From IMG/VR virus record IMGVR_UViG_2698536610_000003: a DNA stretch of 33,876 nucleotides, one strand, 5' to 3'. Below are positions 1-33,876 of this stretch, piece by piece. Numbering within the stretch: the first letter of the stretch is position 1; the number at the start of each line of letters is the position of its first letter. The notes below the pieces were generated by a model. That model was not told the DNA's origin, ran no database searches, and saw only the letters and a list, made by a program, of their open reading frames with translations. Source of the DNA: a virus (taxonomy: Duplodnaviria; Heunggongvirae; Uroviricota; Caudoviricetes). The translations under genes were made by a program, and so were the position numbers.

Positions 1-318
1 ATGAAAAAGATAGCTGCTATATCATTAATTAGTATTTTTATTATGTCTGGTTGTGCTGTGCATAATGATGAGACAAGTATCGGTAAATTTGGTCTTGCAT
101 ATAAAAGTAATATTCAGCGTAAACTCGATAACCAATACTACACCGAAGCCGAAGCTTCTTTAGCCAGGGGCAGAATATCTGGTGCAGAAAATATAGTAAA
201 AAATGATGCAGCCCATTTCTGTGTTACTCAGGGCAAAAAAATGCAGATAGTTGACCTGAAGACAGAAGGTGCAGGATTACATGGCGTCGCTCGTCTGACA
301 TTCAAATGTGGAGAGTGA
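1..318 (+). CDS. yegR: small lipoprotein, YegR-like (host flank)
   Basis: 105-aa ORF with N-terminal signal peptide and lipobox-like MSGC; lies outside the att core on the int side; AT-rich. Symbol from my recollection that a 105-aa YegR neighbours the yegQ/cyaR/ogrK locus in E. coli K-12. Confidence 0.55.
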   Translation: MKKIAAISLISIFIMSGCAVHNDETSIGKFGLAYKSNIQRKLDNQYYTEAEASLARGRISGAENIVKNDAAHFCVTQGKKMQIVDLKTEGAGLHGVARLTFKCGE

Positions 319-429
319 GAATATTTTTTGGTAAGCGTCAAACATGCGCGTTCTGGTTGTGCTTAGCCGGAACCTGTGCGAGCACGATGCCGTTACGTGA
401 AAGGCATCGTGCTATGAAGGGAGATTCTA

Positions 430-458
430 TCGATGTGGTCAATGGAAGACGGTGACCA
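430..458. repeat. P-arm-like sequence in left flank (tcgatgtggtcaatg...gacg(g)tgacc), near-copy of phage P arm 32281..32308
   Basis: Direct sequence comparison: 15/15 identical tcgatgtggtcaatg followed by similar gacgNtgaccag, at the same side and similar distance from the att core as in attR. Confidence 0.6.
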
Positions 459-476
459 GGGATAGGGCTTATGCAT

Positions 477-503
477 AAAAAATAAGCCCGTGTAAGGGAG
501 ATT
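477..503. repeat. attL: attL core (aaaaaataagcccgtgtaagggagatt), direct repeat of 32344..32370
   Basis: Exact 27-bp direct repeat (28 bp with the preceding t) at both prophage ends; I recall this as the P2 att core; integrase gene immediately adjacent. Confidence 0.9.
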
Positions 504-582
504 TAGGGTGTCACCAGTAGGGGCTTTCAACGGTACAATGCGGGTTTGAGCGGCATAAATTACCACTGAAAGCCCTTAAACG

Positions 583-1596
583 TTACTCTACTGTGGACAC
601 TGTGTGGACACTCTCGACCTCAGTACCACCTCTTAGCGGATTAAGAGAAATGGCGTCCTGAAGGTACTCTGGCGCAAAATGAGCGTAAACCATAGTTTGC
701 TCAATCCGCGTGTGACCTAGTATCCGTTGTAGCGTGATAATACTTCCTCCATTAATCATGAAATGAGTGGCAAAGCTGTGCCTTAGTGCATGTGTAGCTT
801 GCCCCATTGGCAAATCCGGTTTTATTGCTTTCATTGTTCGTCTGAAGCGAGGGTAATCAGCATCAGGGAATAAAAAACCTCGTTTGTTATCCGCGATCAT
901 TTTGGCAACAGCCTCTGAGATCGGGACGGTGCGTGGTTTGTTTGTTTTCGTTTTAACAAACGTGACGCGGTTATGGATGATATTTTCTGCTTTCAAACGA
1001 GCTGCTTCTCCCCAACGTGCTCCAGTACTCAGGCAAAGAATCGCAATCTTTTTGTTGTCGCCGTCAAGAGCAGCAAGCAGTAAGGCAATTTCTTCCTGCG
1101 TGAGATAGCCTGTGTCTGGTTTTTCCTCCTTAAGCCTTTTTGTCCCTCTGATAGGGTGCTCACCAAAGAATAACTCCGCTTCAATCAGGGCTGTAAACAT
1201 GCCGCTAATACATGTTAAATCACGATTGATACTCGAAGGTTTAATACCCTGACTTCTTCGGGTGGCGCAGTACTGGCTGATAAGCGATTTCGTAATTTGA
1301 AATGCGCATGGGTCATTCGTTATTTTTGTGAAGATTTCAATTTTCCCAAGATTAGATTTCCCATGCTCTTCGTGTTTACCCTTTAAATCCCACCAGATCT
1401 GTGTCAGCTCCGACAGACGTCGCTTGTCTGTTGGTTTTGATAGCCATTCTTTATTGTGGTGGTTGTACAACGTGTATTTCTCGAAAGCGACAGCTTCGCT
1501 TTTCTTATCAAACTTCCTACGGATGCGTTTTCCATTACGTCCAGTAGGGCGGATGTCCACTTCATATCGACCATCATCGAGTTTTTTGATTGCCAT
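583..1596 (-). CDS. int: tyrosine integrase (P2 Int-like)
   Basis: 337 aa; C-terminal HxxR (HALRHSF) and catalytic Tyr region (TMVYAHF); adjacent to attL; GGAGG-like RBS upstream. Confidence 0.93.
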   Translation of the reverse strand: MAIKKLDDGRYEVDIRPTGRNGKRIRRKFDKKSEAVAFEKYTLYNHHNKEWLSKPTDKRRLSELTQIWWDLKGKHEEHGKSNLGKIEIFTKITNDPCAFQITKSLISQYCATRRSQGIKPSSINRDLTCISGMFTALIEAELFFGEHPIRGTKRLKEEKPDTGYLTQEEIALLLAALDGDNKKIAILCLSTGARWGEAARLKAENIIHNRVTFVKTKTNKPRTVPISEAVAKMIADNKRGFLFPDADYPRFRRTMKAIKPDLPMGQATHALRHSFATHFMINGGSIITLQRILGHTRIEQTMVYAHFAPEYLQDAISLNPLRGGTEVESVHTVSTVE

Positions 1597-1711
1597 CAGA
1601 AAACCCTCCGAGTGGTGTGTTTTTTTGCGACTACTAATCGCTTTTTTCGTGGTGGCTGAAATTTAGCCACCAATAGTAGGCACTTGTGATGAATATATTC
1701 ACGATGAATTG

Positions 1712-2011
1712 TTAACCAGTCTTTTGACCGGAGTGGGGCGACGTTGTTTCGTTTTGCCCAAAGTGTGCGAGAGCGGGCGCAATTTGCCCGGACTCAGGAG
1801 CGATCTGATTGGTCATGAACCATAAAGTGTATTTGGTGAATTGTGGGGTCTGCAGGATGTTCATCATGACATCTGTTGGAGGTGTTGAACGACCACTTTC
1901 ATAGTAACTCAGCGTGCCATACGGAACCCCTGTTAAATCAGCAAGTTGTTGTCTGCTCAAATACTCTGATTTTCGCATTAAGACTATCTTCTCGCTTATC
2001 GTGTTTGACAT
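1712..2011 (-). CDS. C: immunity repressor C (P2 C-like)
   Basis: 99 aa with N-terminal HTH (LSRQQLADLTGVPYGTLSYYESG); divergent/face-to-face with cox; same size and position as P2 C. Confidence 0.9.
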   Translation of the reverse strand: MSNTISEKIVLMRKSEYLSRQQLADLTGVPYGTLSYYESGRSTPPTDVMMNILQTPQFTKYTLWFMTNQIAPESGQIAPALAHFGQNETTSPHSGQKTG

Positions 2012-2044
2012 GGTGTTTAGATCTCAATAGTATTTAGTTTAGAT
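2005..2044 (+). promoter_or_regulatory. Pe: early promoter Pe with repressor operators: -35 TTGACA (2005..2010), 17-nt spacer, -10 TAGTAT (2028..2033); 8-bp direct repeats GTTTAGAT at 2015..2022 and 2037..2044 flanking the -10
   Basis: Consensus -35 and good -10 with 17-bp spacing read directly; two identical 8-bp direct repeats 22 bp centre-to-centre on either side of the -10, matching what I recall of P2 C operators O1/O2. Confidence 0.7.
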
Positions 2045-2082
2045 GTAGATTGTTTAGTGCTTGGATGTGGGCACTAAAAGGC

Positions 2083-2110
2083 ATTATAAGACATTAAACG
2101 CAATTCATGA
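2083..2110 (-). promoter_or_regulatory. Pc: candidate repressor promoter Pc, face-to-face with Pe: -10 TATAAT (plus 2083..2088), 16-nt spacer, weak -35 TCATGA (2105..2110)
   Basis: Perfect TATAAT on minus strand; predicted Pc and Pe transcripts would overlap by roughly 30-40 nt, as I recall for the P2 switch. Confidence 0.45.
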
Positions 2111-2125
2111 GGGCTAGAGGACGAC

Positions 2126-2401
2126 ATGAGCAAGCAAGTAACACTCATGACTGATGCGATTCCTTATCAGGAGTTCGCAAAACTAATAGGAAAATCGACA
2201 GGAGCGGTTCGTCGGATGATCGATAAAGGAAAGCTGCCTGTAATTGATATGACCGATCCACAATCAGCTTCAGGTCGTGCAGGTGAATATTGGGTATACC
2301 TTCCGGCATGGAATAACGGACTAAAACTGGCTTATGAAAGCCGCCCTAAAGAGATTCGTGACGGCTGGTTGATGTGGTTAGGTCTCGGTGAACCACGTTA
2401 A
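2126..2401 (+). CDS. cox: Cox (excisionase / repressor of Pc)
   Basis: 91 aa, first gene of rightward early operon, same size and position as P2 Cox. Confidence 0.9.
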   Translation: MSKQVTLMTDAIPYQEFAKLIGKSTGAVRRMIDKGKLPVIDMTDPQSASGRAGEYWVYLPAWNNGLKLAYESRPKEIRDGWLMWLGLGEPR

Positions 2402-2411
2402 GGAGAACCGT

Positions 2412-2582
2412 ATGAATGAGCCTCGTTGTATTGCTCAGTTACTGCGTAACGAAAGCCCCAGGGCGATTGACTTCACCATCACCCACGGTAAGGGGCGTAA
2501 GGGAATCATTATCCGCACCAAAAAGCAGAGTCCGTTAAAAAAGGCTCTGACCTTTCTGAAAAGCTGGAGGGTATGGAAATGA
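2412..2582 (+). CDS. small early protein (P2 orf78 position)
   Basis: ORF track starts at GTG 2388; I prefer ATG 2412, which has AAGGAG 7 nt upstream. Function unknown. Confidence 0.55.
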   Translation: MNEPRCIAQLLRNESPRAIDFTITHGKGRKGIIIRTKKQSPLKKALTFLKSWRVWK

Positions 2583-3079
2583 CAGTGATGACGCTCAATC
2601 TCGTTGAAAAACAGCCAGCAGCTATGCGCCGGATAATTGGCAAGCATCTTGCCGTCCCTCGCTGGCAGGATACATGTGATTATTATAATCAGATGATGGA
2701 GCGCGAACGGCTAACGGTTTGCTTTCATGCACAGTTAAAACAGCGTCACGCAACGATGCGTTTTGAAGAAATGAACGACGTCGAACGTGAACGGCTGGTT
2801 TGTGCAATTGATGAATTGCGTGGGGCATTCTCAAAACGCCGTCAGGTCGGTGCAAGTGAGTATGCATATATTAGTTTTTTAACAGTCAGCCAGCGACGTA
2901 CTTTATTTATGCACGCACGACTGACAGAAAAAGAATTCAACCAGCCGTACTGGCGAATTAATGAAGAATCATGTTACTGGCGTGATGCTTTATTCCGTGC
3001 ATTACGTGAATTATTCAGTCTGTTTGAGTATGCACCGACAATTCTGACGTCGGTAAAACCAGAGCAATATCTGCATTAA
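2573..3079 (+). CDS. B: replication protein B (helicase-loader-like)
   Basis: 168 aa with GGAGG RBS; position and size match P2 B (166 aa as I recall). Confidence 0.85.
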   Translation: MEMTVMTLNLVEKQPAAMRRIIGKHLAVPRWQDTCDYYNQMMERERLTVCFHAQLKQRHATMRFEEMNDVERERLVCAIDELRGAFSKRRQVGASEYAYISFLTVSQRRTLFMHARLTEKEFNQPYWRINEESCYWRDALFRALRELFSLFEYAPTILTSVKPEQYLH

Positions 3080-3142
3080 ATAATTAACCAGAGTTTTTAA
3101 CGCACTTAATCGTGCGGGGCTTCTTTTTGCCTGGAGAAAGTC

Positions 3143-3367
3143 ATGCATACAGTTTCTGAAAATCAGTGCGGTAAATACGCATTACTGCTGCAACAGGCCA
3201 GAACCGAAGCACAGGCCGACGCTGCGACGCGCTTTTCTTCTCATCTTGACGCCATGATTCGCCATATCACAAAGGCGGAGTTATCCCGCGTGGAGATAGT
3301 CGAGCTGCTCAGTCAGGAGTCGGAAAAATTTCACAATATCGGATTGTCTCGCGGGGAGGTGCTTTGA
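3143..3367 (+). CDS. small early protein (P2 orf80 position)
   Basis: 74-aa ORF in the conserved B-to-A string of small ORFs; ATG start. Confidence 0.6.
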
Positions 3368-3669
3368 TGTCCTGTTCTCATTCAGTTGTATTACTGAATA
3401 ACGCCTTAAAAATCGCCGTTATGGAAAATGGTGATTTATCTCTTATTCAACTTTGTCTTGATAAAGAAAAACGCGACATAACTGAATCTGTTATCGCGAT
3501 TTATCAGAATGAATTAAACCTCCTGTCTGATGTGGTCAATTTACTTGTTAAACGCGCTGTATTCCACAAGCAAATTTCCTCCGTGGATGAACTGACAAAA
3601 TTAACGACAGAAATCGTCAGCTATTGCGCTGATGAATTTAAGAAACTGAACGACAAAAGGAACTGGTAA
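3364..3669 (+). CDS. small early protein (P2 orf81 position)
   Basis: 101-aa ORF, 4-nt overlap with upstream gene (coupled). Confidence 0.6.
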
Positions 3670-3893
3670 TGCCGGACAACGTAGATTTCATTCAGGAACA
3701 ACAGGCTGAATTACTGGAGCGCCAGATTAACGCGGCAAGGGTAAAACATTGCGGTGCTTCTGCGCTGGTTTGCGAAGAGTGTGACGTGCCAATACCTGCT
3801 GCCCGTCGTGCGGCTTATCCGTCAGCCACGCGTTGTGTTTCCTGTCAGTCAGTCTTTGAAGCAAAAAACAAACATTACCGGAGAACGGCATGA
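3669..3893 (+). CDS. TraR/DksA-family C4 zinc-finger protein (P2 orf82 position)
   Basis: 74 aa with CEEC...CVSC (CxxC-N17-CxxC) typical of TraR/DksA zinc fingers. Confidence 0.7.
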   Translation: MPDNVDFIQEQQAELLERQINAARVKHCGASALVCEECDVPIPAARRAAYPSATRCVSCQSVFEAKNKHYRRTA

Positions 3894-4165
3894 GTATTCG
3901 TATTGAAATTGGCGAACGTTATGTCGTTACCAGTGACAGCTTTCAGTTTATTCTCCACGAGAAAAAGAGAGCGGAAAGCGGTAAAAACGCCGGTCAGGAA
4001 TGGCTGTCGGTGGTTGGTTATTACCCGAAATTAAGCCAGCTCGTTTCCGGCATGATGCATCACGATATTCTGACCGGAAGCGCAAAGTCTTTTGCTGATT
4101 TAAACGCGCAGGTTGAGCAACTCAGCAAGCGTTGTTCAGAGGCTTTTGGCTCATATGGCCGTTAA
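3890..4165 (+). CDS. small early protein (P2 orf83 position)
   Basis: 91-aa ORF immediately upstream of and overlapping gene A. Confidence 0.6.
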   Translation: MSIRIEIGERYVVTSDSFQFILHEKKRAESGKNAGQEWLSVVGYYPKLSQLVSGMMHHDILTGSAKSFADLNAQVEQLSKRCSEAFGSYGR

Positions 4166-6410
4166 AGCCTCCGGGCGTTTTGTCCCTCCATCAGCATTTG
4201 CCGCAGGCACCGGTAAGGCGTTTACCGGTGCTTATGCATGGAACGCGCCACGCGAGGCTGTCGGGCGCGAAAGACCCCTTACACGTGACGAGATGCGTCA
4301 GGTGCAAGGTGTTTTATCCACGATTAACCGCCTGCCTTACTTTTTGCGCTCGCTGTTTACTTCACGCTATGACTACATCCGGCGCAATAAAAGCCCGGTG
4401 CACGGGTTTTATTTCCTCACATCCACTTTTCAGCGTCGTTTATGGCCGCGCATTGAGCGCGTGAATCAGCGCCATGAAATGAACACCGACGCGTCGTTGC
4501 TGTTTCTGGCAGAGCGTGACCATTATGCGCGTCTGCCGGGGATGAATGACAAGGAACTGAAAAAGTTTGCCGCCCGTATCTCATCGCAGCTTTTCATGAT
4601 GTATGAGGAACTCTGCGATGCATGGGTTGATGCACATGGCGAGAAAGAATCGCTGTTTACGGATGAGGCTCAGGCGCATCTGTATGGTCATGTTGCTGGC
4701 GCTGCACGAGCTTTCAATATTTCCCCTCTCTACTGGAAAAAATACCGTAAAGGACAGATGACCACGAGGCAGGCATATTCTGCCATTGCCCGTCTGTTTA
4801 ACGATGAGTGGTGGACTCATCAGCTTAAAGGTCAGCGTATGCGCTGGCATGAGGCGTTACTGATTGCTGTCGGGGAGGTGAATAAAGACCGTTCTCCTTA
4901 TGCCAGTAAACATGCCATTCGTGATGTGCGTGCGCGCCGCCAGGCAAATCTGGAATTTCTTAAATCGTGTGACCTTGAAAACAGGGAAACCGGCGAGCGC
5001 ATCGACCTTATCAGTAAGGTGATGGGAAGTATTTCTAATCCTGAAATTCGCCGGATGGAGCTGATGAACACCATTGCCGGTATTGAGCGTTACGCCGCCG
5101 CAGAGGGTGATGTGGGGATGTTTATCACGCTGACCGCGCCGTCAAAGTATCACCCGACACGTCAGGTCGGAAAAGGCGAAAGTAAAACCGTCCAGCTAAA
5201 TCACGGCTGGAACGATGAGGCATTTAATCCAAAGGATGCGCAGCGTTATCTCTGCCGCATCTGGAGCCTGATGCGCACGGCATTCAAGGATAATGATTTA
5301 CAGGTCTACGGTTTGCGTGTCGTCGAGCCACACCACGACGGAACGCCGCACTGGCATATGATGCTTTTTTGTAATCCACGTCAGCGTAACCAGATTATCG
5401 AAACCATGCGTCGCTACGCGCTCAAAGAGGATGGCGACGAAAGAGGAGCCGAGCGAAACCGTTTTCAGGCGAAACACCTTAACCGGGGCGGTGCTGCGGG
5501 GTATATCGCGAAATACATTTCAAAAAATATCGACGGCTATGCACTGGATGGTCAGCTCGATAACGATACTGGCAGACCTCTGAAAGATACTGCCGCGGCT
5601 GTTACTGCATGGGCGTCAACGTGGCGCATCCCGCAATTTAAAACGGTTGGTCTGCCGACAATGGGGGCTTACCGTGAACTACGCAAATTGCCTCGCGGCG
5701 TCAGCATTGCTGATGAGTTTGACGAACGCGTCGAGGCTGCACGCGCTGCCGCAGACAGTGGCGATTTTGCGTTGTATATCAGTGCGCAGGGTGGGGCAAA
5801 TGTTCCGCGCGATTGCCAGACTGTCAGAGTCGCCCGTAGCCCGTCGGATGAAGTTAACGAGTACGAGGAAGAAGTCGAGAGAGTGGTCGGCATTTACGCG
5901 CCGCATCTCGGCGCGCGTCATATTCATATCACCAGAACGACGGACTGGCGCATTGTTCCGAAAGTTCCGGTCGTGGAGCCTTTAACTTTAAAAAGCGGCA
6001 TCGCCGCGCCTCGGAGTCCTGTCAATAACTGTGGAAAGCTCACCAGTGGTGATACTTCGTTACCGGCTCCCACACCTTCTGAGCACGCTGCAGCAGTGCT
6101 TAATCTGGTTGATGACGGTGTTATCGAATGGAATGACCCGGAGGTCGTGAGGGTGCTCAGGGGCGCATTAAAACACGGCCTGAGAACACCAAATCGTCAG
6201 CAAAGAAACGGAAGCCCGTTAAAACCACATGAAATTGCACCATCGGCCAGGCTGACCCGGCCGGAACGATTGCAAATTACCCGTATCCGCGTTGACCTTG
6301 CTCAGAACGGTATCAGGCCTCAGCGATGGGAGCTTGAGGCGCTGGCGCGTGGGGCGATGGTGATTTATGATAATAAAAAATTCAAATATCCAGTGATTGA
6401 TGAGTGGTAA
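4155..6410 (+). CDS. A: replication initiation protein A (HUH rolling-circle endonuclease)
   Basis: About 751 aa from ATG 4155 (track starts at 4113; MAVKASGRF matches the P2 A N-terminus as I recall). HUH motif PHWHMML and tandem-tyrosine motif YIAKYISK read directly. Confidence 0.92.
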   Translation: MAVKASGRFVPPSAFAAGTGKAFTGAYAWNAPREAVGRERPLTRDEMRQVQGVLSTINRLPYFLRSLFTSRYDYIRRNKSPVHGFYFLTSTFQRRLWPRIERVNQRHEMNTDASLLFLAERDHYARLPGMNDKELKKFAARISSQLFMMYEELCDAWVDAHGEKESLFTDEAQAHLYGHVAGAARAFNISPLYWKKYRKGQMTTRQAYSAIARLFNDEWWTHQLKGQRMRWHEALLIAVGEVNKDRSPYASKHAIRDVRARRQANLEFLKSCDLENRETGERIDLISKVMGSISNPEIRRMELMNTIAGIERYAAAEGDVGMFITLTAPSKYHPTRQVGKGESKTVQLNHGWNDEAFNPKDAQRYLCRIWSLMRTAFKDNDLQVYGLRVVEPHHDGTPHWHMMLFCNPRQRNQIIETMRRYALKEDGDERGAERNRFQAKHLNRGGAAGYIAKYISKNIDGYALDGQLDNDTGRPLKDTAAAVTAWASTWRIPQFKTVGLPTMGAYRELRKLPRGVSIADEFDERVEAARAAADSGDFALYISAQGGANVPRDCQTVRVARSPSDEVNEYEEEVERVVGIYAPHLGARHIHITRTTDWRIVPKVPVVEPLTLKSGIAAPRSPVNNCGKLTSGDTSLPAPTPSEHAAAVLNLVDDGVIEWNDPEVVRVLRGALKHGLRTPNRQQRNGSPLKPHEIAPSARLTRPERLQITRIRVDLAQNGIRPQRWELEALARGAMVIYDNKKFKYPVIDEW

Positions 6411-6539
6411 GGCTATTAGATTACGAATAAATACAGGTCTTATTGATGGATTGGGTAATAGTAAACTTTAAAAAATAATAATTGTAATGTTTTAAATTAT
6501 AGTTAAATTTCGCTTAATGACATTATCTTCTTAATATTT

Positions 6540-6569
6540 AAAGTGCCTCCCATTATTAGGGGGCACTTT
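6540..6569 (-). terminator. hairpin immediately downstream of the cargo operon (stem aaagtgcc/ggcacttt plus GC extension, 7-nt loop)
   Basis: Inverted repeat read directly, 17 nt past the PRTase stop on the minus strand, followed by an A/U-rich tract; sits between convergent A and cargo operon. Confidence 0.4.
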
Positions 6570-6585
6570 AAATTATGGGGTTAAT

Positions 6586-7869
6586 TTATTGTGGCCAGTC
6601 CCAGTTATCATATTGTTGAATTTTTTCTGATAACACTTGAGGTGCACTACCGTGAGTTACATTTTCAGCATAACCAATCGTACCGACATAGTTAATGTCA
6701 TCAACATCAAGTGTATTGGCCTCCCATGGCCGTATCTTGCGAGTTGGTTCACAGATAGAAACGTCACGATTGATGGTTTTTAACCACGATATATTTATTA
6801 CATTTGCGCCTGCAGCTTTTAGATACATTCTGGCTGTTTCATGAGCATTTCCTTCAGTGCAAAAATCATCAATAACTAATATTTTCTTACCTTTCAATTT
6901 AGGAGGGTTGGTATATCTTTCGCCGGTGATGAGGTTTTTAATAGGGGCAGGATTTAAATTAACGGTGTTTATTTGAGATGTGATGTTTACTTCTTGCTTA
7001 GCTATCCGAGCTTGCTGTGATTTAATAGCTGTTGTATGTCGTAAGAATAGATCTTTTAGATACTTTCCTTTGAATGAGACTGCTAAACCTTTTAGGTCAT
7101 GCTCCATAATGTTTGCTAGTTTATAAGGATCTTCAGCGTTATGTCCAACGTAGGTGGTTATAAAACTTGCTCCTTCACTTAAGCCAGAGAAATAAATGCT
7201 AGCACCAAGATATCTTATCCAAAAATCGGGGCTTCCAACCGATAGCTTTGCGAGGTCTCTTGCATTGGCTGAATACATTGTAAATTCAGGGACATATGTG
7301 CTAAATGGTGCTAAGGCGTAGTAGTGAACATCTTCATTAAAATGCCCTTGCCATCCCCACAACTGCTCTCTTAAGCAAAAAACATCAATAAATCTAGCGA
7401 TTTCTTTGGGTTCTGAAAATTGAAAACCGTACTCAGTAACCGGTTCATACCAGGTCGCATTAATAAATAGGGTATTCCCGTTGGTAGCTGCTTGTAAGTC
7501 TTCCTGAGAACGCCCTACATAGATCATTTCGTTTCGTTTTAATTCTAACGCAGCCATGATGAAATCTATGGCCTTCCCTGTTTGTTTTGCTGGTATGTTG
7601 TTGTCGAGTTCACGGCAAAAGTGAATTGATTCTGGGAATTTCCTTTTTAGGTATTCGTCTAGTGTTACGATCCCGTCATGTGTTCTCACGTTTCTATTTT
7701 TATTTGTCAAGAAGATAACTTTAATCCCTTTTGATGACAAAAACGCAAACAACTTACGTAATTCAGAATCGATTCTAGATTTTAGTTCCTGAGGTTGAGT
7801 GTTAGATGTTAATGGTAATACAACATCTGCGATTGAAAATATAACTGCCTTTAAATACATATTATTCAT
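6586..7869 (-). CDS. PRTase-domain protein (ComF-like) with possible HAD-like N-terminal region
   Basis: 427 aa; PRPP-binding-loop-like KILVIDDFCTEGNAHE at aa 329-344 (compare hhhhDDhhTTGgT); N-terminal 140 aa shows a HAD-like motif order (hhhh-Thr, Lys, GxxxED) but with the first Asp replaced; AT-rich; start ATG overlaps upstream gene as ATGAATAA. Confidence 0.75.
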   Translation of the reverse strand: MNNMYLKAVIFSIADVVLPLTSNTQPQELKSRIDSELRKLFAFLSSKGIKVIFLTNKNRNVRTHDGIVTLDEYLKRKFPESIHFCRELDNNIPAKQTGKAIDFIMAALELKRNEMIYVGRSQEDLQAATNGNTLFINATWYEPVTEYGFQFSEPKEIARFIDVFCLREQLWGWQGHFNEDVHYYALAPFSTYVPEFTMYSANARDLAKLSVGSPDFWIRYLGASIYFSGLSEGASFITTYVGHNAEDPYKLANIMEHDLKGLAVSFKGKYLKDLFLRHTTAIKSQQARIAKQEVNITSQINTVNLNPAPIKNLITGERYTNPPKLKGKKILVIDDFCTEGNAHETARMYLKAAGANVINISWLKTINRDVSICEPTRKIRPWEANTLDVDDINYVGTIGYAENVTHGSAPQVLSEKIQQYDNWDWPQ

Positions 7870-8911
7870 CTCCCAGAAGAGAAAGTTGCTGTGTTTTTAC
7901 ACCGGATGCTGATTTAATTAAGCTTTGCACGTCTTTAAAATCGGATAGTGGAATATTCATTATCGTAGCTGAGTACTCTGACAAGGCATGTTTAATCTCT
8001 TCTTGAGGTGTAGTTCCCCTAAGTAAAGGACAAAGTATCGCTCTTTTTAATTGAGCAGCATATCTCACAGTATGAGATGTCCCACTTTTTAGGCCCCATT
8101 CAACTGGGATCAATACATCACTTAAAGCTGCTTGAATTCTATTTCTACGAACAAAGTTTTCCTGTGATGGTTTTTGGTTTGGTAAATACTCAGTAAGAAT
8201 CAGTCCGCCATTATTTACAATATGGCCTCTCATCTCGCCACTATTTTTGGGATAATTTGAGTTTACGCCAGTACCTAACACAGCAATTGTCGGTATTTTA
8301 AATAACAGGGATGCTTCATGTGCAGATTGATCTATACCATATGCTAAACCGCTTACAGTTGAATAATCCGAATCTATAAATTGCGAGATTACTGCTTGAG
8401 TTAAATAAATTCCAAGTGCGGTTGGGTTTCTGGTGCCGACAACTCCAACACACTTTTTATCTAGCAAGGATACATTGCCTTGAGCAAACAACCAGAAAGG
8501 CGGCTCAGACAGGTCATTCAACTTGTCTGGATAGCTCGGAGAACCATAGTGGATGATTTTGTAACCACTATTATGATAATGTGTGAGTAATATTTTAGCC
8601 GTAGAAATCATGCTGTCCCGAAAAACAGACCAATTGCCTTCATTCAAATAATAAGGTTGGCGATGAAGTTTTACTCCAAGTAGATACTCAAAGTTGGCTA
8701 ATGTTTGACTGGTAACAATGTCTCTAAATCTGATTCCCTTTTGAGCAACTTTATATAGAGTCCAATAACTAACGCCATGTATTTCTGATAGTGCCAACAA
8801 AGCGGCACTTTCTGTGTTCCATCGAGCTGTTTCAATATCCGTCATAATGTTCGCCAAAATGGAAGATTTTTTATCGCTTTTATCATAGGTTTGTATAAAA
8901 GTGTAGCACAT
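7862..8911 (-). CDS. DprA/Smf-like Rossmann-fold protein
   Basis: 349 aa; core VSGLAYGIDQSAHEASL...TIAVLGTGVNSNYPKNS...FVRRNRIQAALSDVLIPVEWGLKSGTSHTVRYAAQLKRA parallels DprA Rossmann signature (SGxAxGID..AH..AL, AVLG.G....YP, RNRI.A.LS); N-terminal helical region; AT-rich. Confidence 0.8.
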   Translation of the reverse strand: MCYTFIQTYDKSDKKSSILANIMTDIETARWNTESAALLALSEIHGVSYWTLYKVAQKGIRFRDIVTSQTLANFEYLLGVKLHRQPYYLNEGNWSVFRDSMISTAKILLTHYHNSGYKIIHYGSPSYPDKLNDLSEPPFWLFAQGNVSLLDKKCVGVVGTRNPTALGIYLTQAVISQFIDSDYSTVSGLAYGIDQSAHEASLLFKIPTIAVLGTGVNSNYPKNSGEMRGHIVNNGGLILTEYLPNQKPSQENFVRRNRIQAALSDVLIPVEWGLKSGTSHTVRYAAQLKRAILCPLLRGTTPQEEIKHALSEYSATIMNIPLSDFKDVQSLIKSASGVKTQQLSLLGDE

Positions 8912-9049
8912 TAAACCAAGACTTTAGAGGGCATGTTCTTGCATCAAACTGCATGTAAAAAAACAAAAAATTAATGCACCTTAGGCCTTATCCAGTCAAT
9001 CTCGAGTGTTCACATGCATCTGCATTAAAACCGCCCCACGAAGCGGGCG

Positions 9050-9068
9050 GGCGAGGCGGGGAAAGCAC
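9050..9068. other. cos: cos site, 19-nt cohesive end sequence ggcgaggcggggaaagcac
   Basis: Exact 19-mer that I recall as the P2 cohesive end, at the expected position between the accessory region and portal gene Q. Confidence 0.75.
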
Positions 9069-9211
9069 TGCGCGCTGGCGGTGGTGCTGATTTTATTTTT
9101 TCAGCGTCTGAGCGCGTCGTGATGGCGTTTAGATTGTTCGCCGGGGCCGTTGGTGTGTCTGCGGGGTGTTTTGTGCGGTGGTGAGCGTATGAGGGCGTGA
9201 TGACGGGGTGT

Positions 9212-9233
9212 AAAAAAGCCGCCCGCAGGCGGC
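9212..9233 (-). terminator. rho-independent terminator after Q (minus-strand RNA GCCGCC-UGCG-GGCGGC followed by UUUUUU)
   Basis: Perfect 6-bp GC stem with 4-nt loop and 6-U tract read on the minus strand just past the Q stop codon. Confidence 0.7.
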
Positions 9234-9238
9234 GATGT

Positions 9239-10273
9239 TCAGCCGTTGTCAGTGTCCAGTGAGTAGTTTTTAAAGCGGATGACTTCCTGGCCGAGCCAGC
9301 CGTTTATCTCGCGGATCCTGTCCTGTAGCGGGATAAGCTCATTGCGGACAAAGACCTTTGCCACTTTCTCAATATCGCCCAGCGACCCGACGTTCTCCGG
9401 CTTGCCGCCCATCAACTGAAAGGGGATGCGGTGCGCGTCCAGCAGGTCAGCGGCGCTGGCTTTTTTGATATTAAAAAAATCGTCCTTCGTCGCCACTTCA
9501 CTGAGCGGGATAATTTTAATGCCGTCGGCTTTCCCCTGTGGGGCATAGAGAAACAGGTTTTTAAAGTTGTTGCGGCCTTTCGACTTAACCATGTTTTCGC
9601 GGAGCATTTCGATATCGTTGCGATCCTGCACGGCATCGGTGACGTACATGATGTATCCGGCATGTGCGCCGTTTTCGTAATACTTGCGGCGGAACAGCGT
9701 GGCTGATTCATTCAGCCAGGCAGAGTTAAGGGCGCTGAGATATTCCGGCAGGCCGTACAGCTCCTGATTGATATCCGGCTCCAGCAGGTGAAACACGGAG
9801 CCGGGCGTGAAAGGTGTTGGCTCGTTGAAGGACGGCACCCACCAGTAAATATCTTCTTCCACACCACGGCGGGTATATTTTGCCGGTGAGGTTTCCAGTC
9901 TGATGACCTTACCGGTGGTGCTGTAACGCTTTTCCAGAAACGCATTACCGAACACCAGAAAATCCAGCACAAAGCGGCTGAAATCCTGCTGGGAAAGCCA
10001 CGGATGCGGGATAAATGTCGAGGCCAGAATATTACGTTTGACGTAAATCGGGGAGCTGTGATGCACGGCAGCACGCAGGCTTTTTGCCAGACCGGTAAAG
10101 CTGACCGGTGGCTCATACCATCTGCCGTTACTGATGCACTCGACGTAATCCAGAATGTCACGGCGATCGAGTACCGGCACCGGCTCACCAAAGGTGAATG
10201 CCTCCATTTTCGGGGCGCTGGTGGTCATTGTTTTTGCCGCTGGTCGCGGTGTTTTCCCTTTTTTCTTGCTCAT
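9239..10273 (-). CDS. Q: portal protein Q
   Basis: 344 aa, same size and position as P2 Q; stop/start overlap (ATGA) with P. Confidence 0.93.
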   Translation of the reverse strand: MSKKKGKTPRPAAKTMTTSAPKMEAFTFGEPVPVLDRRDILDYVECISNGRWYEPPVSFTGLAKSLRAAVHHSSPIYVKRNILASTFIPHPWLSQQDFSRFVLDFLVFGNAFLEKRYSTTGKVIRLETSPAKYTRRGVEEDIYWWVPSFNEPTPFTPGSVFHLLEPDINQELYGLPEYLSALNSAWLNESATLFRRKYYENGAHAGYIMYVTDAVQDRNDIEMLRENMVKSKGRNNFKNLFLYAPQGKADGIKIIPLSEVATKDDFFNIKKASAADLLDAHRIPFQLMGGKPENVGSLGDIEKVAKVFVRNELIPLQDRIREINGWLGQEVIRFKNYSLDTDNG

Positions 10274-12045
10274 CAGTAAAACTCCAGAATGGTGGATGTC
10301 AGCGGAGTGCTGATACCGGCGGTGAGTGGCTCATTTAACAGGGCGTGCATGGTCGCCCAGGCGAGGTCGGCGTGGCTGGCTTCCTCGCTGCGGCTGGCCT
10401 CATAGGTGGCGCTGCGTCCGCTGCTGGTCATGGTCTTGCGGATAGCCATAAACGAGCTGGTGATGTCGGTGGCGCTGACGTCATATTCCAGACAGCCACG
10501 GCGGATAACGTCTTTGGCCTTGAGCACCATTGCGGTTTTCATTTCCGGCGTGTAGCGGATGTCGCGCGCGGCGGGATAGAACGAGCGCACGAGCTGGAAC
10601 ACGCCGACACCGAGGCCGGTGGCATCAATTCCGATGTATTCGACGTTGTATTTTTCGGTGAGTTTGCGGATGGATTCAGCCTGAGTGGCAAAGTCCATGC
10701 CTTTCCACTGATGACGCTCAAGTATTCTGAATTTGCCACCGGCCACCACCGGCGGTGCCAGCACCACGCATCCGGCGCTGTCGCCACGGTGTGACGGGTC
10801 GTAACCAATCCAGACCGGACGGGAGCCGAACGGATTGGCAGCAAAGGGGGCATAGTCTTCCCATTCTTCCAGCGTGTCGACCATGCAGCGTTGCAGCTCC
10901 TCGAACGGGAACACCGACGCCTTGTCGTCAACAAATTCACACATGAACAGGTTTTTAAAATCGTCGGCGCTGTTTTCGCGTTTGAGCTGCTCAATGTCGA
11001 ACAGCGTGCAGCCGCCTTTCAGGGCGTCCTCAATGGTGACAATCTGCCGCCACTGGCCGTCCGCACAGAGAAGCCCACCGGCAAGGGCGTTATGACTGAC
11101 GTCGATTTCCACGCGTTCGGCGGCGCTGGCGCGTCCCCGGTTGAACAGTTCACCCGACCAGAACGGGTAGGCGTCGTGCGCCAGCGTGGACGGGGTGGAG
11201 AAATAGGTCGATCGCAGGTGACTCTGTGAGGCCATACCTGATGCCACCTTACGCAGCACCTGAAAATTCGGGATCCAGAAAATCTCGTCGACGTACAGGT
11301 CGCCGTTATGGCTCTGCGCGGTGTTGGAGTTGGTGCCGAGAAAAATCAGTTTTGCGCCGTTATTGCCCAGGACAATCGGGTCACCGGTCAGGTCAACGTC
11401 AACCAGATGGGCAAAGGCGATGATGTATTCACGGAACACATACGCCTGCGTTTTACTGGCCGACAGAAAAATCTGGTTATGACCGGTTTTCAGGGCGCGC
11501 AGCAGCGCCTCGCGGGAAAAATAAAACGTCGCGCCAATCTGGCGGGATTTCAGGATATCGCGGATGCGGTGCTCAAGCCCGGCGCGATACCAGTGCAACT
11601 GATAATCGAAAGACTGCTCAAAGAAAATCTGCTCCAGCTTTTCGATGGCCTCGTCACTGAAAAAATTCTTTTTCGGTTTGCGCCGCCCGCCTTTGTTGCG
11701 GTTAGCGACGTTCGGATTAAGGTCTGCCTCGTTGCCGGTCTGGCTGTAGCGGTTTACCCGTGCCAGTCGTTCAATCTGGCGTCCCAGCAGGTCAATTTCC
11801 TTGAAATCACCGCCGGTTTTCTGCGGTTTGATGATGAGCTGGGTCAGCCGCGCTTCCAGACTCATTTCGACACGGCTGATGGGGGCAACGCTGTCCCAGC
11901 CGTCGCGCTGTTTCCAGCTCTGCACCGTCGGGCGTTTCATCTGCAACATGGCGGCAATCTGCGGCACGGAAAATCCCTGCCAGTACAGCAGCGCCGCCTG
12001 ACGACGCGGGTCGTGTAAAAGAGTGGTGTCTGTGGTGATGGTCAT
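10273..12045 (-). CDS. P: terminase large subunit P
   Basis: 590 aa from ATG 12045 (track start at 12075 is a TTG 10 codons upstream); N-terminus MTITTDTTLLHDPRR matches P2 P as I recall. Confidence 0.92.
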   Translation of the reverse strand: MTITTDTTLLHDPRRQAALLYWQGFSVPQIAAMLQMKRPTVQSWKQRDGWDSVAPISRVEMSLEARLTQLIIKPQKTGGDFKEIDLLGRQIERLARVNRYSQTGNEADLNPNVANRNKGGRRKPKKNFFSDEAIEKLEQIFFEQSFDYQLHWYRAGLEHRIRDILKSRQIGATFYFSREALLRALKTGHNQIFLSASKTQAYVFREYIIAFAHLVDVDLTGDPIVLGNNGAKLIFLGTNSNTAQSHNGDLYVDEIFWIPNFQVLRKVASGMASQSHLRSTYFSTPSTLAHDAYPFWSGELFNRGRASAAERVEIDVSHNALAGGLLCADGQWRQIVTIEDALKGGCTLFDIEQLKRENSADDFKNLFMCEFVDDKASVFPFEELQRCMVDTLEEWEDYAPFAANPFGSRPVWIGYDPSHRGDSAGCVVLAPPVVAGGKFRILERHQWKGMDFATQAESIRKLTEKYNVEYIGIDATGLGVGVFQLVRSFYPAARDIRYTPEMKTAMVLKAKDVIRRGCLEYDVSATDITSSFMAIRKTMTSSGRSATYEASRSEEASHADLAWATMHALLNEPLTAGISTPLTSTILEFY

Positions 12046-12218
12046 GAATACCTCGCCGTGATGAATACACGGCAAGGCTACTGAGTCGCGCCCTGCGATT
12101 CGCTAAGGTGCTGTTGTGTCAGTGATAAGCCATCCGGGACTGATGGCGGAGGATGCGCATCGTCGGGAAACTGATGCCGACATGTGACTCCTCTAATCAC
12201 TATTCAGGACTCCTGACA
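12046..12218. promoter_or_regulatory. divergent late promoter region (expected Ogr-dependent promoters for the Q-P and O-to-S operons)
   Basis: Intergenic region between divergent P and O, placed by P2 gene organisation; no motif confidently identified. Confidence 0.4.
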
Positions 12219-13073
12219 ATGGCAAAAAAAGTCTCAAAATTCTTTCGTATCGGCGTTGAGGGTGACACCTGTGACGGGCGTGTCATCAGTGCGCAGGATA
12301 TTCAGGAAATGGCCGAAACCTTTGACCCGCGAGTCTATGGTTGCCGCATTAACCTGGAACATCTGCGCGGCATCCTGCCTGACGGTATTTTTAAGCGTTA
12401 TGGCGATGTGGCCGAACTGAAGGCCGAAAAGATTGACGATGATTCGGCGCTGAAAGGCAAATGGGCGCTGTTTGCGAAAATCACCCCGACCGATGACCTT
12501 ATCGCGATGAACAAGGCCGCGCAGAAGGTCTATACCTCAATGGAAATTCAGCCGAACTTTGCCAATACCGGCAAATGTTATCTGGTGGGTCTGGCCGTCA
12601 CCGATGACCCGGCAAGCCTCGGCACGGAATACCTGGAATTCTGCCGCACGGCAAAACACAACCCTCTGAACCGCTTCAAATTAAGCCCTGAAAACCTGAT
12701 TTCAGTGGCAACGCCTGTTGAGCTGGAATTTGAAGACCTGCCTGAAACCGTGTTCACAGCCCTGACCGAAAAGGTGAAATCCATTTTTGGCCGCAAACAG
12801 GCCAGCGATGACGCCCGTCTGAATGACGTGCATGAAGCGGTGACCGCTGTCGCTGAGCATGTGCAGGAAAAACTGAGCGCCACTGAGCAGCGCCTTGCTG
12901 AGATGGAAACCGCCTTTTCCGCACTTAAGCAGGATGTGACTGACAGGGCGGATGAAACCAGTCAGGCATTCACCCGCCTGAAAAACAGTCTCGACCACAC
13001 CGAAAGTCTGACCCAGCAGCGCCGCAGTAAAGCCACCGGCGGTGGCGGTGACGCCCTGATGACGAACTGCTGA
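12219..13073 (+). CDS. O: capsid scaffolding protein O
   Basis: 284 aa from ATG 12219 (track start 12153 is upstream in frame); N-terminus MAKKVSKFFRIGVEGD matches P2 O as I recall. Confidence 0.9.
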   Translation: MAKKVSKFFRIGVEGDTCDGRVISAQDIQEMAETFDPRVYGCRINLEHLRGILPDGIFKRYGDVAELKAEKIDDDSALKGKWALFAKITPTDDLIAMNKAAQKVYTSMEIQPNFANTGKCYLVGLAVTDDPASLGTEYLEFCRTAKHNPLNRFKLSPENLISVATPVELEFEDLPETVFTALTEKVKSIFGRKQASDDARLNDVHEAVTAVAEHVQEKLSATEQRLAEMETAFSALKQDVTDRADETSQAFTRLKNSLDHTESLTQQRRSKATGGGGDALMTNC

Positions 13074-13131
13074 CCGGCGTCAGTCAGTCCGGGAAAACCT
13101 TCACGATTAACCCTTAATTTCAGGAAAAACT

Positions 13132-14205
13132 ATGCGCCAGGAAACCCGCTTTAAATTTAATGCCTACCTGTCCCGTGTTGCCGAACTGAACGGCATCGAC
13201 GCCGGTGATGTGTCGAAAAAATTCACCGTTGAACCGTCGGTCACCCAGACCCTGATGAACACCATGCAGGAGTCCTCTGATTTTCTGACCCGCATCAACA
13301 TTGTGCCGGTCAGCGAAATGAAAGGGGAAAAAATTGGTATCGGTGTCACCGGCTCCATCGCCAGCACCACCGACACCGCCGGTGGCACCGAGCGTCAGCC
13401 GAAGGACTTCTCGAAGCTGGCGTCTAACAAGTACGAATGCGACCAGATTAACTTCGATTTTTATATCCGCTACAAAACGCTGGACCTGTGGGCGCGTTAT
13501 CAGGATTTCCAGCTCCGTATCCGTAACGCCATTATCAAACGCCAGTCCCTTGATTTCATCATGGCCGGTTTTAACGGCGTGAAGCGTGCCGAAACCTCTG
13601 ACCGCAACAGTAATCCGATGCTGCAGGATGTGGCGGTCGGCTGGCTGCAGAAATACCGCAATGAAGCCCCGGCGCGCGTGATGAGCAAGGTCACTGACGA
13701 GGAAGGCCGCACCACCTCTGAGGTTATCCGCGTGGGTAAGGGCGGTGATTATGCCAGCCTTGATGCACTGGTGATGGATGCGACCAACAACCTGATTGAA
13801 CCGTGGTATCAGGAAGACCCTGACCTTGTGGTGATTGTGGGACGTCAGCTACTGGCGGACAAGTATTTTCCCATCGTCAACAAGGAGCAGGACAACAGCG
13901 AAATGCTGGCCGCTGACGTCATCATCAGCCAGAAACGCATCGGCAACCTGCCAGCGGTACGCGTCCCGTACTTCCCGGCAGATGCGATGCTCATCACGAA
14001 GCTGGAAAACCTGTCCATCTACTACATGGATGACAGCCATCGCCGCGTGATTGAGGAAAACCCGAAACTCGACCGCGTGGAGAACTACGAGTCAATGAAC
14101 ATTGATTACGTGGTGGAAGACTACGCCGCCGGTTGTCTGGTGGAAAAAATTAAGGTCGGTGATTTCTCCACACCGGCTAAAGCGACCGCAGAGCCGGGAG
14201 CGTAA
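13132..14205 (+). CDS. N: major capsid protein N
   Basis: 357 aa, same size and position as P2 N. Confidence 0.93.
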   Translation: MRQETRFKFNAYLSRVAELNGIDAGDVSKKFTVEPSVTQTLMNTMQESSDFLTRINIVPVSEMKGEKIGIGVTGSIASTTDTAGGTERQPKDFSKLASNKYECDQINFDFYIRYKTLDLWARYQDFQLRIRNAIIKRQSLDFIMAGFNGVKRAETSDRNSNPMLQDVAVGWLQKYRNEAPARVMSKVTDEEGRTTSEVIRVGKGGDYASLDALVMDATNNLIEPWYQEDPDLVVIVGRQLLADKYFPIVNKEQDNSEMLAADVIISQKRIGNLPAVRVPYFPADAMLITKLENLSIYYMDDSHRRVIEENPKLDRVENYESMNIDYVVEDYAAGCLVEKIKVGDFSTPAKATAEPGA

Positions 14206-14208
14206 CCG

Positions 14209-14952
14209 ATGACGAGTCCCGCACAGCGCCACATGATGCGGGTCTCGGCAGCGATGACCGCGCAGCGGGAAGCCGCCCCGCTGCGACATGCAACTGTCTA
14301 TGAGCAGATGCTGGTTAAGCTCGCCGCAGACCAGCGCACACTGAAAGCGATTTATTCAAAAGAGCTGAAGGCCGCAAAAAAACGCGAACTGCTGCCGTTC
14401 TGGTTGCCGTGGGTGAACGGCGTGCTGGAGCAGGGCAAAGGCGCACAGGATGACATTCTGATGACGGTCATGCTGTGGCGTCTGGATACCGGCGATATTG
14501 CCGGTGCGCTGGAGATTGCCCGTTATGCCCTGAAATACGGTCTGACCATGCCGGGTAAACACCGCCGCACCCCGCCGTACATGTTCACCGAGGAGGTGGC
14601 ACTTGCGGCCATGCGAGCCCACGCTGCCGGTGAGTCTGTGAATACCCGCCTGCTGACGGACACCCTCGAACTGACCGCCACGGCTGACATGCCTGATGAA
14701 GTGCGCGCAAAGCTGCACAAAATCACCGGTCTGTTTCTGCGTGACGCTGGTGATGCCGCCGGTGCGCTGGCTCACCTGCAACGTGCGACACAGCTCGACT
14801 GTCAGGCAGGCGTCAAAAAAGAGATTGAACGACTGGAGCGGGAGCTGAAACCGAAGCCGGAGCCGCAGCCAAAAGCGGCCACCCGTACCCCGCATAAGAC
14901 CCGGAGCGTGACACCGGCAAAACGTGGACGCCCGAAAAAGAAAGCCAGTTAA
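14209..14952 (+). CDS. M: terminase small (endonuclease) subunit M
   Basis: 247 aa, basic C-terminal tail (KRGRPKKKAS), same size and position as P2 M. Confidence 0.9.
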   Translation: MTSPAQRHMMRVSAAMTAQREAAPLRHATVYEQMLVKLAADQRTLKAIYSKELKAAKKRELLPFWLPWVNGVLEQGKGAQDDILMTVMLWRLDTGDIAGALEIARYALKYGLTMPGKHRRTPPYMFTEEVALAAMRAHAAGESVNTRLLTDTLELTATADMPDEVRAKLHKITGLFLRDAGDAAGALAHLQRATQLDCQAGVKKEIERLERELKPKPEPQPKAATRTPHKTRSVTPAKRGRPKKKAS

Positions 14953-15051
14953 CAACCGAATGCGCCCCGCGCCAGGGCGGCACGCCGGTCAGTGAGGGTG
15001 AATCACCTGACACAGCACTGGCGTCCACCGCCCGACTTTTCAGAGGTAGTC

Positions 15052-15561
15052 ATGATGACGCTGATTATTCCGCGAAAGGAGGCTCCCGTGTCCGGTGAGG
15101 GTACGGTGGTCATCCCGCAACCGGCAGGCGACGAGCCGGTGATTAAAAACACGTTCTTTTTTCCCGATATCGACCCGAAGCGCGTCCGGGAACGTATGCG
15201 CCTTGAGCAGACCGTCGCCCCCGCCCGTCTGCGTGAGGCCATCAAGTCAGGCATGGCGGAAACAAATGCGGAGCTGTACGAGTACCGCGAACAGAAAATT
15301 GCCGCCGGTTTTACGCGTCTGGCGGACGTTCCGGCAGACGATATCGACGGTGAAAGCATCAAAGTTTTTTACTACGAGCGCGCCGTGTGTGCGATGGCGA
15401 CCGCGTCGCTTTATGAGCGTTATCGCGGCGTGGATGCCAGTGCGAAAGGCGACAAGAAGGCCGACAGCATTGACAGCACCATTGATGAGCTGTGGCGGGA
15501 TATGCGCTGGGCAGTGGCGCGCATCCAGGACAAGCCGCGCTGCATCGTGAGTCAAATCTGA
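15052..15561 (+). CDS. L: head completion protein L
   Basis: 169 aa from ATG 15052 (track start 14992 is non-ATG upstream); N-terminus MMTLIIPRKEAPV matches P2 L as I recall. Confidence 0.88.
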   Translation: MMTLIIPRKEAPVSGEGTVVIPQPAGDEPVIKNTFFFPDIDPKRVRERMRLEQTVAPARLREAIKSGMAETNAELYEYREQKIAAGFTRLADVPADDIDGESIKVFYYERAVCAMATASLYERYRGVDASAKGDKKADSIDSTIDELWRDMRWAVARIQDKPRCIVSQI

Positions 15562-15764
15562 TGAAGACCTTTGCGCTACAGGGCGACACGCTCGACGCCA
15601 TTTGTGTCCGGTATTACGGGCGCACTGAGGGCGTGGTTGAGACCGTGCTCGCCGCAAATCCGGGACTGGCTGAACTGGGTGCGGTGCTGCCACACGGCAC
15701 CGCCGTCGAACTGCCCGACGTTCAGACCGCGCCCGTGGCTGAAACTGTCAATCTGTGGGAGTAA
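15561..15764 (+). CDS. X: tail protein X
   Basis: 67 aa from ATG 15561 overlapping the L stop (TGATG); MKTFALQGDTLDAI matches P2 X as I recall. Confidence 0.85.
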   Translation: MKTFALQGDTLDAICVRYYGRTEGVVETVLAANPGLAELGAVLPHGTAVELPDVQTAPVAETVNLWE

Positions 15765-15767
15765 CGC

Positions 15768-16049
15768 ATGACAGCAGAAGAAAAAAGCGTCCTGTCGCTT
15801 TTCATGATTGGGGTGCTGATTGTTGTCGGCAAGGTGCTTGCCGGTGGTGAACCCATCACCCCGCGTCTGTTTATCGGGCGCATGTTGCTCGGTGGTTTTG
15901 TCTCGATGGTTGCCGGTGTTGTTCTGGTGCAGTTTCCTGACCTGTCACTGCCTGCGGTGTGCGGCATCGGCTCCATGCTGGGTATCGCCGGTTATCAGGT
16001 GATTGAGATTGCCATTCAGCGCCGCTTTAAGGGCAGGGGGAAACAGTAA
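15768..16049 (+). CDS. Y: holin Y
   Basis: 93 aa with hydrophobic transmembrane segments and charged C-terminus (RRFKGRGKQ); first gene of lysis cassette. Confidence 0.9.
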   Translation: MTAEEKSVLSLFMIGVLIVVGKVLAGGEPITPRLFIGRMLLGGFVSMVAGVVLVQFPDLSLPAVCGIGSMLGIAGYQVIEIAIQRRFKGRGKQ

Positions 16050-16546
16050 TGCCGGTAATTAACACGCATCAGAATATCGCCGCCTTTCTCGACATGCTGG
16101 CCGTGTCCGAAGGGACGGCGAATCATCCGCTGACGAAAAACCGGGGCTATGACGTGATAGTCACCGGACTGGACGGAAAGCCGGAAATTTTCACCGACTA
16201 CAGTGACCACCCGTTCGCACATGGCCGACCGGCGAAGGTGTTTAACCGTCGCGGTGAAAAATCCACGGCCTCCGGTCGCTATCAGCAGCTTTACCTGTTC
16301 TGGCCGCATTACCGCAAACAGCTTGTCCTGCCGGATTTCAGTCCGTTGTCACAGGACAGACTCGCCATTCAGTTGATCCGCGAACGCGGTGCACTGGATG
16401 ACATCCGGGCGGGACGCATTGAGCGCGCCATTTCACGCTGTCGCAATATCTGGGCGTCCCTGCCGGGTGCCGGTTACGGTCAGCGTGAGCATTCACTGGA
16501 AAAACTGGTCACCGTCTGGCGTACCGCTGGCGGCGTACCGGCTTAA
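16049..16546 (+). CDS. K: endolysin K
   Basis: 165 aa soluble protein directly after the holin with ATG/TAA overlap; same size as P2 K. Confidence 0.9.
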   Translation: MPVINTHQNIAAFLDMLAVSEGTANHPLTKNRGYDVIVTGLDGKPEIFTDYSDHPFAHGRPAKVFNRRGEKSTASGRYQQLYLFWPHYRKQLVLPDFSPLSQDRLAIQLIRERGALDDIRAGRIERAISRCRNIWASLPGAGYGQREHSLEKLVTVWRTAGGVPA

Positions 16547-16560
16547 ACGGAGTAAACACC

Positions 16561-16986
16561 ATGAAGAAATTATCCCTTTCACTGATGCTGAACGTGTCGC
16601 TGGCGCTGATGCTGGCACTGTCCCTGATTTACCCGCAGAGCGTGGCCGTCAGTTTTGTCGTTGCCTGGGCGATTCTGGCGACGGTTATCTGTGTGGTTGC
16701 CGGTGGTGTCGGCGTGTATGCCACGGAGTATGTACTGGAACGCTACGGGCGGGTGCTGCCGCCGGAATCGCTGGCCGTGCAGATTGTCACGTCGCTGTTT
16801 TTGCAGCCGGTGCCGTGGCGCAGACGGGCGGCGGCTCTGGTGGTGATGGTGGCGACGTTTGTCTCGCTGATTGCTGCCGGGTGGATTTTTACCGCGCTGA
16901 TTTATCTCATGGCGTCGCTGTTCTTCCGGTTGGTACGTACGGCCTGCCGTCAGCGTTTTGAGGGGCGGGCACCATGTCAAAGCTGA
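16561..16986 (+). CDS. lysA: lysis accessory membrane protein LysA
   Basis: 141 aa, multiple hydrophobic helices; position and size match P2 LysA. Confidence 0.85.
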   Translation: MKKLSLSLMLNVSLALMLALSLIYPQSVAVSFVVAWAILATVICVVAGGVGVYATEYVLERYGRVLPPESLAVQIVTSLFLQPVPWRRRAAALVVMVATFVSLIAAGWIFTALIYLMASLFFRLVRTACRQRFEGRAPCQS

Positions 16987-17399
16987 TGATTGTGCTGGTT
17001 GTGTTGTTATCACTGGCGGTGGCCGGTCTGTTTCTGACGAAGCATGAAAACGCCAGCCTGCGCACCTCACTGGACAGGGCGAGCAACGTCGCCAGCGGGC
17101 AGCAGACGACCATCACCATGCTGAAAAATCAGCTTCATGTTGCCCTCACCAGGGCAGACAAAAACGAGCTGGCGCAGGTAGCACTGCGTCAGGAACTGGA
17201 GAACGCCGCGAAGCGTGAAGCACAGCGCGAGAAAACCATCACGAGGTTACTTAATGAAAACGAAGATTTTCGCCGCTGGTACGGCGCTGACCTGCCTGAT
17301 GCTGTGCGCCGGTTGCACCAGCGCCCGGCCTGCACTGACGCCAGTGATTGTCGCCAACGCCTGCCCGAAAGTGAGTCTTTGCCCGATGCCGGGCAGTGA
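16974..17399 (+). CDS. lysB: i-spanin (Rz-like) LysB
   Basis: 141 aa, N-terminal TM anchor then coiled-coil-like periplasmic domain; overlaps lysA. Confidence 0.85.
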   Translation: MSKLMIVLVVLLSLAVAGLFLTKHENASLRTSLDRASNVASGQQTTITMLKNQLHVALTRADKNELAQVALRQELENAAKREAQREKTITRLLNENEDFRRWYGADLPDAVRRLHQRPACTDASDCRQRLPESESLPDAGQ

Positions 17400-17544
17400 C
17401 CCGCAGACGAACGGCGATTTAAGTGCCGATATCCGGCAGCTTGAGAACGCGCTGGCACGCTGTGCCAGCCAGGTAAAAATGATTAAACACTGTCAGGACG
17501 AAACCGATGCTCAAACCCGACAGCCTGCGCAGGGCGCTGACTGA
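17254..17544 (+). CDS. lysC: o-spanin lipoprotein (Rz1-like) LysC, embedded out of frame in the 3' end of lysB
   Basis: 96 aa from ATG 17254 (track starts at GTG 17215); signal peptide with lipobox LCAGC; Cys/Pro-rich; overlaps lysB and R. Confidence 0.8.
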   Translation: MKTKIFAAGTALTCLMLCAGCTSARPALTPVIVANACPKVSLCPMPGSDPQTNGDLSADIRQLENALARCASQVKMIKHCQDETDAQTRQPAQGAD

Positions 17545-17974
17545 TGCCGTCACGGTGCTGAAAACCAGCCCCGAGATGCTGCGGATATTCGTGGATAACG
17601 GGAGTATTGCCTCCACACTGGCGACGTCGTTGTCATTCGAAAAGCGTTACACGCTCAATGTGATTGTGACCGACTTTACCGGTGATTTTGACCTGCTCAT
17701 TGTGCCGGTGCTGGCGTGGCTGCGGGAAAATCAGCCCGACATCATGACCACCGACGAAGGCCAGAAAAAGGGCTTCACGTTTTATGCAGACATCAACAAT
17801 GACAGCAGCTTTGATATCAGTATCAGCCTGATGCTGACCGAGCGCACGCTGGTCAGTGAGGTTGACGGTGCGCTGCATGTGAAGAATATCCCGGAACCTC
17901 CGCCGCCGGAGCCGGTCACCCGCCCGATGGAACTTTATATCAATGGTGAACTGGTGAGTAAGTGGGATGAATGA
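17507..17974 (+). CDS. R: tail completion protein R
   Basis: 155 aa, size and order as P2 R. Confidence 0.88.
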   Translation: MLKPDSLRRALTDAVTVLKTSPEMLRIFVDNGSIASTLATSLSFEKRYTLNVIVTDFTGDFDLLIVPVLAWLRENQPDIMTTDEGQKKGFTFYADINNDSSFDISISLMLTERTLVSEVDGALHVKNIPEPPPPEPVTRPMELYINGELVSKWDE

Positions 17975-18419
17975 GTTTAAGCGTTTTGAAGACCGGCTGA
18001 CCGGGCTGATTGAATCGCTGTCACCGTCAGGGCGTCGGCGACTGAGTGCCGAACTGGCGAAGCGCCTGCGGCAGAGTCAGCAGCGTCGGGTGATGGCACA
18101 GAAAGCCCCGGACGGCACACCCTACGCGCCACGCCAGCAGCAGAGCGCCAGAAAAAAGACCGGTCGTGTTAAGCGAAAAATGTTTGCGAAACTTATCACC
18201 AGTCGTTTTTTGCATATCCGCGCCAGCCCGGAGCAGGCATCAATGGAATTTTACGGCGGGAAGTCACCGAAAATCGCCAGTGTGCATCAGTTCGGTCTGT
18301 CGGAAGAAAACCGGAAAGACGGTAAGAAAATTGATTATCCGGCGCGTCCTCTGCTCGGCTTTACCGGTGAGGATGTGCAGATGATTGAAGAGATTATTCT
18401 GGCGCACCTCGACCGTTAG
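17967..18419 (+). CDS. S: tail completion protein S
   Basis: 150 aa, size and order as P2 S. Confidence 0.88.
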   Translation: MNEFKRFEDRLTGLIESLSPSGRRRLSAELAKRLRQSQQRRVMAQKAPDGTPYAPRQQQSARKKTGRVKRKMFAKLITSRFLHIRASPEQASMEFYGGKSPKIASVHQFGLSEENRKDGKKIDYPARPLLGFTGEDVQMIEEIILAHLDR

Positions 18420-18485
18420 TTGTGCCATTCCCGACACCTCATCGTCACATTGCCGCCGGTATGACCCGGCGGCATCCTTCCCGTT
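18420..18485 (+). promoter_or_regulatory. expected late promoter region for the V-W-J-I-H-G operon
   Basis: 66-bp intergenic gap before V, placed by P2 organisation; motif not confidently assigned. Confidence 0.35.
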
Positions 18486-19121
18486 ATGAACACTCTCGCA
18501 AATATTCAGGAACTCGCGCGCGCACTGCGCAACATGATCCGCACCGGCATTATCGTCGAAACCGACCTTAACGCCGGTCGCTGCCGTGTGCAGACCGGCG
18601 GCATGTGCACCGACTGGCTTCAGTGGCTGACCCATCGCGCCGGACGTTCGTGCACATGGTGGGCACCTTCCGTGGGGGAACAGGTGTTGATTCTGTCCGT
18701 GGGCGGTGAACTCGACACGGCGTTTGTTCTGCCGGGGATTTATTCCGGCGATAATCCCGCGCCGTCTGCGTCGGCGGATGCCCTGCATATCCGTTTCCCT
18801 GACGGGGCGGTGATTGAGTATGAACCCGAAACCAGTGCACTGACGGTAAGCGGAATTAAAACGGCCAGCGTGACGGCTTCTGATTCTGTTACTGCCACGG
18901 TGCCGGTGGTCATGGTGAAAGCATCAACCCGCATCACCCTGGACACACCGGAGGTGGTCTGCACCAACAGGCTGATTACCGGCACGCTGGAAGTGCAGAA
19001 GGGCGGGACGATGCGCGGCAACATTGAACACACCGGCGGTGAACTCTCATCAAACGGTAAGGTACTGCATACCCACAAACACCCCGGCGACAGCGGCGGC
19101 ACAACCGGGAGTCCTTTATGA
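18486..19121 (+). CDS. V: baseplate spike protein V
   Basis: 211 aa, size and order as P2 V. Confidence 0.9.
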   Translation: MNTLANIQELARALRNMIRTGIIVETDLNAGRCRVQTGGMCTDWLQWLTHRAGRSCTWWAPSVGEQVLILSVGGELDTAFVLPGIYSGDNPAPSASADALHIRFPDGAVIEYEPETSALTVSGIKTASVTASDSVTATVPVVMVKASTRITLDTPEVVCTNRLITGTLEVQKGGTMRGNIEHTGGELSSNGKVLHTHKHPGDSGGTTGSPL

Positions 19122-19465
19122 CAGCGCGTTATCTCGGAATGAATCGCAGTGATGGCCTGACGGTCATTGACCTTGAGCATATCAGCCAGAGTATCGGCGA
19201 TATCCTGCGCACACCGGTCGGCTCACGGGTGATGCGTCGTGATTACGGCTCGTTGCTGGCGTCAATGATTGACCAGCCGCAGACCCCGGCGCTTGAGTTG
19301 CAGATTAAGGTCGCCTGTTACATGGCCGTGCTGAAATGGGAACCCCGCGTCACCCTGTCATCCGTCACCACGGCGCGCAGTTTTGACGGGCGAATGACGG
19401 TCACGTTAACCGGTCAGCACAACGACACCGGCCAGCCACTTTCGTTAACCATCCCTGTGAGTTGA
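19118..19465 (+). CDS. W: baseplate protein W (gp25-like)
   Basis: 115 aa, 4-nt overlap with V, size and order as P2 W. Confidence 0.9.
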   Translation: MTARYLGMNRSDGLTVIDLEHISQSIGDILRTPVGSRVMRRDYGSLLASMIDQPQTPALELQIKVACYMAVLKWEPRVTLSSVTTARSFDGRMTVTLTGQHNDTGQPLSLTIPVS

Positions 19466-19469
19466 AATC

Positions 19470-20378
19470 ATGCCGATTATCGACCTGAACCAGCTACCCG
19501 CACCGGATGTGGTCGAGGAGCTGGACTTTGAAACCATTCTTGCCGAACGCAAGGCGACACTGATTTCCCTTTACCCGGAAGACCAGCAGGAGGCGGTCGC
19601 CCGTACCCTGACACTGGAATCTGAGCCTCTCGTCAAACTGCTGGAAGAAAATGCTTATCGTGAGCTTATCTGGCGTCAGCGTGTGAATGAGGCCGCACGG
19701 GCGGTGATGCTGGCCTGTGCCGCCGGTAATGACCTTGATGTGATTGGTGCCAATTACAACACCACGCGCCTGACTATCACCCCGGCAGATGATTCGACTA
19801 TCCCGCCGACACCGGCAGTGATGGAATCTGACACCGATTATCGTCTGCGTATTCAGCAGGCTTTTGAGGGCTTAAGCGTCGCCGGGTCAGTGGGAGCCTA
19901 TCAGTATCATGGCCGCAGTGCCGACGGGCGTGTCGCGGATATCTCTGTCACCAGTCCGTCTCCGGCCTGCGTCACTATCTCTGTGCTGTCACGTGAAAAT
20001 AACGGCGTCGCATCCGAAGACCTGCTGGCCGTGGTGCGTAACGCCCTTAATGGCGAGGACGTCAGACCGGTGGCCGACCGCGTGACCGTGCAGTCTGCCG
20101 CCATCGTTGAATACCAGATAAACGCCACGCTGTATCTTTACCCTGGTCCCGAAAGCGAACCCATCCGCGCTGCCGCCGTGAAAAAACTGGAAGCGTATAT
20201 CACTGCACAGCACCGGCTGGGGCGCGACATCCGTCTGTCTGCCATTTATGCCGCTTTGCATGTGGAAGGCGTGCAGCGTGTCGAGCTGGCCGAACCACTG
20301 GCCGACATTGTGCTCAACAGTACGCAGGCGTCTTTCTGTACCGAATACCGCGTCGTGACCGGAGGCTCGGATGAGTGA
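19470..20378 (+). CDS. J: baseplate wedge protein J
   Basis: 302 aa, size and order as P2 J. Confidence 0.9.
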   Translation: MPIIDLNQLPAPDVVEELDFETILAERKATLISLYPEDQQEAVARTLTLESEPLVKLLEENAYRELIWRQRVNEAARAVMLACAAGNDLDVIGANYNTTRLTITPADDSTIPPTPAVMESDTDYRLRIQQAFEGLSVAGSVGAYQYHGRSADGRVADISVTSPSPACVTISVLSRENNGVASEDLLAVVRNALNGEDVRPVADRVTVQSAAIVEYQINATLYLYPGPESEPIRAAAVKKLEAYITAQHRLGRDIRLSAIYAALHVEGVQRVELAEPLADIVLNSTQASFCTEYRVVTGGSDE

Positions 20379-20901
20379 TTCGCGCCTGCTGCCGACCGGC
20401 TCATCACCGCTTGAAGTTGCCGCCGCAAAAGCCTGTGCGGAAATTGAAAAAACGCCGGTCAGGATTCGTGAACTGTGGAACCCGGATACCTGTCCGGCAA
20501 ATCTGCTGCCGTGGCTGGCGTGGGCGTTTTCGGTCGACAGGTGGGATGAAAAGTGGCCGGAAGCGACAAAACGCGCCGTTATCCGCGATGCCTATTTCAT
20601 CCACTGTCATAAGGGCACTATCGGTGCAATCCGGCGTGTGGTGGAGCCGCTCGGCTATCTCATCAACGTGACGGAGTGGTGGGAAAACAGTGACCCGCCA
20701 GGCACCTTCCGGCTTGATATTGGTGTACTGGAAAGCGGCATCACAGAGGCAATGTATCAGGAAATGGAACGGCTGATTGCTGATGCCAAACCTGCAAGCC
20801 GCCACCTTATCGGCCTGAACATTACCCGGGACATTCCCGGCTACCTGTTCGCCGGTGGTGTGGCTTACGACGGCGATGTAATTACGGTTTACCCCGGATA
20901 A
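20371..20901 (+). CDS. I: baseplate/tail fibre attachment protein I
   Basis: 176 aa, overlaps J by 8 nt, size and order as P2 I. Confidence 0.9.
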   Translation: MSDSRLLPTGSSPLEVAAAKACAEIEKTPVRIRELWNPDTCPANLLPWLAWAFSVDRWDEKWPEATKRAVIRDAYFIHCHKGTIGAIRRVVEPLGYLINVTEWWENSDPPGTFRLDIGVLESGITEAMYQEMERLIADAKPASRHLIGLNITRDIPGYLFAGGVAYDGDVITVYPG

Positions 20902-20911
20902 GTGAGGAATA

Positions 20912-23230
20912 ATGAGCACAAAATTCAGAACCGTTATCACCACTGCCGGTGCAGCAAAGCTGGCAGCGGCAACCGCACCGGGAGGGCGGAAGGTCAACAT
21001 TACCACGATGGCCGTCGGGGATGGCGGTGGTAAATTGCCTGTCCCGGATGCCGGACAGACCGGACTTATTCACGAAGTCTGGCGACATACGCTGAACAAA
21101 ATCAGCCAGGACAAACGAAACAGTAATTATATTATCGCAGAGCTGGTTATTCCGCCGGAGGTGGGCGGTTTCTGGATGCGTGAGCTTGGCCTGTACGATG
21201 ATGCGGGAACGTTAATTGCCGTGGCGAACATGGCCGAAAGTTATAAGCCAGCTCTTGCCGAAGGCTCAGGGCGTTCGCAGACCTGTCGCATGGTCATCAT
21301 CGTCAGCAGTGTGGCCTCGGTGGAGCTGACCATTGACACCACAACGGTGATGGCGACACAGGATTACGTTGATGACAAAATTGCAGAGCACGAACAGTCA
21401 CGACGTCACCCGGACGCCTCGCTGACCGCAAAAGGTTTTACTCAGTTAAGCAGTGCGACCAACAGCACGTCTGAAACACTGGCCGCAACGCCGAAAGCGG
21501 TAAAGGCCGCCTATGACCTTGCTAACGGGAAATATACCGCACAGGACGCTACCACAGCACGAAAAGGCCTTGTCCAGCTCAGTAGTGCGACCAACAGCAC
21601 GTCTGAAACACTGGCCGCAACGCCGAAAGCGGTAAAGGCCGCCTATGACCTTGCTAACGGGAAATACACTGCACAGGACGCCACTACAGCGCGAAAAGGT
21701 CTTGCCCAGCTCAGTAGCGCCACCAACAGCGATTCTGAAACGCTTGCGGCAACACCAAAGGCGGTTAAGACAGCGTATGACCTTGCTAACGGGAAATACA
21801 CTGCACAGGATGCCACCACGGTGCGAAAAGGTCTTGTCCAGCTCAGTAGCGCCACCAACAGTGATTCTGAAACCCTCGCGGCAACGCCAAAAGCAGTGAA
21901 GTCTGCCTATGACAATGCTGAAAAACGTCTTCAGAAAGATCAGAACGGTGCGGATATTCCGGGAAAGGATACCTTCACGAAAAATATCGGTGCCTGTCGT
22001 GCTTATAGCGGCGCTTTGAGCACTGAAGCCGGAAACTGGACAACCGCTCAGTTTATTGAATGGCTGGATTCCCGTGGTGCATTTAATCATCCGTACTGGA
22101 TGTGCAAAGGCTCCTGGTCATATGCAAATAACAAAATCATTACGGATACCGGATGTGGTGATATCCACCTGGCTGGTTGTGTCGTCGAGGTCATGGGAAC
22201 TAAATCTGCAATCACTATCCGAGTGACCACGCCGACAACATCAAGTGGTGGCGGTACAACCAGCGCGCAATTCACTTACATTAATCATGGGGACGGCTAC
22301 TCCCCCGGCTGGCGTCGTGACTGGAATCGTCAGGGCGACTCAATGACCGGAACGATTAATCAGGATGGCGGAAGCCAGAATGCCTATATGTCTACGGCCT
22401 TATGTTCAGGCACCAGAGGCGGCAAAAAATATCTCAGAAAGTTTCGTGGTGGAGAAGGAGATACTATCTGGCATGAAACAGTACAGGGCGAGGTAATTCG
22501 CTGGGCGACAGGTAATACTGATGCTCGGGAAGAATTATCACTCAGCTCTGTTTATGGTCTTCGTTCAAGAGGTGAAATTACATCGCTCAGTGCTAATGGT
22601 CTGCGCGTTGCTTATGGCAATTATGGATTCTTTATCAGGAATGATGGCGGCAGCACATATTTAATGCTGACGGCCTCTGGCGATAAATTTGGGACATGGA
22701 ACGGCTTAAGACCGCTGACTATCAATAACGCCAATGGCGGAGTGTCAATGGGGCATGGCCTGAGTGTTACAGGTGATATTGTCTCAAGTACCAAAGTACG
22801 TGCCGGTAGCGGGAAAAAGTTCACGGTCAGCAGCAGCAATACATCCACGAAGGAAGCCGCATTCAATTTGTGGGGAAACTCAAGTCGTCCTGTGGTGGCT
22901 GAATTAGGTGATGATGCAGGCTGGCATTTTTACAGTCAGAGAAATACAGATAACAGCATCACTTTTGCTGTTAACGGTCAGGTATCACCATCTAACTATG
23001 GCAACTTTGATTCACGCTATGTCCGGGATATCCGGCTTGGTGGTGCTGCCACATACAAACCTGCGAACAATGGCATGACATGGACACATCAGGCACCGTC
23101 CGGGTGTGTATATTCTGGCATTATTGTTCAGGATACCGGCTCAAACTCTGCCGATAACATTGGTGGCGTATATTACAGACCGGTGCAGAAATACATTAAC
23201 GGGACATGGTATAACGTGGCACAGGTATAA
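20912..23230 (+). CDS. H: tail fibre protein H (mosaic: P2-like N-terminus, four tandem fibre repeats, divergent distal domain)
   Basis: 772 aa (P2 H is shorter as I recall); conserved N-terminal 170 aa; repeats QLSSATNS[TD]SETLAATPKAVK...; C-terminal half unlike P2 H. Confidence 0.88.
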   Translation: MSTKFRTVITTAGAAKLAAATAPGGRKVNITTMAVGDGGGKLPVPDAGQTGLIHEVWRHTLNKISQDKRNSNYIIAELVIPPEVGGFWMRELGLYDDAGTLIAVANMAESYKPALAEGSGRSQTCRMVIIVSSVASVELTIDTTTVMATQDYVDDKIAEHEQSRRHPDASLTAKGFTQLSSATNSTSETLAATPKAVKAAYDLANGKYTAQDATTARKGLVQLSSATNSTSETLAATPKAVKAAYDLANGKYTAQDATTARKGLAQLSSATNSDSETLAATPKAVKTAYDLANGKYTAQDATTVRKGLVQLSSATNSDSETLAATPKAVKSAYDNAEKRLQKDQNGADIPGKDTFTKNIGACRAYSGALSTEAGNWTTAQFIEWLDSRGAFNHPYWMCKGSWSYANNKIITDTGCGDIHLAGCVVEVMGTKSAITIRVTTPTTSSGGGTTSAQFTYINHGDGYSPGWRRDWNRQGDSMTGTINQDGGSQNAYMSTALCSGTRGGKKYLRKFRGGEGDTIWHETVQGEVIRWATGNTDAREELSLSSVYGLRSRGEITSLSANGLRVAYGNYGFFIRNDGGSTYLMLTASGDKFGTWNGLRPLTINNANGGVSMGHGLSVTGDIVSSTKVRAGSGKKFTVSSSNTSTKEAAFNLWGNSSRPVVAELGDDAGWHFYSQRNTDNSITFAVNGQVSPSNYGNFDSRYVRDIRLGGAATYKPANNGMTWTHQAPSGCVYSGIIVQDTGSNSADNIGGVYYRPVQKYINGTWYNVAQV
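21443..21928 (+). repeat. in-frame tandem repeat, 3 full copies of 132 bp (44 aa) plus a partial fourth, inside H
   Basis: Copies start at 21443, 21575, 21707, 21839; near-identical DNA with scattered synonymous and few non-synonymous differences. Confidence 0.9.
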
Positions 23231-23233
23231 TTT

Positions 23234-23761
23234 ATGCAGCATTTGATAAATATAACCGCGGGTAATCCAAAAACGGTTGAACAATATCAATTGACAAAGG
23301 ACTTTGATGTTGTCTGGTTTTTTACAGAAGATGGTAAGAACTGGTACGAAGAACAAAAGTATTTTGCTGATGACACGATAAAAATAGCGTACGACAAGGA
23401 TAATATTATCCGCTATATGGAAAAAGATGTGACAGCTATCAGACCAGATGGATTAAGTGTGGTTGAAGTGGCGGATATTACTGCTAACCGACGGGCGGAC
23501 ATTTCAGGGAACTGGATGTTTAAGGACGGCAAAGTGATTAAACGCATTTATACGGCAGAGGAATTGCAGCAGCAGGCAGAAAACCGGAAAGCCAGACTTC
23601 TTGCAGATGCTGAATCCGTGATTTTGCCGCTGGAGCGCGCGGTCAGACTGAACATGGCAACAGATGAGGAGCGTAGCCGACTGGATGCATGGGAGCGTTA
23701 CAGCGTTCTGGTCAGTCGTGTGGATCCTGCAAATCCTGAATGGCCGGAAATGCCGCAATAA
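23234..23761 (+). CDS. G: tail fibre assembly chaperone G
   Basis: 175 aa directly after H, same size and position as P2 G. Confidence 0.85.
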
Positions 23762-24043
23762 GTTGTATGAGCTCTGGTGTGAGCTTACATATCTATGGCA
23801 CAGAGTAAAGACTAATCTGACAGTCCGCTCTGTGCCAATAGCGGACGTAACAAGTATGATATTGGATGATGTTGCGAGGGGTGGTAGTCTGAAGCACGGC
23901 ATACGGCAATCGACCTAAAATGATGCCGTATTCAAGGAATTCTGGTATATGAGGCCTGTAAAATTGTTAACAGGATGCATACTTGTATGCAGCGCAAGTT
24001 ACCTTTAAGTTGGTTCAATTGAATAAACTATGTTTTCCCATGC

Positions 24044-24071
24044 TTGCATCATCGCTAGGTGAACATAAAAT
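24044..24071 (+). promoter_or_regulatory. candidate sigma70 promoter for the hotspot-2 cargo gene: -35 TTGCAT (24044..24049), 16-nt spacer, -10 TAAAAT (24066..24071)
   Basis: Hexamers and spacing read directly; about 36 bp upstream of ATG 24108, which has a GGAG RBS. Confidence 0.45.
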
Positions 24072-24107
24072 GTTCTGGAGATTAACGTTTAGGTTTATAG
24101 GAGCTTT

Positions 24108-25319
24108 ATGAGAGTAGAATTCACAGAAAGAACAAAGAATGTACTTGCTGGGAGAGCAGGATACCAATGTAGCCATCCTCAATGTTCAATAATAACTATT
24201 GGCCCAGGTGAAAAAGAGGATGAGACATCCAGCATCGGTGAGGCATCACATATTTATAGTGCAGCTAAAAATGGCCCCAGAGGGCAAGGTGGGCTAACAG
24301 AAGAACAGTTAAAAAGCCCTGAGAATGGAATTTGGCTATGTAAGGTACACGCAAGGTTAGTTGATACAAATAATGGAGCAGGATTTACCGCATCACAACT
24401 AATTAGTTGGAAAAAATATCATGAGGAATTCATTAAACATCACCAGGGAAGGATCGTCAATAAATTACATTGGATATCAAAACTATCAATAGTTGATAGT
24501 CCTTTATTTCAAGATTCAATAAGCATCGACTTTGCAAAAATAACAATTATTGAGAGTGATAGTAATGGCGCAGGGAAAACAGCAATATGCGAGTGGTTAT
24601 CAAGTGTCAGTGCAATAAATAGACTTGAGCGCTGGGTTAATTGTGAAAAGCTCAATATTGAAATTCATTTGCACACGCCAGAGCCACACTTAATTGAAGT
24701 GAGTGTAAATAGCGGAAGGATTTCCTATAAAGTTGATTCTCTTGACATTACCTCAAGTCCTTTTCCTTTTGCATGCTATTTTTTTGATTTTAATTACTCA
24801 AAGAAAAAATATAATAAAACATCTAACTTTTTTGCTGAGTTCATAAATATATCGCCAGTGCTACTTGAGAGTCTTTTTGATTATGTATGCAGAAACAAAA
24901 AAGGCATACTTAAATCAATCAGATTTGCTACTCAGGAAGAGCTGGAACAGGATGATGATAGTGAAGATGAAAAAGAGCGAGATATTCATGATATCTATTG
25001 CATGATACAAGGTAATGATTCTTATTTGCCTTTCGAGTGTTTATCTGGAAGTGAAAAAACTAGAGTGCTATTGGATGTTATAATCGCATCATTAAATGAG
25101 CGTTCCAAATACACACCGACACTACTTTTTATAGAAATGAATGAAACCTTTTTATCAAAGGAATCTTTTAAACCATACATTGAAAGATTGAATTCCATTG
25201 AGACTTCATTTCAAACCATCGTAACAACTCATTCGAACATATTAAATGAGTGTTCCGTAGGTTTTCCCCGTTATGAATTGATAAAAGGTATCAACACATC
25301 AACCTTGAGGAAAATATAA
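24108..25319 (+). CDS. HNH endonuclease fused to compact ABC-type (AAA_21-like) ATPase; candidate defence protein
   Basis: 403 aa. N-terminus: Zn-finger/HNH layout C21-x4-C26 ... ASHIY (H48) ... ENGIWLCKVH (N73, C78, H81) ... D86. C-terminus: Walker A-like SNGAGKT (K157), ABC signature-like LSGSEK (312-317), degenerate Walker B TLLFIEMNE (338-346), H-loop IVTTHS (H375). Strongly AT-rich. Confidence 0.75.
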   Translation: MRVEFTERTKNVLAGRAGYQCSHPQCSIITIGPGEKEDETSSIGEASHIYSAAKNGPRGQGGLTEEQLKSPENGIWLCKVHARLVDTNNGAGFTASQLISWKKYHEEFIKHHQGRIVNKLHWISKLSIVDSPLFQDSISIDFAKITIIESDSNGAGKTAICEWLSSVSAINRLERWVNCEKLNIEIHLHTPEPHLIEVSVNSGRISYKVDSLDITSSPFPFACYFFDFNYSKKKYNKTSNFFAEFINISPVLLESLFDYVCRNKKGILKSIRFATQEELEQDDDSEDEKERDIHDIYCMIQGNDSYLPFECLSGSEKTRVLLDVIIASLNERSKYTPTLLFIEMNETFLSKESFKPYIERLNSIETSFQTIVTTHSNILNECSVGFPRYELIKGINTSTLRKI

Positions 25320-25516
25320 AATAATCATTGTGTGATAAATTTTTAAAATGCCATTGTTTGTCAGGTCGAACTGGGTAAATGGATATAGTATTCATTCAAT
25401 AAACTGAATAAACCGTTGTCAACGTCCGCTCCTCGCTCAAAGCAGACAGTCAGATTTGATAGCATTTGGGCTATGTAAATTGTCAGGCGGAAAATGAGTG
25501 AGTACAAATCAGGACA

Positions 25517-25544
25517 GGCGGGCGAATTGCCCGCCTTTTCTTTA
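25517..25544 (+). terminator. rho-independent terminator after cargo gene (GGCGGGC-gaatt-GCCCGCC followed by TTTTCTTTA)
   Basis: Perfect 7-bp GC stem, 5-nt loop and T-rich tract read directly, about 200 bp past the cargo stop and just upstream of FI. Confidence 0.75.
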
Positions 25545-25545
25545 T

Positions 25546-25639
25546 CTGTTGTTTCATCCACTGACCAGCCAGGTCAAATAGCGTCTCATGCTCTGCACAA
25601 CAGAAAATAGTTGCACCCATTAACCACGGAGTTAAACGG
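25546..25639 (+). promoter_or_regulatory. expected late promoter region for the FI-FII-E-T-U-D operon
   Basis: Region between cargo terminator and FI start, placed by P2 organisation; motif not confidently assigned. Confidence 0.35.
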
Positions 25640-26830
25640 ATGAGTGACTATCATCACGGCGTGCAGGTGCTGGAGATTAACGACGGCACCCGCGTCATTT
25701 CCACCGTATCCACGGCCATTGTCGGCATGGTCTGCACGGCCAGCGATGCGGATGCGGAAACCTTCCCCCTCAATAAACCGGTGCTGATTACCAATGTGCA
25801 GAGTGCAATTGCAAAGGCCGGTAAAAAAGGCACGCTGGCGGCATCGTTGCAGGCCATCGCCGACCAGTCAAAACCGGTCACCGTTGTCGTGCGTGTGGAA
25901 GACGGCACCGGCGACGACGAGGAAGCGAAACTCGCGCAGACCGTTTCCAATATCATCGGCACCACTGACGAAAACGGTCAGTACACCGGACTGAAAGCCC
26001 TGCTGGCGGCGGAGTCGGTAACCGGTGTTAAACCGCGTATTCTCGGCGTGCCGGGGCTGGATACCAAAGAGGTGGCTGTTGCACTGGCATCAGTCTGTCA
26101 GAAGCTGCGCGCTTTCGGATATATCAGCGCATGGGGCTGTAAAACCATTTCCGAGGTGAAAGCCTACCGCCAGAATTTCAGCCAGCGTGAGCTGATGGTC
26201 ATCTGGCCGGATTTCCTCGCATGGGATACGGTCACCAGTACCACCGCCACCGCGTATGCCACCGCCCGTGCGCTGGGTCTGCGCGCTAAAATCGACCAGG
26301 AGCAGGGCTGGCATAAAACGCTGTCCAACGTCGGGGTGAACGGTGTTACCGGCATCAGCGCATCTGTATTCTGGGATTTGCAGGAGTCCGGCACCGATGC
26401 TGACCTGCTTAATGAGTCAGGCGTCACAACGCTGATTCGCCGCGACGGTTTCCGCTTCTGGGGTAACCGTACCTGCTCTGATGACCCGCTGTTCCTCTTT
26501 GAAAACTACACCCGCACCGCGCAGGTGCTGGCCGACACGATGGCTGAGGCGCACATGTGGGCGGTGGACAAGCCCATCACCGCAACGCTGATTCGCGACA
26601 TCGTTGACGGCATCAATGCCAAATTCCGTGAGCTGAAAACAAACGGCTATATCGTGGATGGCTCATGCTGGTTCAGCGAAGAATCCAACGATGCGGAAAC
26701 CCTCAAGGCCGGAAAACTGTATATCGACTACGACTATACACCGGTGCCTCCTCTCGAAAACCTGACCCTGCGCCAGCGTATTACCGATAAATACCTGGCA
26801 AATCTGGTCACCTCGGTTAACAGCAATTAA
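25640..26830 (+). CDS. FI: tail sheath protein FI
   Basis: 396 aa, same size and position as P2 FI. Confidence 0.93.
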   Translation: MSDYHHGVQVLEINDGTRVISTVSTAIVGMVCTASDADAETFPLNKPVLITNVQSAIAKAGKKGTLAASLQAIADQSKPVTVVVRVEDGTGDDEEAKLAQTVSNIIGTTDENGQYTGLKALLAAESVTGVKPRILGVPGLDTKEVAVALASVCQKLRAFGYISAWGCKTISEVKAYRQNFSQRELMVIWPDFLAWDTVTSTTATAYATARALGLRAKIDQEQGWHKTLSNVGVNGVTGISASVFWDLQESGTDADLLNESGVTTLIRRDGFRFWGNRTCSDDPLFLFENYTRTAQVLADTMAEAHMWAVDKPITATLIRDIVDGINAKFRELKTNGYIVDGSCWFSEESNDAETLKAGKLYIDYDYTPVPPLENLTLRQRITDKYLANLVTSVNSN

Positions 26831-26842
26831 GGAGCCTGACCG

Positions 26843-27361
26843 ATGGCAATGCCGCGCAAACTCAAGTTAATGAACGTCTTTCTGAACGGCTACAGCTATC
26901 AGGGCGTTGCAAAGTCCGTCACGCTGCCAAAACTGACCCGTAAGCTCGAAAACTATCGCGGTGCGGGGATGAACGGCAGCGCACCGGTAGACCTCGGCCT
27001 TGATGACGATGCGCTGTCAATGGAGTGGTCGCTCGGGGGCTTCCCGGATTCGGTTATCTGGGAGCTTTACGCCGCAACCGGCGTGGATGCCGTGCCGATT
27101 CGTTTTGCAGGCTCTTACCAGCGCGACGATACCGGCGAAACGGTGGCCGTCGAAGTGGTCATGCGTGGCCGTCAGAAAGAAATCGACACCGGTGAGGGTA
27201 AACAGGGAGAAGACACCGAGTCGAAAATCTCCGTGGTCTGCACCTATTTCCGGCTGACGATGGACGGTAAGGAGCTGGTCGAAATCGACACCATCAACAT
27301 GATTGAGAAGGTGAACGGCATCGACCGGCTGGAGCAACACCGCCGCAATATCGGCCTGTGA
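26843..27361 (+). CDS. FII: tail tube protein FII
   Basis: 172 aa, same size and position as P2 FII; AAGGAG RBS. Confidence 0.93.
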   Translation: MAMPRKLKLMNVFLNGYSYQGVAKSVTLPKLTRKLENYRGAGMNGSAPVDLGLDDDALSMEWSLGGFPDSVIWELYAATGVDAVPIRFAGSYQRDDTGETVAVEVVMRGRQKEIDTGEGKQGEDTESKISVVCTYFRLTMDGKELVEIDTINMIEKVNGIDRLEQHRRNIGL

Positions 27362-27368
27362 TTTTCAT

Positions 27369-27389
27369 CCGGTCAGCCAGGCTGACCGG
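27369..27389 (+). other. 21-bp perfect palindrome ccggtcagccaggctgaccgg between FII and E (8-bp stem hairpin, no U-tract)
   Basis: Inverted repeat read directly; lies in the 56-bp FII-E gap. Confidence 0.6.
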
Positions 27390-27417
27390 TTAACCCTGAT
27401 TCAGAAGTGAGAAAACC

Positions 27418-27693
27418 ATGAACAAAGAAAATGTCATTACCCTGGAAAATCCGGTCAATCGTGGTGAGCAGGTCATCGAACAGGTCACGCTGATGAAACC
27501 TAACGCCGGGACGCTGCGCGGTGTCAGTCTGGCAGCGGTCGCGAACTCCGAAGTCGATGCACTGATTAAGGTGCTGCCGCGCATGACGGCACCGATGCTG
27601 ACCGAGCAGGAAGTCGCCGCGCTGGAACTGCCTGACCTTGTGGCGCTGGCCGGTAAGGTGGTCGGTTTTTTGTCGCCGAACTCGGTGCAGTGA
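27418..27693 (+). CDS. E: tail assembly chaperone E
   Basis: 91 aa, same size and position as P2 E. Confidence 0.88.
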   Translation: MNKENVITLENPVNRGEQVIEQVTLMKPNAGTLRGVSLAAVANSEVDALIKVLPRMTAPMLTEQEVAALELPDLVALAGKVVGFLSPNSVQ

Positions 27694-27845
27694 CGTTTCC
27701 AAAAAATCTCTCGGTCGATGACCTGATGGCGGATGTGGCAGTGATATTTCACTGGCCGCCATCAGAACTGTATCCCATGAGCCTGACCGAACTCATCACA
27801 TGGCGCGAAAAGGCGCTCCGGCGAAGCGGAAACACGAATGAGTAA
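27418..27845 (+). CDS. E+E': tail assembly chaperone E+E' made by programmed -1 frameshift at T_TTT_TTG (27666..27672)
   Basis: Slippery heptamer in the E frame; the -1 frame is open from 27672 to TAA 27843..27845, giving 85 + 57 = 142 aa, the length I recall for P2 E+E'; overlaps the T start. Confidence 0.75.
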
Positions 27846-30285
27846 CAATGTAAAATTACAGGTATTGCTCAGGGCTGTTGACCAGGCATCCCGCCCGTTT
27901 AAATCCATCCGCACAGCGAGTAAGTCGCTGTCGGGGGATATCCGGGAAACACAAAAATCACTGCGCGAGCTGAACGGTCACGCATCCCGTATTGAGGGAT
28001 TTCGCAAGACCAGCGCACAGCTTGCCGTGACTGGTCATGCACTTGAAAAGGCTCGGCAGGAGGCCGAAGCCCTTGCCACACAGTTTAAAAACACTGAACG
28101 TCCGACCCGTGCTCAGGCGAAAGTGCTGGAATCCGCAAAGTGTGCGGCGGAGGACTTACAGGCGAAATATAACCGCCTGACAGATTCCATTAAACGCCAG
28201 CAGCGGGAACTGGCCGCTGTGGGAATTAATACCCGCAATCTTGCACATGATGAGCAGGGACTGAAAAACCGTATCAGTGAAACCACCGCACAGCTTAACC
28301 GTCAGCGTGACGCACTGGCGCGTGTCAGTGCACAACAGGCAAAACTTAACGCAGTAAAACAGCGTTATCAGGCAGGCAAGGAACTGGCCGGAAATATGGC
28401 CTCGGTGGGCGCTGCCGGTGTGGGGATTGCGGCGGTGGGAACGATGGCCGGAGTTAAGCTGCTGATGCCCGGTTATGAGTTTGCGCAGAAAAACTCAGAA
28501 TTGCAGGCCGTGCTCGGTGTGGCAAAAGATTCCGCCGAAATGGCCGCGCTACGCAAACAGGCGCGCCAGCTCGGCGACAATACCGCCGCCTCGGCGGATG
28601 ATGCGGCCGGTGCACAGATAATCATCGCGAAAGCGGGTGGGGATGTTGATGCCATTCAGGCGGCAACGCCGGTCACGCTGAATATGGCGCTGGCGAACCG
28701 CCGCACGATGGAAGAAAACGCCGCCCTGCTGATGGGGATGAAATCCGCCTTTCAGCTTTCAAACGATAAGGTCGCTCATATCGGGGATGTTCTCTCCATG
28801 ACGATGAACAAAACCGCCGCCGATTTTGACGGCATGAGCGATGCGCTGACCTATGCCGCACCTGTGGCAAAAAATGCCGGTGTCAGCATTGAAGAAACCG
28901 CCGCAATGGTCGGGGCGCTGCATGATGCAAAAATCACAGGCTCAATGGCGGGGACGGGAAGCCGTGCCGTGTTAAGTCGCCTGCAGGCACCGACGGGAAA
29001 AGCATGGGATGCACTGAAAGAGCTTGGCGTGAAAACCTCAGACAGTAAGGGAAACACCCGACCAGTATTTACCATTCTGAAAGAAATGCAGGCCAGTTTT
29101 GAGAAAAACCGGCTCGGTACTGCCCAGCAGGCTGAATACATGAAAACCATTTTCGGGGAGGAGGCCAGCTCAGCCGCCGCCGTGCTGATGACTGCCGCCT
29201 CAACCGGAAAGCTGGACAAACTGACCGCTGCGTTTAAAGCCTCAGACGGGAAGACCGCCGAGCTGGTAAATATCATGCAGGACAACCTCGGCGGTGACTT
29301 TAAGGAGTTTCAGTCCGCTTATGAGGCGGTGGGGACTGACCTGTTTGACCAGCAAGAAGGCACACTGCGTAAGCTCACGCAGACGGTCACAAAGTATGTG
29401 TTAAAACTCGACGGCTGGATACAGAAAAACAAATCACTGGCGTCAACCATTGGCCTCATTGCCGGTGGCGCACTGGCGCTGACTGGTGTCATCGGTGCCA
29501 TTGGTCTTGTAGCCTGGCCGGTTATCACCGGCATCAATGCCATTATCGCGGCAGCAGGCGCAATGGGGGCAATCTTCACGACGGTTGGCAGTGCTGTTAT
29601 GACGGCCATCGGGGCGATTAGCTGGCCGGTTGTGGCCGTGGTGGCCGCCATTGTCGCCGGGGCGTTGCTTATCCGTAAATATTGGGAGCCTGTCAGCGCA
29701 TTCTTTGGCGGTGTGGTGGAAGGGCTGAAAGCGGCATTTGCGCCGGTGGGGGAACTGTTCACGCCACTTAAGCCGGTGTTTGACTGGCTGGGCGAAAAGT
29801 TACAGGCCGCGTGGCAGTGGTTTAAAAACCTGATTGCCCCGGTCAAAGCCACCCGGGACACCCTGAACCGTTGCCGTGACACGGGCGTCATGTTCGGGCA
29901 GGCACTGGCTGACGCGCTGATGCTGCCGCTTAATGCGTTCAACAAACTGCGCAGCGGTATTGACTGGGTACTGGAAAAACTCGGTGTTATCAACAAAGAG
30001 TCAGACACACTTGACCAGACCGCCGCAAGGACTCATGCCGCCACGTATGGCACCGGTGGGTATATTCCGGCGACCAGCTCTTATGTAGGCTATCAGGCTT
30101 ATCAGCCGGTCACGGCACCGGCTGGCCGCTCTTATGTGGACCAGAGTAAAAACGAATATCACATCAACCTGACGGGCGGTACTGCGCCGGGGACACAGCT
30201 TGACCGCCAGTTACAGGATGCGCTCGAAAAATACGAGCGGGATAAACGTGCGCGCGCCCGTGCCAGCATGATGCATGACGGTTAA
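27838..30285 (+). CDS. T: tail tape measure protein T
   Basis: 815 aa, helical N-terminal half and Gly/Ala-rich hydrophobic segment; same size as P2 T. Confidence 0.93.
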   Translation: MSNNVKLQVLLRAVDQASRPFKSIRTASKSLSGDIRETQKSLRELNGHASRIEGFRKTSAQLAVTGHALEKARQEAEALATQFKNTERPTRAQAKVLESAKCAAEDLQAKYNRLTDSIKRQQRELAAVGINTRNLAHDEQGLKNRISETTAQLNRQRDALARVSAQQAKLNAVKQRYQAGKELAGNMASVGAAGVGIAAVGTMAGVKLLMPGYEFAQKNSELQAVLGVAKDSAEMAALRKQARQLGDNTAASADDAAGAQIIIAKAGGDVDAIQAATPVTLNMALANRRTMEENAALLMGMKSAFQLSNDKVAHIGDVLSMTMNKTAADFDGMSDALTYAAPVAKNAGVSIEETAAMVGALHDAKITGSMAGTGSRAVLSRLQAPTGKAWDALKELGVKTSDSKGNTRPVFTILKEMQASFEKNRLGTAQQAEYMKTIFGEEASSAAAVLMTAASTGKLDKLTAAFKASDGKTAELVNIMQDNLGGDFKEFQSAYEAVGTDLFDQQEGTLRKLTQTVTKYVLKLDGWIQKNKSLASTIGLIAGGALALTGVIGAIGLVAWPVITGINAIIAAAGAMGAIFTTVGSAVMTAIGAISWPVVAVVAAIVAGALLIRKYWEPVSAFFGGVVEGLKAAFAPVGELFTPLKPVFDWLGEKLQAAWQWFKNLIAPVKATRDTLNRCRDTGVMFGQALADALMLPLNAFNKLRSGIDWVLEKLGVINKESDTLDQTAARTHAATYGTGGYIPATSSYVGYQAYQPVTAPAGRSYVDQSKNEYHINLTGGTAPGTQLDRQLQDALEKYERDKRARARASMMHDG

Positions 30286-30299
30286 GGAGGTGACGAAAA

Positions 30300-30779
30300 A
30301 TGATGCTCGCGTTAGGTATGTTTGTTTTTATGCGCCAGACGCTGCCACACCAGACCATGCAGCGTGAATCAGATTATCGCTGGCCGTCAAATTCCCGTAT
30401 AGGTAAACGGGATGCCTACCAGTTTCTCGGTGTGGGTGAGGAAAACATCACGCTTGCCGGTGTGCTTTATCCCGAACTGACCGGCGGCAAGCTGACGATG
30501 ACCACGCTCAGGCTGATGGCCGAGGGAGGCCGGGCGTGGCCGTTGCTGGATGGCACCGGCATGATTTACGGCATGTATGTCATCAGCAGGGTGAGTGAAA
30601 CAGGGAGTATTTTCTTTGCAGACGGCACACCCCGGAAAATTGATTTTACGCTGTCGCTCACCCGCGTTGATGAATCACTGGCCGCGCTTTATGGCGATAT
30701 CGGTAAACAGGCGGAATCGCTCATCGGTAAGGCTGGCAGTATGGCGACTAAATTCACGGGTATGACGGGGGCGGGATAA
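30300..30779 (+). CDS. U: tail protein U
   Basis: 159 aa, same size and position as P2 U. Confidence 0.9.
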   Translation: MMLALGMFVFMRQTLPHQTMQRESDYRWPSNSRIGKRDAYQFLGVGEENITLAGVLYPELTGGKLTMTTLRLMAEGGRAWPLLDGTGMIYGMYVISRVSETGSIFFADGTPRKIDFTLSLTRVDESLAALYGDIGKQAESLIGKAGSMATKFTGMTGAG

Positions 30780-31942
30780 TGCTGGATGCACTGACATTTG
30801 ATGCAGGCAGTACGCTGACGCCGGATTACATGCTGATGCTCGACAGCAGGGATATTACCGGCAATATCAGCGACCGTCTGATGAGCATGACCCTGACGGA
30901 TAACCGGGGCTTTGAGGCTGACCAGCTTGATATTGAACTGGACGATGCCGACGGGCAGGTCGGGCTGCCGGTTCGTGGCGCTGTCCTGACGGTGTATATC
31001 GGCTGGAAAGGTTTTGCCCTGGTATGCAAAGGGAAATTTACCGTTGATGAGGTTGAACACCGGGGCGCACCGGATGTGGTCACCATCCGCGCCCGGAGTG
31101 CAGATTTTCGCGGGACGCTCAATTCCCGCCGGGAAGGATCATGGCATGACACCACGCTCGGTGCGATTGTTGAGGCGATAGCCTCCCGTAACAGGCTGGA
31201 AGCCAGTGTCGCTCCGTCACTGGCCAGAATTAAAATTCCGCACATCGACCAGTCGCAGGAGTCTGATGCAAAATTCCTGACCCGCCTTGCAGAACGCAAC
31301 GGCGGTGAGGTGTCGGTAAAAATGGGAAAACTGTTGTTTCTCAAAGCGGGGCAGGGGGTGACGGCCAGCGGTAAAAAAATCCCGCAGATTACCATCACCC
31401 GCAGTGACGGCGACCGCCATCATTTTGCGATTGCTGACCGTGGAGCCTATACCGGCGTAACGGCAAAGTGGCTTCACACCAAAGACCCGAAGCCGCAAAA
31501 GCAGAAGGTAAAACTGAAACGCAAAAAGAAAGAGAAACACCTGCGCGCACTGGAGCACCCGAAAGCGAAACCGGTCACGCAGAAGAAAGCGCCAAAAGTA
31601 CCGGAAGCGCGCGAAGGTGAATACATGGCCGGTGAGGCTGACAACGTTTTTGCCCTGACCACGGTATATGCCACGAAAGCGCAGGCCATGCGCGCCGCTC
31701 AGGCGAAGTGGGATAAGCTGCAACGGGGCGTGGCGGAGTTCTCCATCAGCCTGGCTACCGGTCGGGCAGATATTTACACGGAAACGCCAGCCAGAGTGTC
31801 TGGCTTTAAGCGCGTCATAGACGAGCAGGACTGGACAATCACTAAGGTGACACATTTTCTGAATAATAGCGGCTTCACGACGTCCTTGGAGCTTGAGGTC
31901 AGGCTTTCTGATGTGGAGTACGAAACAGAAGGTAATGAGTGA
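30779..31942 (+). CDS. D: tail protein D
   Basis: 387 aa, start overlaps U stop; same size and position as P2 D. Confidence 0.9.
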   Translation: MLDALTFDAGSTLTPDYMLMLDSRDITGNISDRLMSMTLTDNRGFEADQLDIELDDADGQVGLPVRGAVLTVYIGWKGFALVCKGKFTVDEVEHRGAPDVVTIRARSADFRGTLNSRREGSWHDTTLGAIVEAIASRNRLEASVAPSLARIKIPHIDQSQESDAKFLTRLAERNGGEVSVKMGKLLFLKAGQGVTASGKKIPQITITRSDGDRHHFAIADRGAYTGVTAKWLHTKDPKPQKQKVKLKRKKKEKHLRALEHPKAKPVTQKKAPKVPEAREGEYMAGEADNVFALTTVYATKAQAMRAAQAKWDKLQRGVAEFSISLATGRADIYTETPARVSGFKRVIDEQDWTITKVTHFLNNSGFTTSLELEVRLSDVEYETEGNE

Positions 31943-32023
31943 TGTGTTTTATTTATCTGTTTGTTTTATAAGGATAAATTAACTAAAATGGCACCATCAA
32001 CAAAACCGGAAGAGGTGCTCGCG

Positions 32024-32242
32024 ATGTTTCATTGTCCTTTATGCCAGCATGCCGCACATGCGCGTACAAGCCGCTATATCACTGACACGACAAAAGAGCG
32101 TTATCACCAGTGTCAGAACGTGAATTGCAGCGCCACGTTCATCACTTATGAGTCGGTACAGCGATACATCGTAAAGCCGGGAGAAGTCCACGCCGTAAGG
32201 CCGCACCCGTTACCGTCAGGGCAGCAAATTATGTGGATGTAA
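32024..32242 (+). CDS. ogr: late transcription activator Ogr (zinc finger)
   Basis: 72 aa from ATG 32024 (track start 31961 is upstream in frame); CPLCQ...CQNVNC zinc-binding motif; last gene before attR. Confidence 0.9.
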   Translation: MFHCPLCQHAAHARTSRYITDTTKERYHQCQNVNCSATFITYESVQRYIVKPGEVHAVRPHPLPSGQQIMWM

Positions 32243-32253
32243 TTACAAACAGA

Positions 32254-32279
32254 AAGCCCCTCAGTCGAGGGGCTTTTTT
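32254..32279 (+). terminator. rho-independent terminator after ogr (AAGCCCCTC-agtc-GAGGGGCTT followed by TTTTTT)
   Basis: Perfect 9-bp stem, 4-nt loop and T6 tract read directly, 12 nt after the ogr stop. Confidence 0.8.
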
Positions 32280-32280
32280 G

Positions 32281-32308
32281 TCGATGTGGTCAATGTGTGG
32301 ACGTGACC
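32281..32308. repeat. phage P-arm element tcgatgtggtcaatg...gacgtgaccag (candidate Int arm-type site), near-copy at 430..458
   Basis: Direct comparison with left flank; lies in the att P arm between the ogr terminator and the core. Confidence 0.5.
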
Positions 32309-32343
32309 AGAAATAAATCCTTTTATTTCATTGAATTACGCGT

Positions 32344-32370
32344 AAAAAATAAGCCCGTGTAAGGGAGATT
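32344..32370. repeat. attR: attR core (aaaaaataagcccgtgtaagggagatt), identical to 477..503
   Basis: Exact direct repeat of the left core; coincides with the 3' end of cyaR. Confidence 0.9.
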
Positions 32371-32430
32371 ACACAGGCTAAGGAGGTGGTTCCTGGTACA
32401 GCTAGCATTTTATGGGTTATGTTTTTCAGC
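32344..32430 (-). ncRNA. cyaR: CyaR (RyeE) small regulatory RNA, 87 nt
   Basis: Minus-strand sequence GCUGAAAAACAUAACCCAUAAAAUGCUAGCUGUACCAGGAACCACCUCCUUAGCCUGUGUAAUCUCCCUUACACGGGCUUAUUUUUU matches CyaR as I recall it, including the CACCUCCUUA seed region; located next to yegQ as in E. coli. Confidence 0.88.
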
Positions 32431-32437
32431 GAAACGG

Positions 32438-32480
32438 ATGATAACCTTAATAAATGCAGCTGTATGTGATCGGTTTCTAA
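32438..32480 (-). promoter_or_regulatory. cyaR promoter: -10 TATCAT (plus 32438..32443) and CRP-like site TGTGA-N6-TCTAA (32465..32480) centred near -42
   Basis: -10 hexamer 7 nt upstream of the inferred CyaR 5' end; CRP half-site consensus TGTGA with partial second half; CyaR is known to be CRP-cAMP activated (class II geometry). Confidence 0.6.
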
Positions 32481-32514
32481 GAATTTTCCATCCGGGAAAA
32501 ATAATCGAAATTAA

Positions 32515-33876
32515 TCACTTACCGTGGGGATTACGCGTGGTTTCCCCGGAGAAATTACGCATCAGCAGCGCGTAATTGAGCTCAAGATCCTGCGGGACCG
32601 GGAGCCACACAGTATAACCATCGCCTGGTGCTATCGGCATAGCTTCGCCTTTGGCGTTTTCCATGTGCTCAAGGGTAAAATTAATGTTGCCTTGCGGCGT
32701 CATCAGCTCAAGGCTGTCGCCAACGGAGAATTTATTTTTCACCGCTACCGCCGCGAGGTCCCCCTTGCGCTCACCGGTAAACTCACCAACAAACTGCTGG
32801 CGGTCAGAAACTGAATAACCGTATTCGTAGTTCTGATAATCGTCGTGAGTATGACGACGCAGGAAACCTTCGGTATAGCCACGATGCGCCAGACCTTCCA
32901 GAGTTTCCAGCAGGCTGGTATCGAACGGTTTTCCCGCAGCGGCGTCATCGATAGCTTTGCGGTAAACCTGTGCGGTGCGTGCACAATAGTAGAAAGATTT
33001 GGTACGACCTTCGATTTTCAGCGAATGCACGCCCATTTTGGTCAGGCGTTCTACATGGGCGATGGCGCGCAGATCTTTCGAGTTCATGATGTAAGTGCCG
33101 TGCTCATCTTCAAACGCGGTCATATACTCGCCCGGACGCTGGGCCTCTTCGATCATAAACACTTTGTCGGTTGGTGCGCCGATACCCAGCGTCGGCTCAA
33201 CATTTTGCACCGGAATCGGCTCGTACTTGTGTACGATGTTGCCAACATCATCTTCTTTCCCTTCCTGGACGTTGTACTCCCAGCGGCAGGCGTTGGTGCA
33301 GGTGCCCTGGTTCGGGTCGCGCTTGTTGATATAGCCAGAGAGCAGGCAGCGACCGGAGTAGGCCATGCACAGCGCGCCGTGAACGAAGATCTCGATCTCC
33401 ATATCCGGCACCTGATTGCGGATCTCTTCAATCTCTTCCAGCGACAGCTCGCGAGAGAGGATCACGCGGGTCAGGCCCATTTGCTGCCAGAATTTCACCG
33501 TCGCCCAGTTCACGGCGTTAGCCTGCACCGAAAGGTGGATCGGCATTTCAGGGAAGTGCTCACGCACCAGCATAATCAGCCCTGGATCGGACATAATCAG
33601 CGCATCCGGCCCCATTTCCACCACCGGTTTCAGGTCACGGATAAAGGTTTTCAGCTTGGCGTTGTGCGGTGCAATGTTGACCACGACATAAAACTTTTTC
33701 CCCAGCGCGTGGGCTTCATTGATGCCGAGCTGAAGATTTTCGTGGTTGAATTCGTTGTTGCGCACACGCAGGGAATAACGCGGCTGGCCCGCATAAACAG
33801 CATCTGCGCCATAAGCGAAAGCGTAACGCATATTTTTCAGCGTTCCCGCCGGGGAAAGGAGTTCCGGTTTAAACAT
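32515..33876 (-). CDS. yegQ: peptidase U32-family protein YegQ (host flank)
   Basis: 453-aa complete ORF (start ATG at the window edge), sequence I recognise as E. coli YegQ; convergent with ogr. Confidence 0.9.
   Translation of the reverse strand: MFKPELLSPAGTLKNMRYAFAYGADAVYAGQPRYSLRVRNNEFNHENLQLGINEAHALGKKFYVVVNIAPHNAKLKTFIRDLKPVVEMGPDALIMSDPGLIMLVREHFPEMPIHLSVQANAVNWATVKFWQQMGLTRVILSRELSLEEIEEIRNQVPDMEIEIFVHGALCMAYSGRCLLSGYINKRDPNQGTCTNACRWEYNVQEGKEDDVGNIVHKYEPIPVQNVEPTLGIGAPTDKVFMIEEAQRPGEYMTAFEDEHGTYIMNSKDLRAIAHVERLTKMGVHSLKIEGRTKSFYYCARTAQVYRKAIDDAAAGKPFDTSLLETLEGLAHRGYTEGFLRRHTHDDYQNYEYGYSVSDRQQFVGEFTGERKGDLAAVAVKNKFSVGDSLELMTPQGNINFTLEHMENAKGEAMPIAPGDGYTVWLPVPQDLELNYALLMRNFSGETTRNPHGK

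Follow-up and report, generated by a model that had tools for sequence, protein, structure and literature searches.

The perfect inverted repeat at positions 381-413 of the window (the whole 33,876-nt stretch of DNA that was analyzed) is host chromosome DNA outside the resident P2-like prophage, and the spacer between yegR and cyaR that contains it is, judging from the fragments recognizable in it, a layered P2/186-family scar of pre-cos, core, and P-arm pieces carried by essentially all E. coli. The hairpin is near-universal by descent, it has no U-tract on either strand, and changes that weaken its stem accumulate at about the background rate. We put at about an even chance the reading that the repeat is a by-product of this integration/deletion scar, inherited by descent and without a dedicated function, with only a passive effect on the RNAs that cross it.

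The inverted repeat and its locus

The features that define the locus are as follows:

Positions 1-318, + strand: yegR, 105 aa with a lipoprotein-type signal peptide, from the list of open reading frames and the RefSeq annotation of identical or near-identical DNA (protein YegR)
Positions 381-413, no strand assigned: hairpin, a perfect 11-bp inverted repeat with an 11-nt loop
Positions 477-503, + strand: P2 att core of 27 bp at the left junction of the resident P2-like prophage, an exact direct repeat with 32344-32370
Positions 583-1596, - strand: P2-type integrase of the resident prophage, a 337-aa ORF whose identical RefSeq DNA is annotated as a site-specific integrase
Positions 32344-32370, + strand: second copy of the att core at the right junction, within the cyaR 3' end, an exact repeat of 477-503
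Positions 32347-32432, - strand: CyaR_RyeE (Rfam), 100.7 bits

The left arm, AGCACGATGCC (381-391), and its exact reverse complement, GGCATCGTGCT (403-413), enclose the 11-nt loop GTTACGTGAAA (392-402). Both complementary 11-mers had been recognized in the earlier note, which set the right arm at 402-412 and the loop at 10 nt; these two values are corrected here. Seven of the 11 perfect stem pairs are G-C, and if one mismatch is allowed the arms extend to 14 nt (381-394 and 400-413) around a loop of 5 nt. Compared with dinucleotide shuffles, the 33-mer folds at -19.7 kcal/mol (z -5.7) as + strand RNA and at -18.8 kcal/mol (z about -5.7) as - strand RNA, and a 52-nt context folds at -24.6 kcal/mol (z -5.5) on the + strand and -21.3 kcal/mol (z -4.6) on the - strand. 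The sequence 3' of the stem is ATGAAGGGAGAT on the + strand and CGCACAGGTTCC on the - strand. Neither contains a U-tract (at least 5 U among the 8 nt directly 3' of the stem), and a terminator scan of positions 1-2200 called no site at the hairpin, results that agree with the earlier note both on the missing U-tract and on the conclusion that this is not a canonical intrinsic terminator.

Two perfect inverted repeats with arms of 11 bp or more and a loop of 3-20 nt are present in the window, compared with 0.15 expected per dinucleotide shuffle; 15% of the shuffles contained at least one such repeat. The count is unusual locally, yet the excess is modest, and simple extrapolation gives about 20 chance occurrences in a 5-Mb genome. 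The sole other such repeat in the window, at 6536-6573, has a 12-bp stem (ATTTAAAGTGCC and GGCACTTTAAAT) and a 14-nt loop, and is located just beyond the 3' end of the ShosT gene. ShosT (6586-7869, PADLOC E 4e-296) and the DprA-like ShosA (7862-8911, E 5e-231; Pfam DNA_processg_A 8e-60) make up a Shosta anti-phage defence pair on the - strand of the prophage (6586-8911), in a variable region adjoining the P2 cos sequence of the resident prophage at 9050-9068.

The hairpin lies 63 nt after the stop codon of yegR, downstream of that gene as the earlier note had it, and 64 nt before the att core at 477-503. It thus sits in the spacer between yegR and cyaR, which are convergent genes. The core sequence, AAAAAATAAGCCCGTGTAAGGGAGATT, is found in full only at 477-503 and 32344-32370 in the window. 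Beyond the left core the resident prophage carries the integrase gene and then repressor and cox genes, and an ogr-type gene precedes the right core, with ogr also annotated in related loci. Within the 3' end of int, the direct repeat TGTGGACAC is present twice, at 592-600 and 603-611, and a related pair, ATGTGGTCA and TGTGGACG, is present in the other arm at 32283-32305; we take both sets to be probable Int arm-type sites like those of P2 attP. The cyaR gene is a documented insertion site of P2-type prophages, and K-12 carries an 'ogr-D'' remnant there (PMC3032704, Table 2).

The hairpin is host chromosome DNA, because it lies to the left of the core at 477-503 and because the segment is found in lysogens and non-lysogens alike. 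It does not belong to the resident prophage, as non-lysogens, O111:H8 9662 and BLR(DE3) among them, also carry it, and it is not part of a P2 att core, as only the last 10 nt of the core recur beside it (417-426). The homology of the window to non-lysogen E. coli genomes stops at the core end, position 503, and in these genomes the segment runs directly into cyaR and yegQ/trhP. In MG1655 the palindrome occupies 2167894-2167926 and the annotated cryptic prophage PR-X occupies 2167183-2167811. The earlier note had placed the hairpin inside a putative remnant; traces of old phages do lie on both sides of it, but it is outside the resident prophage, which starts at 477-503, and outside PR-X of K-12.

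Two further observations concern the edges of this region. The host flank GGGCTTAT (465-472) pairs with ATAAGCCC (482-489) in the att core. The resulting - strand hairpin (-10.5 kcal/mol, z -3.4) draws on the 3' arm and the U-tract of the CyaR terminator and may, by this fold prediction, form an alternative structure immediately beyond the 3' end of CyaR. In many IMG/VR prophage contigs (L149, L156, L161, and others) the palindrome is located 382-412 nt (397-427 nt in some) from the contig end, as it is in the window. Prophage callers therefore routinely take yegR and the host spacer into P2-like prophage predictions.

Phage relics flanking the hairpin

Three segments of the 158-nt spacer resemble phage DNA:

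Positions 323-371, + strand: 186-homologous relic of a right-end (pre-cos) segment, matching phage 186 positions 30517-30565 at 78% identity over 49 nt
Positions 417-426, + strand: exact core-end copy AAGGGAGATT, the last 10 nt of the 27-bp att core, with a 10/10 match to 32361-32370
Positions 430-459, + strand: degenerate relic of a P2-type attP P arm (ogr-side), 87% over 31 nt to 32281-32310

The match of 323-371 to phage 186 has a local E of 4e-7 (small local database), and its counterpart lies 60-108 nt from the right cohesive end of 186. A first stem-loop, 350-358/365-373, is located inside this 186-like relic; the relic has a folding energy of -17.8 kcal/mol (z -4.2), and the corresponding 186 sequence is also hairpin-forming. 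In the representative of a non-coli Escherichia species (L012, YegR 91% identical), the 186 homology at 2044-2124 is longer, 81 nt, and reaches the cos cut site, after which a P-arm-like stretch and the core follow, so a decayed cos-proximal fragment lies next to yegR. In E. coli the homology to 186 breaks off at about 380, and the hairpin starts exactly there. L012 has yegR and lacks the hairpin (one such locus was sampled).

On the other side of the hairpin, the core-end copy at 417-426 begins 3 nt after the stem. The chance of finding any core 10-mer in the 158-nt spacer is estimated at about 0.003, and the copy may be what remains of an older attL core. The P-arm relic at 430-459 was the top match when 376-476 was compared with the remainder of the window (33 kb), with an E of 7e-4, and it is colinear with the core. 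Together, the two segments suggest an older attL core that was fused to a P arm via an internal deletion. The order of the elements in the spacer is pre-cos fragment, hairpin, core fragment, P-arm fragment, and core, which would be the expected residue of an older prophage in the same orientation after deletion of its interior.

Comparison of strains shows further deletions of this kind. In K-12 (L002/L144), homology to the window stops at 494, inside the core, and is followed by the D' pseudogene (yegZ), a truncated D gene. In strain E308 (L010), homology stops at about 369 and is followed by a truncated baseplate J gene, and the hairpin is lost. The deletion junctions of K-12 and E308 are independent, and new scars are still arising at the locus.

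The segment 300-503 is present as a single copy in 5418 of 5426 complete E. coli genomes. A YegR-based genome scan for orthologous flanks in other genera yielded 10 loci only, and in the Klebsiella sp. and Cedecea loci the DNA downstream of the yegR homologue is unrelated. In some E. coli lineages (FDAARGOS_1266, haplotypes h2, h6, and h9, and others), yegR is separated from the spacer by about 190 bp of extra DNA that looks like a degraded part of another small lipoprotein-like gene; this second gene is intact after the yegR homologue in Cedecea and in an Enterobacteriaceae MAG (L014 and L015).

Homologues of the hairpin itself were sought in several collections. Rfam gave no match at the hairpin, either in a permissive scan of 1-2000 or in a scan of the whole window at the gathering threshold, and CyaR was the only real hit. 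Local BLAST of the hairpin against the resident prophage gave no match. A BLAST search with 319-476 against a phage database of 50,697 records returned only the host-flank records vB_EcoM-720R8 and 'Phage TP' and the weak match to the pre-cos segment of phage 186, and a pattern scan of IMG/VR for the palindrome returned only copies from E. coli yegR flanks plus a few unrelated chance matches with other loops. The left end of P2 cos (AGCAC...GGTGCT) was compared by eye as a possible source and rejected, the likeness being confined to the 5-nt ends. Carriage of yegR as phage cargo was also unsupported, as tblastn against phages found host-flank records only. An overlapping ORF at 306-455 was rejected as a gene, given that it is variable in length, has mostly non-synonymous changes, and lacks its start in some haplotypes. 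The literature mentioning yegR contained nothing on the hairpin site.

Variation of the stem and transcript ends

Variation was assessed in 126 sequences comprising 40 haplotypes, which consisted of 120 metagenome loci fetched by a flank-only pattern and genome loci, minus four error-rich assemblies. The four (L016-L019), all E. coli/Shigella 'species representative' chromosomes, contain many single-base indels across yegR and the spacer and look like uncorrected long-read assemblies; they were left out of the variation counts. Variable sites were found at 3 of 22 stem positions, 3 of 11 loop positions, and 31 of 90 other spacer positions. Comparison of the stem with all other sites (3/22 versus 34/101, or 14% versus 34%) gave a Fisher p of 0.075-0.28, depending on the minor-allele cut-off. 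Among 127 sequences (window included), C390T occurs in 29, G403A in 11, and G411A in 2. No stem pair has a compensatory double change in any of the 126 loci; G403A arises on the C390T background, but affects the adjacent pair. The three stem changes, all of them transitions, each produce a wobble on one strand and a mismatch on the opposite one and are therefore uninformative as to strand preference.

Exact 33-nt haplotypes were counted in the 5426 complete genomes, with stabilities calculated for the + strand RNA, except for the triple change, which was counted in the sampled sequences:

Perfect stem with the loop of the window: 2531 genomes, -19.7 kcal/mol
Perfect stem with the K-12 loop: 1560 genomes, -19.7 kcal/mol
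C390T: 642 genomes, -17.0 kcal/mol
C390T + G403A: 288 genomes exact, plus 17 with one further mismatch (305), -13.2 kcal/mol
C390T + G403A + G411A: 2 of 127 sampled sequences, -6.5 kcal/mol (z -1.3)

The perfect stem is kept in about 75% of complete genomes, and the loop carries two common substitutions. A weakened stem is found in at least 17% of complete genomes, and + strand pairs are broken in 5.6%; the C390T + G403A haplotype includes ATCC 11775 and Nissle 1917. Pairing conserved beyond the background with compensatory changes was looked for and not seen in these sequences. A lack of conservation in related genomes had been named in the earlier note as grounds for dismissing the site; the hairpin is present almost throughout E. 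coli, yet its pairing is not specially protected. Weak purifying selection on the stem is possible, as stem variability is nominally below that of the flank in the 126-locus sample.

Transcript ends had been proposed as a further check on the hairpin, and the published maps for MG1655, a K-12 strain, list none at the site. Specifically, the curated Term-seq 3' ends for three growth conditions include none in 2167800-2167999 (PMC7815308). This absence may only reflect low expression of yegR and is weak negative evidence. Three further 3'-end studies provided no usable or matching supplementary data for the site.

A bicyclomycin-sensitive Rho termination region has been reported at MG1655 2167873 (+), with a Rho score of 3.19 and a p-value of 1.2e-6 (PMC7815308, Adams et al. 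2021, supplementary file 2), a coordinate that derives from comparisons of 800-nt windows and is coarse. This position is on the cyaR-sense strand and corresponds to about 434 on the - strand of the window; read along that strand, it precedes the hairpin by 21 nt. It falls between the att core and the hairpin in a C-rich stretch, where the - strand of 414-476 is C-rich and G-poor (C/G = 2.75) and the yegR-sense strand is G-rich. These data support Rho-dependent termination of transcripts running from the cyaR or prophage side toward yegR.

Origin, possible function, and comparison with known systems

Under the scar reading, earlier P2/186-family prophages would have integrated at the 3' end of cyaR, the known P2-like attachment site, and deletion of the interior would have left the pre-cos fragment on the left and the 10-nt core fragment and decayed P arm on the right. 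The inverted repeat would have arisen during this history of integration and deletion and become fixed early in E. coli. Any RNA crossing it would fold a stem-loop of about -20 kcal/mol, which in the yegR mRNA (+ strand) would slow 3'-to-5' exonucleases without terminating transcription. Several observations weigh against this account: perfect repeats of this length seldom arise by chance (0.15 expected per 34 kb), and far more seldom within a 158-nt spacer, about three quarters of complete genomes keep the stem perfect despite the substitutions in the loop, and the hairpin sequence has no homologue among those searched, so that its origin rests on what surrounds it. Among the options that the earlier note had offered, a phage leftover or scar is the best supported, an RNA stability element is possible and so far unsupported, and a protein binding site has found no support.

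A selected element in the yegR 3' UTR, in which the stem-loop together with the 350-373 hairpin would block 3'-to-5' exonucleases and set the mRNA 3' end after factor-dependent termination or processing downstream, is possible, though we regard it as doubtful. The hairpin is on the sense strand, very stable, and only 63 nt past the yegR stop; its stem is perfect in most genomes while the loop varies; and the commonest variant, C390T, retains a U.G pair on the + strand, with which the two G.U pairs of the first hairpin are also compatible. This reading is weakened by the lack of an MG1655 Term-seq 3' end and of covariation, by G403A and G411A, which break + strand pairs in up to 5.6% of complete genomes, and by the absence of strand preference among the three stem changes. 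Moreover, L012 has yegR without the hairpin, and the + strand is G-rich here and poor for Rho loading. If the - strand is considered instead, transcripts of cyaR, the K-12 remnant, or int would cross the tract from 476 to 414 and then meet the hairpin as a pause site or 3' protection, a Rho termination zone insulating yegR from antisense RNA. The C/G ratio of 2.75 in 414-476 and the published Rho region 21 nt upstream of the hairpin (PMC7815308) are in favor of such a zone. We nevertheless judge it unlikely, as the coordinate is coarse, Term-seq places no 3' end at the base of the stem on the - strand, C390T is an A.C mismatch on that strand in at least 17% of genomes, and the data are from K-12 only, in which the DNA upstream is the ogr-D' remnant. 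Rho termination also needs no hairpin, which is a non-defining part of such regions. A selected insulator at a phage-integration hot spot, in which the C-rich Rho-loading tract and the stem-loop would stop or trim read-out from cyaR or int and thereby shield yegR from antisense, seems to us very unlikely; by analogy, it might perhaps set int mRNA stability only when the prophage is integrated, as a host-side counterpart of lambda sib.

It is decidedly unlikely, in our estimate, that the repeat is a fossil of an older att site or sRNA-type terminator, with 400-426 a decayed core copy whose 5' part is now the right arm. The exact core-end copy 3 nt past the stem would fit, as would the P-arm relic beyond it, since an internal deletion joining an attL core to a P arm would give this order, and the present core offers a parallel in its GGGCTTAT/ATAAGCCC inverted repeat, followed after 3-4 nt by AAGGGAGATT. 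Without gaps, however, 400-426 agrees with the core at only 15 of 27 positions, and three indels are required to improve the alignment. The left arm is without a counterpart, and the - strand lacks a U-tract. As it addresses origin and not function, this reading is compatible with the scar reading. That a dimeric DNA-binding protein recognizes the repeat, through two 11-bp half-sites whose centres are 22 bp apart, is suggested only by the perfect dyad symmetry and seems highly improbable. The repeat lies between two convergent gene ends, and a weak match at 295-322 is the sole promoter-like sequence nearby; 11-bp half-sites with an 11-nt spacer are atypical; the sequence is single-copy, with no regulon-like recurrence and no phage or plasmid copies; and at least 17% of genomes carry a stem that departs from the symmetry.

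The picture of a layered scar is useful for setting prophage boundaries at the cyaR attachment site. The hairpin itself is a small example of a perfect palindrome in a phage scar without evidence of function, and it would be of modest regulatory interest only if it proved to shape the ends of yegR or int transcripts.

Among known systems, the hairpin resembles an intrinsic terminator in being a perfect, G+C-containing stem-loop shortly after a stop codon and between convergent genes, and differs from one in lacking a U-tract, in its 11-nt loop, in the negative terminator scan, and in the absence of a K-12 Term-seq 3' end. With stabilizing 3'-UTR stem-loops and REP-type palindromes it shares a stable, non-terminator stem-loop in a 3' UTR and the same passive mechanism. 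In contrast to stabilizing stem-loops, it shows no sign of a protected 3' end and no covariation, and in contrast to the multi-copy REP/BIME elements, it occurs at one place per genome, belongs to no Rfam family, and is presumably unlike the REP consensus. In phage lambda, sib is a hairpin across att that controls the decay of int mRNA. The hairpin could be likened to it in that, in a lysogen, it lies downstream of int, across the att core and on the int-sense strand, but it would differ in its host-side, as opposed to phage-side, position and in its 11-bp stem, which is too short for a typical RNase III site. The nearest described objects are the P2-like scars at the cyaR site, such as PR-X of K-12 (ogrK-yegZ, 'ogr-D''). 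The hairpin lies outside PR-X and has no detectable phage homologue, and the scar to which it belongs is older than PR-X and fixed throughout essentially all E. coli; the two scars have in common the locus and a history in which a prophage integrated at the 27-bp core and then lost internal DNA by imperfect deletion.

Follow-up and report, generated by a model that had tools for sequence, protein, structure and literature searches.

Between gene A and cos, phage P2 carries tin and old, lysogen-expressed genes that exclude other phages. The ShosTA system occupies the same locus (PMC9122126 for the locus) and has the same role, lysogen-expressed exclusion of other phages, although its sequences and mechanism are unrelated to those of tin and old. 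A DprA-PRTase gene pair from this P2 hotspot beside cos was reported to protect against T7 and lambda (Rousset 2022, PMC9122126), the name ShosTA (Shosta) was given in Millman 2022 (bioRxiv 10.1101/2022.05.11.491447), and structures and mechanism were described in Pu 2025 (PMC11961720; PDB 8ZVA-8ZVD) and Yang 2026 (PMC12961424; PDB 9VZO, 9W2P, 9W2Q). The toxin, ShosT, is a monomer that joins an N-terminal HAD-like inorganic pyrophosphatase to a C-terminal, PRPP-binding, non-canonical PRTase; no acceptor base was found for it, and purines were not bound in DSF (PMC11961720). The antitoxin, ShosA, is a dimeric protein with a SAM domain and a DprA fold, and it must dimerise and bind both ssDNA and RecA to be active (PMC11961720, PMC12961424); dsDNA is bound weakly. 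Co-purification and pull-down of ShosT with ShosA were negative, which places the pair among type IV TA systems (PMC11961720, PMC12961424). In published work, the cassette under its native promoter gave ~10^6-fold protection against T7 and showed population-level (abortive infection) behaviour.

The window analyzed here, a 33,876-nt stretch of tailed-phage DNA (IMGVR_UViG_2698536610_000003), carries both genes (Table 1). ShosTA of E. coli APEC O1/P2-like prophages, for which Kimelman 2012 is reportedly among the references, is the same system, with the same A-cos position, gene order, and junction. The locus of APEC O1, the strain of Pu 2025, was 99.4% identical at the nucleotide level (15 differences in 2639 nt, one of them non-synonymous); the locus in the window differs from it only by a private H100Y substitution in ShosA and 14 silent or non-coding nucleotides. 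A first-pass annotation, made from the sequence alone, had described an AT-rich minus-strand operon replacing tin/old between A and cos. Base composition and P2 homology both agreed with this: homology to P2 breaks off at 6407 and picks up again at 9005, with none found over 6408..9004, and the GC content was 37.0% in 6411..9004 vs. 52.7% for the remaining window (profile, 36-39% over ~6250-9000; flanks, 52-57%). Gene A ends at 6410, and the linear genome of phage P24C9 terminates at the cos site. The same locus was found in two inducible phages, P24C9 and 10W.

Among 5426 E. coli genomes, 30 carried the cassette, and 2196 (~2200) had the same flanks with different cargo. All 30 copies lay between A and Q in P2-like prophages rather than mainly in non-mobile chromosomal contexts. 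The position from A to cos/Q, the constant flanks, and the variable content among P2-like phages are those of hotspot cargo, in keeping with the proposal that the genes are accessory anti-phage cargo at the P2 tin/old hotspot (PMC9122126). An Rfam scan of the window returned CyaR as its sole match, with none inside 6411-9049, where a tRNA scan likewise found no tRNA. Taken as a whole, these results show that 6408..9004 is almost certainly a ShosTA (Shosta) anti-phage TA cassette, carried as accessory cargo in the cos-proximal hotspot of a P2-like prophage that has cyaR as its integration site; no evidence contradicting the ShosTA identification was found. The two genes are not new, the system having already been validated, crystallised, and mechanistically studied. 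The published DprA-like/PRTase hotspot system to which the first-pass annotation referred is that of Rousset 2022 (PMC9122126), and the description of its mechanism as unknown has been superseded (PMC11961720, PMC12961424). The value of the locus as a discovery is small, and its use lies in annotation.

Table 1. Features of the ShosTA locus and its flanks (window coordinates).
Feature	Position	Strand	Basis or remark
AT-rich cargo island, ~2.6 kb	6408..9004	-	P2 homology breaks and GC; contains the entire ShosTA cassette
Perfect-stem hairpin, 17 nt past the shosT stop	6540..6569	.	RNA fold -21.8 kcal/mol (minus strand), -24.2 (plus strand)
shosT, toxin, 424 aa	6586..7860	-	PADLOC, PDB identity; start by conservation
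ShosT non-canonical PRTase domain, aa 165-424, PRPP-loop D331/D332	7368..6589	-	Domain limits from PMC11961720
ShosT HAD-like pyrophosphatase domain, aa 1-164	7860..7369	-	Domain limits from PMC11961720
shosA-shosT junction	7861..7874	-	GGGAG SD 7874..7870 inside the shosA end; TAA 7864..7862; spacer 7861; ATG 7860
shosA, antitoxin, 327 aa	7862..8845	-	PADLOC, Pfam, PDB near-identity; start by conservation and RefSeq
ShosA labile C-terminal tail, aa 314-327	7906..7865	-	Domain limits from PMC11961720
ShosA DprA-type Rossmann domain, aa 95-313	8563..7907	-	Domain limits from PMC11961720
ShosA SAM-like domain, aa 1-94	8845..8564	-	Domain limits from PMC11961720
22-codon N-terminal extension of the first-pass shosA ORF	8846..8911	-	Met1 not conserved; holds TATGAT and the TTTTGGCGA block
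Three [C/G]ATGC[A/C] motifs, exact 10-bp phasing (8955, 8945, 8935)	8930..8955	-	Candidate operator
Best sigma-70 match, TTGACT-18-ATTAAT with TG	8970..8999	-	Relaxed scan
Terminator-like hairpin in P2 backbone just inside cos	9031..9050	-	Hairpin search
P2 cos 19-mer GGCGAGGCGGGGAAAGCAC	9050..9068	+	Exact match; right edge of hotspot
Second terminator-like hairpin	9218..9233		
Portal gene Q	9239..10273	-	ORF list

The predicted ShosT matched the PADLOC ShosT profile PDLC03012 over its entire length (4e-296, 980 bits; aa 1-427 on profile positions 1-427) and agreed at 427 of 427 residues with the E. coli ShosT of crystal structure PDB 8ZVB. The Pfam Pribosyltran match was sub-threshold (22 bits vs. 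a cut-off of 26.3), as was the HAD match, but the PRTase domain called at first pass is proven, an identical protein having been crystallised with PRPP bound (PMC11961720). The N-terminal HAD-like pyrophosphatase domain had been missed. All published catalytic residues are present, and the PRPP-binding residues K280, R285, D331, D332, and H240 stand at their published numbering; the pair numbered D334/D335 at first pass corresponds to the published D331/D332. Two residue mismatches with Yang 2026 (H204 and F301) proved to be inconsistencies internal to that paper (H204 vs. H240E in the same paragraph), as the sequences are identical there. For an identical ShosT, toxicity was reported to require PRPP binding (R285, D331/D332), and expression to result in disturbed purine metabolism, filamentation, DNA duplications, and death. 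With the PRTase effectors of retrons and the type I PRTases (APRT, OPRT), ShosT shares an acidic-pair PRPP loop (VIDDF), a Rossmann-like PRTase fold, and its use as an abortive-infection effector. Unlike them, it is monomeric and has a six-stranded core, an elongated PPi loop, a fused pyrophosphatase, and no identified base substrate. The ORF list showed no reverse transcriptase near the locus.

Profile searches upheld the earlier reading of the upstream gene product as a DprA/Smf-like Rossmann protein, with matches to Pfam PF02481 (DNA_processg_A; 8e-60) and to the PADLOC ShosA profile PDLC02997 (5e-231, 763 bits; long-ORF aa 23-349 on profile positions 1-327). A single difference, H100Y (nt 8548), separates it from the ShosA of PDB 9VZO/8ZVA, and no other carrier of this allele was found in the complete E. 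coli genomes of the collection. The ssDNA-binding residues R139, R234, and R261 and the dimer residues L181 and F182 are present at published numbering, and the presence of the RecA-contact residues K200 and R206 follows from sequence identity outside H100Y. Toxin neutralisation by ShosA, toxicity of ShosT, and phage protection are experimental results for the APEC O1 proteins, whose ShosA has H100 (PMC11961720, PMC12961424); by analogy, the H100Y allele of the window would also be active. Protection against phages, which the first-pass annotation had expected, is thus published for the same ShosT paired with a ShosA one substitution away.

ShosA shares with DprA/Smf of natural transformation the PF02481 Rossmann domain, an N-terminal SAM-like domain, dimerisation, and binding of ssDNA and RecA, and differs in its extra C-terminal helix, labile tail, antitoxin role, and prophage-borne location. 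It was rejected as a canonical DprA/Smf on scores below the NCBIfam equivalog cut-offs (TIGR00732, 172.3 vs. 191.15; NF008007, 129.8 vs. 495). PsyrTA (RqlHI), which has a DprA-like antitoxin and falls in the same published DprA-antitoxin defence group (bioRxiv 10.1101/2022.05.11.491447), was also rejected: ShosA matched PsyrA weakly (5e-24), the toxin had no PsyrT match, and the PADLOC ShosA and ShosT profiles scored far higher.

Both maximal ORFs of the first-pass annotation (7862..8911, minus strand, 349 aa; 6586..7869, minus strand, 427 aa) were confirmed in the ORF list, and the ATGAATAA string, at which the shosA stop was said to overlap the shosT start, does occur at the junction. The 5′ ends were wrong, by 66 nt for shosA and 9 nt for shosT. 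We set the start codons from conservation in distant homologues. For shosA, this is Met23 of the long ORF, which is kept in homologous loci L006-L010 and is also the start in RefSeq, in the PADLOC profile, and in the two PDB constructs; L006 has Thr in place of Met1 of the long ORF, and in L007 and L008 an in-frame stop rules that start out. For shosT, Met4 is conserved in all homologues, and the upstream ATG within ATGAATAA is disrupted in L007 (GATAAATAAATG) and missing from L009-L014. From the GGGAG Shine-Dalgarno sequence, the spacing is 9 nt to the 7860 ATG and 0 nt to the 7869 ATG. With the shosT start placed at 7860 by conservation and SD spacing, the genes are therefore 1 nt apart (TAA-t-ATG) and do not overlap. 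A 95.5%-identical E. coli variant was uninformative on the starts, with both candidates surviving and the first 22 codons unchanged. The corrected limits are one gain for annotation, RefSeq being inconsistent on shosT. The operon runs leftward, with the two genes adjacent on one strand and the antitoxin upstream of the toxin. In other species, 9/9 homologous loci kept this pair and order; they lie in defence islands, beside restriction-modification and NERD-helicase genes, or in integrase contexts. Judging from the junction, with its TAA-t-ATG and an SD within shosA, the two genes would be translationally coupled.

In the mechanism given by Pu 2025 and Yang 2026, ShosT perturbs purine metabolism and damages DNA, and ShosA counteracts this damage through ssDNA binding and RecA, without binding ShosT (type IV TA). 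Phage infection would remove the protection by ShosA and result in abortive infection; the release of the toxin may proceed by transcription shut-off, by ssDNA diverting ShosA from RecA, or by both. Pu 2025 and Yang 2026 propose different triggers, and the two are not mutually exclusive. In the first, T7 Gp0.7 shuts off host transcription, labile ShosA decays before ShosT, and existing ShosT kills or arrests the cell. Co-expression of Gp0.7 and ShosTA was lethal, ShosA protein dropped after infection as ShosT stayed constant, and transient chloramphenicol or rifampicin was toxic to ShosTA-carrying cells only (Pu 2025, PMC11961720); the destabilising tail, aa 314-327, is unchanged in the window's ShosA. 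However, this trigger leaves escape mutants in the phage SSB and primase-helicase unexplained (PMC11961720, PMC12961424), lambda and SECphi phages are without Gp0.7, and the earlier culture collapse at high MOI that is usual for classical abortive infection was not seen (Pu 2025, PMC11961720). We consider that its chances fall a little short of even.

In the second, ShosA is taken up by ssDNA intermediates of phage replication and loses its contact with RecA, and the DNA damage caused by ShosT goes unrepaired. ShosA binds RecA, neither RecA binding nor antitoxin activity survives in the K200E and R206E variants, and an excess of ssDNA was inhibitory in ShosA-RecA pull-downs (Yang 2026, PMC12961424). 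The SSB and primase-helicase escape mutations are consistent with this trigger (PMC12961424). On the other hand, T7 SSB co-expressed with ShosTA was not toxic (PMC11961720), the RecA interface is an AlphaFold 3 model, and sensing was shown in vitro only (PMC12961424). On these data, we consider release by ssDNA possible but less likely than not.

The cassette could alternatively serve primarily in addiction, stabilising the P2 prophage by killing cells that lose it, with phage defence as a side effect. It is a genuine TA pair with a labile antitoxin (PMC11961720), a shosA deletion was not transformable (bioRxiv 10.1101/2022.05.11.491447), and every E. coli copy is prophage-borne. We regard this role as improbable, in view of the strong and specific native-promoter defence phenotypes (PMC11961720, PMC9122126) and of the unrelated defence genes, not stability genes, that occupy the same site in other P2 phages (PMC9122126). 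Moreover, homologues elsewhere sit in the defence islands described above, and integrated prophages do not segregate away like plasmids. Finally, the first-pass framing of the pair as a natural-transformation module (DprA and ComF) repurposed for direct ssDNA processing, and not as a metabolic toxin and its repair-type antitoxin, is scarcely credible: ShosA has the DprA fold and binds ssDNA and RecA like DprA, and ComFC proteins have a PRTase-like fold too, but ShosA is under both DprA equivalog cut-offs and the ComF link found no sequence support, neither in NCBIfam (no ComF family match to ShosT at E<=1; only the PRPP loops of OPRT, XPRT, and APRT matched, weakly) nor in a permissive PDB search with the PRTase domain alone (E<=10; only ShosT itself and generic PRTases, no ComFC structure). 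Other points against it are the additional pyrophosphatase domain of ShosT, its binding of PRPP, and its perturbation of purine metabolism (PMC11961720).

Upstream of shosA, a conserved block (8846..~8960) accompanies the cassette in P2 and non-P2 contexts. The part once assigned to the shosA ORF is, judged by codon conservation, most likely a non-coding promoter/5′ leader. The first-pass annotation had reported no convincing promoter in 8912..9049, a failure explained by the conserved block lying partly inside its presumed coding sequence. A strict consensus scan of 6300..9300 likewise gave no minus-strand match in 8846..9049, and the total number of matches was not above that of shuffles. 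An invariant TATGAT lies within the block (8887..8882), a possible -10 for which no acceptable -35 element was found. The best match of the relaxed scan was not adopted: it is not conserved outside P2 contexts (Dryocola, alignment A1), and in strain 4114 an IS at 8951-8962 stands between it and the genes. Neither the strict nor the relaxed scan yielded an assignable promoter with a good -35 element upstream of shosA. The phased-ATGC pattern occurs once in the window and in none of 100 shuffles, is present in all close copies, and has largely invariant columns in alignment A1, Dryocola included. The block may be an operator for autoregulation of the operon by ShosA or a host factor and, separately, H100Y may alter ShosA stability and the trigger threshold, suggestions that we consider unlikely at present. 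If the operator is true, the antitoxin level would be tied to transcription, giving a genetic handle on the shut-off-and-decay trigger. The candidate promoter/operator lies in the "native promoter" that was used uncharacterised in the published experiments (PMC11961720, PMC12961424).

The cassette would seem to bring its own conserved 5′ control region and 3′ hairpin, and the two terminator-like hairpins on either side of cos would shield it from leftward late (P-Q) transcription. With such shielding, ShosTA should be lysogen-expressed, protecting the host, and hence the prophage, from other phages. The hairpin beyond shosT has no U-tract on either strand and probably ends the transcript or insulates the convergent genes A and shosT from each other. 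An equivalent with changed stem bases was found in L006, and a different hairpin occupies the same place in L008.

Two maximal ORFs were found on the minus strand of the cargo region, 7862..8911 (349 aa) and 6586..7869 (427 aa), exactly where the first-pass annotation had placed a DprA-like and a phosphoribosyltransferase (PRTase) gene. The upstream protein matched the Pfam DprA domain (PF02481, 8e-60), and the downstream protein gave sub-threshold Pfam matches to PRTase and HAD families. Decisively, both were recognized across the full profile length by PADLOC as ShosA (5e-231) and ShosT (4e-296), and a PDB sequence search showed ShosT to be identical to 8ZVB_A ("ShosT") at 427 of 427 residues and ShosA to differ from 9VZO_A ("DprA-like antitoxin protein ShosA") at a single residue. 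Near-identical DNA (99.4-99.7%) is carried by E. coli APEC O1, by about 28 more complete genomes of this species, and by two phages, P24C9 and 10W. All residues called essential in two mechanistic studies (PMC11961720, PMC12961424) are present in the window proteins under the published numbering; two apparent exceptions, H204 and F301, trace to inconsistent labels inside PMC12961424, whose results text has H204 in prose but H240E among the mutants, and whose "F301" is a serine in a protein identical to theirs. The feature is thus the already-characterized ShosTA system at an already-described location, and the first-pass observation is confirmed and its interpretation essentially right. The present analysis adds to this by correcting the gene limits and by describing both a private antitoxin allele and a conserved control region, upstream of the genes, that contains phased repeats.

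The first-pass annotation had mentioned a published DprA-like/PRTase hotspot pair of unknown mechanism; the publication exists, but the mechanism has since been addressed. Rousset et al. (2022; PMC9122126) assayed the cargo of the P2 hotspot beside cos, found protection against T7 and lambda by a system pairing DprA with a PRTase, and remarked on how it relates to shosTA, a toxin-antitoxin pair. Independent validation came from Millman et al. (2022), who used the name ShosTA and reported that the shosA deletion was not transformable. Using the APEC O1 genes, Pu et al. (2025; PMC11961720) measured about 10^6-fold T7 protection from the native promoter, with abortive-infection behavior at the population level. 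They assigned to ShosT an N-terminal pyrophosphatase (aa 1-164) and a PRPP-binding PRTase domain (aa 165-424), toxicity being lost in D331A/D332A and merely weakened by the pyrophosphatase mutant R56A; its effects were perturbed purine metabolism, filamentation and genome duplications. ShosA consists of a SAM domain and a DprA-type Rossmann domain, binds ssDNA but not ShosT, and is unstable owing to its C-terminal tail, and toxicity is unleashed by T7 Gp0.7 or when transcription or translation is transiently blocked (PMC11961720). Yang et al. (2026; PMC12961424) described ShosT as a monomeric, non-canonical PRTase and ShosA as a dimer that binds RecA via K200 and R206, as required for antitoxin activity; excess ssDNA disrupts this interaction, and phage ssDNA was proposed as a second trigger. 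A link to ComF and natural transformation, also raised in the first pass, found no sequence support: ShosA, though DprA-like, falls below both NCBIfam DprA equivalog cut-offs, no ComF family was among the NCBIfam matches of ShosT at E<=1, and a PDB search (E<=10) with the PRTase domain alone gave, apart from ShosT, only matches to the PRPP loop of generic PRTases.

Features of the ShosTA locus and its prophage
Feature	Coordinates	Strand	Remarks
Gene A	end at 6410		left neighbor of cargo
Perfect-stem hairpin	6540..6569		3' of shosT stop; -22 to -24 kcal/mol
shosT	6586..7860	minus	start from homolog conservation
shosA	7862..8845	minus	start from homolog conservation
Three [C/G]ATGC[A/C] motifs	8955, 8945, 8935 (8930..8955)	minus	exact 10-bp phasing
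Terminator-like hairpin	9050..9031	minus	between Q and cassette
P2 cos 19-mer	9050..9068		
Terminator-like hairpin	9233..9218	minus	between Q and cassette
Portal gene Q, terminase gene P		minus	beyond cos
Single ORF	24108..25319	plus	403 aa; HNH-like N-terminus, ABC/SMC-like ATPase C-terminus
CyaR/RyeE sRNA gene	32347..32432	minus	Rfam 100.7 bits

In a BLAST comparison with a P2 record, homology stopped at 6407 and restarted at 9005, which places the cargo at 6408..9004. As the first reading of an AT-rich operon unlike the phage backbone implied, GC content is 36-39% in this island versus 52-57% in its flanks (37.0% for 6411..9004 versus 52.7% for the remaining window). The window is collinear with the inducible P2-like phage P24C9 from 469 to 32370, and this right end of the homology falls exactly at the CyaR/RyeE gene; the window therefore represents an entire P2-like prophage, inserted at cyaR and bordered by short stretches of host DNA. 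A tRNA scan found no tRNA gene in the window. The distal part of the tail-fibre region (21523..22997) is 77% identical to P24C9 or unalignable, which is the usual host-range variable segment.

When complete E. coli genomes were queried with 5900..9400, which covers both junctions, full-coverage matches were found in 30, all with the annotation order replication endonuclease, hypothetical protein, DprA, portal, while 2196 further genomes retained only the flanks with different cargo between them (e.g., DUF2975 plus Panacea, or HNH plus a hypothetical protein). All 30 E. coli copies thus lay at the P2 hotspot. This distribution is the behavior expected of a hotspot, and it goes against the refuting condition named in the first pass, an occurrence mainly in conserved non-mobile chromosomal contexts. 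The chromosome record starts with base 1 of P2 gene A ("replication endonuclease") in NZ_CP039298, NZ_CM128591, NZ_CP069710, NZ_CP071328, NZ_CP116046 and NZ_CP062211; in these six RefSeq assemblies the start point appears to have been set at the replication gene of the prophage rather than at dnaA. Outside E. coli, a ShosA homolog directly preceded ShosT at 9 of 9 loci, of which one, in Enterobacter, was at the P2 hotspot. The locus of Dryocola sp. BD613 (L008) belongs to a non-P2 island that also encodes a P4-type integrase, a NERD helicase and a type I HsdR. Upstream of its shosA is a sequence resembling cos (about 4815..4860; about 16/19 to P2 cos), which suggests that the cassette is transferred among elements that carry cos, for instance phages and satellites. 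Three alphaproteobacterial loci (L012-L014, about 3400..7250) carry two tandem ShosA-ShosT pairs of different subtypes, a short-toxin subtype (237 aa, PADLOC PDLC03962) followed directly by a long-toxin subtype.

The APEC O1 RefSeq annotation and the published numbering give 327 aa for ShosA and 424 aa for ShosT, the latter being 427 aa in other RefSeq records. Start codons were decided from homologs of other species found by scanning genome contigs: Enterobacter (90%), Dryocola (81%), Brenneria (67%), a record labelled Martelella (65%), and, at 35-38%, Alphaproteobacteria and one Lentimicrobiaceae genome. For shosA, the Met at 8845, which begins "MTDxExARWNTESAALL", is conserved in L006-L010; a start at 8911 was rejected, as this Met is Thr in the Enterobacter copy (L006), and L007 and L008 have an in-frame stop that rules it out. 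All homologs of shosT keep the Met at 7860 ("M-x-LK-A/G-VIFS"), which is preceded by GGGAG at 9 nt; the ATG within ATGAATAA was rejected, being destroyed in L007 (GATAAA TAA ATG) and absent from L009-L014. The overlap at ATGAATAA that was first proposed therefore does not exist; the two genes stand 1 nt apart and are probably translationally coupled.

Because two terminator-like hairpins separate Q from the cassette, no read-through from the P2 late operon is expected, and ShosTA should be transcriptionally shielded from it. Neither consensus nor relaxed scans assigned a promoter upstream of shosA with confidence. Alignment of the window with a 95.5% E. coli variant, the Enterobacter copy and two Dryocola copies showed that about 115 nt 5' of the 8845 ATG (8846..~8960) are conserved, outside P2 too, including an invariant ACCTATGATA (TATGAT at 8887..8882) and TTTTGGCGA immediately 5' of the start codon. 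The three phased [C/G]ATGC[A/C] motifs also fall in this block. Their pattern matched once in the window and in 0 of 100 shuffles, and was found in all close copies; on sequence grounds, these motifs are a candidate operator. Neither mechanistic paper (PMC11961720, PMC12961424) mentions phased motifs, promoter mapping or autoregulation. In E. coli strain 4114 (L002, NZ_CP071328; 4053..5106 of L002), an IS5-family element of about 1057 bp with an apparent 9-bp duplication is inserted at the equivalent of 8951..8962, just upstream of the conserved leader block, and separates the intact shosA and shosT from the best consensus promoter candidate. The hairpin 3' of shosT is retained in the Enterobacter copy with changed stem bases.

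Codon 100 of shosA reads TAT in the window (nt 8548) and encodes Tyr; APEC O1, strain 4114, EC812A1 and P24C9, the four other copies compared, all have His at this position. The exact 61-mer around this codon occurred in none of the complete E. coli genomes in the collection, where 28 of 28 matches had one mismatch; judged from these sequences, H100Y is a private substitution. Residue 100 falls at the beginning of the Rossmann domain, and none of the functional residues published for ShosA is at this position.

A second P2 variable locus, at the Z/fun position between the tail-fibre assembly and sheath genes (23855..25420), holds a single ORF, where P24C9 carries NUDIX plus HAD genes. Only the N-terminal 120 aa of its product matched in PADLOC, to the candidate system PDC-M68A (3.6e-22) and HNH effector models; Pfam matches were sub-threshold and the PHROGs families have no known function. 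It is probably another defence gene, less well characterized than ShosTA.

Follow-up and report, generated by a model that had tools for sequence, protein, structure and literature searches.

ShosTA and a candidate HNH nuclease–ABC ATPase defence gene in the two classical cargo hotspots of a P2-like Escherichia coli prophage

What is carried at the two cargo positions of a P2-like prophage, and could both cargos protect the lysogen? The question is raised by a window of 33,876 nucleotides (the whole stretch of DNA analyzed here), for which a preliminary description proposed two unrelated candidate defence loci, each with its own expression signals. The explanation considered probable here is an intact P2-like prophage with ShosTA between genes A and Q (hotspot A/Q) and a candidate defence gene, encoding an HNH nuclease–ABC ATPase fusion (HNH-ATPase), between genes G and FI (hotspot G/FI).

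A P2-like (Peduovirus) prophage, approximately 97% identical to phage P2, occupies positions 476–32370 of the window. Blastn against P2 (NC_001895) gave 96.5–97.5% identity across 476–6407, 9050–18421, 18486–21637 and 25420–32370, and the P2 gene order is kept colinear through the replication, head, lysis and tail modules. The prophage is matched by 231 phage records, the majority of which are Peduovirus. P2 homology begins at 476, the counterpart of position 24355 in P2, where the attP core lies. The left 28-bp att core repeat (attL, TAAAAAATAAGCCCGTGTAAGGGAGATT, 476–503) is an exact direct repeat of the right one (attR, 32343–32370). The gene yegR (1–318) lies left of attL and yegQ (32515–33876, minus strand) right of attR, the same arrangement as in sibling prophages. 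The 19-nt cohesive end of the cos site was placed at 9050–9068 by P2 alignment: 9021–9068 aligns with the P2 cosR end (33546–33593), and P2 position 1 aligns from 9050 onward. The phage record P24C9 ends at this cos site. With att core repeats at both ends and an internal cos beside gene Q, the window holds the integrated form of a P2-like E. coli prophage, apparently intact, between yegR and yegQ.

Two discrete low-GC islands (GC 0.34–0.38 versus about 0.55–0.60 in the backbone) sit where blastn colinearity with P2 breaks. Island 1 (6408–9020, GC about 0.38) stands in place of P2 orf91-tin-old; P2 homology ends at 6407 and restarts at 9021, and the cargo adjoins cos. It is bordered on the left by the replication endonuclease gene A (4155–6410, plus strand; 97% identical to P2 gpA by tblastn), whose final 30 nt or so contain the recombination junction, and on the right by the portal gene Q (9239–10273, minus strand; 98% identical to P2 gpQ). 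Island 2 (23847–25419, GC 0.34–0.36) stands in place of the P2 tV terminator and fun(Z), with P2 homology ending at 23846 and restarting at 25420. Its borders are the tail fibre assembly gene G (23234–23761, plus strand; Pfam Caudo_TAP, 1e-34; 74% amino acid identity to P2 gpG) and the tail sheath gene FI (25640–26830, plus strand; 98% identical to P2 FI). The interval 6411–25639 is an envelope only; the two cargos are separated by structural genes usual for P2, over about 15 kb.

The earlier statement that both cargo positions are filled is correct for the classical hotspots A/Q and G/FI. However, the variable positions of P2 number more than two. A third, between genes S and V (18422–18485; orf30 in P2), is empty here: S and V are just 64 nt apart, and P2 9370–10307 has no counterpart. 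Additional minor hotspots are described in the literature. The reported lack of tin, old and fun is borne out: when the P2 proteins Tin, Old, Fun(Z), Orf30 and Orf91 were searched for in the window by tblastn, no match was better than E=0.16.

The islands resemble the old-tin and fun(Z) hotspots of P2 in their backbone positions and in being low-GC, swappable anti-phage cargo. Transcription of the A/Q cargo, like that of old-tin, starts near cos and runs leftwards. The cargo genes, in contrast, show no relationship to Old, Tin and Fun. The G/FI cargo lies on the plus strand and reads in the same direction as the tail genes, opposite to fun(Z) on the minus strand; the tV terminator is absent. 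Each of the two classical moron hotspots probably gained a different low-GC cassette by horizontal acquisition. Defence genes in both P2 hotspots have already been published (Rousset 2022; Vassallo 2022; Moura de Sousa 2026), and G/FI is itself a published defence hotspot (Vassallo 2022; iLund4u preprint).

Island 1 is ShosTA (DprA-PRTase), an already characterized anti-phage toxin–antitoxin system. The toxin gene shosT (6586–7869, minus strand), encoding 427 aa with HAD-like pyrophosphatase and PRTase domains, matches PADLOC PDLC03012 over 427 of 427 positions (979.5 bits, 4e-296) and ShosT of PDB 8zvb (984 bits). The DprA-like antitoxin gene shosA (7862–8845, minus strand; 327 aa) lies directly upstream in the same operon with an 8-nt overlap; its reading frame could be extended to 8911, and the family and PDB alignments begin at the ATG at 8845. 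ShosA matches PADLOC ShosA (PDLC02997; 763 bits, 5e-231), Pfam DNA_processg_A (PF02481; 8e-60, 202 bits, cut-off 29.6) and the PDB entries 9vzo (733 bits) and 8zva. ShosT is identical to that of APEC O1 at 424 of 424 residues and ShosA at 326 of 327 (Y100 here versus H). The likeness extends to gene order, the 8-nt overlap and the whole 2.8-kb island (99.2% nucleotide identity), as well as to the hotspot A/Q beside cos and the chromosomal att site yegR/yegQ.

ShosTA of APEC O1 (Rousset 2022; Millman 2022; Nat Commun 2025, PMC11961720; NAR 2026, PMC12961424) has been crystallized (PDB 8zvb, 8zva, 9vzo, 9w2p) and protects against T7 and lambda (PMC9122126, PMC11961720, PMC12961424). Toxin–antitoxin behaviour and phage protection have been published for APEC O1 proteins 100% and 99.7% identical to those described here, and also for the P2-hotspot DprA-PRTase. 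The two loci are indeed unrelated, as the preliminary description held; the first is an already validated system and the second is still a candidate.

ShosTA probably acts as a type IV toxin–antitoxin abortive-infection system. In published work on the identical protein, ShosT, through its HAD-like pyrophosphatase and PRTase domains, binds PRPP and perturbs purine metabolism, which leads to DNA over-replication and damage, filamentation and death. ShosA, published as a 99.7%-identical protein, binds ssDNA and RecA and counters the damage caused by ShosT. Since ShosA is unstable, shut-off of host transcription by a phage (T7 Gp0.7) releases ShosT during infection; invading ssDNA may also trigger the system by disturbing the ShosA–RecA interaction. 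An earlier proposal that the two loci act at different stages fits this mechanism as regards the ssDNA or nucleotide level, and DNA cleavage would be the putative share of the HNH protein.

The sole gene of island 2 (24108–25319, plus strand), preceded by a good Shine–Dalgarno sequence (GGAG, 24100–24103), encodes the HNH nuclease–ABC ATPase fusion of 403 aa. The HNH domain (approximately residues 1–120) is of the Cap5 type and belongs to the oligomerization-activated effector clade of Cap5 and SPARHA. The C-terminal 280 aa (approximately residues 121–403) fold as an ABC head of the SMC/RecF/Rad50 class with Walker A, signature motif and Walker B. Residue conservation was scored over 192 homologues. 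The HNH residues H48, R58, N73 and D86 are conserved in 100% of them, the Zn ligands C21, C26 and C78 in 98–100% and H81 in 95%. In the head, Walker A GK[TS] reaches 99–100%, the acidic residue of Walker B 94% and the signature Ser 87%. The catalytic glutamate after Walker B, which hydrolysis requires along with an H-loop histidine, is absent: position 344 is M in the prophage protein and G, A, S or L in the family. The H-loop His375 is present in the prophage protein but in just 12% of the family.

Whole-protein defence models of PADLOC 2.0, NCBIfam, Pfam and PHROGs gave no match to the fusion, and a literature search found no paper on it. The PADLOC candidate PDC-M68 was considered and rejected, as only profile positions 2–121 of 253 of PDC-M68A (the HNH part) are matched and there is no second gene. 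The CBASS effector Cap5 fits in HNH type and was likewise rejected. Unlike Cap5 (HNH-SAVED) and SPARHA HNH-APAZ, the fusion has an ABC ATPase head in place of SAVED or APAZ/pAgo; no C-terminal SAVED sensor was found, nor a CD-NTase or Argonaute gene alongside. OLD, Gabija GajA and PARIS AriA combine an ABC ATPase with TOPRIM, whereas the nuclease here is HNH and the protein far smaller (403 aa). No TOPRIM match was found in Pfam or PADLOC, and the ATPase motifs match GajA (1.4e-4) and AriA (7.9e-3) weakly and partially.

A further parallel is with Septu and the type I-A retron effectors, in which an SMC-like ABC head is likewise coupled to an HNH nuclease; unlike the latter, no retron RT or ncRNA is near the gene. 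Septu PtuA has been published as an ATP-binding, non-hydrolyzing regulator of an HNH DNase, and the head of the fusion similarly lacks the hydrolytic Glu. The shared pair of activities, the missing Glu and weak PtuA sequence matches would suit a fused Septu (PtuAB) variant working exactly like Septu or retron-associated PtuAB. However, the score with NCBIfam PtuA (15.8 bits) falls far below the cut-off of 500, no PtuB match was obtained in PADLOC at E<=0.01, and island 2 has no separate PtuB HNH gene. The fusion is instead a single polypeptide with an N-terminal HNH domain of the Cap5/SPARHA-like clade, and it lacks the coiled-coil and the PtuA-specific insert. Identity with Septu in mode of action is regarded as highly improbable.

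The HNH-ATPase family is uniform and uncharacterized and comprises at least 831 sequence clusters (831 representatives at E<=1e-30). Its members are lone genes with no conserved partner, located in prophages, in integrase islands and next to R-M systems; the settings include an integrase-adjacent island, a Proteus prophage, an integrative element and a type I R-M neighbourhood (L009, L010, L005 and L067, respectively). In L002, L066 and L068 the homologues lie in small islets amid housekeeping genes, with no defence neighbours. Island 1 (>=80% coverage) was found in 30 of 5426 complete E. coli genomes and in three phage records. Island 2 was found in 10 of the 5426, which are 10 of the 1007 genomes matching its flanks. 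The two match lists share no genome, so that both islands together occur in none of the 5426. Sibling prophages mix cargos freely. Those with the same HNH-ATPase hold SIR2-HerA, PDC-S06 or nothing at A/Q, and phage P24C9 pairs ShosTA with NUDIX/HAD.

Independent expression signals, previously assigned to both loci, did not stand out at the level of sequence: promoter-like matches numbered 7 in island 1 against a shuffle expectation of 8.2±2.4 and 1 in island 2 against 7.0±2.9. For ShosTA the assignment nevertheless stands, since protection in the published assays came from the native promoter of the APEC O1 island (99.2% identical). For HNH-ATPase, expression in the lysogen and read-through from the late pV operon are equally plausible, judging from the sequence, because no terminator-like hairpin occurs between G and the gene and the only promoter-like site is sub-threshold.

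The same arrangement could indicate that HNH-ATPase is a late gene serving the phage by read-through of the pV tail operon, rather than host-protective immunity. It could then degrade host or competitor DNA in lytic growth, or be a selfish, homing-type nuclease cassette spreading among hotspots. The gene is co-oriented with the V-W-J-I-H-G operon; the sole strong terminator, an intrinsic-terminator-like hairpin with a 9-bp stem (7 GC pairs) and a T-run (25516–25536, plus strand), lies downstream of it within the P2-homologous flank; and movement among unrelated mobile elements would suit a selfish cassette. Several observations nevertheless make this reading unlikely. The HNH domain falls in the Cap5/SPARHA immune-effector clade and not in homing-endonuclease families, and it is joined to an ABC head with a regulatory role, like the heads of Septu, PARIS and Gabija. 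The gene also occurs in non-phage settings, including beside type I R-M. It is dispensable for the phage, because at full length it is in none of 50,697 phage records and is absent from approximately 99% of the flank-matching E. coli genomes. Finally, proven defence genes occupy G/FI in P2 and its relatives (Vassallo 2022).

One or both cargos could also be inert passengers, the double armament having no phenotype: ShosTA could be weakened by the single amino acid difference in ShosA (Y100 versus H), and HNH-ATPase could be a relic that is silent or in decay, canonical promoters being undetected at either island. We consider this very unlikely. Both sets of reading frames are intact, and because ShosT is 100% identical to the active toxin, loss of ShosA function would be lethal, not silent. 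HNH-ATPase is identical at 401–403 of 403 residues among three sibling prophages, with all catalytic motifs preserved, and PMC13586616 describes pseudogenized defences as rare in P2.

Its domains, its conserved catalytic residues and its occurrence on mobile elements make HNH-ATPase a candidate self-contained nuclease-type defence or abortive-infection protein. Its SMC/RecF-like head would bind ATP and probably hydrolyze barely any, because the catalytic Glu is missing and the H-loop His usually so. The head could control dimerization or higher oligomerization, and its engagement state could gate the HNH nuclease, as Cap5/SPARHA-type HNH domains would cut nucleic acid only once brought together. 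The trigger sensed by the head could be the ATP level, DNA ends or a phage protein. Among related HNH and ATPase effectors, those of some systems cut DNA and those of others tRNA (PMC12673091). That the fusion is a new single-protein anti-phage system of this design, a fused minimal counterpart of Septu in which a hydrolysis-deficient head senses the ATP level or DNA or a phage protein and gates the oligomerization-dependent activity of a Cap5/SPARHA-type HNH domain, is put forward tentatively.

That P2 prophages arm their hosts from two exchangeable hotspots is already established; the window adds another example, an ordinary known P2 pattern with one worthwhile candidate. It places the exact studied ShosTA allele within an apparently intact, inducible-looking P2 prophage; the P2 prophage of the reference strain is decayed. 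ShosTA could thus be studied inside a phage that naturally carries it, for instance as to its effect, if any, on P2 itself and on P4 satellites. HNH-ATPase is a compact, easily testable single-gene candidate for nuclease-type defence, conserved, mobile and outside the searched defence-model libraries. The occurrence of the same HNH-ATPase with different partners in siblings provides natural isogenic-like sets in which additivity or synergy between hotspot cargos could be studied.

The window holds a P2-like prophage, as judged by ORF layout, base composition and similarity searches; in blastn it is 96.5-97.5% identical to P2 (NC_001895) over 476-6407, 9050-18421, 18486-21637 and 25420-32370. 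A 28-bp direct repeat, TAAAAAATAAGCCCGTGTAAGGGAGATT, forms attL (476-503) and attR (32343-32370). The left neighbour is yegR (1-318) and the right neighbour is yegQ (32515-33876, minus strand), an insertion site also used by several annotated E. coli prophages. Since counterparts of the P2 genes int through ogr lie inside the colinear alignment and their ORFs are of the expected sizes, the prophage looks intact.

The backbone (GC 0.55-0.60) is broken by two islands of GC 0.34-0.38, at the same places as the breaks in P2 colinearity detected by blastn. Island 1 (6408-9020) is located between gene A and cos (9050-9068)/gene Q, in place of P2 orf91-tin-old. Island 2 (23847-25419) is located between G and FI, in place of the P2 tV terminator and fun(Z). 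The lack of tin, old and fun noticed in the preliminary description was borne out: P2 Tin, Old, Fun(Z), Orf30 and Orf91 as tblastn queries gave no match in the window better than E = 0.16, and the idea of diverged copies of Tin, Old or Fun was rejected on this result. The same description considered both cargo positions of the prophage to be filled. This applies to the two classical hotspots (A|Q and G|FI) and not to all variable positions, since the S|V site, where P2 has orf30, is an empty stretch of 64 nt (18422-18485). The sibling prophages of EC12 and JNE170426 carry a 786-nt minus-strand gene there, and S|V is a third presence/absence polymorphism of the same backbone.

Some backbone genes next to the hotspots also vary. 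The island 1 junction falls within the final ~30 nt of gene A (6380-6410), so the C-terminal tail of gpA differs by cargo; carriers of ShosTA have an annotated gpA of 751 aa, against 758 aa in WP7-S18 and 761 aa in P2. Beside hotspot 2, GC drops to ~0.45, and the tail-fibre gene H (20912-23230) includes 3.5 tandem copies of a 132-nt (44-aa) unit at 21458-21913 (88% matches). The distal part of H from ~21640 aligns only patchily with P2 H, in short segments of 73-89% identity, and gene G is only 77% identical to that of P2 at the nucleotide level; these two features indicate that a receptor-binding module swap directly adjoins hotspot 2.

Island 1 contains two overlapping minus-strand ORFs, shosT and shosA. 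Their products match PADLOC ShosT (979.5 bits, 427/427 profile positions) and ShosA (763 bits), respectively. Pfam identifies DprA in ShosA and gives weak HAD and PRTase signals in ShosT. Among PDB entries, ShosT matches 8zvb (984 bits), and ShosA matches 9vzo (733 bits) and 8zva (704 bits). Direct comparison with APEC O1, the E. coli reference strain of the studied proteins, revealed 424/424 identical residues in ShosT and 326/327 in ShosA, the sole difference being Y100 in the window instead of H; the 2.8-kb island including its upstream region is 99.2% identical. Described at first as a candidate, this locus is, by its PADLOC, PDB and APEC O1 matches, an already known module, ShosTA, the DprA-PRTase system of Rousset et al., which was cloned from the P2 hotspot and protects against T7 and lambda (PMC9122126).

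ShosTA of APEC O1 under its native promoter decreases T7 plating by six orders of magnitude. The coupled PRTase and pyrophosphatase activities of ShosT disrupt purine metabolism, leading to DNA duplication, filamentation and death, while ShosA binds DNA and promotes recombination. The system is triggered by T7 Gp0.7 via transcription shut-off, ShosA being unstable (PMC11961720). ShosT toxicity requires PRPP binding; ShosA is an ssDNA-binding dimer with obligatory RecA binding, and the ShosA-RecA interaction is ssDNA-sensitive (PMC12961424). The earlier guess that the first locus acts at the ssDNA or nucleotide level was therefore right, in view of the published action of ShosT on purines and of ShosA on ssDNA.

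The only substantial ORF of island 2 (24108-25319, plus strand), with GGAG four bases 5' of its ATG, encodes a 403-aa fusion of an HNH nuclease and an ABC ATPase (HNH-ATPase). No whole-protein match was obtained in PADLOC, Pfam, NCBIfam or PHROGs, and no study was found by RefSeq accession or keyword. Its first ~120 residues match HNH effectors, among them the PDC-M68A N-terminus and CBASS SAVED-HNH models, as well as the SPARHA HNH-APAZ structure 9om4 and Cap5. An AlphaFold model built from 39 homologues reached a mean pLDDT of 85 and was used instead of the single-sequence model (pLDDT 32), which was set aside. When 1.84 billion representatives were searched with a profile, 831 family representatives were obtained at E<=1e-30; the best 150 of these are mostly 380-450 aa long and align over almost the whole profile. 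Members of 238-317 aa, considered as possible split two-gene versions, turned out to be N-terminal fragments and not separate ATPase genes.

Residue conservation was counted in an alignment of 192 sequences. In the nuclease site H48, R58, N73, C78 and D86 are 100% conserved, and C21, C26 and H81 are conserved at 98%, 99% and 95%, so that the predicted site is essentially invariant across the family. In the ATPase head, Walker A GK[TS] is kept at 99-100%, the acidic residue of Walker B at 94% and the serine of the signature motif at 87%; the position of the catalytic glutamate is occupied by G, A, S or L in the family and by M in the window protein, and only 12% of members retain the H-loop histidine. 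It is thus probable that the head binds ATP and dimerises, with poor hydrolysis. A parallel is offered by Septu PtuA, for which ATP binding is reported to inhibit the HNH DNase (PMC12673091). Members of the Cap5/SPARHA HNH clade become active when dimers assemble into tetramers or when filaments form, and this clade occurs joined to a wide range of sensor modules (PMC12738770). From these facts combined, a mechanism is proposed in which the ATPase head, through its state of engagement, would gate the assembly of active HNH oligomers.

No conserved partner gene accompanies HNH-ATPase across the contexts examined. A copy in Salmonella enterica (DBKJHJ010000001.1, 6001-7212), with a 98% identical protein, lies immediately downstream of a P4-type integrase beside ychF/pth, in an island that also has AlpA and a second integrase. 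The cassette has therefore moved, almost unchanged, between a P2 hotspot and an integrative element of another kind. Other homologues are found among genes close to the integrase in a Proteus prophage, in an integrative element of Marinobacter that has IS110, immediately behind a type I R-M operon (locus L067), near Rhs/DUF4365 in Serratia, and in small islets amid housekeeping genes (L002, L066 and L068). A further search with a 12-sequence alignment gave mainly HNH-domain-only matches, only L017 being near full-length, and its loci were left out of the neighbourhood statistics. No full-length viral homologue was detected in 50,697 phage records (tblastn) or in BFVD. The HNH domain alone occurs in 'lysogenic conversion' proteins of the P2-like phages P2-EC46 (2581-2913) and vB_YenM_31.17 of Yersinia (931-1257), with ~40% identity over residues 2-110; hence the Cap5-like effector domain recurs in P2 cargo, joined to other partner domains. 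This context pattern fits a mobile stand-alone defence gene, short of proof.

At a coverage of at least 80%, island 1 is present in 30 and island 2 in 10 of 5426 complete E. coli genomes, the island flanks being matched in 2156 and 1007 genomes, respectively; the hit lists do not overlap, and none of the 5426 genomes carries both. An HK97-style packaging role for the HNH protein was rejected, because P2 has its own terminase and the cargo occurs in only 10 of the 1007 flank-matching genomes. Hotspot content was also compared across related prophages, as had been advised, in four prophages at the same att site and one isolated phage, and cargos combine differently at A|Q and G|FI. HNH-ATPase occupies G|FI together with ShosTA at A|Q in the window, SIR2-HerA in EC12 (402/403 identical residues in HNH-ATPase), PDC-S06, a PrrC-like ATPase candidate, in JNE170426 (401/403), and no annotated gene in WP7-S18-ESBL-09 (403/403). 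Phage P24C9 combines ShosTA at A|Q with a NUDIX and HAD pair at G|FI. The two hotspots assort independently and quickly, in line with Moura de Sousa et al., who report systems in more than one hotspot for 10% of the P2 elements that have complete defence systems (PMC13586616).

A consensus scan gave no excess of promoter-like sites over shuffled sequence in either island. For ShosTA this is immaterial, since published assays obtained protection with expression from the near-identical native region. The best sigma-70-like match in hotspot 1 (ATGTCA-16-TATAAT, 10/12, 6496-6523, minus strand) is oriented away from shosT, antisense into the gene A 3' end, and may be a chance match or an antisense promoter. 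Upstream of HNH-ATPase, only a sub-threshold site is present (TTGCAT-16 nt-TAAAAT, 24044-24071, 8/12 matches), and the stretch between G and this gene has no terminator-like hairpin. Its expression in the lysogen is therefore a possibility, and read-through transcription from the late pV operon is plausible. A strong hairpin with a T-run (25516-25536, plus strand) lies downstream of the gene, in the P2-conserved flank and a short way ahead of the pF late promoter region. It may shield pF from the cargo present in the hotspot, whichever that is, and it carries no terminator annotation in the P2 record.

The A|Q locus was established as a defence hotspot by Rousset 2022 (PMC9122126), fun was established as another hotspot enriched in defence, the source of three validated systems (Vassallo 2022), and both are named as the two classical P2 hotspots in the iLund4u preprint. 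The window thus represents a known architecture with the fully characterised ShosTA and one new, testable candidate, HNH-ATPase, and the potential for discovery lies in the HNH-ABC ATPase family only.

What the first reader, a model, noticed from the sequence alone, without database searches (positions are those of the whole stretch)
6586..7869. PRTase protein has a non-canonical PRPP loop and a possibly degenerate HAD-like N-terminus
The PRPP-binding signature reads ILVIDDFCTEGNAHE rather than hhhhDDhhTTGgT, keeping the acidic pair but replacing the Thr/Gly-rich loop. The N-terminal 140 aa have HAD-like motif order (VIFLT, AKQTGK, VGRSQED) but the nucleophilic Asp position reads SIADV. This suggests the protein may bind a nucleotide or PRPP-like ligand as a sensor or modifier rather than act as a standard salvage enzyme; PRTase domains also occur as effectors in some retron systems.
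Basis: inference. Interest (0 to 1): 0.55.

Follow-up and report, generated by a model that had tools for sequence, protein, structure and literature searches.

The report
ShosT toxin in P2 prophage hotspot
This gene encodes ShosT, the already crystallised toxin of the ShosTA anti-phage toxin-antitoxin system, carried with its DprA-like antitoxin in the known defence hotspot of a P2-like prophage, so the finding is a correct rediscovery, not something new.

Summary
The protein is 427/427 identical to crystallised ShosT from E. coli APEC O1 (PDB 8ZVB/C/D, 9W2P/Q). The gene just upstream is its DprA-like antitoxin ShosA. The pair lies between P2 gene A and an exact P2 cos site, the hotspot where Rousset et al. 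(2022) validated this system against T7 and lambda. Published structures show a HAD-fold N-terminal domain that binds phosphate and a PRTase domain that binds PRPP-Mg. D331A/D332A abolishes toxicity, and the acceptor is unknown. The 'non-canonical PRPP loop' is overstated: it aligns without gaps to canonical loops and keeps DD, T and G. The 'degenerate HAD' observation holds and applies to a whole clade. None of 42 ShosT-proper representatives has the nucleophile Asp or the first motif IV Asp, whereas a sister ShosA-linked clade keeps both (52/54, 47/54). That sits uneasily with the published 'pyrophosphatase' label. The closest solved non-self structure to the PRTase domain is the competence protein ComFC, not APRT. 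Verdict: already known; low interest, with two modest additions.

The parts
6586..7869 (-). shosT ORF (427 aa as listed; the probable true start is the ATG at 7860, giving the 424-aa protein of the published numbering)
   Evidence: One search lists the ORF. PADLOC ShosT PDLC03012, E=4e-296, covering 1-427 of 427; 427/427 identical to PDB 8ZVB/8ZVC/8ZVD; the GGGAG Shine-Dalgarno sequence lies 9 nt upstream of M4, and the published residue numbers equal window numbers minus 3.
7369..7869 (-). N-terminal HAD-fold domain (window residues 1-167; published 1-164)
7822..7848 (-). Degenerate HAD motif I (AVIFSIADV): Ser12 replaces the nucleophile Asp and Ala14 replaces Asp+2
   Evidence: This position is G/S/A/N/C in 41 of 42 clade A sequences (one gapped) and never Asp; it is Asp in 52 of 54 clade B sequences.
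7693..7719 (-). HAD motif II region (VIFLTNKNR): Thr55, Asn56, Lys57 and Arg59, which are the published phosphate contacts N53, K54 and R56
   Evidence: N56 is conserved (81 of 96). R59 is not conserved (Trp in 25 of 42 clade A sequences; a gap in clade B).
7573..7590 (-). HAD motif III (AKQTGK) with Lys95 (published K92)
   Evidence: Lys in 89 and Arg in 6 of 96 sequences.
7498..7518 (-). HAD motif IV remnant (VGRSQED): Arg120 replaces the first Asp, and Asp124 is retained
   Evidence: The first Asp position is N/S/A/G/R/K/M in clade A (0 Asp of 42) and Asp in 47 of 54 clade B sequences. D124 is present in 95 of 96.
6589..7368 (-). C-terminal PRTase domain (window residues 168-427; published 165-424)
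6838..6882 (-). PRPP loop ILVIDDFCTEGNAHE (D334 and D335 are the published D331 and D332)
   Evidence: D334 is present in 96 of 96, D335 in 94, T338 in 94 and G340 in 90. D331A/D332A abolishes toxicity.
7862..8911 (-). shosA ORF, the DprA-like antitoxin (probable true start is the ATG at 8845, giving 327 aa). Its stop codon lies 1 nt before the M4 start of shosT
   Evidence: Pfam DNA_processg_A, E=8e-60. PADLOC ShosA, E=5e-231, aligned from residue 23; matches PDB 9VZO with one substitution, and 8ZVA; sequence around the start codon.
9050..9068 (+). P2 cos cohesive-end sequence, marking the hotspot boundary
   Evidence: exact 19-nt match, with 0.01 matches expected by chance. The query sequence was recalled from memory.
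4113..6410 (+). P2 gpA-like replication endonuclease (conserved anchor gene on one side of the hotspot)
   Evidence: annotated as replication endonuclease or gpA in matching records.
9239..10273 (-). P2 Q-like portal protein (conserved anchor gene on the other side)

Best explanation
The gene is shosT, the toxin of the ShosTA type IV toxin-antitoxin / abortive-infection system. It is carried as accessory cargo in the cos-adjacent defence hotspot of a P2-like prophage, together with shosA, a DprA-like antitoxin. How it works is taken from the literature on the identical protein. The C-terminal PRTase domain binds PRPP-Mg in a near-canonical PRPP loop, and toxicity depends on that site. ShosT perturbs purine metabolism, and the cell suffers DNA damage or duplications, filaments and dies. 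ShosA does not touch ShosT. It binds ssDNA and RecA and counteracts the damage. Phage infection removes that protection, either because T7 Gp0.7 shuts off host expression and unstable ShosA decays, or because phage ssDNA competes for ShosA and RecA. Two steps are inferred, not shown: that ShosT turns PRPP over (transfer to an unknown acceptor, or net PRPP depletion), and what the N-terminal domain contributes. My reading of that domain is that in this clade it is a HAD fold that still binds phosphate or pyrophosphate but cannot use the canonical aspartyl-phosphate chemistry. It would therefore be an accessory module at most, not the driver of toxicity.
Against: No phosphoribosyl transfer or PRPP consumption by ShosT has been demonstrated, and the acceptor is unknown. 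The two papers propose different triggers. Pu et al. measured PPi hydrolysis in vitro and found orthophosphate in the N-terminal site after soaking with PPi, so that domain may be catalytic by a non-canonical route despite lacking the nucleophile. Nothing was tested experimentally on this particular prophage.
Confidence: 0.85

Rival explanations
1. ShosT is a non-catalytic PRPP (or nucleotide) sensor or regulator, as the first reader proposed and as Yang et al. list as their second model. Ligand binding would switch an activity or interaction that causes toxicity, without any phosphoribosyl transfer.
For: ShosT binds PRPP, but no acceptor has been found and none of the tested purines binds. 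Yang et al. explicitly keep a 'PRPP sensor' model open. The nearest structural relative, ComFC, also binds PRPP and NMPs without demonstrated turnover. PurR and PyrR are precedents for regulatory PRT domains.
Against: The full catalytic-type site is conserved across 96 diverse homologues: the DD pair, T338, G340, R288, H243 and Q299. ShosT has no recognisable DNA- or RNA-binding or output domain beyond the HAD and PRT folds. Metabolomics shows a shift in the purine pathway.
Confidence: 0.1
2. ShosT is a ComFC-like PRTase whose real target is nucleic acid. It would bind or phosphoribosylate ssDNA (or a DNA-bound factor), creating lesions that the ssDNA-binding, RecA-recruiting ShosA prevents or repairs. 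This would be analogous to DarT/DarG.
Against: There is no evidence that ShosT binds DNA. ShosT lacks ComFC's Zn-finger N-terminal domain. Sequence profiles do not place ShosT closer to ComF than to APRT (E=2e-5 against 3.4e-5, over the PRPP loop only). The gap in structural scores is modest. Metabolomics points to the purine pool.
Confidence: 0.12
3. The N-terminal domain is a genuine pyrophosphatase that drives the PRTase reaction forward by removing PPi (the Pu et al. model), meaning the HAD site is not degenerate in any functional sense.
For: Pu et al. report in vitro PPi consumption by ShosT and orthophosphate in the HAD site after PPi soaking. The phosphate sits at canonical HAD motif II and III positions. 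K95, N56 and D124 are strongly conserved.
Confidence: 0.25
4. It is an ordinary housekeeping salvage PRTase or HAD phosphatase that happens to sit in a prophage.
For: Only the weak Pfam matches to PF00156 and PF00702.
Against: It is identical to a demonstrated toxin. It lies in a low-GC accessory island in a defence hotspot. It is paired with a DprA-like antitoxin. It is present in only about 30 of 5426 complete E. coli genomes. No purine binds.
Confidence: 0.01

Closest known systems
ShosT of the E. coli APEC O1 ShosTA system (PDB 8ZVB/8ZVC/8ZVD, 9W2P/9W2Q; Pu et al. 2025, Yang et al. 2026)
   Same: The amino-acid sequence is identical over all 427 residues. It has the same DprA-like partner, which differs by one substitution from 9VZO, and the same two-gene operon layout.
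   Different: Nothing of substance. The ORF as listed begins three codons upstream of the start implied by the published numbering.
The DprA + PRTase system of the P2 cos-adjacent hotspot (Rousset et al. 2022)
   Same: The same gene pair sits in the same position, between gene A and cos of a P2-like prophage. The key to their Figure 5 lists a HAD domain label.
   Different: I did not check whether the tested clone was this exact allele.
HAD-intact ShosT clade ('clade B'; best match PADLOC ShosT model PDLC03962)
   Same: It has the same HAD + PRTase architecture and the same PRPP-site residues. The gene lies immediately downstream of, and overlaps, a DprA-like gene in 3 of 3 loci examined (L001, L002/L003, L004).
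   Different: It keeps the HAD nucleophile Asp (52/54) and the motif IV Asp (47/54). It is only about 25-35% identical to the window protein and lacks the R56-containing insertion.
ComFC / ComF competence protein (H. pylori, PDB 7P0H)
   Same: It is the closest solved non-self structure to the PRTase domain. It binds PRPP-Mg, has a longer than canonical PPi loop and no demonstrated turnover, and it functions alongside DprA.
   Different: ComFC has an N-terminal 4-Cys Zn finger instead of a HAD domain and a fully canonical DDIITTGTTL loop. It binds ssDNA and is not toxic. There is no specific similarity at the sequence level.
PsyrT/RqlH (PsyrTA) and retron type III PRTase effectors
   Same: These are PRTase-domain toxins or effectors in abortive-infection systems. 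PsyrT is also neutralised by a DprA-like antitoxin.
   Different: PsyrT fuses the PRTase to a RecQ-like helicase, not to a HAD domain. Retron effectors depend on a reverse transcriptase and msDNA, and neither is present here. Only 3 of 48 clade B sequences, and not the window protein, touch the PsyrT model.
BT2127, the HAD-family inorganic pyrophosphatase of Bacteroides thetaiotaomicron (PDB 3QU2)
   Different: As a catalytically active HAD enzyme, BT2127 would use the Asp nucleophile and Mg (general knowledge of the superfamily; I did not read the BT2127 paper or inspect its sequence). ShosT has Ser/Ala at motif I and Arg at the motif IV Asp. Sixteen other HAD structures score as well or better.

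Membership tests
ShosT (toxin of ShosTA) | Full-length sequence match to the ShosT profile and to the reference protein | tested here: met
   PADLOC PDLC03012, E=4e-296, covering 1-427 of 427; 427/427 identical to PDB 8ZVB.
ShosT (toxin of ShosTA) | Two-domain architecture: HAD-fold N-terminal domain plus PRTase C-terminal domain | tested here: met
ShosT (toxin of ShosTA) | Adjacent, co-oriented DprA-like ShosA gene | tested here: met
   ShosA lies at 7862..8911 (-) and its stop codon is 1 nt before the M4 start of shosT.
ShosT (toxin of ShosTA) | PRPP-contact residues required for toxicity (D331, D332, R285, K280, H240) | tested here: met
   all are present at window positions +3; they are conserved in the family.
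ShosT (toxin of ShosTA) | Toxicity neutralised by ShosA, and anti-phage activity | not testable with these tools
   Shown in the literature for the identical sequence but not tested on this prophage.
Type I phosphoribosyltransferase (PRT family, PF00156) | PRT fold with PPi, flexible and PRPP loops | tested here: met
   structural matches to many PRTases; the loops are described in the crystal structures.
Type I phosphoribosyltransferase (PRT family, PF00156) | Sequence signature of the PRPP loop at family threshold | tested here: not met
   Pfam gives 22 bits against the gathering cutoff of 26.3; 10 of 13 positions of PS00103 (pattern recalled from memory), failing at F336, C337 and E339. The DD pair, T338 and G340 are kept and the loop aligns without gaps.
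Type I phosphoribosyltransferase (PRT family, PF00156) | Catalysed transfer of phosphoribosyl from PRPP to a defined acceptor | not testable with these tools
   The literature reports PRPP binding only; the acceptor is unknown.
HAD superfamily phosphatase/pyrophosphatase | HAD Rossmannoid fold | tested here: met
HAD superfamily phosphatase/pyrophosphatase | Motif I DxD with the nucleophilic Asp | tested here: not met
   Ser12 and Ala14. No Asp at the nucleophile position in 42 clade A sequences.
HAD superfamily phosphatase/pyrophosphatase | Motif II Ser/Thr and motif III Lys | tested here: met
   Thr55 and Lys95. Both regions contact phosphate in the crystal structure.
HAD superfamily phosphatase/pyrophosphatase | Motif IV acidic pair (GDxxxD) | tested here: not met
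   the first Asp is replaced by Arg120 (N/S/A/G in the rest of the clade). Only the second Asp, D124, is kept.
ComF/ComFC competence proteins | PRT domain of ComFC type | tested here: inconclusive
   ComFC is the best non-self structural hit. The sequence profile does not favour YhgH over APT, and no NCBIfam family, ComF-type or other, scored at E<=0.001.
ComF/ComFC competence proteins | N-terminal four-Cys Zn-finger domain | tested here: not met
   The N-terminal domain has the HAD fold. The sequence has four isolated Cys residues and no CxxC pair (read directly from the translation).
Retron-associated PRTase effector | Adjacent reverse transcriptase and msr/msd ncRNA | tested here: not met
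   shosA and shosT are the only ORFs of 50 aa or more in the island between gene A and cos. No RNA search was run.

The most novel reading that the evidence does not exclude
ShosTA may be a weaponised derivative of the natural-transformation ssDNA-handling pair ComFC and DprA. On this reading the ComFC-like PRTase domain of ShosT uses PRPP to act on ssDNA or DNA bases rather than on a free purine. The ssDNA- and RecA-binding ShosA would shield or repair that target, and the HAD domain would be a phosphatase in the ancestral clade that became a non-catalytic phosphate-binding module in the enterobacterial clade.
Probability: 0.12. Interest if true: 0.7.

Novelty: already known. Interest (0 to 1): 0.15.

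Why it matters
As a finding it matters little. The protein, its structure, its partner, its genomic niche and its defence phenotype are all published. Two by-products may help people working on ShosTA. First, the crystallised ShosT belongs to a clade that has uniformly lost the HAD nucleophile and the first motif IV Asp, while a sister ShosA-linked clade keeps both. The 'coupled pyrophosphatase' model should therefore be re-tested with conserved-site mutants (K92, D121) and with a clade B protein. The R56A mutant used so far targets a residue that is not conserved. Second, the nearest solved structure is ComFC, the DprA partner in natural transformation, which suggests testing ShosT for nucleic-acid binding when searching for the missing acceptor.

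Tried and rejected
1. The search for related loci in genome contigs failed. The clade B alignment had no sufficiently conserved stretch, and the single protein P0097 gave no confirmed relative. I used the search for homologous proteins and the look-up of encoding contigs instead.
2. The afdb50 fold library was unavailable, so I ran Foldseek against the PDB.
3. Sequence-level placement of the PRTase domain was uninformative. The ShosT family profile against E. coli YhgH (ComF family) and against APT gave equally weak matches confined to the PRPP loop.
4. NCBIfam has no model that matches ShosT. PHROGs has an exact family of unknown function (phrog_10564).
5. The promoter scan of the island found no more sites than expected by chance (7 against 8.7), so I assign no promoter.
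6. I rejected the housekeeping salvage enzyme reading. I also rejected the retron effector reading because there is no RT gene.
7. I rejected 'non-canonical PRPP loop' as the key feature, because the loop aligns without gaps to canonical loops and holds PRPP in the crystal structures.

Full report
**What is at the coordinates**

The ORF at 6586..7869 on the minus strand encodes 427 aa. Pfam sees both domains only below threshold. Pribosyltran scores 22 bits against a cutoff of 26.3, and HAD Hydrolase scores 21.7 bits against 26.4. This explains why a reader without tools judged both domains atypical.

**What it is**

PADLOC matches the protein end to end to ShosT (PDLC03012, E=4e-296, 1-427 of 427). 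It matches the overlapping upstream ORF (7862..8911, minus strand) to ShosA (E=5e-231), and Pfam calls that ORF DNA_processg_A/DprA at E=8e-60. Against the PDB the protein is 427/427 identical to ShosT chains 8ZVB/8ZVC/8ZVD, and identical over residues 3-427 to 9W2P/9W2Q. The neighbour matches ShosA 9VZO with one substitution, and 8ZVA. The crystallised system was synthesised from E. coli APEC O1.

Published residue numbers equal window numbers minus three. N53, K54, R56, K92, Y196, H240, K280, R285, Q296, D331, D332, E336, G337 and N338 all map correctly. A GGGAG Shine-Dalgarno sequence lies 9 nt upstream of the fourth codon (ATG at 7860) and directly abuts the first ATG. The true start is therefore probably M4, one nucleotide after the shosA stop codon. 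ShosA probably starts at the ATG at 8845, which is M23 of the listed ORF. Both the PADLOC profile and the PDB constructs begin there.

**Context**

The window is a P2-like (Peduovirus) prophage, 96-97% identical to P2 and its relatives outside the cargo regions. It has an integrase at 583..1596 and a host Peptidase_U32 gene at the right end. The shosTA pair occupies a low-GC island (0.38 against about 0.55). The island lies between the gpA-like replication gene (4113..6410) and an exact copy of the 19-nt P2 cos sequence at 9050..9068 (the query sequence was recalled from memory). The Q portal gene follows at 9239..10273.

This is the cos-adjacent hotspot described by Rousset et al. 2022. They cloned a 'DprA + PRTase' system from it and showed protection against T7 and lambda. 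The key to their Figure 5 also lists a HAD domain label. Millman et al. 2022 confirmed ShosTA as a defence system and noted the parallel with retron PRTase effectors. About 30 of 5426 complete E. coli genomes carry the whole island.

**Mechanism as published, for the identical protein**

- ShosT has an N-terminal Rossmann 'hydrolase' domain (1-164). It resembles the HAD-family pyrophosphatase BT2127, binds phosphate through N53, K54, R56 and K92, and shows Mg-independent PPi hydrolysis in vitro.
- It has a C-terminal PRTase domain (165-424) that binds PRPP-Mg through its PPi, flexible and PRPP loops.
- D331A/D332A and R285E abolish toxicity. R56A has only a marginal effect.
- No tested purine binds, and the acceptor is unknown.
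- ShosT expression perturbs purine metabolism and causes filamentation and genome duplications.
- ShosA does not bind ShosT. It binds ssDNA and RecA, and both activities are needed for neutralisation.
- Proposed triggers are T7 Gp0.7 shutting off host expression combined with ShosA instability, or phage ssDNA competing for the ShosA-RecA interaction.
- Yang et al. call ShosT a non-canonical PRTase because of its nine-residue PPi loop, its long flexible loop, its six-stranded sheet and its monomeric state. The PRPP loop is not among their reasons. They leave two models open: PRPP depletion or PRPP sensing.

**Independent checks made here**

**The PRPP loop**

The loop aligns without gaps to canonical PRTases:

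| Protein | PRPP loop |
|---|---|
| ShosT | GKKILVIDDFCTEGNAHETA |
| 2P1Z | GKKVLVVEDTTTTGNSPLTA |
| 6FSP | GKKVAIVDDVVSTGSTLAG |
| E. coli YhgH | DDVVTTGST |
| E. coli APT | DDLLATGGT |

It satisfies 10 of 13 positions of PROSITE PS00103 as I recall the pattern, failing at F336, C337 and E339. Across 96 diverse homologues, D334 is present in 96, D335 in 94, T338 in 94 and G340 in 90.

Neither paper mentions HAD motif I or the nucleophile. A search of 1.84 billion representative proteins found 331 relatives at E<=0.001 and 54 at E<=1e-30. Aligning the query with 95 full-length relatives splits them into two clades.

| Position (window numbering) | Clade A (n=42, includes the query) | Clade B (n=54) |
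|---|---|---|
| Motif I nucleophile (12) | G21, S14, A3, N2, C1, one gapped; never Asp | Asp in 52 |
| Motif IV first Asp (120) | N27, S4, A4, G3, R2, K1, M1; never Asp | Asp in 47 |
| Motif III Lys (95) | K37, R5 | K52, R1, D1 |
| Motif IV second Asp (124) | Asp in 42 | Asp in 53 |

- Both clades also keep N56 (81 of 96 overall).
- A profile-profile alignment (probability 100%, E=1.4e-82) confirms the register.
- All 48 clade B members tested hit the PADLOC ShosT models.
- The clade B profile hits bona fide HAD phosphatases at E down to 8e-15.
- In three independent metagenomic loci, the clade B gene overlaps the end of a DprA-family gene lying immediately upstream.
- R56, the residue mutated to make the 'PPase mutant', is not conserved. 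It is Trp in 25 of 42 clade A sequences and falls in an insertion that clade B lacks.

Inference: the ancestral ShosT carried a catalytically competent HAD phosphatase. The clade containing the crystallised protein lost canonical aspartyl-phosphate and Mg chemistry but retained the phosphate-binding residues. This fits the Mg-independence and the marginal R56A phenotype reported by Pu et al. It makes the 'coupled pyrophosphatase' step the weakest link of the published model. It does not disprove their in vitro activity.

ComFC binds PRPP and NMPs with no demonstrated turnover. It has a longer than canonical PPi loop, binds ssDNA, and interacts with DprA in other species. Neither ShosTA structure paper mentions ComF. 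Iyer et al. 2017 had already linked mobile-element PRTases to ComFC-like PRTases, and linked the PRTase-helicase + DprA system to competence proteins.

At the sequence level the ShosT profile does not prefer YhgH (ComF family, E=2e-5) over APT (E=3.4e-5), and both matches cover only the PRPP loop. The resemblance is therefore structural and modest, and I rate ComF membership as inconclusive. It does keep alive a speculative reading in which ShosT acts on ssDNA rather than on a free base.

**Verdict**

- The object is already known in full: sequence, structures, partner, niche and phenotype.
- The residual value is limited to the clade-wide loss of the HAD catalytic residues, contrasted with an intact sister clade, and to ComFC being the nearest structural neighbour.

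Noticed in passing
window 24108..25319 (+): A second low-GC cargo gene (GC about 0.36, 403 aa) lies between the tail-fibre assembly gene and the tail sheath gene, at the P2 Z/fun position. Its N-terminal ~120 residues match PADLOC candidate PDC-M68A (E=3.6e-22) and the HNH/endonuclease effector domains of CBASS-type SAVED-HNH proteins. The C-terminus has weak AAA-like hits (GajA, PtuA). It has no Pfam or NCBIfam family. RefSeq names it 'HNH endonuclease'. The whole 2-kb stretch occurs in only 10 of 5426 E. coli genomes. It is probably an uncharacterised single-gene defence candidate.
   Followed up: partly
window 7858..7869 and 8843..8911 (-): Both listed ORFs probably start too early. shosT most likely starts at M4 (ATG at 7860, 9 nt after GGGAG), which leaves a 1-nt gap after the shosA stop instead of an 8-nt overlap. 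shosA most likely starts at M23 (ATG at 8845), matching the PADLOC profile and the PDB constructs.
   Followed up: yes
L001 2755..5215; L002 2848..5173; L004 2820..5164: A sister clade of ShosT keeps intact HAD motifs (DxD/DxS...T and GD) and is also coupled to an upstream, overlapping DprA-like gene. Its neighbours look like defence islands: an AAA_15/AAA_21 ATPase plus DUF4276 in L001, a T1R_D3-like protein in L002, and an N6_Mtase/Eco57I restriction-modification gene in L004.
   Followed up: partly
window residues 207 and 294 of ShosT (published 204 and 291): Two residue labels in Yang et al. 2026 (H204 and S291) do not match the sequence, which has Ala and Val at those positions. H204 is probably a misprint for H240, and S291 for a nearby Ser such as published S281 or S295.
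   Followed up: partly
window 583..1596 (-) and 32515..33876 (-): The window holds the whole prophage plus host flanks. There is a P2-type integrase near the left end, and a host Peptidase_U32 family gene running off the right end.
   Followed up: no
window 9218..9233 and 9031..9050 (-): Two strong terminator-like hairpins on the minus strand flank cos. One lies just after the Q stop codon. The other abuts cos on its shosA-proximal side, upstream of shosA. Terminator-like sites are enriched in this stretch (5 found against 1.8 expected).
   Followed up: no

Follow-up and report, generated by a model that had tools for sequence, protein, structure and literature searches.

Among the described lysis systems, the closest counterparts of the gene considered here are the LysC proteins of phage P2 and its relatives and, at the level of function, lambda Rz1. 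Lambda Rz1 belongs to the same functional class: its gene, located in the lysis cassette and read in the +1 frame of the i-spanin gene, gives a small lipoprotein of the outer membrane, which likewise disrupts this membrane together with a type II inner-membrane partner (PMC6139136). The gene layouts differ, however: whereas lambda Rz1 lies wholly inside Rz, lysC passes the lysB stop codon and enters the tail gene R, and P2 is the named archetype of this “overlapped” class (Kongari et al., 2018; PMC6139136). The overlapped rather than embedded layout of P2-type lysC is also described by Lynch et al. (PMC3091744), who, citing Markov et al. (2004), place the lysC start in the +1 frame within lysB and the stop out of frame in R.

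The stretch of DNA analysed here (33,876 nucleotides, hereafter the window) consists of a P2-like (Peduovirus) prophage flanked on both sides by short pieces of host DNA; the integrase gene is found at 583-1596 on the minus strand. The lysis genes are located on the plus strand and comprise the holin gene Y (15768-16049; PF04550, E 2.6e-42), the endolysin gene K (16049-16546) and the membrane protein gene lysA (16561-16986), with matches to PHROG lysis families, followed by lysB (16974-17399), which encodes the 141-aa partner i-spanin, and lysC (17254-17544), encoding 96 aa plus the TGA stop codon and predicted to specify an o-spanin, an Rz1-like outer-membrane lipoprotein precursor. This order, Y-K-lysA-lysB-lysC, is that of P2 and also matches Wphi. 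Taking all lines of evidence together, we consider it about 95% probable that this gene is the lysC of a Peduovirus (P2-like) prophage of E. coli and provides the o-spanin component of the LysB/LysC two-component spanin.

Read from its ATG, lysC is in the +1 frame relative to lysB and overlaps it by 146 nt (17254-17399), so that the same nucleotides code for the 3′ end of lysB in frame 0 and the 5′ end of lysC in frame +1. Next comes a lysC-only stretch of 107 nt (17400-17506, residues 50-84), and the last 38 nt of lysC (17507-17544) coincide with the first 38 nt of R (17507-17974; PF06891 P2_Phage_GpR, E 6.1e-45), which in turn is read in the +1 frame relative to lysC. R is the tail completion or terminator gene; it is not a spanin component and simply overlaps lysC. 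The original prediction that an o-spanin gene begins out of frame inside lysB and runs into R is therefore borne out, together with the open reading frame from a GTG at 17215 to 17544 that it had reported. Only its wording needs to be narrowed, as it spoke of a nested gene in an embedded or overlapped arrangement: the overlapped class applies, since lysC starts in +1 within lysB and ends beyond the lysB stop, just as in the P2 archetype (PMC6139136), while nested or embedded does not, because lysC leaves lysB and terminates 145 nt past its stop codon. The product also gives no match to an Rz1-family Pfam model, and no sequence relationship to lambda Rz1 is detectable. LysC would work like Rz1 but is outside both the Rz1 sequence family and the embedded class.

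Two side observations concern the neighbouring genes. LysA is a 141-aa hydrophobic protein that PHROG 162 as well as RefSeq phage records label as “endolysin”; its sole match is to the NCBIfam “DNZ54_00345 family”, with none to a Pfam family, and it is regarded as a putative antiholin in the literature (PMC3091744). “Endolysin” appears to be a misnomer that has spread between records. Downstream, the window has no orf30 between S (end 18419) and V (start 18486). The gap of 18420-18485 is short as in Wphi, in contrast to P2, where the reverse-strand Orf30 sits between these two genes.

The identity of lysC is well founded in family models. Its product reaches 125.2 bits against the NCBIfam equivalog model NF038368 (P2_Rz1, “Rz1-like lysis system protein LysC”; cutoff 27) and 59.8 bits against Pfam PF23793 LysC (cutoff 27), and also matches phrog_456 Rz-like spanin with an E value of 3.4e-31. 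With P2 LysC (NP_757382) it shares 93.8% amino acid identity, in support of the earlier call of an o-spanin gene lysC. Both proteins have the same 96 aa, ATG and Shine-Dalgarno sequence, the same LCAGC motif and the same five Cys. In both phages the gene overlaps lysB by 146 nt (+1) and R by 38 nt and contains the hairpin in the part read only as lysC, with P2 lysC being annotated at the equivalent coordinates 8202-8492. The two proteins differ by six substitutions (e.g. K2R, A11V, R25P, L28P, A34P, T83N), none of which hits an invariant position. The comparison with P2 LysB/LysC that had been proposed as a check thus turned out in favour of the assignment, as the layout is the same and the LysB of the window, too, passes the cutoff of its family model (see below).

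Further relatives follow the same pattern with increasing distance. Wphi LysC (92.7% identity) is encoded in an identical gene layout. Phage 186 Orf28 and the Eganvirus LysC proteins (SEN1, EtG and others) are 71-75% identical, with the same length and layout and with conservation of the signal peptide, the lipobox Cys and the four periplasmic Cys; by contrast, the hairpin is not conserved in these phages, their lysB is 12 nt shorter, and they are without lysA or have it elsewhere. The LysC proteins of the Burkholderia P2-like phages KS14 and KL3, of Fels-2 and of HP1/HP2 share only 22-37% identity, and even there the overlapped layout with lysB and R is the same and the five Cys and an N(G/D)(D/E)L motif are conserved. 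In total, tblastn found the lysC frame in 279 phage records, including phages of Escherichia, Salmonella, Yersinia, Klebsiella, Erwinia, Burkholderia and Pseudomonas, down to less than 40% identity, and 252 of these records cover at least 80% of it. Among bacterial genomes, two E. coli chromosomes contain the 330-nt query with 100% identity and annotate it as lysC, and close copies are carried by 1604 of the 5426 complete genomes of E. coli (~30%). This lysC is already known, and there is nothing new in the gene or its layout.

Open reading frame length, on the other hand, contributes nothing to this assignment. In mononucleotide shuffles of the window, ~11 open reading frames reached 109 aa or more and ~20 reached 96 aa or more. 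Since frames of this length are expected by chance, lysC could in principle be a chance open frame in a region that holds only lysB, R and an RNA with a hairpin serving as lysis/tail attenuator. Indeed, the lysC-only stretch contains a hairpin at 17451-17469 (plus strand) with a perfect 8-bp stem, GCTGGCAC-GCT-GTGCCAGC, which corresponds to a feature of the P2 record inside lysC (8399-8417, “putative transcription attenuator; O operon”). Yet P2-type phages conserve this hairpin, whereas 186-type phages, which retain lysC, lack it. It also has no T-run behind it and the terminator scan does not report it, so that its reading as an intrinsic terminator is not supported. Any role of the hairpin RNA would add to the LysC protein instead of replacing it. 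The Rfam scan of the window gave no match in the lysis region. Given in addition the curated family matches, the frame that stays intact in 252 phage records, the five Cys that are invariant across genera and a third-position bias that tracks the lysC frame in 107 nt read by no other gene, we attach practically no probability to a chance frame. That lysC is a gene follows from the family models, the conservation of the frame and the codon-position signature, without recourse to its length.

This signature was obtained from an ungapped comparison with P2, Wphi, pro147, 186, SEN1, EtG, RCIP0057, MHG51 and FSL SP-004. Of the 35 variable columns in the lysC-only stretch, 21 are at codon position 3 of lysC (binomial p = 0.001), and the R-only stretch displays the same signature in the R frame (87/149). 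As judged from these alignments, the lysC frame is under purifying selection, which is visible in the codon-position bias. An antisense open reading frame of 89 aa at 17189-17458 was also considered and is unsupported, as its third positions correspond to position 2 of the lysC codons, where variation is lowest (6/35). Where lysB and lysC are read from the same nucleotides, conservation is even stronger. Compared with 186-type phages, the lysB/lysC overlap has 78-81% nucleotide identity, the highest among the five regions compared, versus 53-58% in the lysB-only stretch just upstream. Likewise, the fraction of variable columns is 0.29 in this overlap, tied for the lowest value with the lysC/R overlap, and 0.53 upstream. 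High identity together with few variable columns is what two superimposed constraints predict. At the protein level, the C-terminus of LysB and the N-terminus of LysC within the overlap are each 71% identical to phage 186. The best-conserved part of the protein is encoded by the lysC-only stretch, where the invariant motif NGDLSADI as well as Cys70 and Cys80 are located.

Public records disagree on where translation of lysC begins. The longest open reading frame, as given by the ORF track, starts with GTG at 17215 and ends with TGA at 17542-17544 (109 aa); the lipid Cys would then be preceded by 33 residues, which include a long, charged extension at the N-terminus. The ATG at 17254 gives the 96-aa form used in the P2 and Wphi reference records and in SpaninDB, which reads MKTKIFAAGTALTCLMLCAG followed by CTSARP and has a 20-residue signal peptide. 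RefSeq PGAP instead chooses the ATG at 17299 (Met16, 81 aa) on DNA that is identical to the window (L011:1285-1530), and many LysC proteins at NCBI share this length of 81 aa and the first residues MLCAGC. Finally, the records of pro147, SEN1, EtG, RCIP0057 and MHG51 give a 52-aa form that begins at the ATG corresponding to 17386 (Met45).

Several observations single out the ATG at 17254, as the original prediction had already proposed over the GTG. All 11 phages compared share the sequence acGAGGttact.a-ATG without change; it includes the Shine-Dalgarno motif GAGG (17243-17246), which lies 7 nt before the ATG inside lysB codons and is the one that SpaninDB gives for the P2 family (PMC6139136). 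The 13 in-frame codons on the GTG side (17215-17253) are not covered by the family models and are interrupted in relatives, by a TGA directly before the ATG in Wphi and EtG and by a stop 4 codons before the ATG in 186-type phages. Because of these stops the extension falls outside conserved LysC; it is most likely untranslated as part of LysC and can be regarded as a longest-ORF artefact. The internal starts fare no better in spite of their use in annotation: neither ATG is preceded by a Shine-Dalgarno sequence, the Met16 form would have just 5 residues and no K or R before the lipid Cys and hence no signal peptide, and the Met45 form deletes the lipobox entirely. In the Fels-2, KS14 and HP2 homologues, a full signal peptide is kept at the aligned position. 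A start at the GTG, at Met16 or at Met45 is therefore very unlikely. On the basis of the conserved ribosome binding site and the frame comparison, translation of lysC is assigned to the ATG at 17254, from the GAGG located inside lysB.

In the resulting precursor, the N-terminus reads MKTK-IFAAGTALTCLML-CAG/C-TS (the slash marks the predicted cleavage site), with MKTK as n-region and an h-region of ~13 residues (Kyte-Doolittle maximum 2.36). The predicted signal peptide comprises residues 1-20 (17254-17313) and the lipobox L-C-A-G-C residues 17-21 (17302-17316), with the codon for Cys21 at 17314-17316. The lipobox LCAGC that had been read from the sequence is thus in place and its Cys21 is invariant. 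None of the strict patterns applied, i.e. PS00013, the DOLOP pattern [LVI][ASTVI][GAS]C, [ILMFTV][^REKD][GAS]C and the G+LPP type, matched LysC, and they fail because position -3 is Cys and not L, V or I. For the same reason, taking the lack of a predicted lipoprotein signal as a ground for dismissal, as the original prediction had suggested, would misfire if strict patterns were used.

The assignment of the lipid Cys rests on three points. First, Cys21 is invariant in 49 LysC homologues, as are L15, L17 and T22, while C18, A19 and G20 are conserved in at least 90%. Second, in the alignment Cys21 coincides with the lipobox Cys of Fels-2 (LSGC), HP2 (LLAC) and KS14 (LCAC), whose lipoboxes are canonical or nearer to the canonical form, in contrast to the P2/186 group with its Cys at -3. 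Third, SpaninDB lists the o-spanin of the P2-family phage fiAA91-ss with a signal sequence of 20 aa, “LCAG” preceding the Cys, a mature protein of 76 aa from CTS, 4 periplasmic Cys and the class “ovl” (PMC6139136). Besides, Kongari et al. noted a number of non-consensus o-spanin lipoboxes, of which AWAC is one that has been validated experimentally (PMC6139136), and Lynch et al. reported LipoP SPase II sites at 20|21 in the KS14 and KL3 homologues (PMC3091744). In view of the alignment, the known non-consensus lipoboxes, the SpaninDB entry and these LipoP sites, the Cys at -3 hardly counts, in our view, as evidence against lipidation. Cys21 is accordingly the predicted lipidated N-terminus of mature LysC, which is supported by homology. 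The residues that follow, with the invariant T22 (Thr at +2), Ser at +3 and no Asp at +2, indicate a fit to outer-membrane sorting. The literature searched contained no lipidation or localisation experiment on P2 LysC.

An older view of the protein can be weighed at this point. The P2 record labels LysC as “non-essential; regulation of lysis”, and this annotation, along with a lipobox that is non-canonical at -3, would suit a secreted or periplasmic lysis regulator that is not a lipoprotein and is either cut by SPase I or keeps its membrane anchor. Such a protein would leave unexplained why the Cys after A-G is invariant and aligned with canonical lipoboxes, and why lysC is paired and overlapping with an Rz-like i-spanin gene within the lysis cassette; the spanin literature moreover equates LysB/LysC with Rz/Rz1 (PMC6139136, PMC3091744). 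We regard a non-lipoprotein regulator as extremely unlikely and retain the o-spanin assignment. A different question is whether the Cys at -3, which is near-invariant in the P2/186 group as L-C-[AV]-G-C, is a functional feature, for instance by slowing down Lgt/LspA processing or by providing a second near-membrane thiol, and, separately, whether the hairpin at 17451-17469 is a control element for the ratio of lysis and tail expression. Both ideas are speculative, with conservation as their support, and on balance improbable.

After cleavage, mature LysC would consist of 76 aa, among them 7 Pro (9%) and, counting the lipid Cys, 5 Cys. It is thus moderately rich in Pro, at a level far below the 26% of KS5 Rz1. 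Mature lambda Rz1 is 40 aa long, and its Pro content is also far above that of LysC. All five Cys (21, 37, 43, 70 and 80) are kept even in the homologues with 22-37% identity, and the periplasmic C37, C43, C70 and C80 show little or no variation. An AlphaFold2 model, for which 49 homologues served as input and which was read for secondary structure only, consists of an extended Pro-containing linker followed by a confident helix at residues 53-89 (pLDDT ~90), with pLDDT values of 89-95 for the block of residues 41-80. These properties set LysC apart from lambda Rz1, which has one periplasmic Cys (PMC6139136) as compared with four and a predicted long helix in LysC, and they agree with Lynch et al., who gave ~9.5% Pro for P2-type LysC versus 26% for the lambda-like KS5 Rz1 (PMC3091744).

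The partner protein is equally well defined. LysB scores 171.7 bits against TIGR03495 (phage_LysB, “Rz-like lysis system protein LysB”; cutoff 92.75) and matches phrog_89 with an E value of 6.6e-60. It has a single N-terminal hydrophobic segment at about residues 4-22 (Kyte-Doolittle 19-residue maximum of 2.86 at residue 4), which implies the type II inner-membrane topology of an i-spanin, and a periplasmic helical domain with 2 periplasmic Cys. Judged by their presence, the predicted periplasmic Cys of LysC and LysB could serve intermolecular disulfides. Co-expressed P2 lysB and lysC reportedly complement lambda Rz/Rz1 null mutants, in work attributed to Markov and colleagues (2004). The Cys numbers match the SpaninDB counts for the P2 family, namely 4 periplasmic Cys for the o-spanin and 2 for the i-spanin (PMC6139136).

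Based on these features, the following course of events can be proposed, in which the membrane-fusion mechanism is inferred for P2 LysB/LysC by analogy to lambda. As the sequence shows, lysB and lysC are read in two frames from one mRNA region, lysC from its own ribosome binding site within lysB. Following what is known of the family, the LysC precursor would be diacylated at Cys21, cut by SPase II and N-acylated, and the Lol system, given Thr/Ser and not Asp after the Cys, would sort it to the inner leaflet of the outer membrane. By comparison with lambda Rz/Rz1, mature LysC, a Pro-containing linker followed by a long helix, would bind the C-terminal end of LysB. The LysB-LysC complex would then bridge the periplasm through the peptidoglycan mesh, and homotypic disulfides may stabilise it (PMC6139136). 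Once Y has triggered lysis and K has cleared the peptidoglycan, the complexes would collapse and fuse both membranes, again as proposed for lambda (PMC6139136). Fusion in this manner would remove the final barrier and release the virions.

Apart from the lysis genes, our data also give some information on other loci of the prophage. Between the replication gene A and the portal gene Q, in the variable locus that corresponds to the tin/old position of P2, we found a ShosTA (Shosta) anti-phage system at 6586-8911 on the minus strand, consisting of ShosT (6586-7869; PADLOC PDLC03012, 979 bits) and ShosA (7862-8911; PDLC02997, 763 bits; Pfam DprA-like DNA_processg_A). The P2 Z/fun position between the tail-fibre assembly gene G and the sheath gene FI is occupied by a 403-aa open reading frame (24108-25319, plus strand) that has no Pfam match. 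Its first ~120 residues resemble the PADLOC PDC-M68A and HNH-type endonuclease effector models (E 3.6e-22), its C-terminal part gives faint AAA-ATPase-like matches, and it is probably an uncharacterised defence cargo gene, as far as can be told from these similarities. Just outside the prophage, on its ogr side, the gene for the CyaR/RyeE sRNA (32347-32432, minus strand; Rfam RF00112, 100.7 bits) and a host U32-family peptidase gene (32515-33876, minus strand) are located, which suggests that the prophage is integrated beside the CyaR and U32-peptidase genes of its host.

The biological weight of this lysC is small, as P2 LysB/LysC is the textbook overlapped spanin and the copy described here, which shares 94% identity with it, is widespread in E. 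coli. Its value lies rather in annotation. A rigid lipobox pattern would wrongly reject the P2 LysC family. Besides, the same DNA carries at least three public starts (96, 81 and 52 aa), in addition to the 109-aa call of the longest open reading frame, and of the annotated forms only the 96-aa one has the signal peptide that is needed for function.

Follow-up and report, generated by a model that had tools for sequence, protein, structure and literature searches.

Tail fibre gene H and its repeat array

The DNA analysed here (33,876 nucleotides, in what follows the window) is as a whole a P2-like E. coli prophage, running from an integrase gene (583-1596) through to the host gene yegQ (32515-33876). 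Its ORFs at 18486, 19118, 19470, 20371, 20912 and 23234 correspond to V, W, J, I, H and G of P2, with the same order and spacing, and the fifth of them contains the feature that we describe (Table 1). This ORF had been identified as tail fibre gene H in a first-pass annotation, and the sequence supports that identification: its N-terminal domain is homologous to that of P2 gpH and belongs to Pfam family PF12571, it occupies the position of H in the V-W-J-I-H-G late operon, and a gene with a Caudo_TAP domain follows it, all of which points to a tail fibre of the P2 H type. The distal half of the protein is of a different kind. Residues 333-487 resemble Mu S' (PDB 8ju3, E 6.5e-91) and residues 519-771 resemble Mu S (PDB 5yvq, E 6.9e-61), with a PF21446 Gp34_trimer domain at residues 540-604; the PDB sequence search with the complete protein retrieved only Mu S/S', T4 gp34 chains and short tail fibre.

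Table 1. Position of tail fibre gene H, its parts and the neighbouring assembly gene in the window.
Feature	Position	Strand	Basis or remark
Tail fibre gene H, P2 gpH type, 772 aa	20912..23230	+	ORF and Pfam domains
N-terminal baseplate-attachment domain, Phage_tail_fib PF12571	20912..21364	+	aa 1-151, E 2.9e-58
Repeat unit 1 (44 aa, QLSSATNSTSETLAATPKAVKAAYDLANGKYTAQDATTARKGLV)	21443..21574	+	Positional orthologue of P2 unit 1
Repeat unit 2	21575..21706	+	92.4% identical to unit 1
83-bp tract of unit 2, interpreted as a gene-conversion patch	21584..21666	+	Identical to 21452-21534 in unit 1
Repeat unit 3 (NSDSE / AVKT type)	21707..21838	+	98% to Y115 unit 3
Repeat unit 4	21839..21937	+	DNA likeness to units 1-3 stops near 21919
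Distal receptor-binding half, mosaic	21908..23227	+	PDB sequence matches, Pfam
Tail fibre assembly gene G, 175 aa	23234..23761	+	PF02413 Caudo_TAP, E 1.2e-34; position as P2 G

Between these two parts lies the only tandem array that Tandem Repeats Finder detected in the window (21458-21913, period 132, 3.5 copies, 88% matches, 0% indels, score 653). A second repeat search found the same array, spanning 21430-21919 with a spacing of 132 bp, and its location was thereby confirmed. The match is far beyond chance, and the array is in frame with the ORF. In translation the period is 44 aa; units 1-3 are full copies and unit 4 is like the others in the initial 27 aa (QLSSATNSDSETLAATPKAVKSAYDNA), beyond which it diverges, in agreement with the earlier description of three full copies and a partial one. 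In DNA, the first 81 nt of unit 4 are identical to those of units 1-3 at 62-69 of the 81 positions.

The units belong to Pfam family PF03406. Four stretches of the protein match the model with a total of 251.9 bits (E 1.8e-76), above the curated gathering cut-off of 22, and the family consists of units of ca. 40 residues in tail fibre proteins, as here. The best stretch (residues 170-210) covers model positions 1-41/42. The Pfam phase begins 8 aa before the one used in the first-pass annotation, and in that phase all four units count as repeats. The fourth reaches ca. residue 342, unit 4 running on into the Mu S-like part, and its counterpart by alignment is the one repeat in Mu tail fibre S (PDB 5yvq/8ju3, chain residues 99-174).

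The four-unit arrangement is widespread. Among the 60 complete E. coli genomes that match best, at least 57 have the I-H-G segment with all of its 3,391 bp aligned and no gap, at 96.7-98.9% identity, and the isolated phages vB_YpM_115, 117 and 46 carry the same four units. A protein identical to that of the window is found on 61 contigs, and others, 99% identical to it, occur on 424 and 772 contigs. In principle, an assembly from short reads may get 132-bp repeats wrong, and nothing else speaks for a collapsed or expanded array in this case; against it stand the complete genomes and the three isolated phages, as well as the units themselves, which differ at 10-26 positions each and are thus distinguishable in reads of ordinary length. 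We give an assembly artefact virtually no credence and take the present assembly to be sound, while gene H in short-read assemblies in general needs checking.

Divergence and age of the units

The full units are far from uniform in DNA. Units 1 and 2 are 92.4% identical, with 43 of the 44 residues in common (dS 0.28 and dN 0.02 by the method of Nei and Gojobori, used for all these estimates); units 2 and 3 are 84.8% identical, with 40 of 44 residues (dS 0.65, dN 0.06), and units 1 and 3 are 80.3% identical, with 41 of 44 (dS 1.29, dN 0.06). Almost all of the differences are synonymous, and with dN/dS below 0.1 each unit is under purifying selection. By comparison, the adjoining N-terminal domain of the window has a dS of 0.09 relative to that of P2.

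An all-against-all DNA comparison of units groups them by position and not by phage. Unit 1 of the window is 97% identical to unit 1 of P2 and 95% identical to unit 1 of Y115, P37 and L005, and for unit 2 the identity to its counterpart in Y115 and L006 is 94%. For unit 3 the closest counterpart is the third unit of Y115, followed by units 3 and 4 of L005 and unit 4 of L006 (95-96%), whereas its identity to its own neighbours in the array is only 80-85%. Taken together, units at the same position in different phages are 94-98% identical, against 80-92% between neighbours within the array. Because the units match the same-position units of other phages best, the duplications predate the split of this phage from P2 and the other phages. 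The duplications in the window are old, and two statements of the first-pass annotation, the near-identity of the copies at DNA level and their recent origin, are contradicted by the identities between full units, by the inter-unit dS of 0.28-1.29 set against the value for the P2 flank, and by the positional orthology.

The nature of the differences also bears on whether the repeats could form part of a system of programmed diversification, either the template and variable region of a diversity-generating retroelement (DGR) or an invertible segment of the Gin/Cin type. Tail fibre genes are indeed targets of such systems, and in some E. coli prophages an invertible segment comes after a PF03406 array (PMC4134206). 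However, the differences between units are mostly synonymous third-position transitions and not adenine-specific, the repeats are direct and in frame, and G comes directly after H, with no invertase-like gene seen at the H-G end and no inverted sites bracketing the 3' end of H. Programmed diversification thus has hardly any chance of being the explanation. As a DGR target the array was rejected on the lack of adenine specificity and on the ORF list, partly scanned for domains, in which no reverse transcriptase-like gene was noticed; as an invertible segment it was rejected on finding weak inverted repeats only, none of them bracketing the 3' end of H together with G. The only ORF between G and the sheath gene that would leave room for an invertase is one of 403 aa that is HNH/ATPase-like.

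Copy number, exchange and mosaic joints

The number of PF03406 repeats varies among related fibres. P2 H has two, one full unit and one partial, and not the single copy given for it in the first-pass annotation; the fibre of Yersinia phage P37 and the lambdoid Stf-type protein of the O157:H7 strain SS52 have three each, those of the window and of Yersinia phage vB_YpM_115 four each, that of L005 five and that of L007 six. The comparison across relatives proposed in the first-pass annotation therefore gives a range of 2 to 6 units from P2 to L007. Copies were also counted with an HMM of the repeat core over the 120 best protein clusters, all of which have a distal half of the window type. Three copies were found in 32 clusters (728 aa, about 100 contigs), four in 40 (771-772 aa, about 1,400 contigs), five in 44 (795-819 aa, about 580 contigs) and six in 4 (855-863 aa, 4 contigs), the contig totals being approximate, since they are sums made by hand over these clusters. 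With the same distal half, lengths of 728, 772, 816/819 and 862/863 aa correspond to 3, 4, 5 and 6 units, and the increment between copy classes is exactly 44 aa. Alleles with four copies and alleles with five are each predominant in large sets of genomes. In a wider library of representatives at 50% protein identity, the unit is present in 869 clusters (E<=1e-3) in 1-16 copies, with up to 11-12 copies where the units are near-identical. A role as a contingency locus for phase variation was considered and rejected: 132 bp is a multiple of 3, and the natural variants with 3-6 units are in frame and of full length.

Some of the relatives carry traces of very recent events. In L005, units 3 and 4 are identical at all 132 positions and lie inside a perfect self-match of 191 bp with period 132, and the six-copy array of L007 contains a similar perfect self-match of 192 bp. 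These perfect adjacent units therefore represent fresh duplications in L005 and L007. In the window itself the longest in-register identical stretch between units 1 and 2 is the 83-bp tract of Table 1 (offset 9). At sites 15, 36, 39, 48 and 51 of unit 2 the window has the bases of unit 1, while the same five sites in unit 2 of Y115, L006, L009 and P37 have bases specific to unit 2, and the flanks of the window unit are of the unit-2 type. We interpret this tract as a gene-conversion patch from unit 1, with a length of 37-83 bp. Along similar lines, comparison of the window gene with its closest allele in a complete genome (AGR6137) gives 37 differences, of which 29 lie within gene nt 397-1056, in and around the array. 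Gene H contains no Chi site.

How active such an array is in the present population is a different matter. Four recent copies, near-identical in DNA, would make a hypervariable array that frequently expands and contracts within the phage population, and there are facts in its favour: the identical tract of 83 bp shared by units 1 and 2 suffices for RecA-dependent exchange, and relatives with fresh duplications and with 2 to 6 copies do exist. On the other side, identity between the units is 80-92% and dS reaches 1.29, the units have positional orthologues in P2, in Yersinia phages and in other prophages, and the four-copy state is both kept in the complete genomes described above and present on the ca. 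1,400 contigs (an approximate figure) counted among the top 120 clusters. The array is not hypervariable, given that at least 57 complete genomes with alleles of 96.7-98.9% identity have retained this state. For the window array such a reading is largely refuted, and we regard it as quite improbable. The earlier suggestion that the array is prone to expansion and contraction consequently survives in part, as far as the range of 2 to 6 units and the fresh duplications in relatives are concerned, and fails with respect to hypervariability. The data support a slow expansion, contraction and exchange of units, and the history of the array is one of occasional in-register exchange set against long-term stability.

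The array also coincides with the place where different fibres are joined. In DNA the window gene shares 96.8% identity with P2 H along gene nt 1-531 and 95.9% along nt 1-726, and homology to P2 H ends at nt 726, or at nt 860 in an alternative register, right after the core of the unit (...ATPKAVK). A full-text literature search with the string ATPKAVK gave no match. The DNA of the array also matches, at ca. 87%, genes annotated as "prophage tail fiber N-terminal domain-containing protein", the flanks of which are without similarity to the window. Of 5,426 complete E. coli genomes, 2,355 contain such matches, at a median of two places each. One example is the Stf-type protein of SS52, with 971 aa, a PF08400 N-terminus, an Ala/Ser-rich shaft and a Collar-domain tip, whose gene has three units with 84-87% DNA identity to those of the window. 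That P2 homology stops at the repeat core and that a lambdoid stf gene shares the repeat DNA support the view, also put forward in the first-pass annotation, that the repeat acts as a shared recombination joint or linker between fibre modules. Haggard-Ljungquist et al. 1992 and Sandmeier 1994 are reportedly the source of the idea of such a linker.

If modules are exchanged between phages at the repeat, crossovers between unit i of one phage and unit j of another would change the copy number as a by-product, with little or no slippage within arrays. The mosaic breakpoints do lie within the unit core, and potential partners are plentiful, with unit DNA in the lambdoid stf genes of the 2,355 genomes. 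Moreover, the N-terminal backbones of L006 and L007 are 84% identical to that of the window (and 3 aa longer), and their distal halves 92-93%. On the other hand, the identical adjacent units of L005 and L007 are most simply explained by events within the array, and the same applies to the conversion of window unit 2 by unit 1. Some of the differences in copy number may have arisen by exchange between phages; that this is their main source is possible, although we think it doubtful.

A putative fibre shaft and its place among known systems

The explanation that we consider probable as a whole is that of an array of old PF03406 paralogues that forms the proximal shaft of the fibre, recombines slowly and joins modules. 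The four PF03406 modules would constitute the proximal shaft of a trimeric fibre of P2 gpH type, situated between the baseplate-binding N-terminal domain and the receptor-binding distal half of the Mu S/S' kind. As a fibre of this type, the protein would be expected to make up the six fibres of the virion and to bind the host receptor. As old paralogues, the units have been preserved as protein by purifying selection while their codons drifted apart, and each position of the array has its own orthologue across related phages. In-register homologous exchange would alter the array slowly. Unequal crossing-over or slippage would lead to the gain or loss of whole 132-bp units, as in the relatives with 2 to 6 of them, gene conversion replaces part of one unit by the sequence of another, unit 2 of the window being the example, and crossovers inside the conserved core of the unit would join different N- and C-terminal modules. 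Each unit would add a fixed increment to the length or reach of the shaft, copy number setting the distance from tip to baseplate, and a change of shaft length with copy number, as the first-pass annotation had suggested, is plausible.

A search of the PDB by sequence and of the literature found no solved structure covering a tandem PF03406 array. In an in situ study of Mu only the N-terminus of the fibre was built (PMC11915804), and a study from 2012 noted that little was known of the structure and function of Pf2 (PMC3368898). An AlphaFold2 model of the whole 772-aa protein, predicted as a monomer though the protein is an obligate trimer, and from a shallow alignment of 21 sequences (87-99% identity), had a mean pLDDT of 36 and a pTM of 0.26, values at which the model is of no use.

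The number of units could have a more specific meaning, as a selected ruler that matches the reach of the fibre to the depth of the O-antigen or capsule layer on the host surface, with a synonymous divergence that is itself selected and suppresses recombination. If that were so, synonymous divergence would stabilise the favoured count, and occasional conversion or duplication would supply new length variants; the predominance of four-copy and of five-copy alleles in large sets of genomes would agree with discrete preferred lengths. We find this rather unlikely. It could also be that the strong conservation of the unit across unrelated phages reflects a specific binding role and not that of a simple spacer. 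The array marks a junction for swaps of fibre modules, of help in the engineering of P2-, pyocin- or Mu-type fibres, and the natural series of 2-6 units provides material for asking whether shaft length affects adsorption.

Among known proteins, P2 gpH (AAD03286, AF063097) is similar to that of the window in its first 242 aa, in the V-W-J-I-H-G synteny and in the gpG-type assembly protein encoded downstream, but has two repeats, another distal half and a length of 669 aa, against four repeats, a Mu S/S'-like distal half and 772 aa in the window. The Yersinia phages vB_YpM_115, 117 and 46 (Peduovirus) share the same four-unit array and architecture, with 96.4% DNA identity over gene nt 1-2129, and differ in the extreme C-terminal tip past nt 2129 and in a unit 2 without the conversion patch. 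The fibres of the prophages of the ST131 strain EC958 (PMC4134206) are comparable in having tandem series of PF03406 units in the stable 5' part of the gene, followed by exchangeable 3' parts; in EC958, however, a DNA invertase switches the 3' part, while neither an invertase nor crossover sites were found in the window. A 772-aa "tail fiber protein" of E. coli prophages also has the array and architecture of the window, with alleles 96.7-98.9% identical.

More generally, the units of the window match nearly the full model of PF03406 (Phage_fiber_2, "Phage tail fibre repeat", IPR005068), a family that includes lambda Stf, P2 H and Mu S, and whose members likewise have tandem units in the tail fibre between the attachment domain and the receptor-binding part. 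Nothing essential differs from this family in the window, where the count is four, against two in P2, three in the O157 Stf-type protein and one in Mu S. The four-copy array in a P2-type fibre gene is thus real, old, common in databases and ordinary, and it is already known: Pfam has the repeat as a curated family, many E. coli assemblies have yielded deposited copies of the exact protein, and the literature describes such arrays in prophage fibre genes.

Sequence differences along tail fibre gene H

We compared the H gene of the window with that of E. coli AGR6137, the closest complete-genome allele. No fewer than 29 of the 37 nucleotide differences fall in window 21308-21967 (gene nt 397-1056), that is, in the repeat array and the stretch just before it; the remaining 1.66 kb of H holds only 8.

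The distal half of the gene (window 21908-23227) is itself mosaic, with residues 333-487 resembling Mu S' (8ju3) and residues 519-771 resembling Mu S (5yvq). In the Yersinia phage alleles homology with the window's H stops at gene nt 2129, with the breakpoint near window 23040, and it is therefore the extreme tip of the fibre (about the last 60 aa) that has been exchanged.

Repeat units in other fibre proteins and an antisense reading frame

Four fibre proteins retrieved with the repeat unit from a 50%-identity protein library (P0121-P0124) carry 6-12 copies of nearly the same unit as the window's, alternating with a longer variant of ca. 61 aa (…AYDLAAGKAPSSHTHPWNQITGVPTASLTAKGIT), so that the 44-aa-type unit and the longer one together form a super-repeat of ca. 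105 aa. The gene calls behind two of these proteins (P0121 and P0122) may have been truncated or wrongly assembled.

The entire H array is also covered on the opposite strand by a putative 214-aa antisense ORF (window 21446-22090, - strand). Since every unit has the same stop-free reverse frame, the repeat itself most likely gave rise to this ORF as a by-product.

Cargo genes at the two hotspots

The 403-aa ORF found downstream of the tail fibre assembly gene G has an N-terminus that matches HNH endonucleases like those of the CBASS/SAVED-HNH effectors and PDC-M68A (E 3.6e-22), together with a weak C-terminal AAA/ABC-ATPase similarity (GajA, PtuA; ca. 1e-4), and is probably a single-gene defence candidate. 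At the other hotspot, PADLOC identified ShosT (427 aa, E 4e-296) and ShosA (349 aa, E 5e-231, DprA-like PF02481), a pair that constitutes a complete Shosta anti-phage defence system.

Cargo features of the window and its relatives
Feature	Sequence	Coordinates	Strand	Location or detail
ShosT + ShosA	window	6586-8911	-	between replication and portal genes, P2 old/tin hotspot
403-aa ORF	window	24108-25319	+	between G and sheath gene, P2 Z/fun hotspot
Inverted repeat	window	23814-23848 and 25422-25456		either side of 403-aa ORF; 35 nt, 80% complementary
TIR_2 protein	L005	6275-7240		G-to-sheath hotspot
197-aa protein, without Pfam match	L004; also in L009	5940-6533 (L004)		G-to-sheath hotspot
PgrR-type regulator	Yersinia phage vB_YpM_115 (L002)	5961-6848		G-to-sheath hotspot
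fun(Z)	P2 (L001)	5942 onward		G-to-sheath hotspot

Among the relatives of the window (L001, L002, L004, L005 and L009), P2 included, the cargo of the G-to-sheath hotspot varies.

Follow-up and report, generated by a model that had tools for sequence, protein, structure and literature searches.

What does this prophage carry between its tail genes G and FI, the slot in which P2 has the anti-T5 gene fun? In the window, by which we mean the whole 33,876-nucleotide stretch of IMG/VR virus record IMGVR_UViG_2698536610_000003, the slot holds a single AT-rich gene, described in the original prediction as a fusion of an N-terminal HNH nuclease to a minimal ABC-type ATPase and as a candidate undescribed defense gene. 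We found support for both folds, and we think it fairly likely that this is an immune gene that stands alone and spreads horizontally, most probably an anti-phage gene of the abortive-infection type, residing as a moron in the G-FI slot. The locus is laid out as follows:

23814..23848, no strand assigned: left arm of the hotspot-2 inverted repeat, 35 nt, 80% complementary to 25422-25456
23849..25421, plus strand: cargo cassette, the AT-rich insert replacing P2 Z/fun, with limits set by backbone homology to four P2-like phages
24108..25319, plus strand: HNH-ATPase fusion coding sequence, 403 aa, RefSeq WP_053266709.1 ("HNH endonuclease"), dN/dS 0.16 to 0.23
25422..25456, no strand assigned: right arm of the inverted repeat, pairing with the left arm

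GC content is 0.31 to 0.41 across the open reading frame, compared with 0.55 to 0.60 in the flanking tail genes, and the neighbors are those predicted: a Caudo_TAP tail-fiber assembly protein (G; 23234..23761) on the left and the tail sheath (FI; 25640..26830) on the right. Only 10 of 5426 complete E. coli genomes have the gene, whereas 1007 have the flanks; it is therefore rare, variable cargo and not a backbone gene present in all P2-like phages. Homology to the backbones of four P2-like phages ends at 23834-23855 and restarts at about 25408-25421. The position between G and FI, the Z-region inverted repeats, and the variability among P2-like phages together mark the insert as cargo of the second P2 hotspot (the Z/fun region). 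P2 Fun/Z occupies the same slot between the same inverted repeats and is likewise an AT-rich moron expressed from the prophage, but we saw no sequence relationship between it and the HNH-ATPase. In its other hotspot this prophage carries ShosTA.

The left arm of the inverted repeat matches "inverted repeat" features annotated in the P2-EC46 Z-region (GenBank AJ512680) and holds a 7-bp hairpin of its own (GTCCGCT...AGCGGAC). Positions 23823..25460 are 87 to 89% identical to a Serratia fonticola copy and a Proteus mirabilis prophage copy. The cassette and the inner parts of both arms occur in three unrelated contexts, and the alignments indicate that a cassette bounded by inverted repeats is passed between P2-like phages, a second type of prophage, and an Rhs locus on a chromosome. 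Phage HNH genes are frequently homing endonucleases, and the three contexts would also suit a selfish nuclease whose homing or mobility activity carries its own cassette, bounded by inverted repeats, from one genome to another. To this reading we give only the slightest probability. The arms are also found in P2-like phages with other cargo, and every P2-like phage checked has inverted repeats at the borders of the slot, whichever cargo it contains (NUDIX/HAD, EC46 ORF1/2, and others); mobility is therefore not encoded by the HNH-ATPase cargo, and we rejected the idea that the gene encodes its own movement. In addition, the distant Vibrio and Marinobacter homologues have only the coding sequence in common with the window, not the repeat-bearing flanks, and the nuclease clade and TIR swaps described below point to an effector role.

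The original prediction gave the gene its own candidate promoter, a ribosome-binding site, and a strong terminator. The signals in and beside the cassette are these:

23976..23991, no strand assigned: perfect palindrome TGCATAC-TT-GTATGCA in the conserved 5′ region, read from the sequence
24044..24071, plus strand: weak candidate sigma-70 promoter, TTGCAT-N16-TAAAAT, a sequence match
24099..24103, plus strand: ribosome-binding site AGGAG, read from the sequence, 4 nt before the ATG at 24108
25516..25546, plus strand: intrinsic terminator, hairpin at 25516..25536 (9-bp stem, 7 G-C pairs) followed by a T-run

The ribosome-binding site is where it was said to be. The promoter letters are present, but the site is weak: its −35 element (TTGCAT, 24044-24049) matches TTGACA at three of six positions, with a 16-nt spacer to the −10 element (TAAAAT, 24066-24071), and a consensus promoter scan did not call it. 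The region has fewer promoter-like sites (one) than shuffled sequence (7.0 ± 3.0). In three genomic contexts the candidate accompanies the gene and, at ∼89% identity, is as well conserved as the coding sequence. The palindrome, which is kept in the Proteus copy and changed in the Serratia copy, could be an operator or a hairpin. As for the terminator, its hairpin and T-run are real, but we rejected it as the gene's own: it lies outside the cassette, between the cargo slot and FI, in sequence that is common to all P2-like phages checked and is 93 to 97% identical in those with other cargo, and is therefore part of the P2 backbone. Over 23600-25700 an Rfam scan yielded no credible RNA element (best score, 14.8 bits versus a gathering score of 290).

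The product divides into two domains:

24108..24458, plus strand: Cap5/SPARHA-type HNH (His-Me finger) nuclease domain, aa 1-117
24459..25316, plus strand: SMC/Rad50/RecF-like ABC ATPase head without a coiled coil, aa 118-403

Profile comparisons bear out the N-terminal HNH domain: the family profile matches the SPARHA HNH-APAZ effector 9om4 at an E value of 2.4e-19 and Cap5 7rwk at 2e-14, and PADLOC CBASS HNH effector models match the domain at 1.4e-17. Its predicted catalytic residues are H48, N73, and H81 (100, 99, and 96% conserved among ∼160 relatives) and its predicted Zn site is C21, C26, and C78 (96 to 99%); there is also a GPRG loop, and a structure model shows an N-terminal helix (aa 7-16). 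H48 and N73, as well as K157 in the ATPase, had been named correctly from the translation. On these grounds we assign the domain to the Cap5/SPARHA-type effector clade. HNH nucleases of this clade are idle as monomers or dimers and act via tetramerization, with paired dimers cutting DNA indiscriminately, and they serve a variety of sensors (PMC12738770, PMC12141522). In SPARHA and Cap5 the N-terminal helix dimerizes and a "bridge" Glu stabilizes the HNH tetramer. The aligned residue here is E45, but no more than 32% of the family keep it; the oligomeric mechanism may therefore differ.

The sensor half sets the protein apart from both of its nearest nuclease relatives. Cap5 senses through a SAVED domain that binds cyclic nucleotides, and SPARHA combines its HNH with APAZ and a short Argonaute, whereas here the HNH is joined to an ABC ATPase head in a single gene with no cyclase or pAgo partner. 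Pfam found no SAVED domain, matches to SAVED-HNH models and Cap5 structures are confined to the first ∼110 to 125 residues (the HNH), and no CD-NTase cyclase is encoded in the cassette or beside the homologues. PDC-M68A, a candidate system in PADLOC, matches at 3.6e-22 through the HNH part alone (query aa 2-122 to positions 2-121 of a 253-position profile).

The predicted ABC-type ATPase is likewise present in aa 118-403, where we located the following motifs:

24555..24581, plus strand: Walker A (P-loop) SDSNGAGKT, aa 150-158, aligning to GPNGSGKS of SMC1A
25041..25055, plus strand: ABC signature motif LSGSE, aa 312-316, aligning to LSGGEK of SMC1A
25119..25145, plus strand: degenerate Walker B TLLFIEMNE, aa 338-346, aligning to FVLDE of SMC1A
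25209..25235, plus strand: FQT...THS motif (H-loop region), aa 368-376, aligning to FQAIVISLK of SMC1A

These sit in an ABC head fold of the SMC/Rad50/RecF kind, with Walker A, the signature, the acidic Walker B residue, and the D-loop region all found. Among the ∼160 relatives, conservation is 98% at G156 and K157, 99% at T/S158, 90% at S313, and 83% at E316; in the H-loop region it is 90% at F368, 99% at Q369, and 83% at T370 but only 13% at H375, and the aligned SMC1A segment is also without the H-loop His. The long coiled-coil insert seen in SMC, Rad50, MukB, LmuB, and JetC is absent. The whole ATPase is 286 aa; in a structure model the insert amounts to a short helical/beta region at aa ∼228-300, which includes an acidic loop modeled with low confidence.

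Walker B is degenerate, as originally described. The acidic position, 343, is E in this protein and D (69%) or E (23%) in the family (D/E, 92%), but position 344, which corresponds to the catalytic Glu, is M here and G, S, L, A, or W in the family; Glu is not among the five commonest residues at 344 in ∼160 sequences. The rarity of Glu at the hydrolysis position argues that ATP would be a ligand and not a fuel for a natural "EQ-like" head, one that is probably non-hydrolyzing, although in the close subgroup hydrolysis could be partly rescued by the acidic residue found at the +3 position of Walker B (E346). The ATPases of OLD, Gabija, PARIS, and HEC-04 keep a canonical Walker B. Menshen NsnB is, like the head described here, an SMC-like defense ABC ATPase without a coiled coil and with a degenerate Walker B (DE to EN), but it belongs to a three-gene system with other effectors and no fused HNH (PMC12065111); the PADLOC NsnB model did not match our protein and matched only a TIR variant of the family (P0131), weakly (4.5e-5).

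The top structural neighbors of the ATPase are Rad50, RecF, and Smc, that is, repair and maintenance ATPases, as would be expected of a DNA repair or recombination accessory in which a RecF/RecN/SbcC-like ATPase and a nuclease aid phage or host. Such a function is very unlikely given the want of a common catalytic Glu across the family, the missing coiled coil, and an HNH from an immune-effector clade. The gene is also sporadic, low in GC, horizontally scattered, and missing from most P2-like phages, and exchanging its nuclease for TIR or DUF4062 domains would make no sense for repair.

Those exchanges emerged from the wider family, which comprises 80 homologue clusters down to an E value of 1e-23, with full-length relatives at 1e-99 to 1e-266. 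dN/dS is 0.12 to 0.25 in the HNH and ATPase domains alike, indicating purifying selection on both. We asked whether the shorter family matches might be split or ATPase-only genes; most look 5′-truncated, with a partial HNH, and they provide no evidence for a two-gene form. The ATPase module was found behind three other N-terminal domains: a ThsB-type TIR (P0131; PADLOC, 8.7e-44), an arrangement seen in at least seven clusters on independent contigs, one of them a 4.5-Mb genome; a CBASS-type TIR (P0166; 1.3e-9); and DUF4062 (P0190; 4.6e-21). Effector swapping on a shared ATPase module, as these comparisons indicate, is a pattern typical of immune proteins, and the TIR swaps therefore strengthen the case for a defense function.

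TIR domains do not cut DNA; they deplete NAD+ or signal. This bears on direct, nonsuicidal restriction, in which the ATP-bound head would recognize foreign or modified DNA and the HNH would cut only that DNA, in a type IV-like or ATP-dependent manner. Rad50 and SMC heads bind DNA, in keeping with such a role. Many HNH restriction enzymes are, moreover, fused to DNA-sensing modules (PMC12738770). Even so, we regard restriction as quite unlikely: the pairing of the same ATPase with TIR domains is less what one would expect of DNA targeting than of a generic "kill switch," Pfam found no modification-reading domain, and cleavage by the Cap5/SPARHA clade is collateral and sequence independent (PMC12738770, PMC12141522).

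The genomic neighborhoods, too, suggest a gene that stands alone. No conserved partner gene was found across eight genomic contexts of homologues. Most of them involve mobile elements (integrases, IS elements, prophages, or an Rhs locus). Against a defense role, known defense genes were seldom seen directly beside the homologues, and the Vibrio fluvialis homologue lies amid housekeeping genes. The phage records searched contained no close homologue, only N-terminal HNH matches such as P2-EC46 ORF2. SMC-based Lamassu and Wadjet restrict plasmids or other mobile elements, and the gene might similarly act in conflict with such elements, or be an addiction or toxin module that stabilizes the prophage or island. 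We judge this unlikely. The cassette has no antitoxin-like partner ORF, the head lacks the coiled coil with which DNA could be entrapped or loops extruded, and the prophage slot is the one where P2 has the anti-T5 gene fun, with ShosTA in the other. The likeness to Lamassu and ABC-3C lies in an SMC-like ATPase (LmuB) controlling swappable effectors that include immune-type nucleases; the Cap5/SPARHA-type HNH clade has itself been reported among ABC-3C effectors (PMC12738770). The Lamassu effector, LmuA, is sequestered and then released. LmuB models in PADLOC did not match our protein at E ≤ 1, the protein lacks the coiled coil of LmuB, and no conserved neighbors were found where a Lamassu system would have LmuA and LmuC genes.

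The original prediction also likened the protein to OLD, Gabija, PARIS, and Septu. This comparison needs revising for the nuclease, which is better matched by Cap5 and SPARHA; the ATPase is matched by SMC, Rad50, RecF, and PtuA. The nucleases of OLD, Gabija, and PARIS are Toprim domains. In OLD, Gabija GajA, PARIS AriA-AriB, and HEC-04 the Toprim nuclease is C-terminal, whereas here an HNH is N-terminal, and neither Pfam nor PADLOC detected a Toprim domain in the protein. PADLOC matches to GajA and AriA are partial and weak (1e-4 to 8e-3), with GajA models matching aa 324-384 alone at 1.4e-4. Septu and the PtuAB of retrons Ec78/Ec83 use two proteins (PtuA, an ABC ATPase, and PtuB, an HNH) in place of one chain, and Septu differs from the HNH-ATPase in domain order and inserts. 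The HNH of PtuB, unlike the nuclease described here, comes from a clade that has diverged and nicks as a monomer (PMC12738770). NF041760, the PtuA equivalog in NCBIfam, scored 15.8 bits against a cutoff of 500, and the PADLOC PtuA match (3.6e-4) covers 44 residues only.

More broadly, no PADLOC model matched over the full length, and matches in Pfam, NCBIfam, and PHROGs were subthreshold or unnamed (HNH_2 at 0.0098 and SMC_N at 0.0082; the PHROGs matches are of unknown function). The searchable literature gave no name for an HNH-ABC, HNH-SMC, or TIR-ABC architecture, although Krishnan et al. 2020 and Nilsson et al. 2004 may hold one. Neither HNH cargo nor the HNH-ATPase architecture is mentioned in the Rousset 2022 and 2026 P2/P4 hotspot papers, of which one centers on the old/tin locus and the other mainly tests P4 loci. 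To judge from these searches the architecture is unnamed, as the original prediction had it, while its kind, an ABC ATPase plus an effector, is already known.

How might such a protein work? ABC-ATPase sensors whose effectors are either fused to them or supplied by partners have been described as a general framework (bioRxiv 10.1101/2024.01.29.577857), and in those terms the HNH would be the effector nuclease and the coiled-coil-less SMC/Rad50-like head the sensor and switch. The retained Walker A Lys, Walker B Asp/Glu, and signature Ser would allow ATP-Mg binding and an ATP-sandwiched, head-to-head dimer. An infection cue would then alter head engagement or oligomeric state; candidates for this cue are a phage protein, a shift in nucleotide pools, and the binding of phage DNA (ends or structures) to the surface of the head. 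The altered heads would bring the HNH domains into an active arrangement, DNA would be degraded, and phage replication would stop. We put forward only tentatively the more specific proposal that ATP serves merely as molecular glue, with head engagement, or its loss once infection alters nucleotide pools or exposes DNA ends, directly determining how an exchangeable suicide effector at the N terminus (Cap5-type HNH, ThsB-type TIR, CBASS-type TIR, or DUF4062) oligomerizes: this would be an undescribed, minimal, single-chain switch.

Systems that combine an ABC ATPase with an effector (OLD, Gabija, Septu, PARIS, Lamassu, and HEC) make up a large share of bacterial immunity. How their ATPases sense infection, and whether they need ATP binding or hydrolysis, is an open question (bioRxiv 10.1101/2024.01.29.577857). 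The HNH-ATPase family offers a very small test case, a single 400-aa chain in which the catalytic glutamate is naturally gone while the ATP-binding and dimerization motifs remain, and in which the effector is of a well-understood, oligomerization-activated HNH type that relatives swap for TIR domains. The second P2 cargo slot, too, gains a candidate that had gone unannotated. If the proposal is true, the family would provide a compact model of how ABC heads turn ligand sensing into effector oligomerization without coiled coils, partners, or ATP turnover.

Taken as a whole, the window represents a P2-like prophage, given its integrase, the host peptidase-U32 gene, and the 93 to 97% identity of Peduovirus genomes to it. 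The AT-rich 403-aa ORF predicted between the P2 G and FI genes is real: the ORF call, a GC trough (0.31-0.41 across the gene versus 0.55-0.60 in the adjoining tail genes), and the domains of both neighbors agree. Features in and around this cargo slot (hotspot 2), and elsewhere in the prophage, are as follows.

583..1596, integrase
6586-8911 (-), hotspot 1 (replication gene to Q interval); AT-rich, GC 0.37-0.39
23234..23761, Caudo_TAP tail-fiber assembly protein (P2 G), left neighbor of the cargo
24044-24049 and 24066-24071, candidate promoter TTGCAT and TAAAAT, 16-nt spacer, from sequence
24099-24103, AGGAG, from sequence
24108..25319 (+), HNH-ATPase coding sequence, 403 aa
25516..25536, hairpin followed by a T-run, from a sequence scan
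25640..26830, tail sheath (P2 FI), right neighbor of the cargo
32515 onward, host peptidase-U32 gene

Hotspot 1 carries a known defense system, ShosTA (PADLOC; ShosT, 4e-296; ShosA, 5e-231), whose ShosA contains a DprA-like DNA_processg_A domain. Tail fiber gene H (20912-23230) encodes a ~40-aa motif in four tandem copies, …LSSATNS(T/D)SETLAATPKAVK(A/T)AYDLANGKYTAQDATT(A/V)RKGL…, and its GC content falls toward the 3' end, as expected of a mosaic receptor-binding region.

Among the expression signals claimed for the gene, the RBS was found as AGGAG. The promoter of its own stands in part: both hexamers are present at the 16-nt spacing, but the candidate -35 agrees with the consensus at only three of six positions, and the pair is absent from the output of a consensus promoter scan. 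The hairpin and T-run of the claimed strong terminator are likewise real, but we reject the terminator as the gene's own because it lies inside backbone common to P2-like phages. A perfect palindrome (TGCATAC-TT-GTATGCA; 23976-23991), ~120 nt before the ATG within the conserved 5' region, may serve as an operator or form an RNA hairpin.

Cargo edges were set by blastn against four P2-like phages with other genes in the G-FI slot; backbone homology ends at 23834-23855 and restarts at 25408-25421, placing the cargo at approximately 23849..25421. A 35-nt inverted repeat (arms 23814-23848 and 25422-25456; 80% complementary) flanks the slot and is kept in all P2-like phages checked, whichever cargo they carry; its counterparts in the P2-EC46 "Z-region" (GenBank AJ512680) are annotated as "left/right inverted repeat" features. 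A 1.64-kb cassette (23823..25460), comprising the inner parts of both repeat arms and all 280 nt of the upstream region, recurs at 87-89% identity adjoining an Rhs locus in Serratia fonticola (L012 5732-7322) and, in an unrelated prophage of Proteus mirabilis, close to the integrase end (L013 5724-7340). The HNH-ATPase gene is thus a discrete mobile cassette. This recurrence, together with an extra repeat-like copy in the Proteus prophage (L013 ~4303-4349) ahead of a second gene without known function, suggests that cassette exchange occurs at the slot's inverted repeats. The alternative, a backbone gene universal to P2-like phages, does not fit its distribution: it occurs in 10 of 5426 complete E. 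coli genomes, versus 1007 for the flanks.

Standard libraries barely detect the N-terminal domain (aa 1-117; Pfam HNH_2, E = 0.0098). PADLOC models for the CBASS "Endonuclease / SAVED-HNH" effectors match it at 1e-17 and candidate PDC-M68A at 3.6e-22, the latter limited to aa 2-122; in searches with a 35-member family profile, E values were 2.4e-19 for the SPARHA HNH-APAZ effector (PDB 9om4) and 2e-14 to 4e-6 for Cap5 structures. These matches bear out the predicted HNH nuclease. HNH domains of the Cap5/SPARHA clade become active only when two dimers join as a tetramer, which cleaves DNA with little sequence specificity; their sensors vary (SAVED and short pAgo/APAZ are examples), and they are also associated with STAND and ABC-3C systems (PMC12738770; PMC12141522).

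For the C-terminal domain (aa 118-403), the AlphaFold2 model is confident (pLDDT, 84.3; pTM, 0.73), and its top Foldseek neighbors are SMC head domains (E = 2e-12), followed by Rad50, cohesin heads, RecF, and retron PtuA. In alignment with the SMC1A head, the ATPase-part profile matches at each motif (Walker A, GxNGsGKt and GPNGSGKS; signature, LSGGEK in both; Walker B, hhhh(D/E)-x and FVLDE; sLD and ALD; FQTvvts and FQAIVISLK), and both results uphold the C-terminal ABC ATPase. The modeled head has no coiled coil, and its halves are linked by a short mixed region with an acidic, low-confidence loop.

At 90% identity the family forms 80 clusters, and a library clustered at 50% identity contains 227 representatives of it (E ≤ 1e-30), with members from Vibrio, Marinobacter, Serratia, Proteus, Salmonella, E. 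coli, and many metagenomes. Among ~160 near-full-length members, conservation is 100% for H48; 99% for N73, D86, T/S158, and Q369; 98% for K157; 96-99% for C21, C26, and C78; 96% for H81; 93-99% for the GPRG loop; 92% for D/E343; 90% for S313; 83% for E316; and 13% for the H-loop His (H375), whose loss alone says little since SMC1A also lacks it. Position 344, M in the query, is G, S, L, A, or W, and Glu is not among its common residues, so the degenerate Walker B noted originally is a property of the whole family. To our knowledge, the matching position holds the catalytic glutamate in every hydrolyzing ABC ATPase. By these residues, the family keeps the elements for ATP-Mg binding and an ATP-sandwiched head dimer and has lost the hydrolysis element. 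With dN/dS of 0.12-0.25 among E. coli, Serratia, and Proteus orthologs, both domains are under purifying selection.

The ATPase module also occurs behind N-terminal domains other than HNH. In homolog cluster P0131 this is a ThsB-type TIR (PADLOC, 8.7e-44; Pfam TIR_2, 6.8e-16), found in at least six further clusters (P0220-P0225), some on contigs of 1.08 and 4.5 Mb; P0166 carries a CBASS-type TIR (1.3e-9), P0190 a DUF4062 (4.6e-21), and P0217 an 88-aa N terminus without known identity. The ATPase of the TIR variant shares 41-47% identity with its HNH-bearing relatives, so the effector swap took place inside the family. Exchange of suicide effectors on a sensor that stays constant is the signature of prokaryotic immune proteins. 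P2-EC46 ORF2 (368 aa; L015 488-1594), in the same P2 slot, has the same Cap5-type HNH (family HMM, E = 1.8e-33) ahead of an unrelated, non-ATPase C terminus of ~250 aa; it represents the converse swap, same effector with a different sensor. In that slot, fiAA91-ss orf20 (L011 1192-2298) matches ORF2 in length.

Eight contexts of family members, most of them integrase, IS, prophage, or Rhs settings, share no conserved neighboring gene. The DUF4062 variant adjoins two integrases, an IS110 element, and a DUF4365 protein (loci of relatives with other N-terminal domains, L017-L019). Small ORFs directly 3' of distant homologs in V. fluvialis (107 aa; L001 9284-9607) and V. splendidus (a 103-aa PIN_12 protein; L006 9373-9684) do not recur from one context to another and so are probably unrelated.

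In its proposed working, the protein resembles the ABC-ATPase-plus-effector class that includes OLD, Gabija, Septu, PARIS, Lamassu, and HEC-01 to HEC-04 (bioRxiv 10.1101/2024.01.29.577857). The closest analogs named originally (OLD, Gabija, PARIS, and Septu) are corrected, and the protein belongs to none of the named families: it lacks the Toprim domain of the Toprim-bearing systems, scores 15.8 bits versus a cut-off of 500 with the Septu PtuA equivalog, has neither SAVED domain nor cyclase (CBASS), and lacks the coiled coil, LmuA, and LmuC of Lamassu. Menshen NsnB is a precedent for a coiled-coil-less head with degenerate Walker B (PMC12065111). Fusion of HNH or TIR to such a head is unnamed in the models (PADLOC-DB of 2023) and literature searched, which did not cover the classification of Krishnan et al. 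2020. The gene is supported as a candidate undescribed defense gene, and we infer a defense function for it.

ABC heads dimerize around two ATP molecules, and removal of the catalytic Glu traps the dimer, as in SMC and Rad50 EQ mutants. Given such trapping and the activation of the HNH clade by tetramer formation, we propose that the head would act as an ATP-binding, nonhydrolyzing switch whose engagement state would set HNH oligomerization. Either the ATP-bound form would be "off" and a drop in nucleotide level would trigger the nuclease, as reported for Gabija and Septu, or ATP would turn it "on" together with phage DNA or a phage protein, as with Rad50 and Lamassu. Two caveats apply to this mechanism: only 32% of members keep E45, the equivalent of the Glu that bridges the SPARHA/Cap5 tetramer, and Walker B +3 is acidic in the close subgroup (E346).

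To a specialist, further ABC-ATPase candidates of this kind in P2 slots would come as no surprise. The loss of the catalytic Glu throughout the family, combined with HNH/TIR swapping on a 286-aa head, makes this an unusually tractable test case, in which one may ask whether ATP binding or ATP hydrolysis drives ABC-ATPase immune switches.

Follow-up and report, generated by a model that had tools for sequence, protein, structure and literature searches.

A P2-type prophage at the 3' end of the small RNA gene cyaR, with an intact cyaR sequence at the right junction

Introduction

What becomes of a small RNA (sRNA) gene when a prophage is found at its 3' end? The window, by which we mean the whole 33,876-nt stretch of DNA analysed here (IMG/VR record IMGVR_UViG_2698536610_000003), raises this question at its right-hand end, where a P2-type prophage adjoins cyaR (ryeE). 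An earlier sequence-only reading had proposed that the right attachment core (attR) coincides exactly with the last 27 nt of CyaR, that integration leaves cyaR intact and places a copy of its 3' terminus at the left junction (attL), and that the cyaR promoter, with a CRP-like site in the class II position, is kept on the host side.

That reading had also remarked that sRNA genes are less widely appreciated as integration targets than tRNA genes. As a P2-type attachment site, cyaR is in fact already known, frequently occupied and well understood. Bobay et al. describe ryeE in Escherichia coli as “previously known to be targeted by phages”, citing Wassarman et al. 2001 (PMC3603311), and the E. 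coli W genome paper gives “cyaR RNA” as the insertion site of Wphi2 in strain W, of ogr-D' in K-12 and of P2*B in strain B (PMC3032704). The remark is a fair one, given that a 2011 survey by P2 specialists stated that P2-type integrases insert “between other genes” and did not name cyaR (PMC3448106), though the fact itself is established. Here, we ask whether the gene is intact in the window, and which of its nucleotides came from the phage.

Results

The cyaR gene and its promoter

A cmscan search of the whole window against Rfam returned one match, CyaR_RyeE, at 32347-32432 on the minus strand, with a score of 100.7 bits against a gathering score of 47 (E 3.3e-19) and coverage of model positions 1-85/85. 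Alignment with the cyaR gene annotated in MG1655 (b4438, 2167114-2167200), which served as our K-12 reference, showed 100% identity over 87/87 nt and over 90 nt of upstream promoter. It was in K-12 that CyaR was experimentally characterised. The distance from the end of trhP, the gene upstream, to cyaR is 84 nt in K-12 and the same in the window. The identification of 32344-32430 as cyaR was thus upheld by both the Rfam score and the K-12 alignment. The positions of all features are collected in Table 1.

Table 1. Features of the prophage, its attachment sites and the host flanks, with positions in the window
Feature	Position	Strand	Basis and remarks
yegR, left-flank host gene	1..318	+	annotated in 100%-identical E. 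coli matches; same K-12 neighbourhood
Decayed copy of the P2 P-arm Int site in the host B arm	430..459		TGTGGTCA at 434-441 intact, second repeat decayed
attL core	477..503		27 nt, displaced copy of the cyaR 3' terminus; exact repeat, with P' arm and int to the right
P2-like (Peduovirus) prophage body	504..32343		phage genome identity
Cox-binding region, P' arm (predicted)	520..593		P2 homology, coordinates transferred
int, P2-type tyrosine integrase, 337 aa	583..1596	-	Pfam, PHROG
P' arm Int arm-type sites (predicted)	591..617		P2 Int P' arm; TGTGGACA at 592-599 and 603-610
ogr, late-gene activator, last phage gene	32024..32242	+	Pfam Ogr_Delta 1.1e-21
ogr/F-operon terminator hairpin	32253..32276		terminator scan; homologous to annotated P2 terminator
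P arm Int arm-type sites (predicted)	32281..32308		P2 Int P arm by homology; TGTGGTCA at 32285-32292, TGTGGACG at 32296-32303
P-arm IHF site (predicted)	32312..32345		transferred from P2 feature by homology
attR core	32344..32370		27 nt, CyaR nt 61-87; exact repeat, ends with the Rfam hit and K-12 cyaR
cyaR (ryeE) sRNA gene, 87 nt, sequence-intact	32344..32430	-	Rfam RF00112, K-12 b4438 identity, fold
CyaR intrinsic terminator stem-loop	32352..32379	-	terminator scan and MFE structure
cyaR promoter	32438..32480	-	K-12 promoter identity; CRP motif match with 2 mismatches
trhP (yegQ), right-flank host gene	32515..33876	-	annotated under genome matches; start codon at window edge

The minimum-free-energy (MFE) fold of CyaR (z = -3.0) consists of a 4-bp hairpin exposing the CCACCUCC seed loop and an 11-bp terminator, followed by UAUUUUUU; the terminator scan likewise gave 11 pairs, a 6-nt loop and the tail TATTTTTT. 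In sRNAs of this kind, the terminator and poly-U tail are the region bound by Hfq. An Rfam score above the threshold, identity and position shared with K-12, and a seed hairpin together with a Rho-independent terminator that has a U-tail all place the gene in the CyaR/RyeE family.

Upstream of the gene, the -10 box TATCAT lies at 32438-32443 (-13 to -8) and is itself preceded by the CRP-like site TGTGATCGGTTTCTAA at 32465-32480, which reads TTAGA-N6-TCACA in the sense orientation. The centre of this site falls at -42.5 from the annotated 5' end (32430), or at -41.5 if the start is one base upstream. Our promoter and terminator scan found no sigma-70 -35 hexamer at the cyaR promoter, as expected for an activator-dependent promoter. 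In the window as a whole, matches to the CRP motif with up to 2 mismatches were not above chance (22 found, 14.9 expected), so the claim of a CRP site rests on the identity of the promoter with that of K-12. The promoter with its CRP-like site is indeed kept on the host side, unchanged from K-12. As for its class, the spacing appears class-II-like, and the earlier assignment stands as a statement about position only; the dependence of cyaR on CRP, like that on Hfq, comes from papers on K-12 and Salmonella as they are quoted in the citing literature.

The 27-nt repeat

The 27-mer AAAAAATAAGCCCGTGTAAGGGAGATT (plus strand) occurs exactly twice in the window, at 477-503 and 32344-32370. In 100 shuffles of the sequence, none contained a match, even with 3 mismatches allowed. 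Read along the RNA, the copy at attR takes in the final 2 nt of the terminator stem's 5' half, then the 6-nt loop, all of the 3' half and the UAUUUUUU tail; the rest of the 5' half, at 32371-32379, is host-only sequence. The coordinates and the 27-nt length given for this overlap by the sequence-only reading proved exact. Its view that cyaR is left intact also agrees with our comparison, since the sequence at attR is identical both to K-12 cyaR and to the gene in empty sites.

At attL, a copy of the cyaR 3' terminus is present as had been claimed, but its physical origin is the reverse of what the claim implied: it is the host end that moved there. We considered the attL copy as a possible terminator for int and rejected this idea, because folding of 470-590 on the minus strand (z = -1.7) produced no hairpin at the core. 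The only stem in this fold, of 15 bp, lies further upstream in the Cox-site region. It corresponds to a strong hairpin at 524-577 (minus strand) just downstream of the int stop codon, in the region homologous to the P2 Cox site, and it has no U-tract. We regard the attL copy as inert, as it would form no terminator when separated from the 5' half of the stem.

The prophage and its reconstructed attP

The DNA between the repeats is a prophage of 31.9 kb, with int at its left end and ogr at its right end. For positions 504-24000, identity to Escherichia phages 10W and P24C9 was 97.3%, with 93% of the length covered, and identity to P2 was 96.6%; positions 25421-32343 showed 97.7% identity to the tail, D and ogr genes of Peduovirus. 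The int product matched the Pfam profiles Int_N (1.3e-24) and Phage_integrase (8.7e-22) as well as PHROG 1, integrase (3e-85).

To reconstruct attP (305 nt), we fused the right end of the prophage, up to attR, to its left end, beginning with the attL core. This sequence is present, uninterrupted, in the genomes of free phages, with 99.3% identity in P22H4 and 9W and 97.7% identity in P2 (24233-24537), where the alignment shows no net indel. GenBank record AF063097 (P2) annotates the identical 27 nt as attP between ogr and int, and around them it marks the ogr terminator, an Int P-arm site, an IHF site, the Cox region and an Int P'-arm site. By homology with this annotation, we predict Int, IHF and Cox sites at the corresponding places in the window. 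The repeats in both of its arms match tgTGGaCa, the arm-type consensus of P2-type phages (PMC3448106). The prophage thus has the marks of a P2-type integration module: a shared core that is identical to P2 attP and adjoins int, arm repeats on both sides, and attB and attP sequences that exist uninterrupted in other strains and in free phages. The repeat had been read as the att core of the integrated phage, and its identity to P2 attP and its location between ogr and int bear this out.

Since free P2-type phages really do carry 27 of the 87 nt of cyaR, in the form of their attP core, cyaR might be seen as a phage-borne sRNA gene (a moron) and not as a targeted host gene. Yet the core in free phages continues into the P' arm and int, not into the body of cyaR, and the 60-nt body and promoter of cyaR occur only once in the window, outside the repeat. 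Moreover, of 5426 E. coli genomes, 5424 have this body and promoter beside trhP, with or without a prophage, and they are found there across Enterobacterales. We consider a phage origin of the gene extremely unlikely and treat cyaR as the host target.

The prophage also carries cargo genes. The old/tin cargo slot of P2, which separates gene A from the late genes, holds a ShosTA anti-phage pair at 6586-8911 (minus strand); ShosT (6586-7869) was matched over its full length by PADLOC (E 4e-296), and ShosA (7862-8911) was matched with E 5e-231. In the Z/fun slot, which has the tail-fibre assembly gene on one side and the sheath gene FI on the other, lies an ORF of 403 aa (24108-25319, plus strand). 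Its N-terminus is HNH endonuclease-like (PADLOC PDC-M68A, 3.6e-22; CBASS-type endonuclease effectors, 1e-17), and its C-terminus shows faint similarity to AAA-ATPases (GajA/PtuA, about 1e-4). There was no Pfam match to this ORF, and 24000-25421 had no megablast match in the best phage hits; the ORF is probably a defence cargo gene. In the late region, 21430-21919 holds three tandem copies of a 132-nt unit, the other two being 87% and 80% identical to the first, presumably within a tail-fibre gene.

Empty sites, occupied sites and remnants in E. coli

To obtain the empty site, we joined window positions 1-476 to the sequence from 32344 onward. The reconstructed sequence was found in one piece at 100% identity in many E. 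coli genomes, where it is annotated as yegR | yegQ(trhP). Comparison with empty-site strains, which the sequence-only reading had suggested, thus revealed that the predicted yegR-cyaR-trhP attB exists exactly as reconstructed.

A count over 5426 complete E. coli genomes found the yegR|int junction in 808 (~15%) and the ogr|cyaR junction in 1219 (~22%). We attribute the excess of about 400 genomes with an ogr|cyaR junction to remnants such as that of K-12, in which 0.6 kb of P2 sequence remains at the cyaR site, annotated as “cryptic prophage PR-X” (ogrK, yegZ; 2167183-2167811) and starting inside cyaR.

The host DNA to the left of attL (the B arm) also bears traces of a phage arm. Local alignment matched TCGATGTGGTCAATG-GAAGACGGTGACCAG in the B arm with TCGATGTGGTCAATGTGTGGAC-GTGACCAG of the phage at 32281-32310, at a score of 38 compared with 14.6 +/- 2.3 for shuffled sequences, and none of 1000 shuffles reached 38. 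This relic lies about 16 nt nearer to the core than the P-arm site of the phage does, and AAGGGAGATT, the right-hand 10 nt of the core, is repeated at 418-427. As the relic was also found in unoccupied sites of other strains, the supposedly virgin attB appears to be what an earlier P2-type attR left behind. In a separate IMG/VR contig (2713896897_000015; L135/L181), the host side of the attL core is a P-arm-like sequence instead of the usual B arm, an arrangement that indicates tandem or successive P2-type insertions at cyaR.

Such remnants invite the view that the element in the window is itself a decaying cryptic prophage that can no longer excise, like the K-12 ogrK remnant, in which case the att sites would be fossils and the word lysogen a misnomer. 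Decay is common at the locus, judging by the difference between the two junction counts and by the 0.6-kb remnant in K-12, and the host B arm itself resembles an older scar. The insert in the window, however, has its full length, with 93% coverage at 97% identity to isolated phages; both cores are perfect and all arm sites match those of P2; and int and ogr are full-length ORFs with complete domains. We therefore regard decay of this element as unlikely, and the prophage would probably still be excision-competent.

Integration at the cyaR 3' end

Taking these results together, the arrangement almost certainly arose through integration of a P2-type Peduovirus, whose Int recombined its attP core site-specifically with the last 27 bp of cyaR, which are identical in sequence. 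Under this model, a heterobivalent tyrosine integrase would carry out Campbell integration, with strand exchange inside the 27-bp core, at the classical P2 site between yegR and yegQ/trhP. The left junction (attL) would then consist of the host B arm, the core, and the P' arm with int, and the right junction (attR) of ogr and the P arm, the core, and the cyaR body. Within the attR core, the left part (the U-tail and at least part of the 3' half of the stem) would derive from the phage and the right part from the host. From the host alone would come the cyaR promoter, the seed region and, of the 11 nt in the 5' half of the terminator stem, the 9 that lie outside the core; the remaining 2 belong to the core.

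Because the phage brings its own, identical cyaR 3' end, the gene is not destroyed. As both cores are identical here, the CyaR sequence is unchanged, and its terminator and poly-U tail are intact. On these sequence grounds, we infer that CyaR should be expressed normally in the lysogen.

Core polymorphism and the direction of exchange

The window alone cannot locate the exchange, because its two cores are identical. Empty sites of E. coli are, though, naturally polymorphic in the core, and some lysogens have different core alleles at attL and attR. The polymorphic loci that we used were E. coli L275 (SK1144), L276 (510016) and L280 (strain 4/4) and the IMG/VR pairs L139/L156 and L277/L256. In E. 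coli, the core and terminator vary at positions 13 and 15 (GCCCGTGT, GCCTGTGT and, rarely, GCCTGCGT), and all of the E. coli variants keep the stem paired through U-A/U.G switches.

The clearest case came from two E. coli strains. In strain 4/4 (CP023826), the site is empty and its core allele is T13, and in strain 4/1-1 (CP023844) a 33.7-kb insert separates an attL core with T13 from an attR core with C13. The two share one B-arm substitution over the 75 nt compared, with TATTAAGG where the window has TATGAAGG; on the strength of this substitution, a shared study and a shared Swedish faecal source, we assumed them to be close relatives. One IMG/VR prophage displays the same arrangement of T13 at attL and C13 at attR. 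Core position 13 thus travels with the left arm, the host 3' end being displaced to attL, and the phage supplies at least RNA nt 75-87 of the functional cyaR. A core covering nt 61-87, with the host T13 at attL and the phage C13 at attR inside cyaR, conforms to the paradigm of integration into the 3' end of an RNA gene.

A second prophage (L139/L156) has unlike cores at attL and attR, with differences at positions 13 and 15. If this pair is read like the T13 pair, the limit would move to nt 73 and the exchange would fall within AAUCUCCCUUAC, a sequence that forms the loop region and is upper-case (highly conserved) in the Rfam consensus. We rejected placing the crossover from L139/L156 alone, as a symmetric pair cannot tell which parent contributed each allele. 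Parentage is settled by T13 only, because T13 is linked to the host B-arm marker both in empty sites and at attL.

For Int cleavage, these data set bounds only: it would take place to the right of position 13, or to the right of position 15 if the second (V/E) pair is read likewise. Our prediction is that Int cleaves at two sites, both rightward of core position 13 and in or beside GTGTAAGGGAGATT, the conserved terminator loop. Our literature search for the cleavage positions of P2 Int returned only reference-list entries.

cyaR cores in other genera

To look beyond E. coli, we scanned one genome per species for cyaR, holding the seed and loop fixed and leaving the stem free, and obtained at least 120 loci. 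Across genera, the cyaR terminator stem shows covariation among the matches listed. Two Citrobacter youngae genomes and one other enterobacterium have P2-type ogr and D genes (65-74% amino acid identity, found with Ogr and gpD as queries) immediately 3' of cyaR, where E. albertii carries a P-arm-like relic. A tblastn search with Int gave no match in the 8-kb cyaR loci of other genera, as would be expected because int lies about 30 kb from cyaR.

The core variant GCCTGCGT, which is typical of Citrobacter and Kosakonia, was found in 32 IMG/VR prophage stretches, usually beside a matching cyaR body. Because variant cores adjoin matching bodies, P2-type phages can be said to track the local terminator sequence. 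In two IMG/VR stretches (L169 and L273; contigs 2568526497_000005 and 3300011591_000012), an Enterobacter cyaR body is joined to an E. coli-type core. The resulting terminator stem has a C.A mismatch, and its predicted hairpin has -12.0 kcal/mol compared with -18.1 kcal/mol for matched pairs.

One tentative reading, which we think possible though doubtful, is that P2-type phages overwrite the CyaR terminator and poly-U across Enterobacteriaceae, which would give rise to core polymorphism, weaken mismatched stems by about 6 kcal/mol and make the canonical attB an ancient P2-type scar. Its premise is that the last 13-15 nt of CyaR, or more, could be phage-derived in every lysogen. If the reading is true, lysogeny changes the abundance of CyaR or the choice of its 3' end, which would amount to lysogenic conversion via a host sRNA. 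These overwriting and scar effects concern other genomes; neither applies to the window, in which the host and phage cores are identical.

For the strain in the window, we give little credence to the proposal that integration alters CyaR function, whether by affecting termination or Hfq binding or by causing read-through into the prophage. Phage DNA does physically form the 3' end at attR, and in other host-phage pairs this end differs from the native allele, as the C.A mismatch and the weakened hairpin of the two Enterobacter records illustrate; beyond the U-tract, ACGCGT... also replaces ATGCAT.... All 87 nt in the window are nevertheless the same as in K-12 and in the empty-site gene, and the phage P-arm sequence that follows the gene is shared with K-12, but for 1 mismatch in 44 nt. 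Altered function is accordingly very improbable here, and an unaltered CyaR remains our preferred reading.

Discussion

The window offers a clean example of the 3' end of an sRNA gene serving as a phage attachment site, as tRNA genes do for other phages. It allows the prophage boundaries to be set to the base, at 477 and 32370. In annotation, cyaR should be marked as intact across attR, and the 27-nt copy at attL should not be taken for a functionally significant gene fragment. Otherwise, the locus adds nothing new on CyaR or on P2 biology. Two points are mildly new: the population evidence that a phage supplies the terminal nucleotides of an sRNA, and the relic arm site in an “empty” site.

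Compared with P2 itself, the window has the same 27-nt core in an att region that is 97.7% identical, and the order of elements is the same: ogr, P arm (Int, IHF), core, P' arm (Cox, Int) and int. Elsewhere in its genome, the prophage is closest to 10W and P24C9, with ShosTA and the HNH-domain gene in place of the P2 genes old, tin and Z/fun. The K-12 remnant ogrK-yegZ occupies the same position beside cyaR and trhP, but the prophage in the window is complete and that of K-12 is not. From the P2-type elements of E. coli W, B and K-12, which have the same locus and phage type, our case shows no difference of substance; it is another strain.

More distant parallels are phage 186, which integrates into the 3' end of a tRNA-Ile gene, and Fels-2 and SopE-phi, which integrate into that of ssrA. 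Integrators of tRNA and tmRNA genes likewise use a tyrosine integrase and a core that lies over the 3' end of a structured RNA, and they supply a replacement end (PMC3448106), the host end being displaced to the far junction in the same way. The cyaR site differs from these in that its target is an Hfq-dependent regulatory sRNA and its core covers an intrinsic terminator rather than a T-arm or acceptor stem. In Salmonella, sdsR/ryeB is another enterobacterial sRNA gene reported to be targeted by prophages, with a different sRNA and different phages (PMC3603311, PMC3333887).
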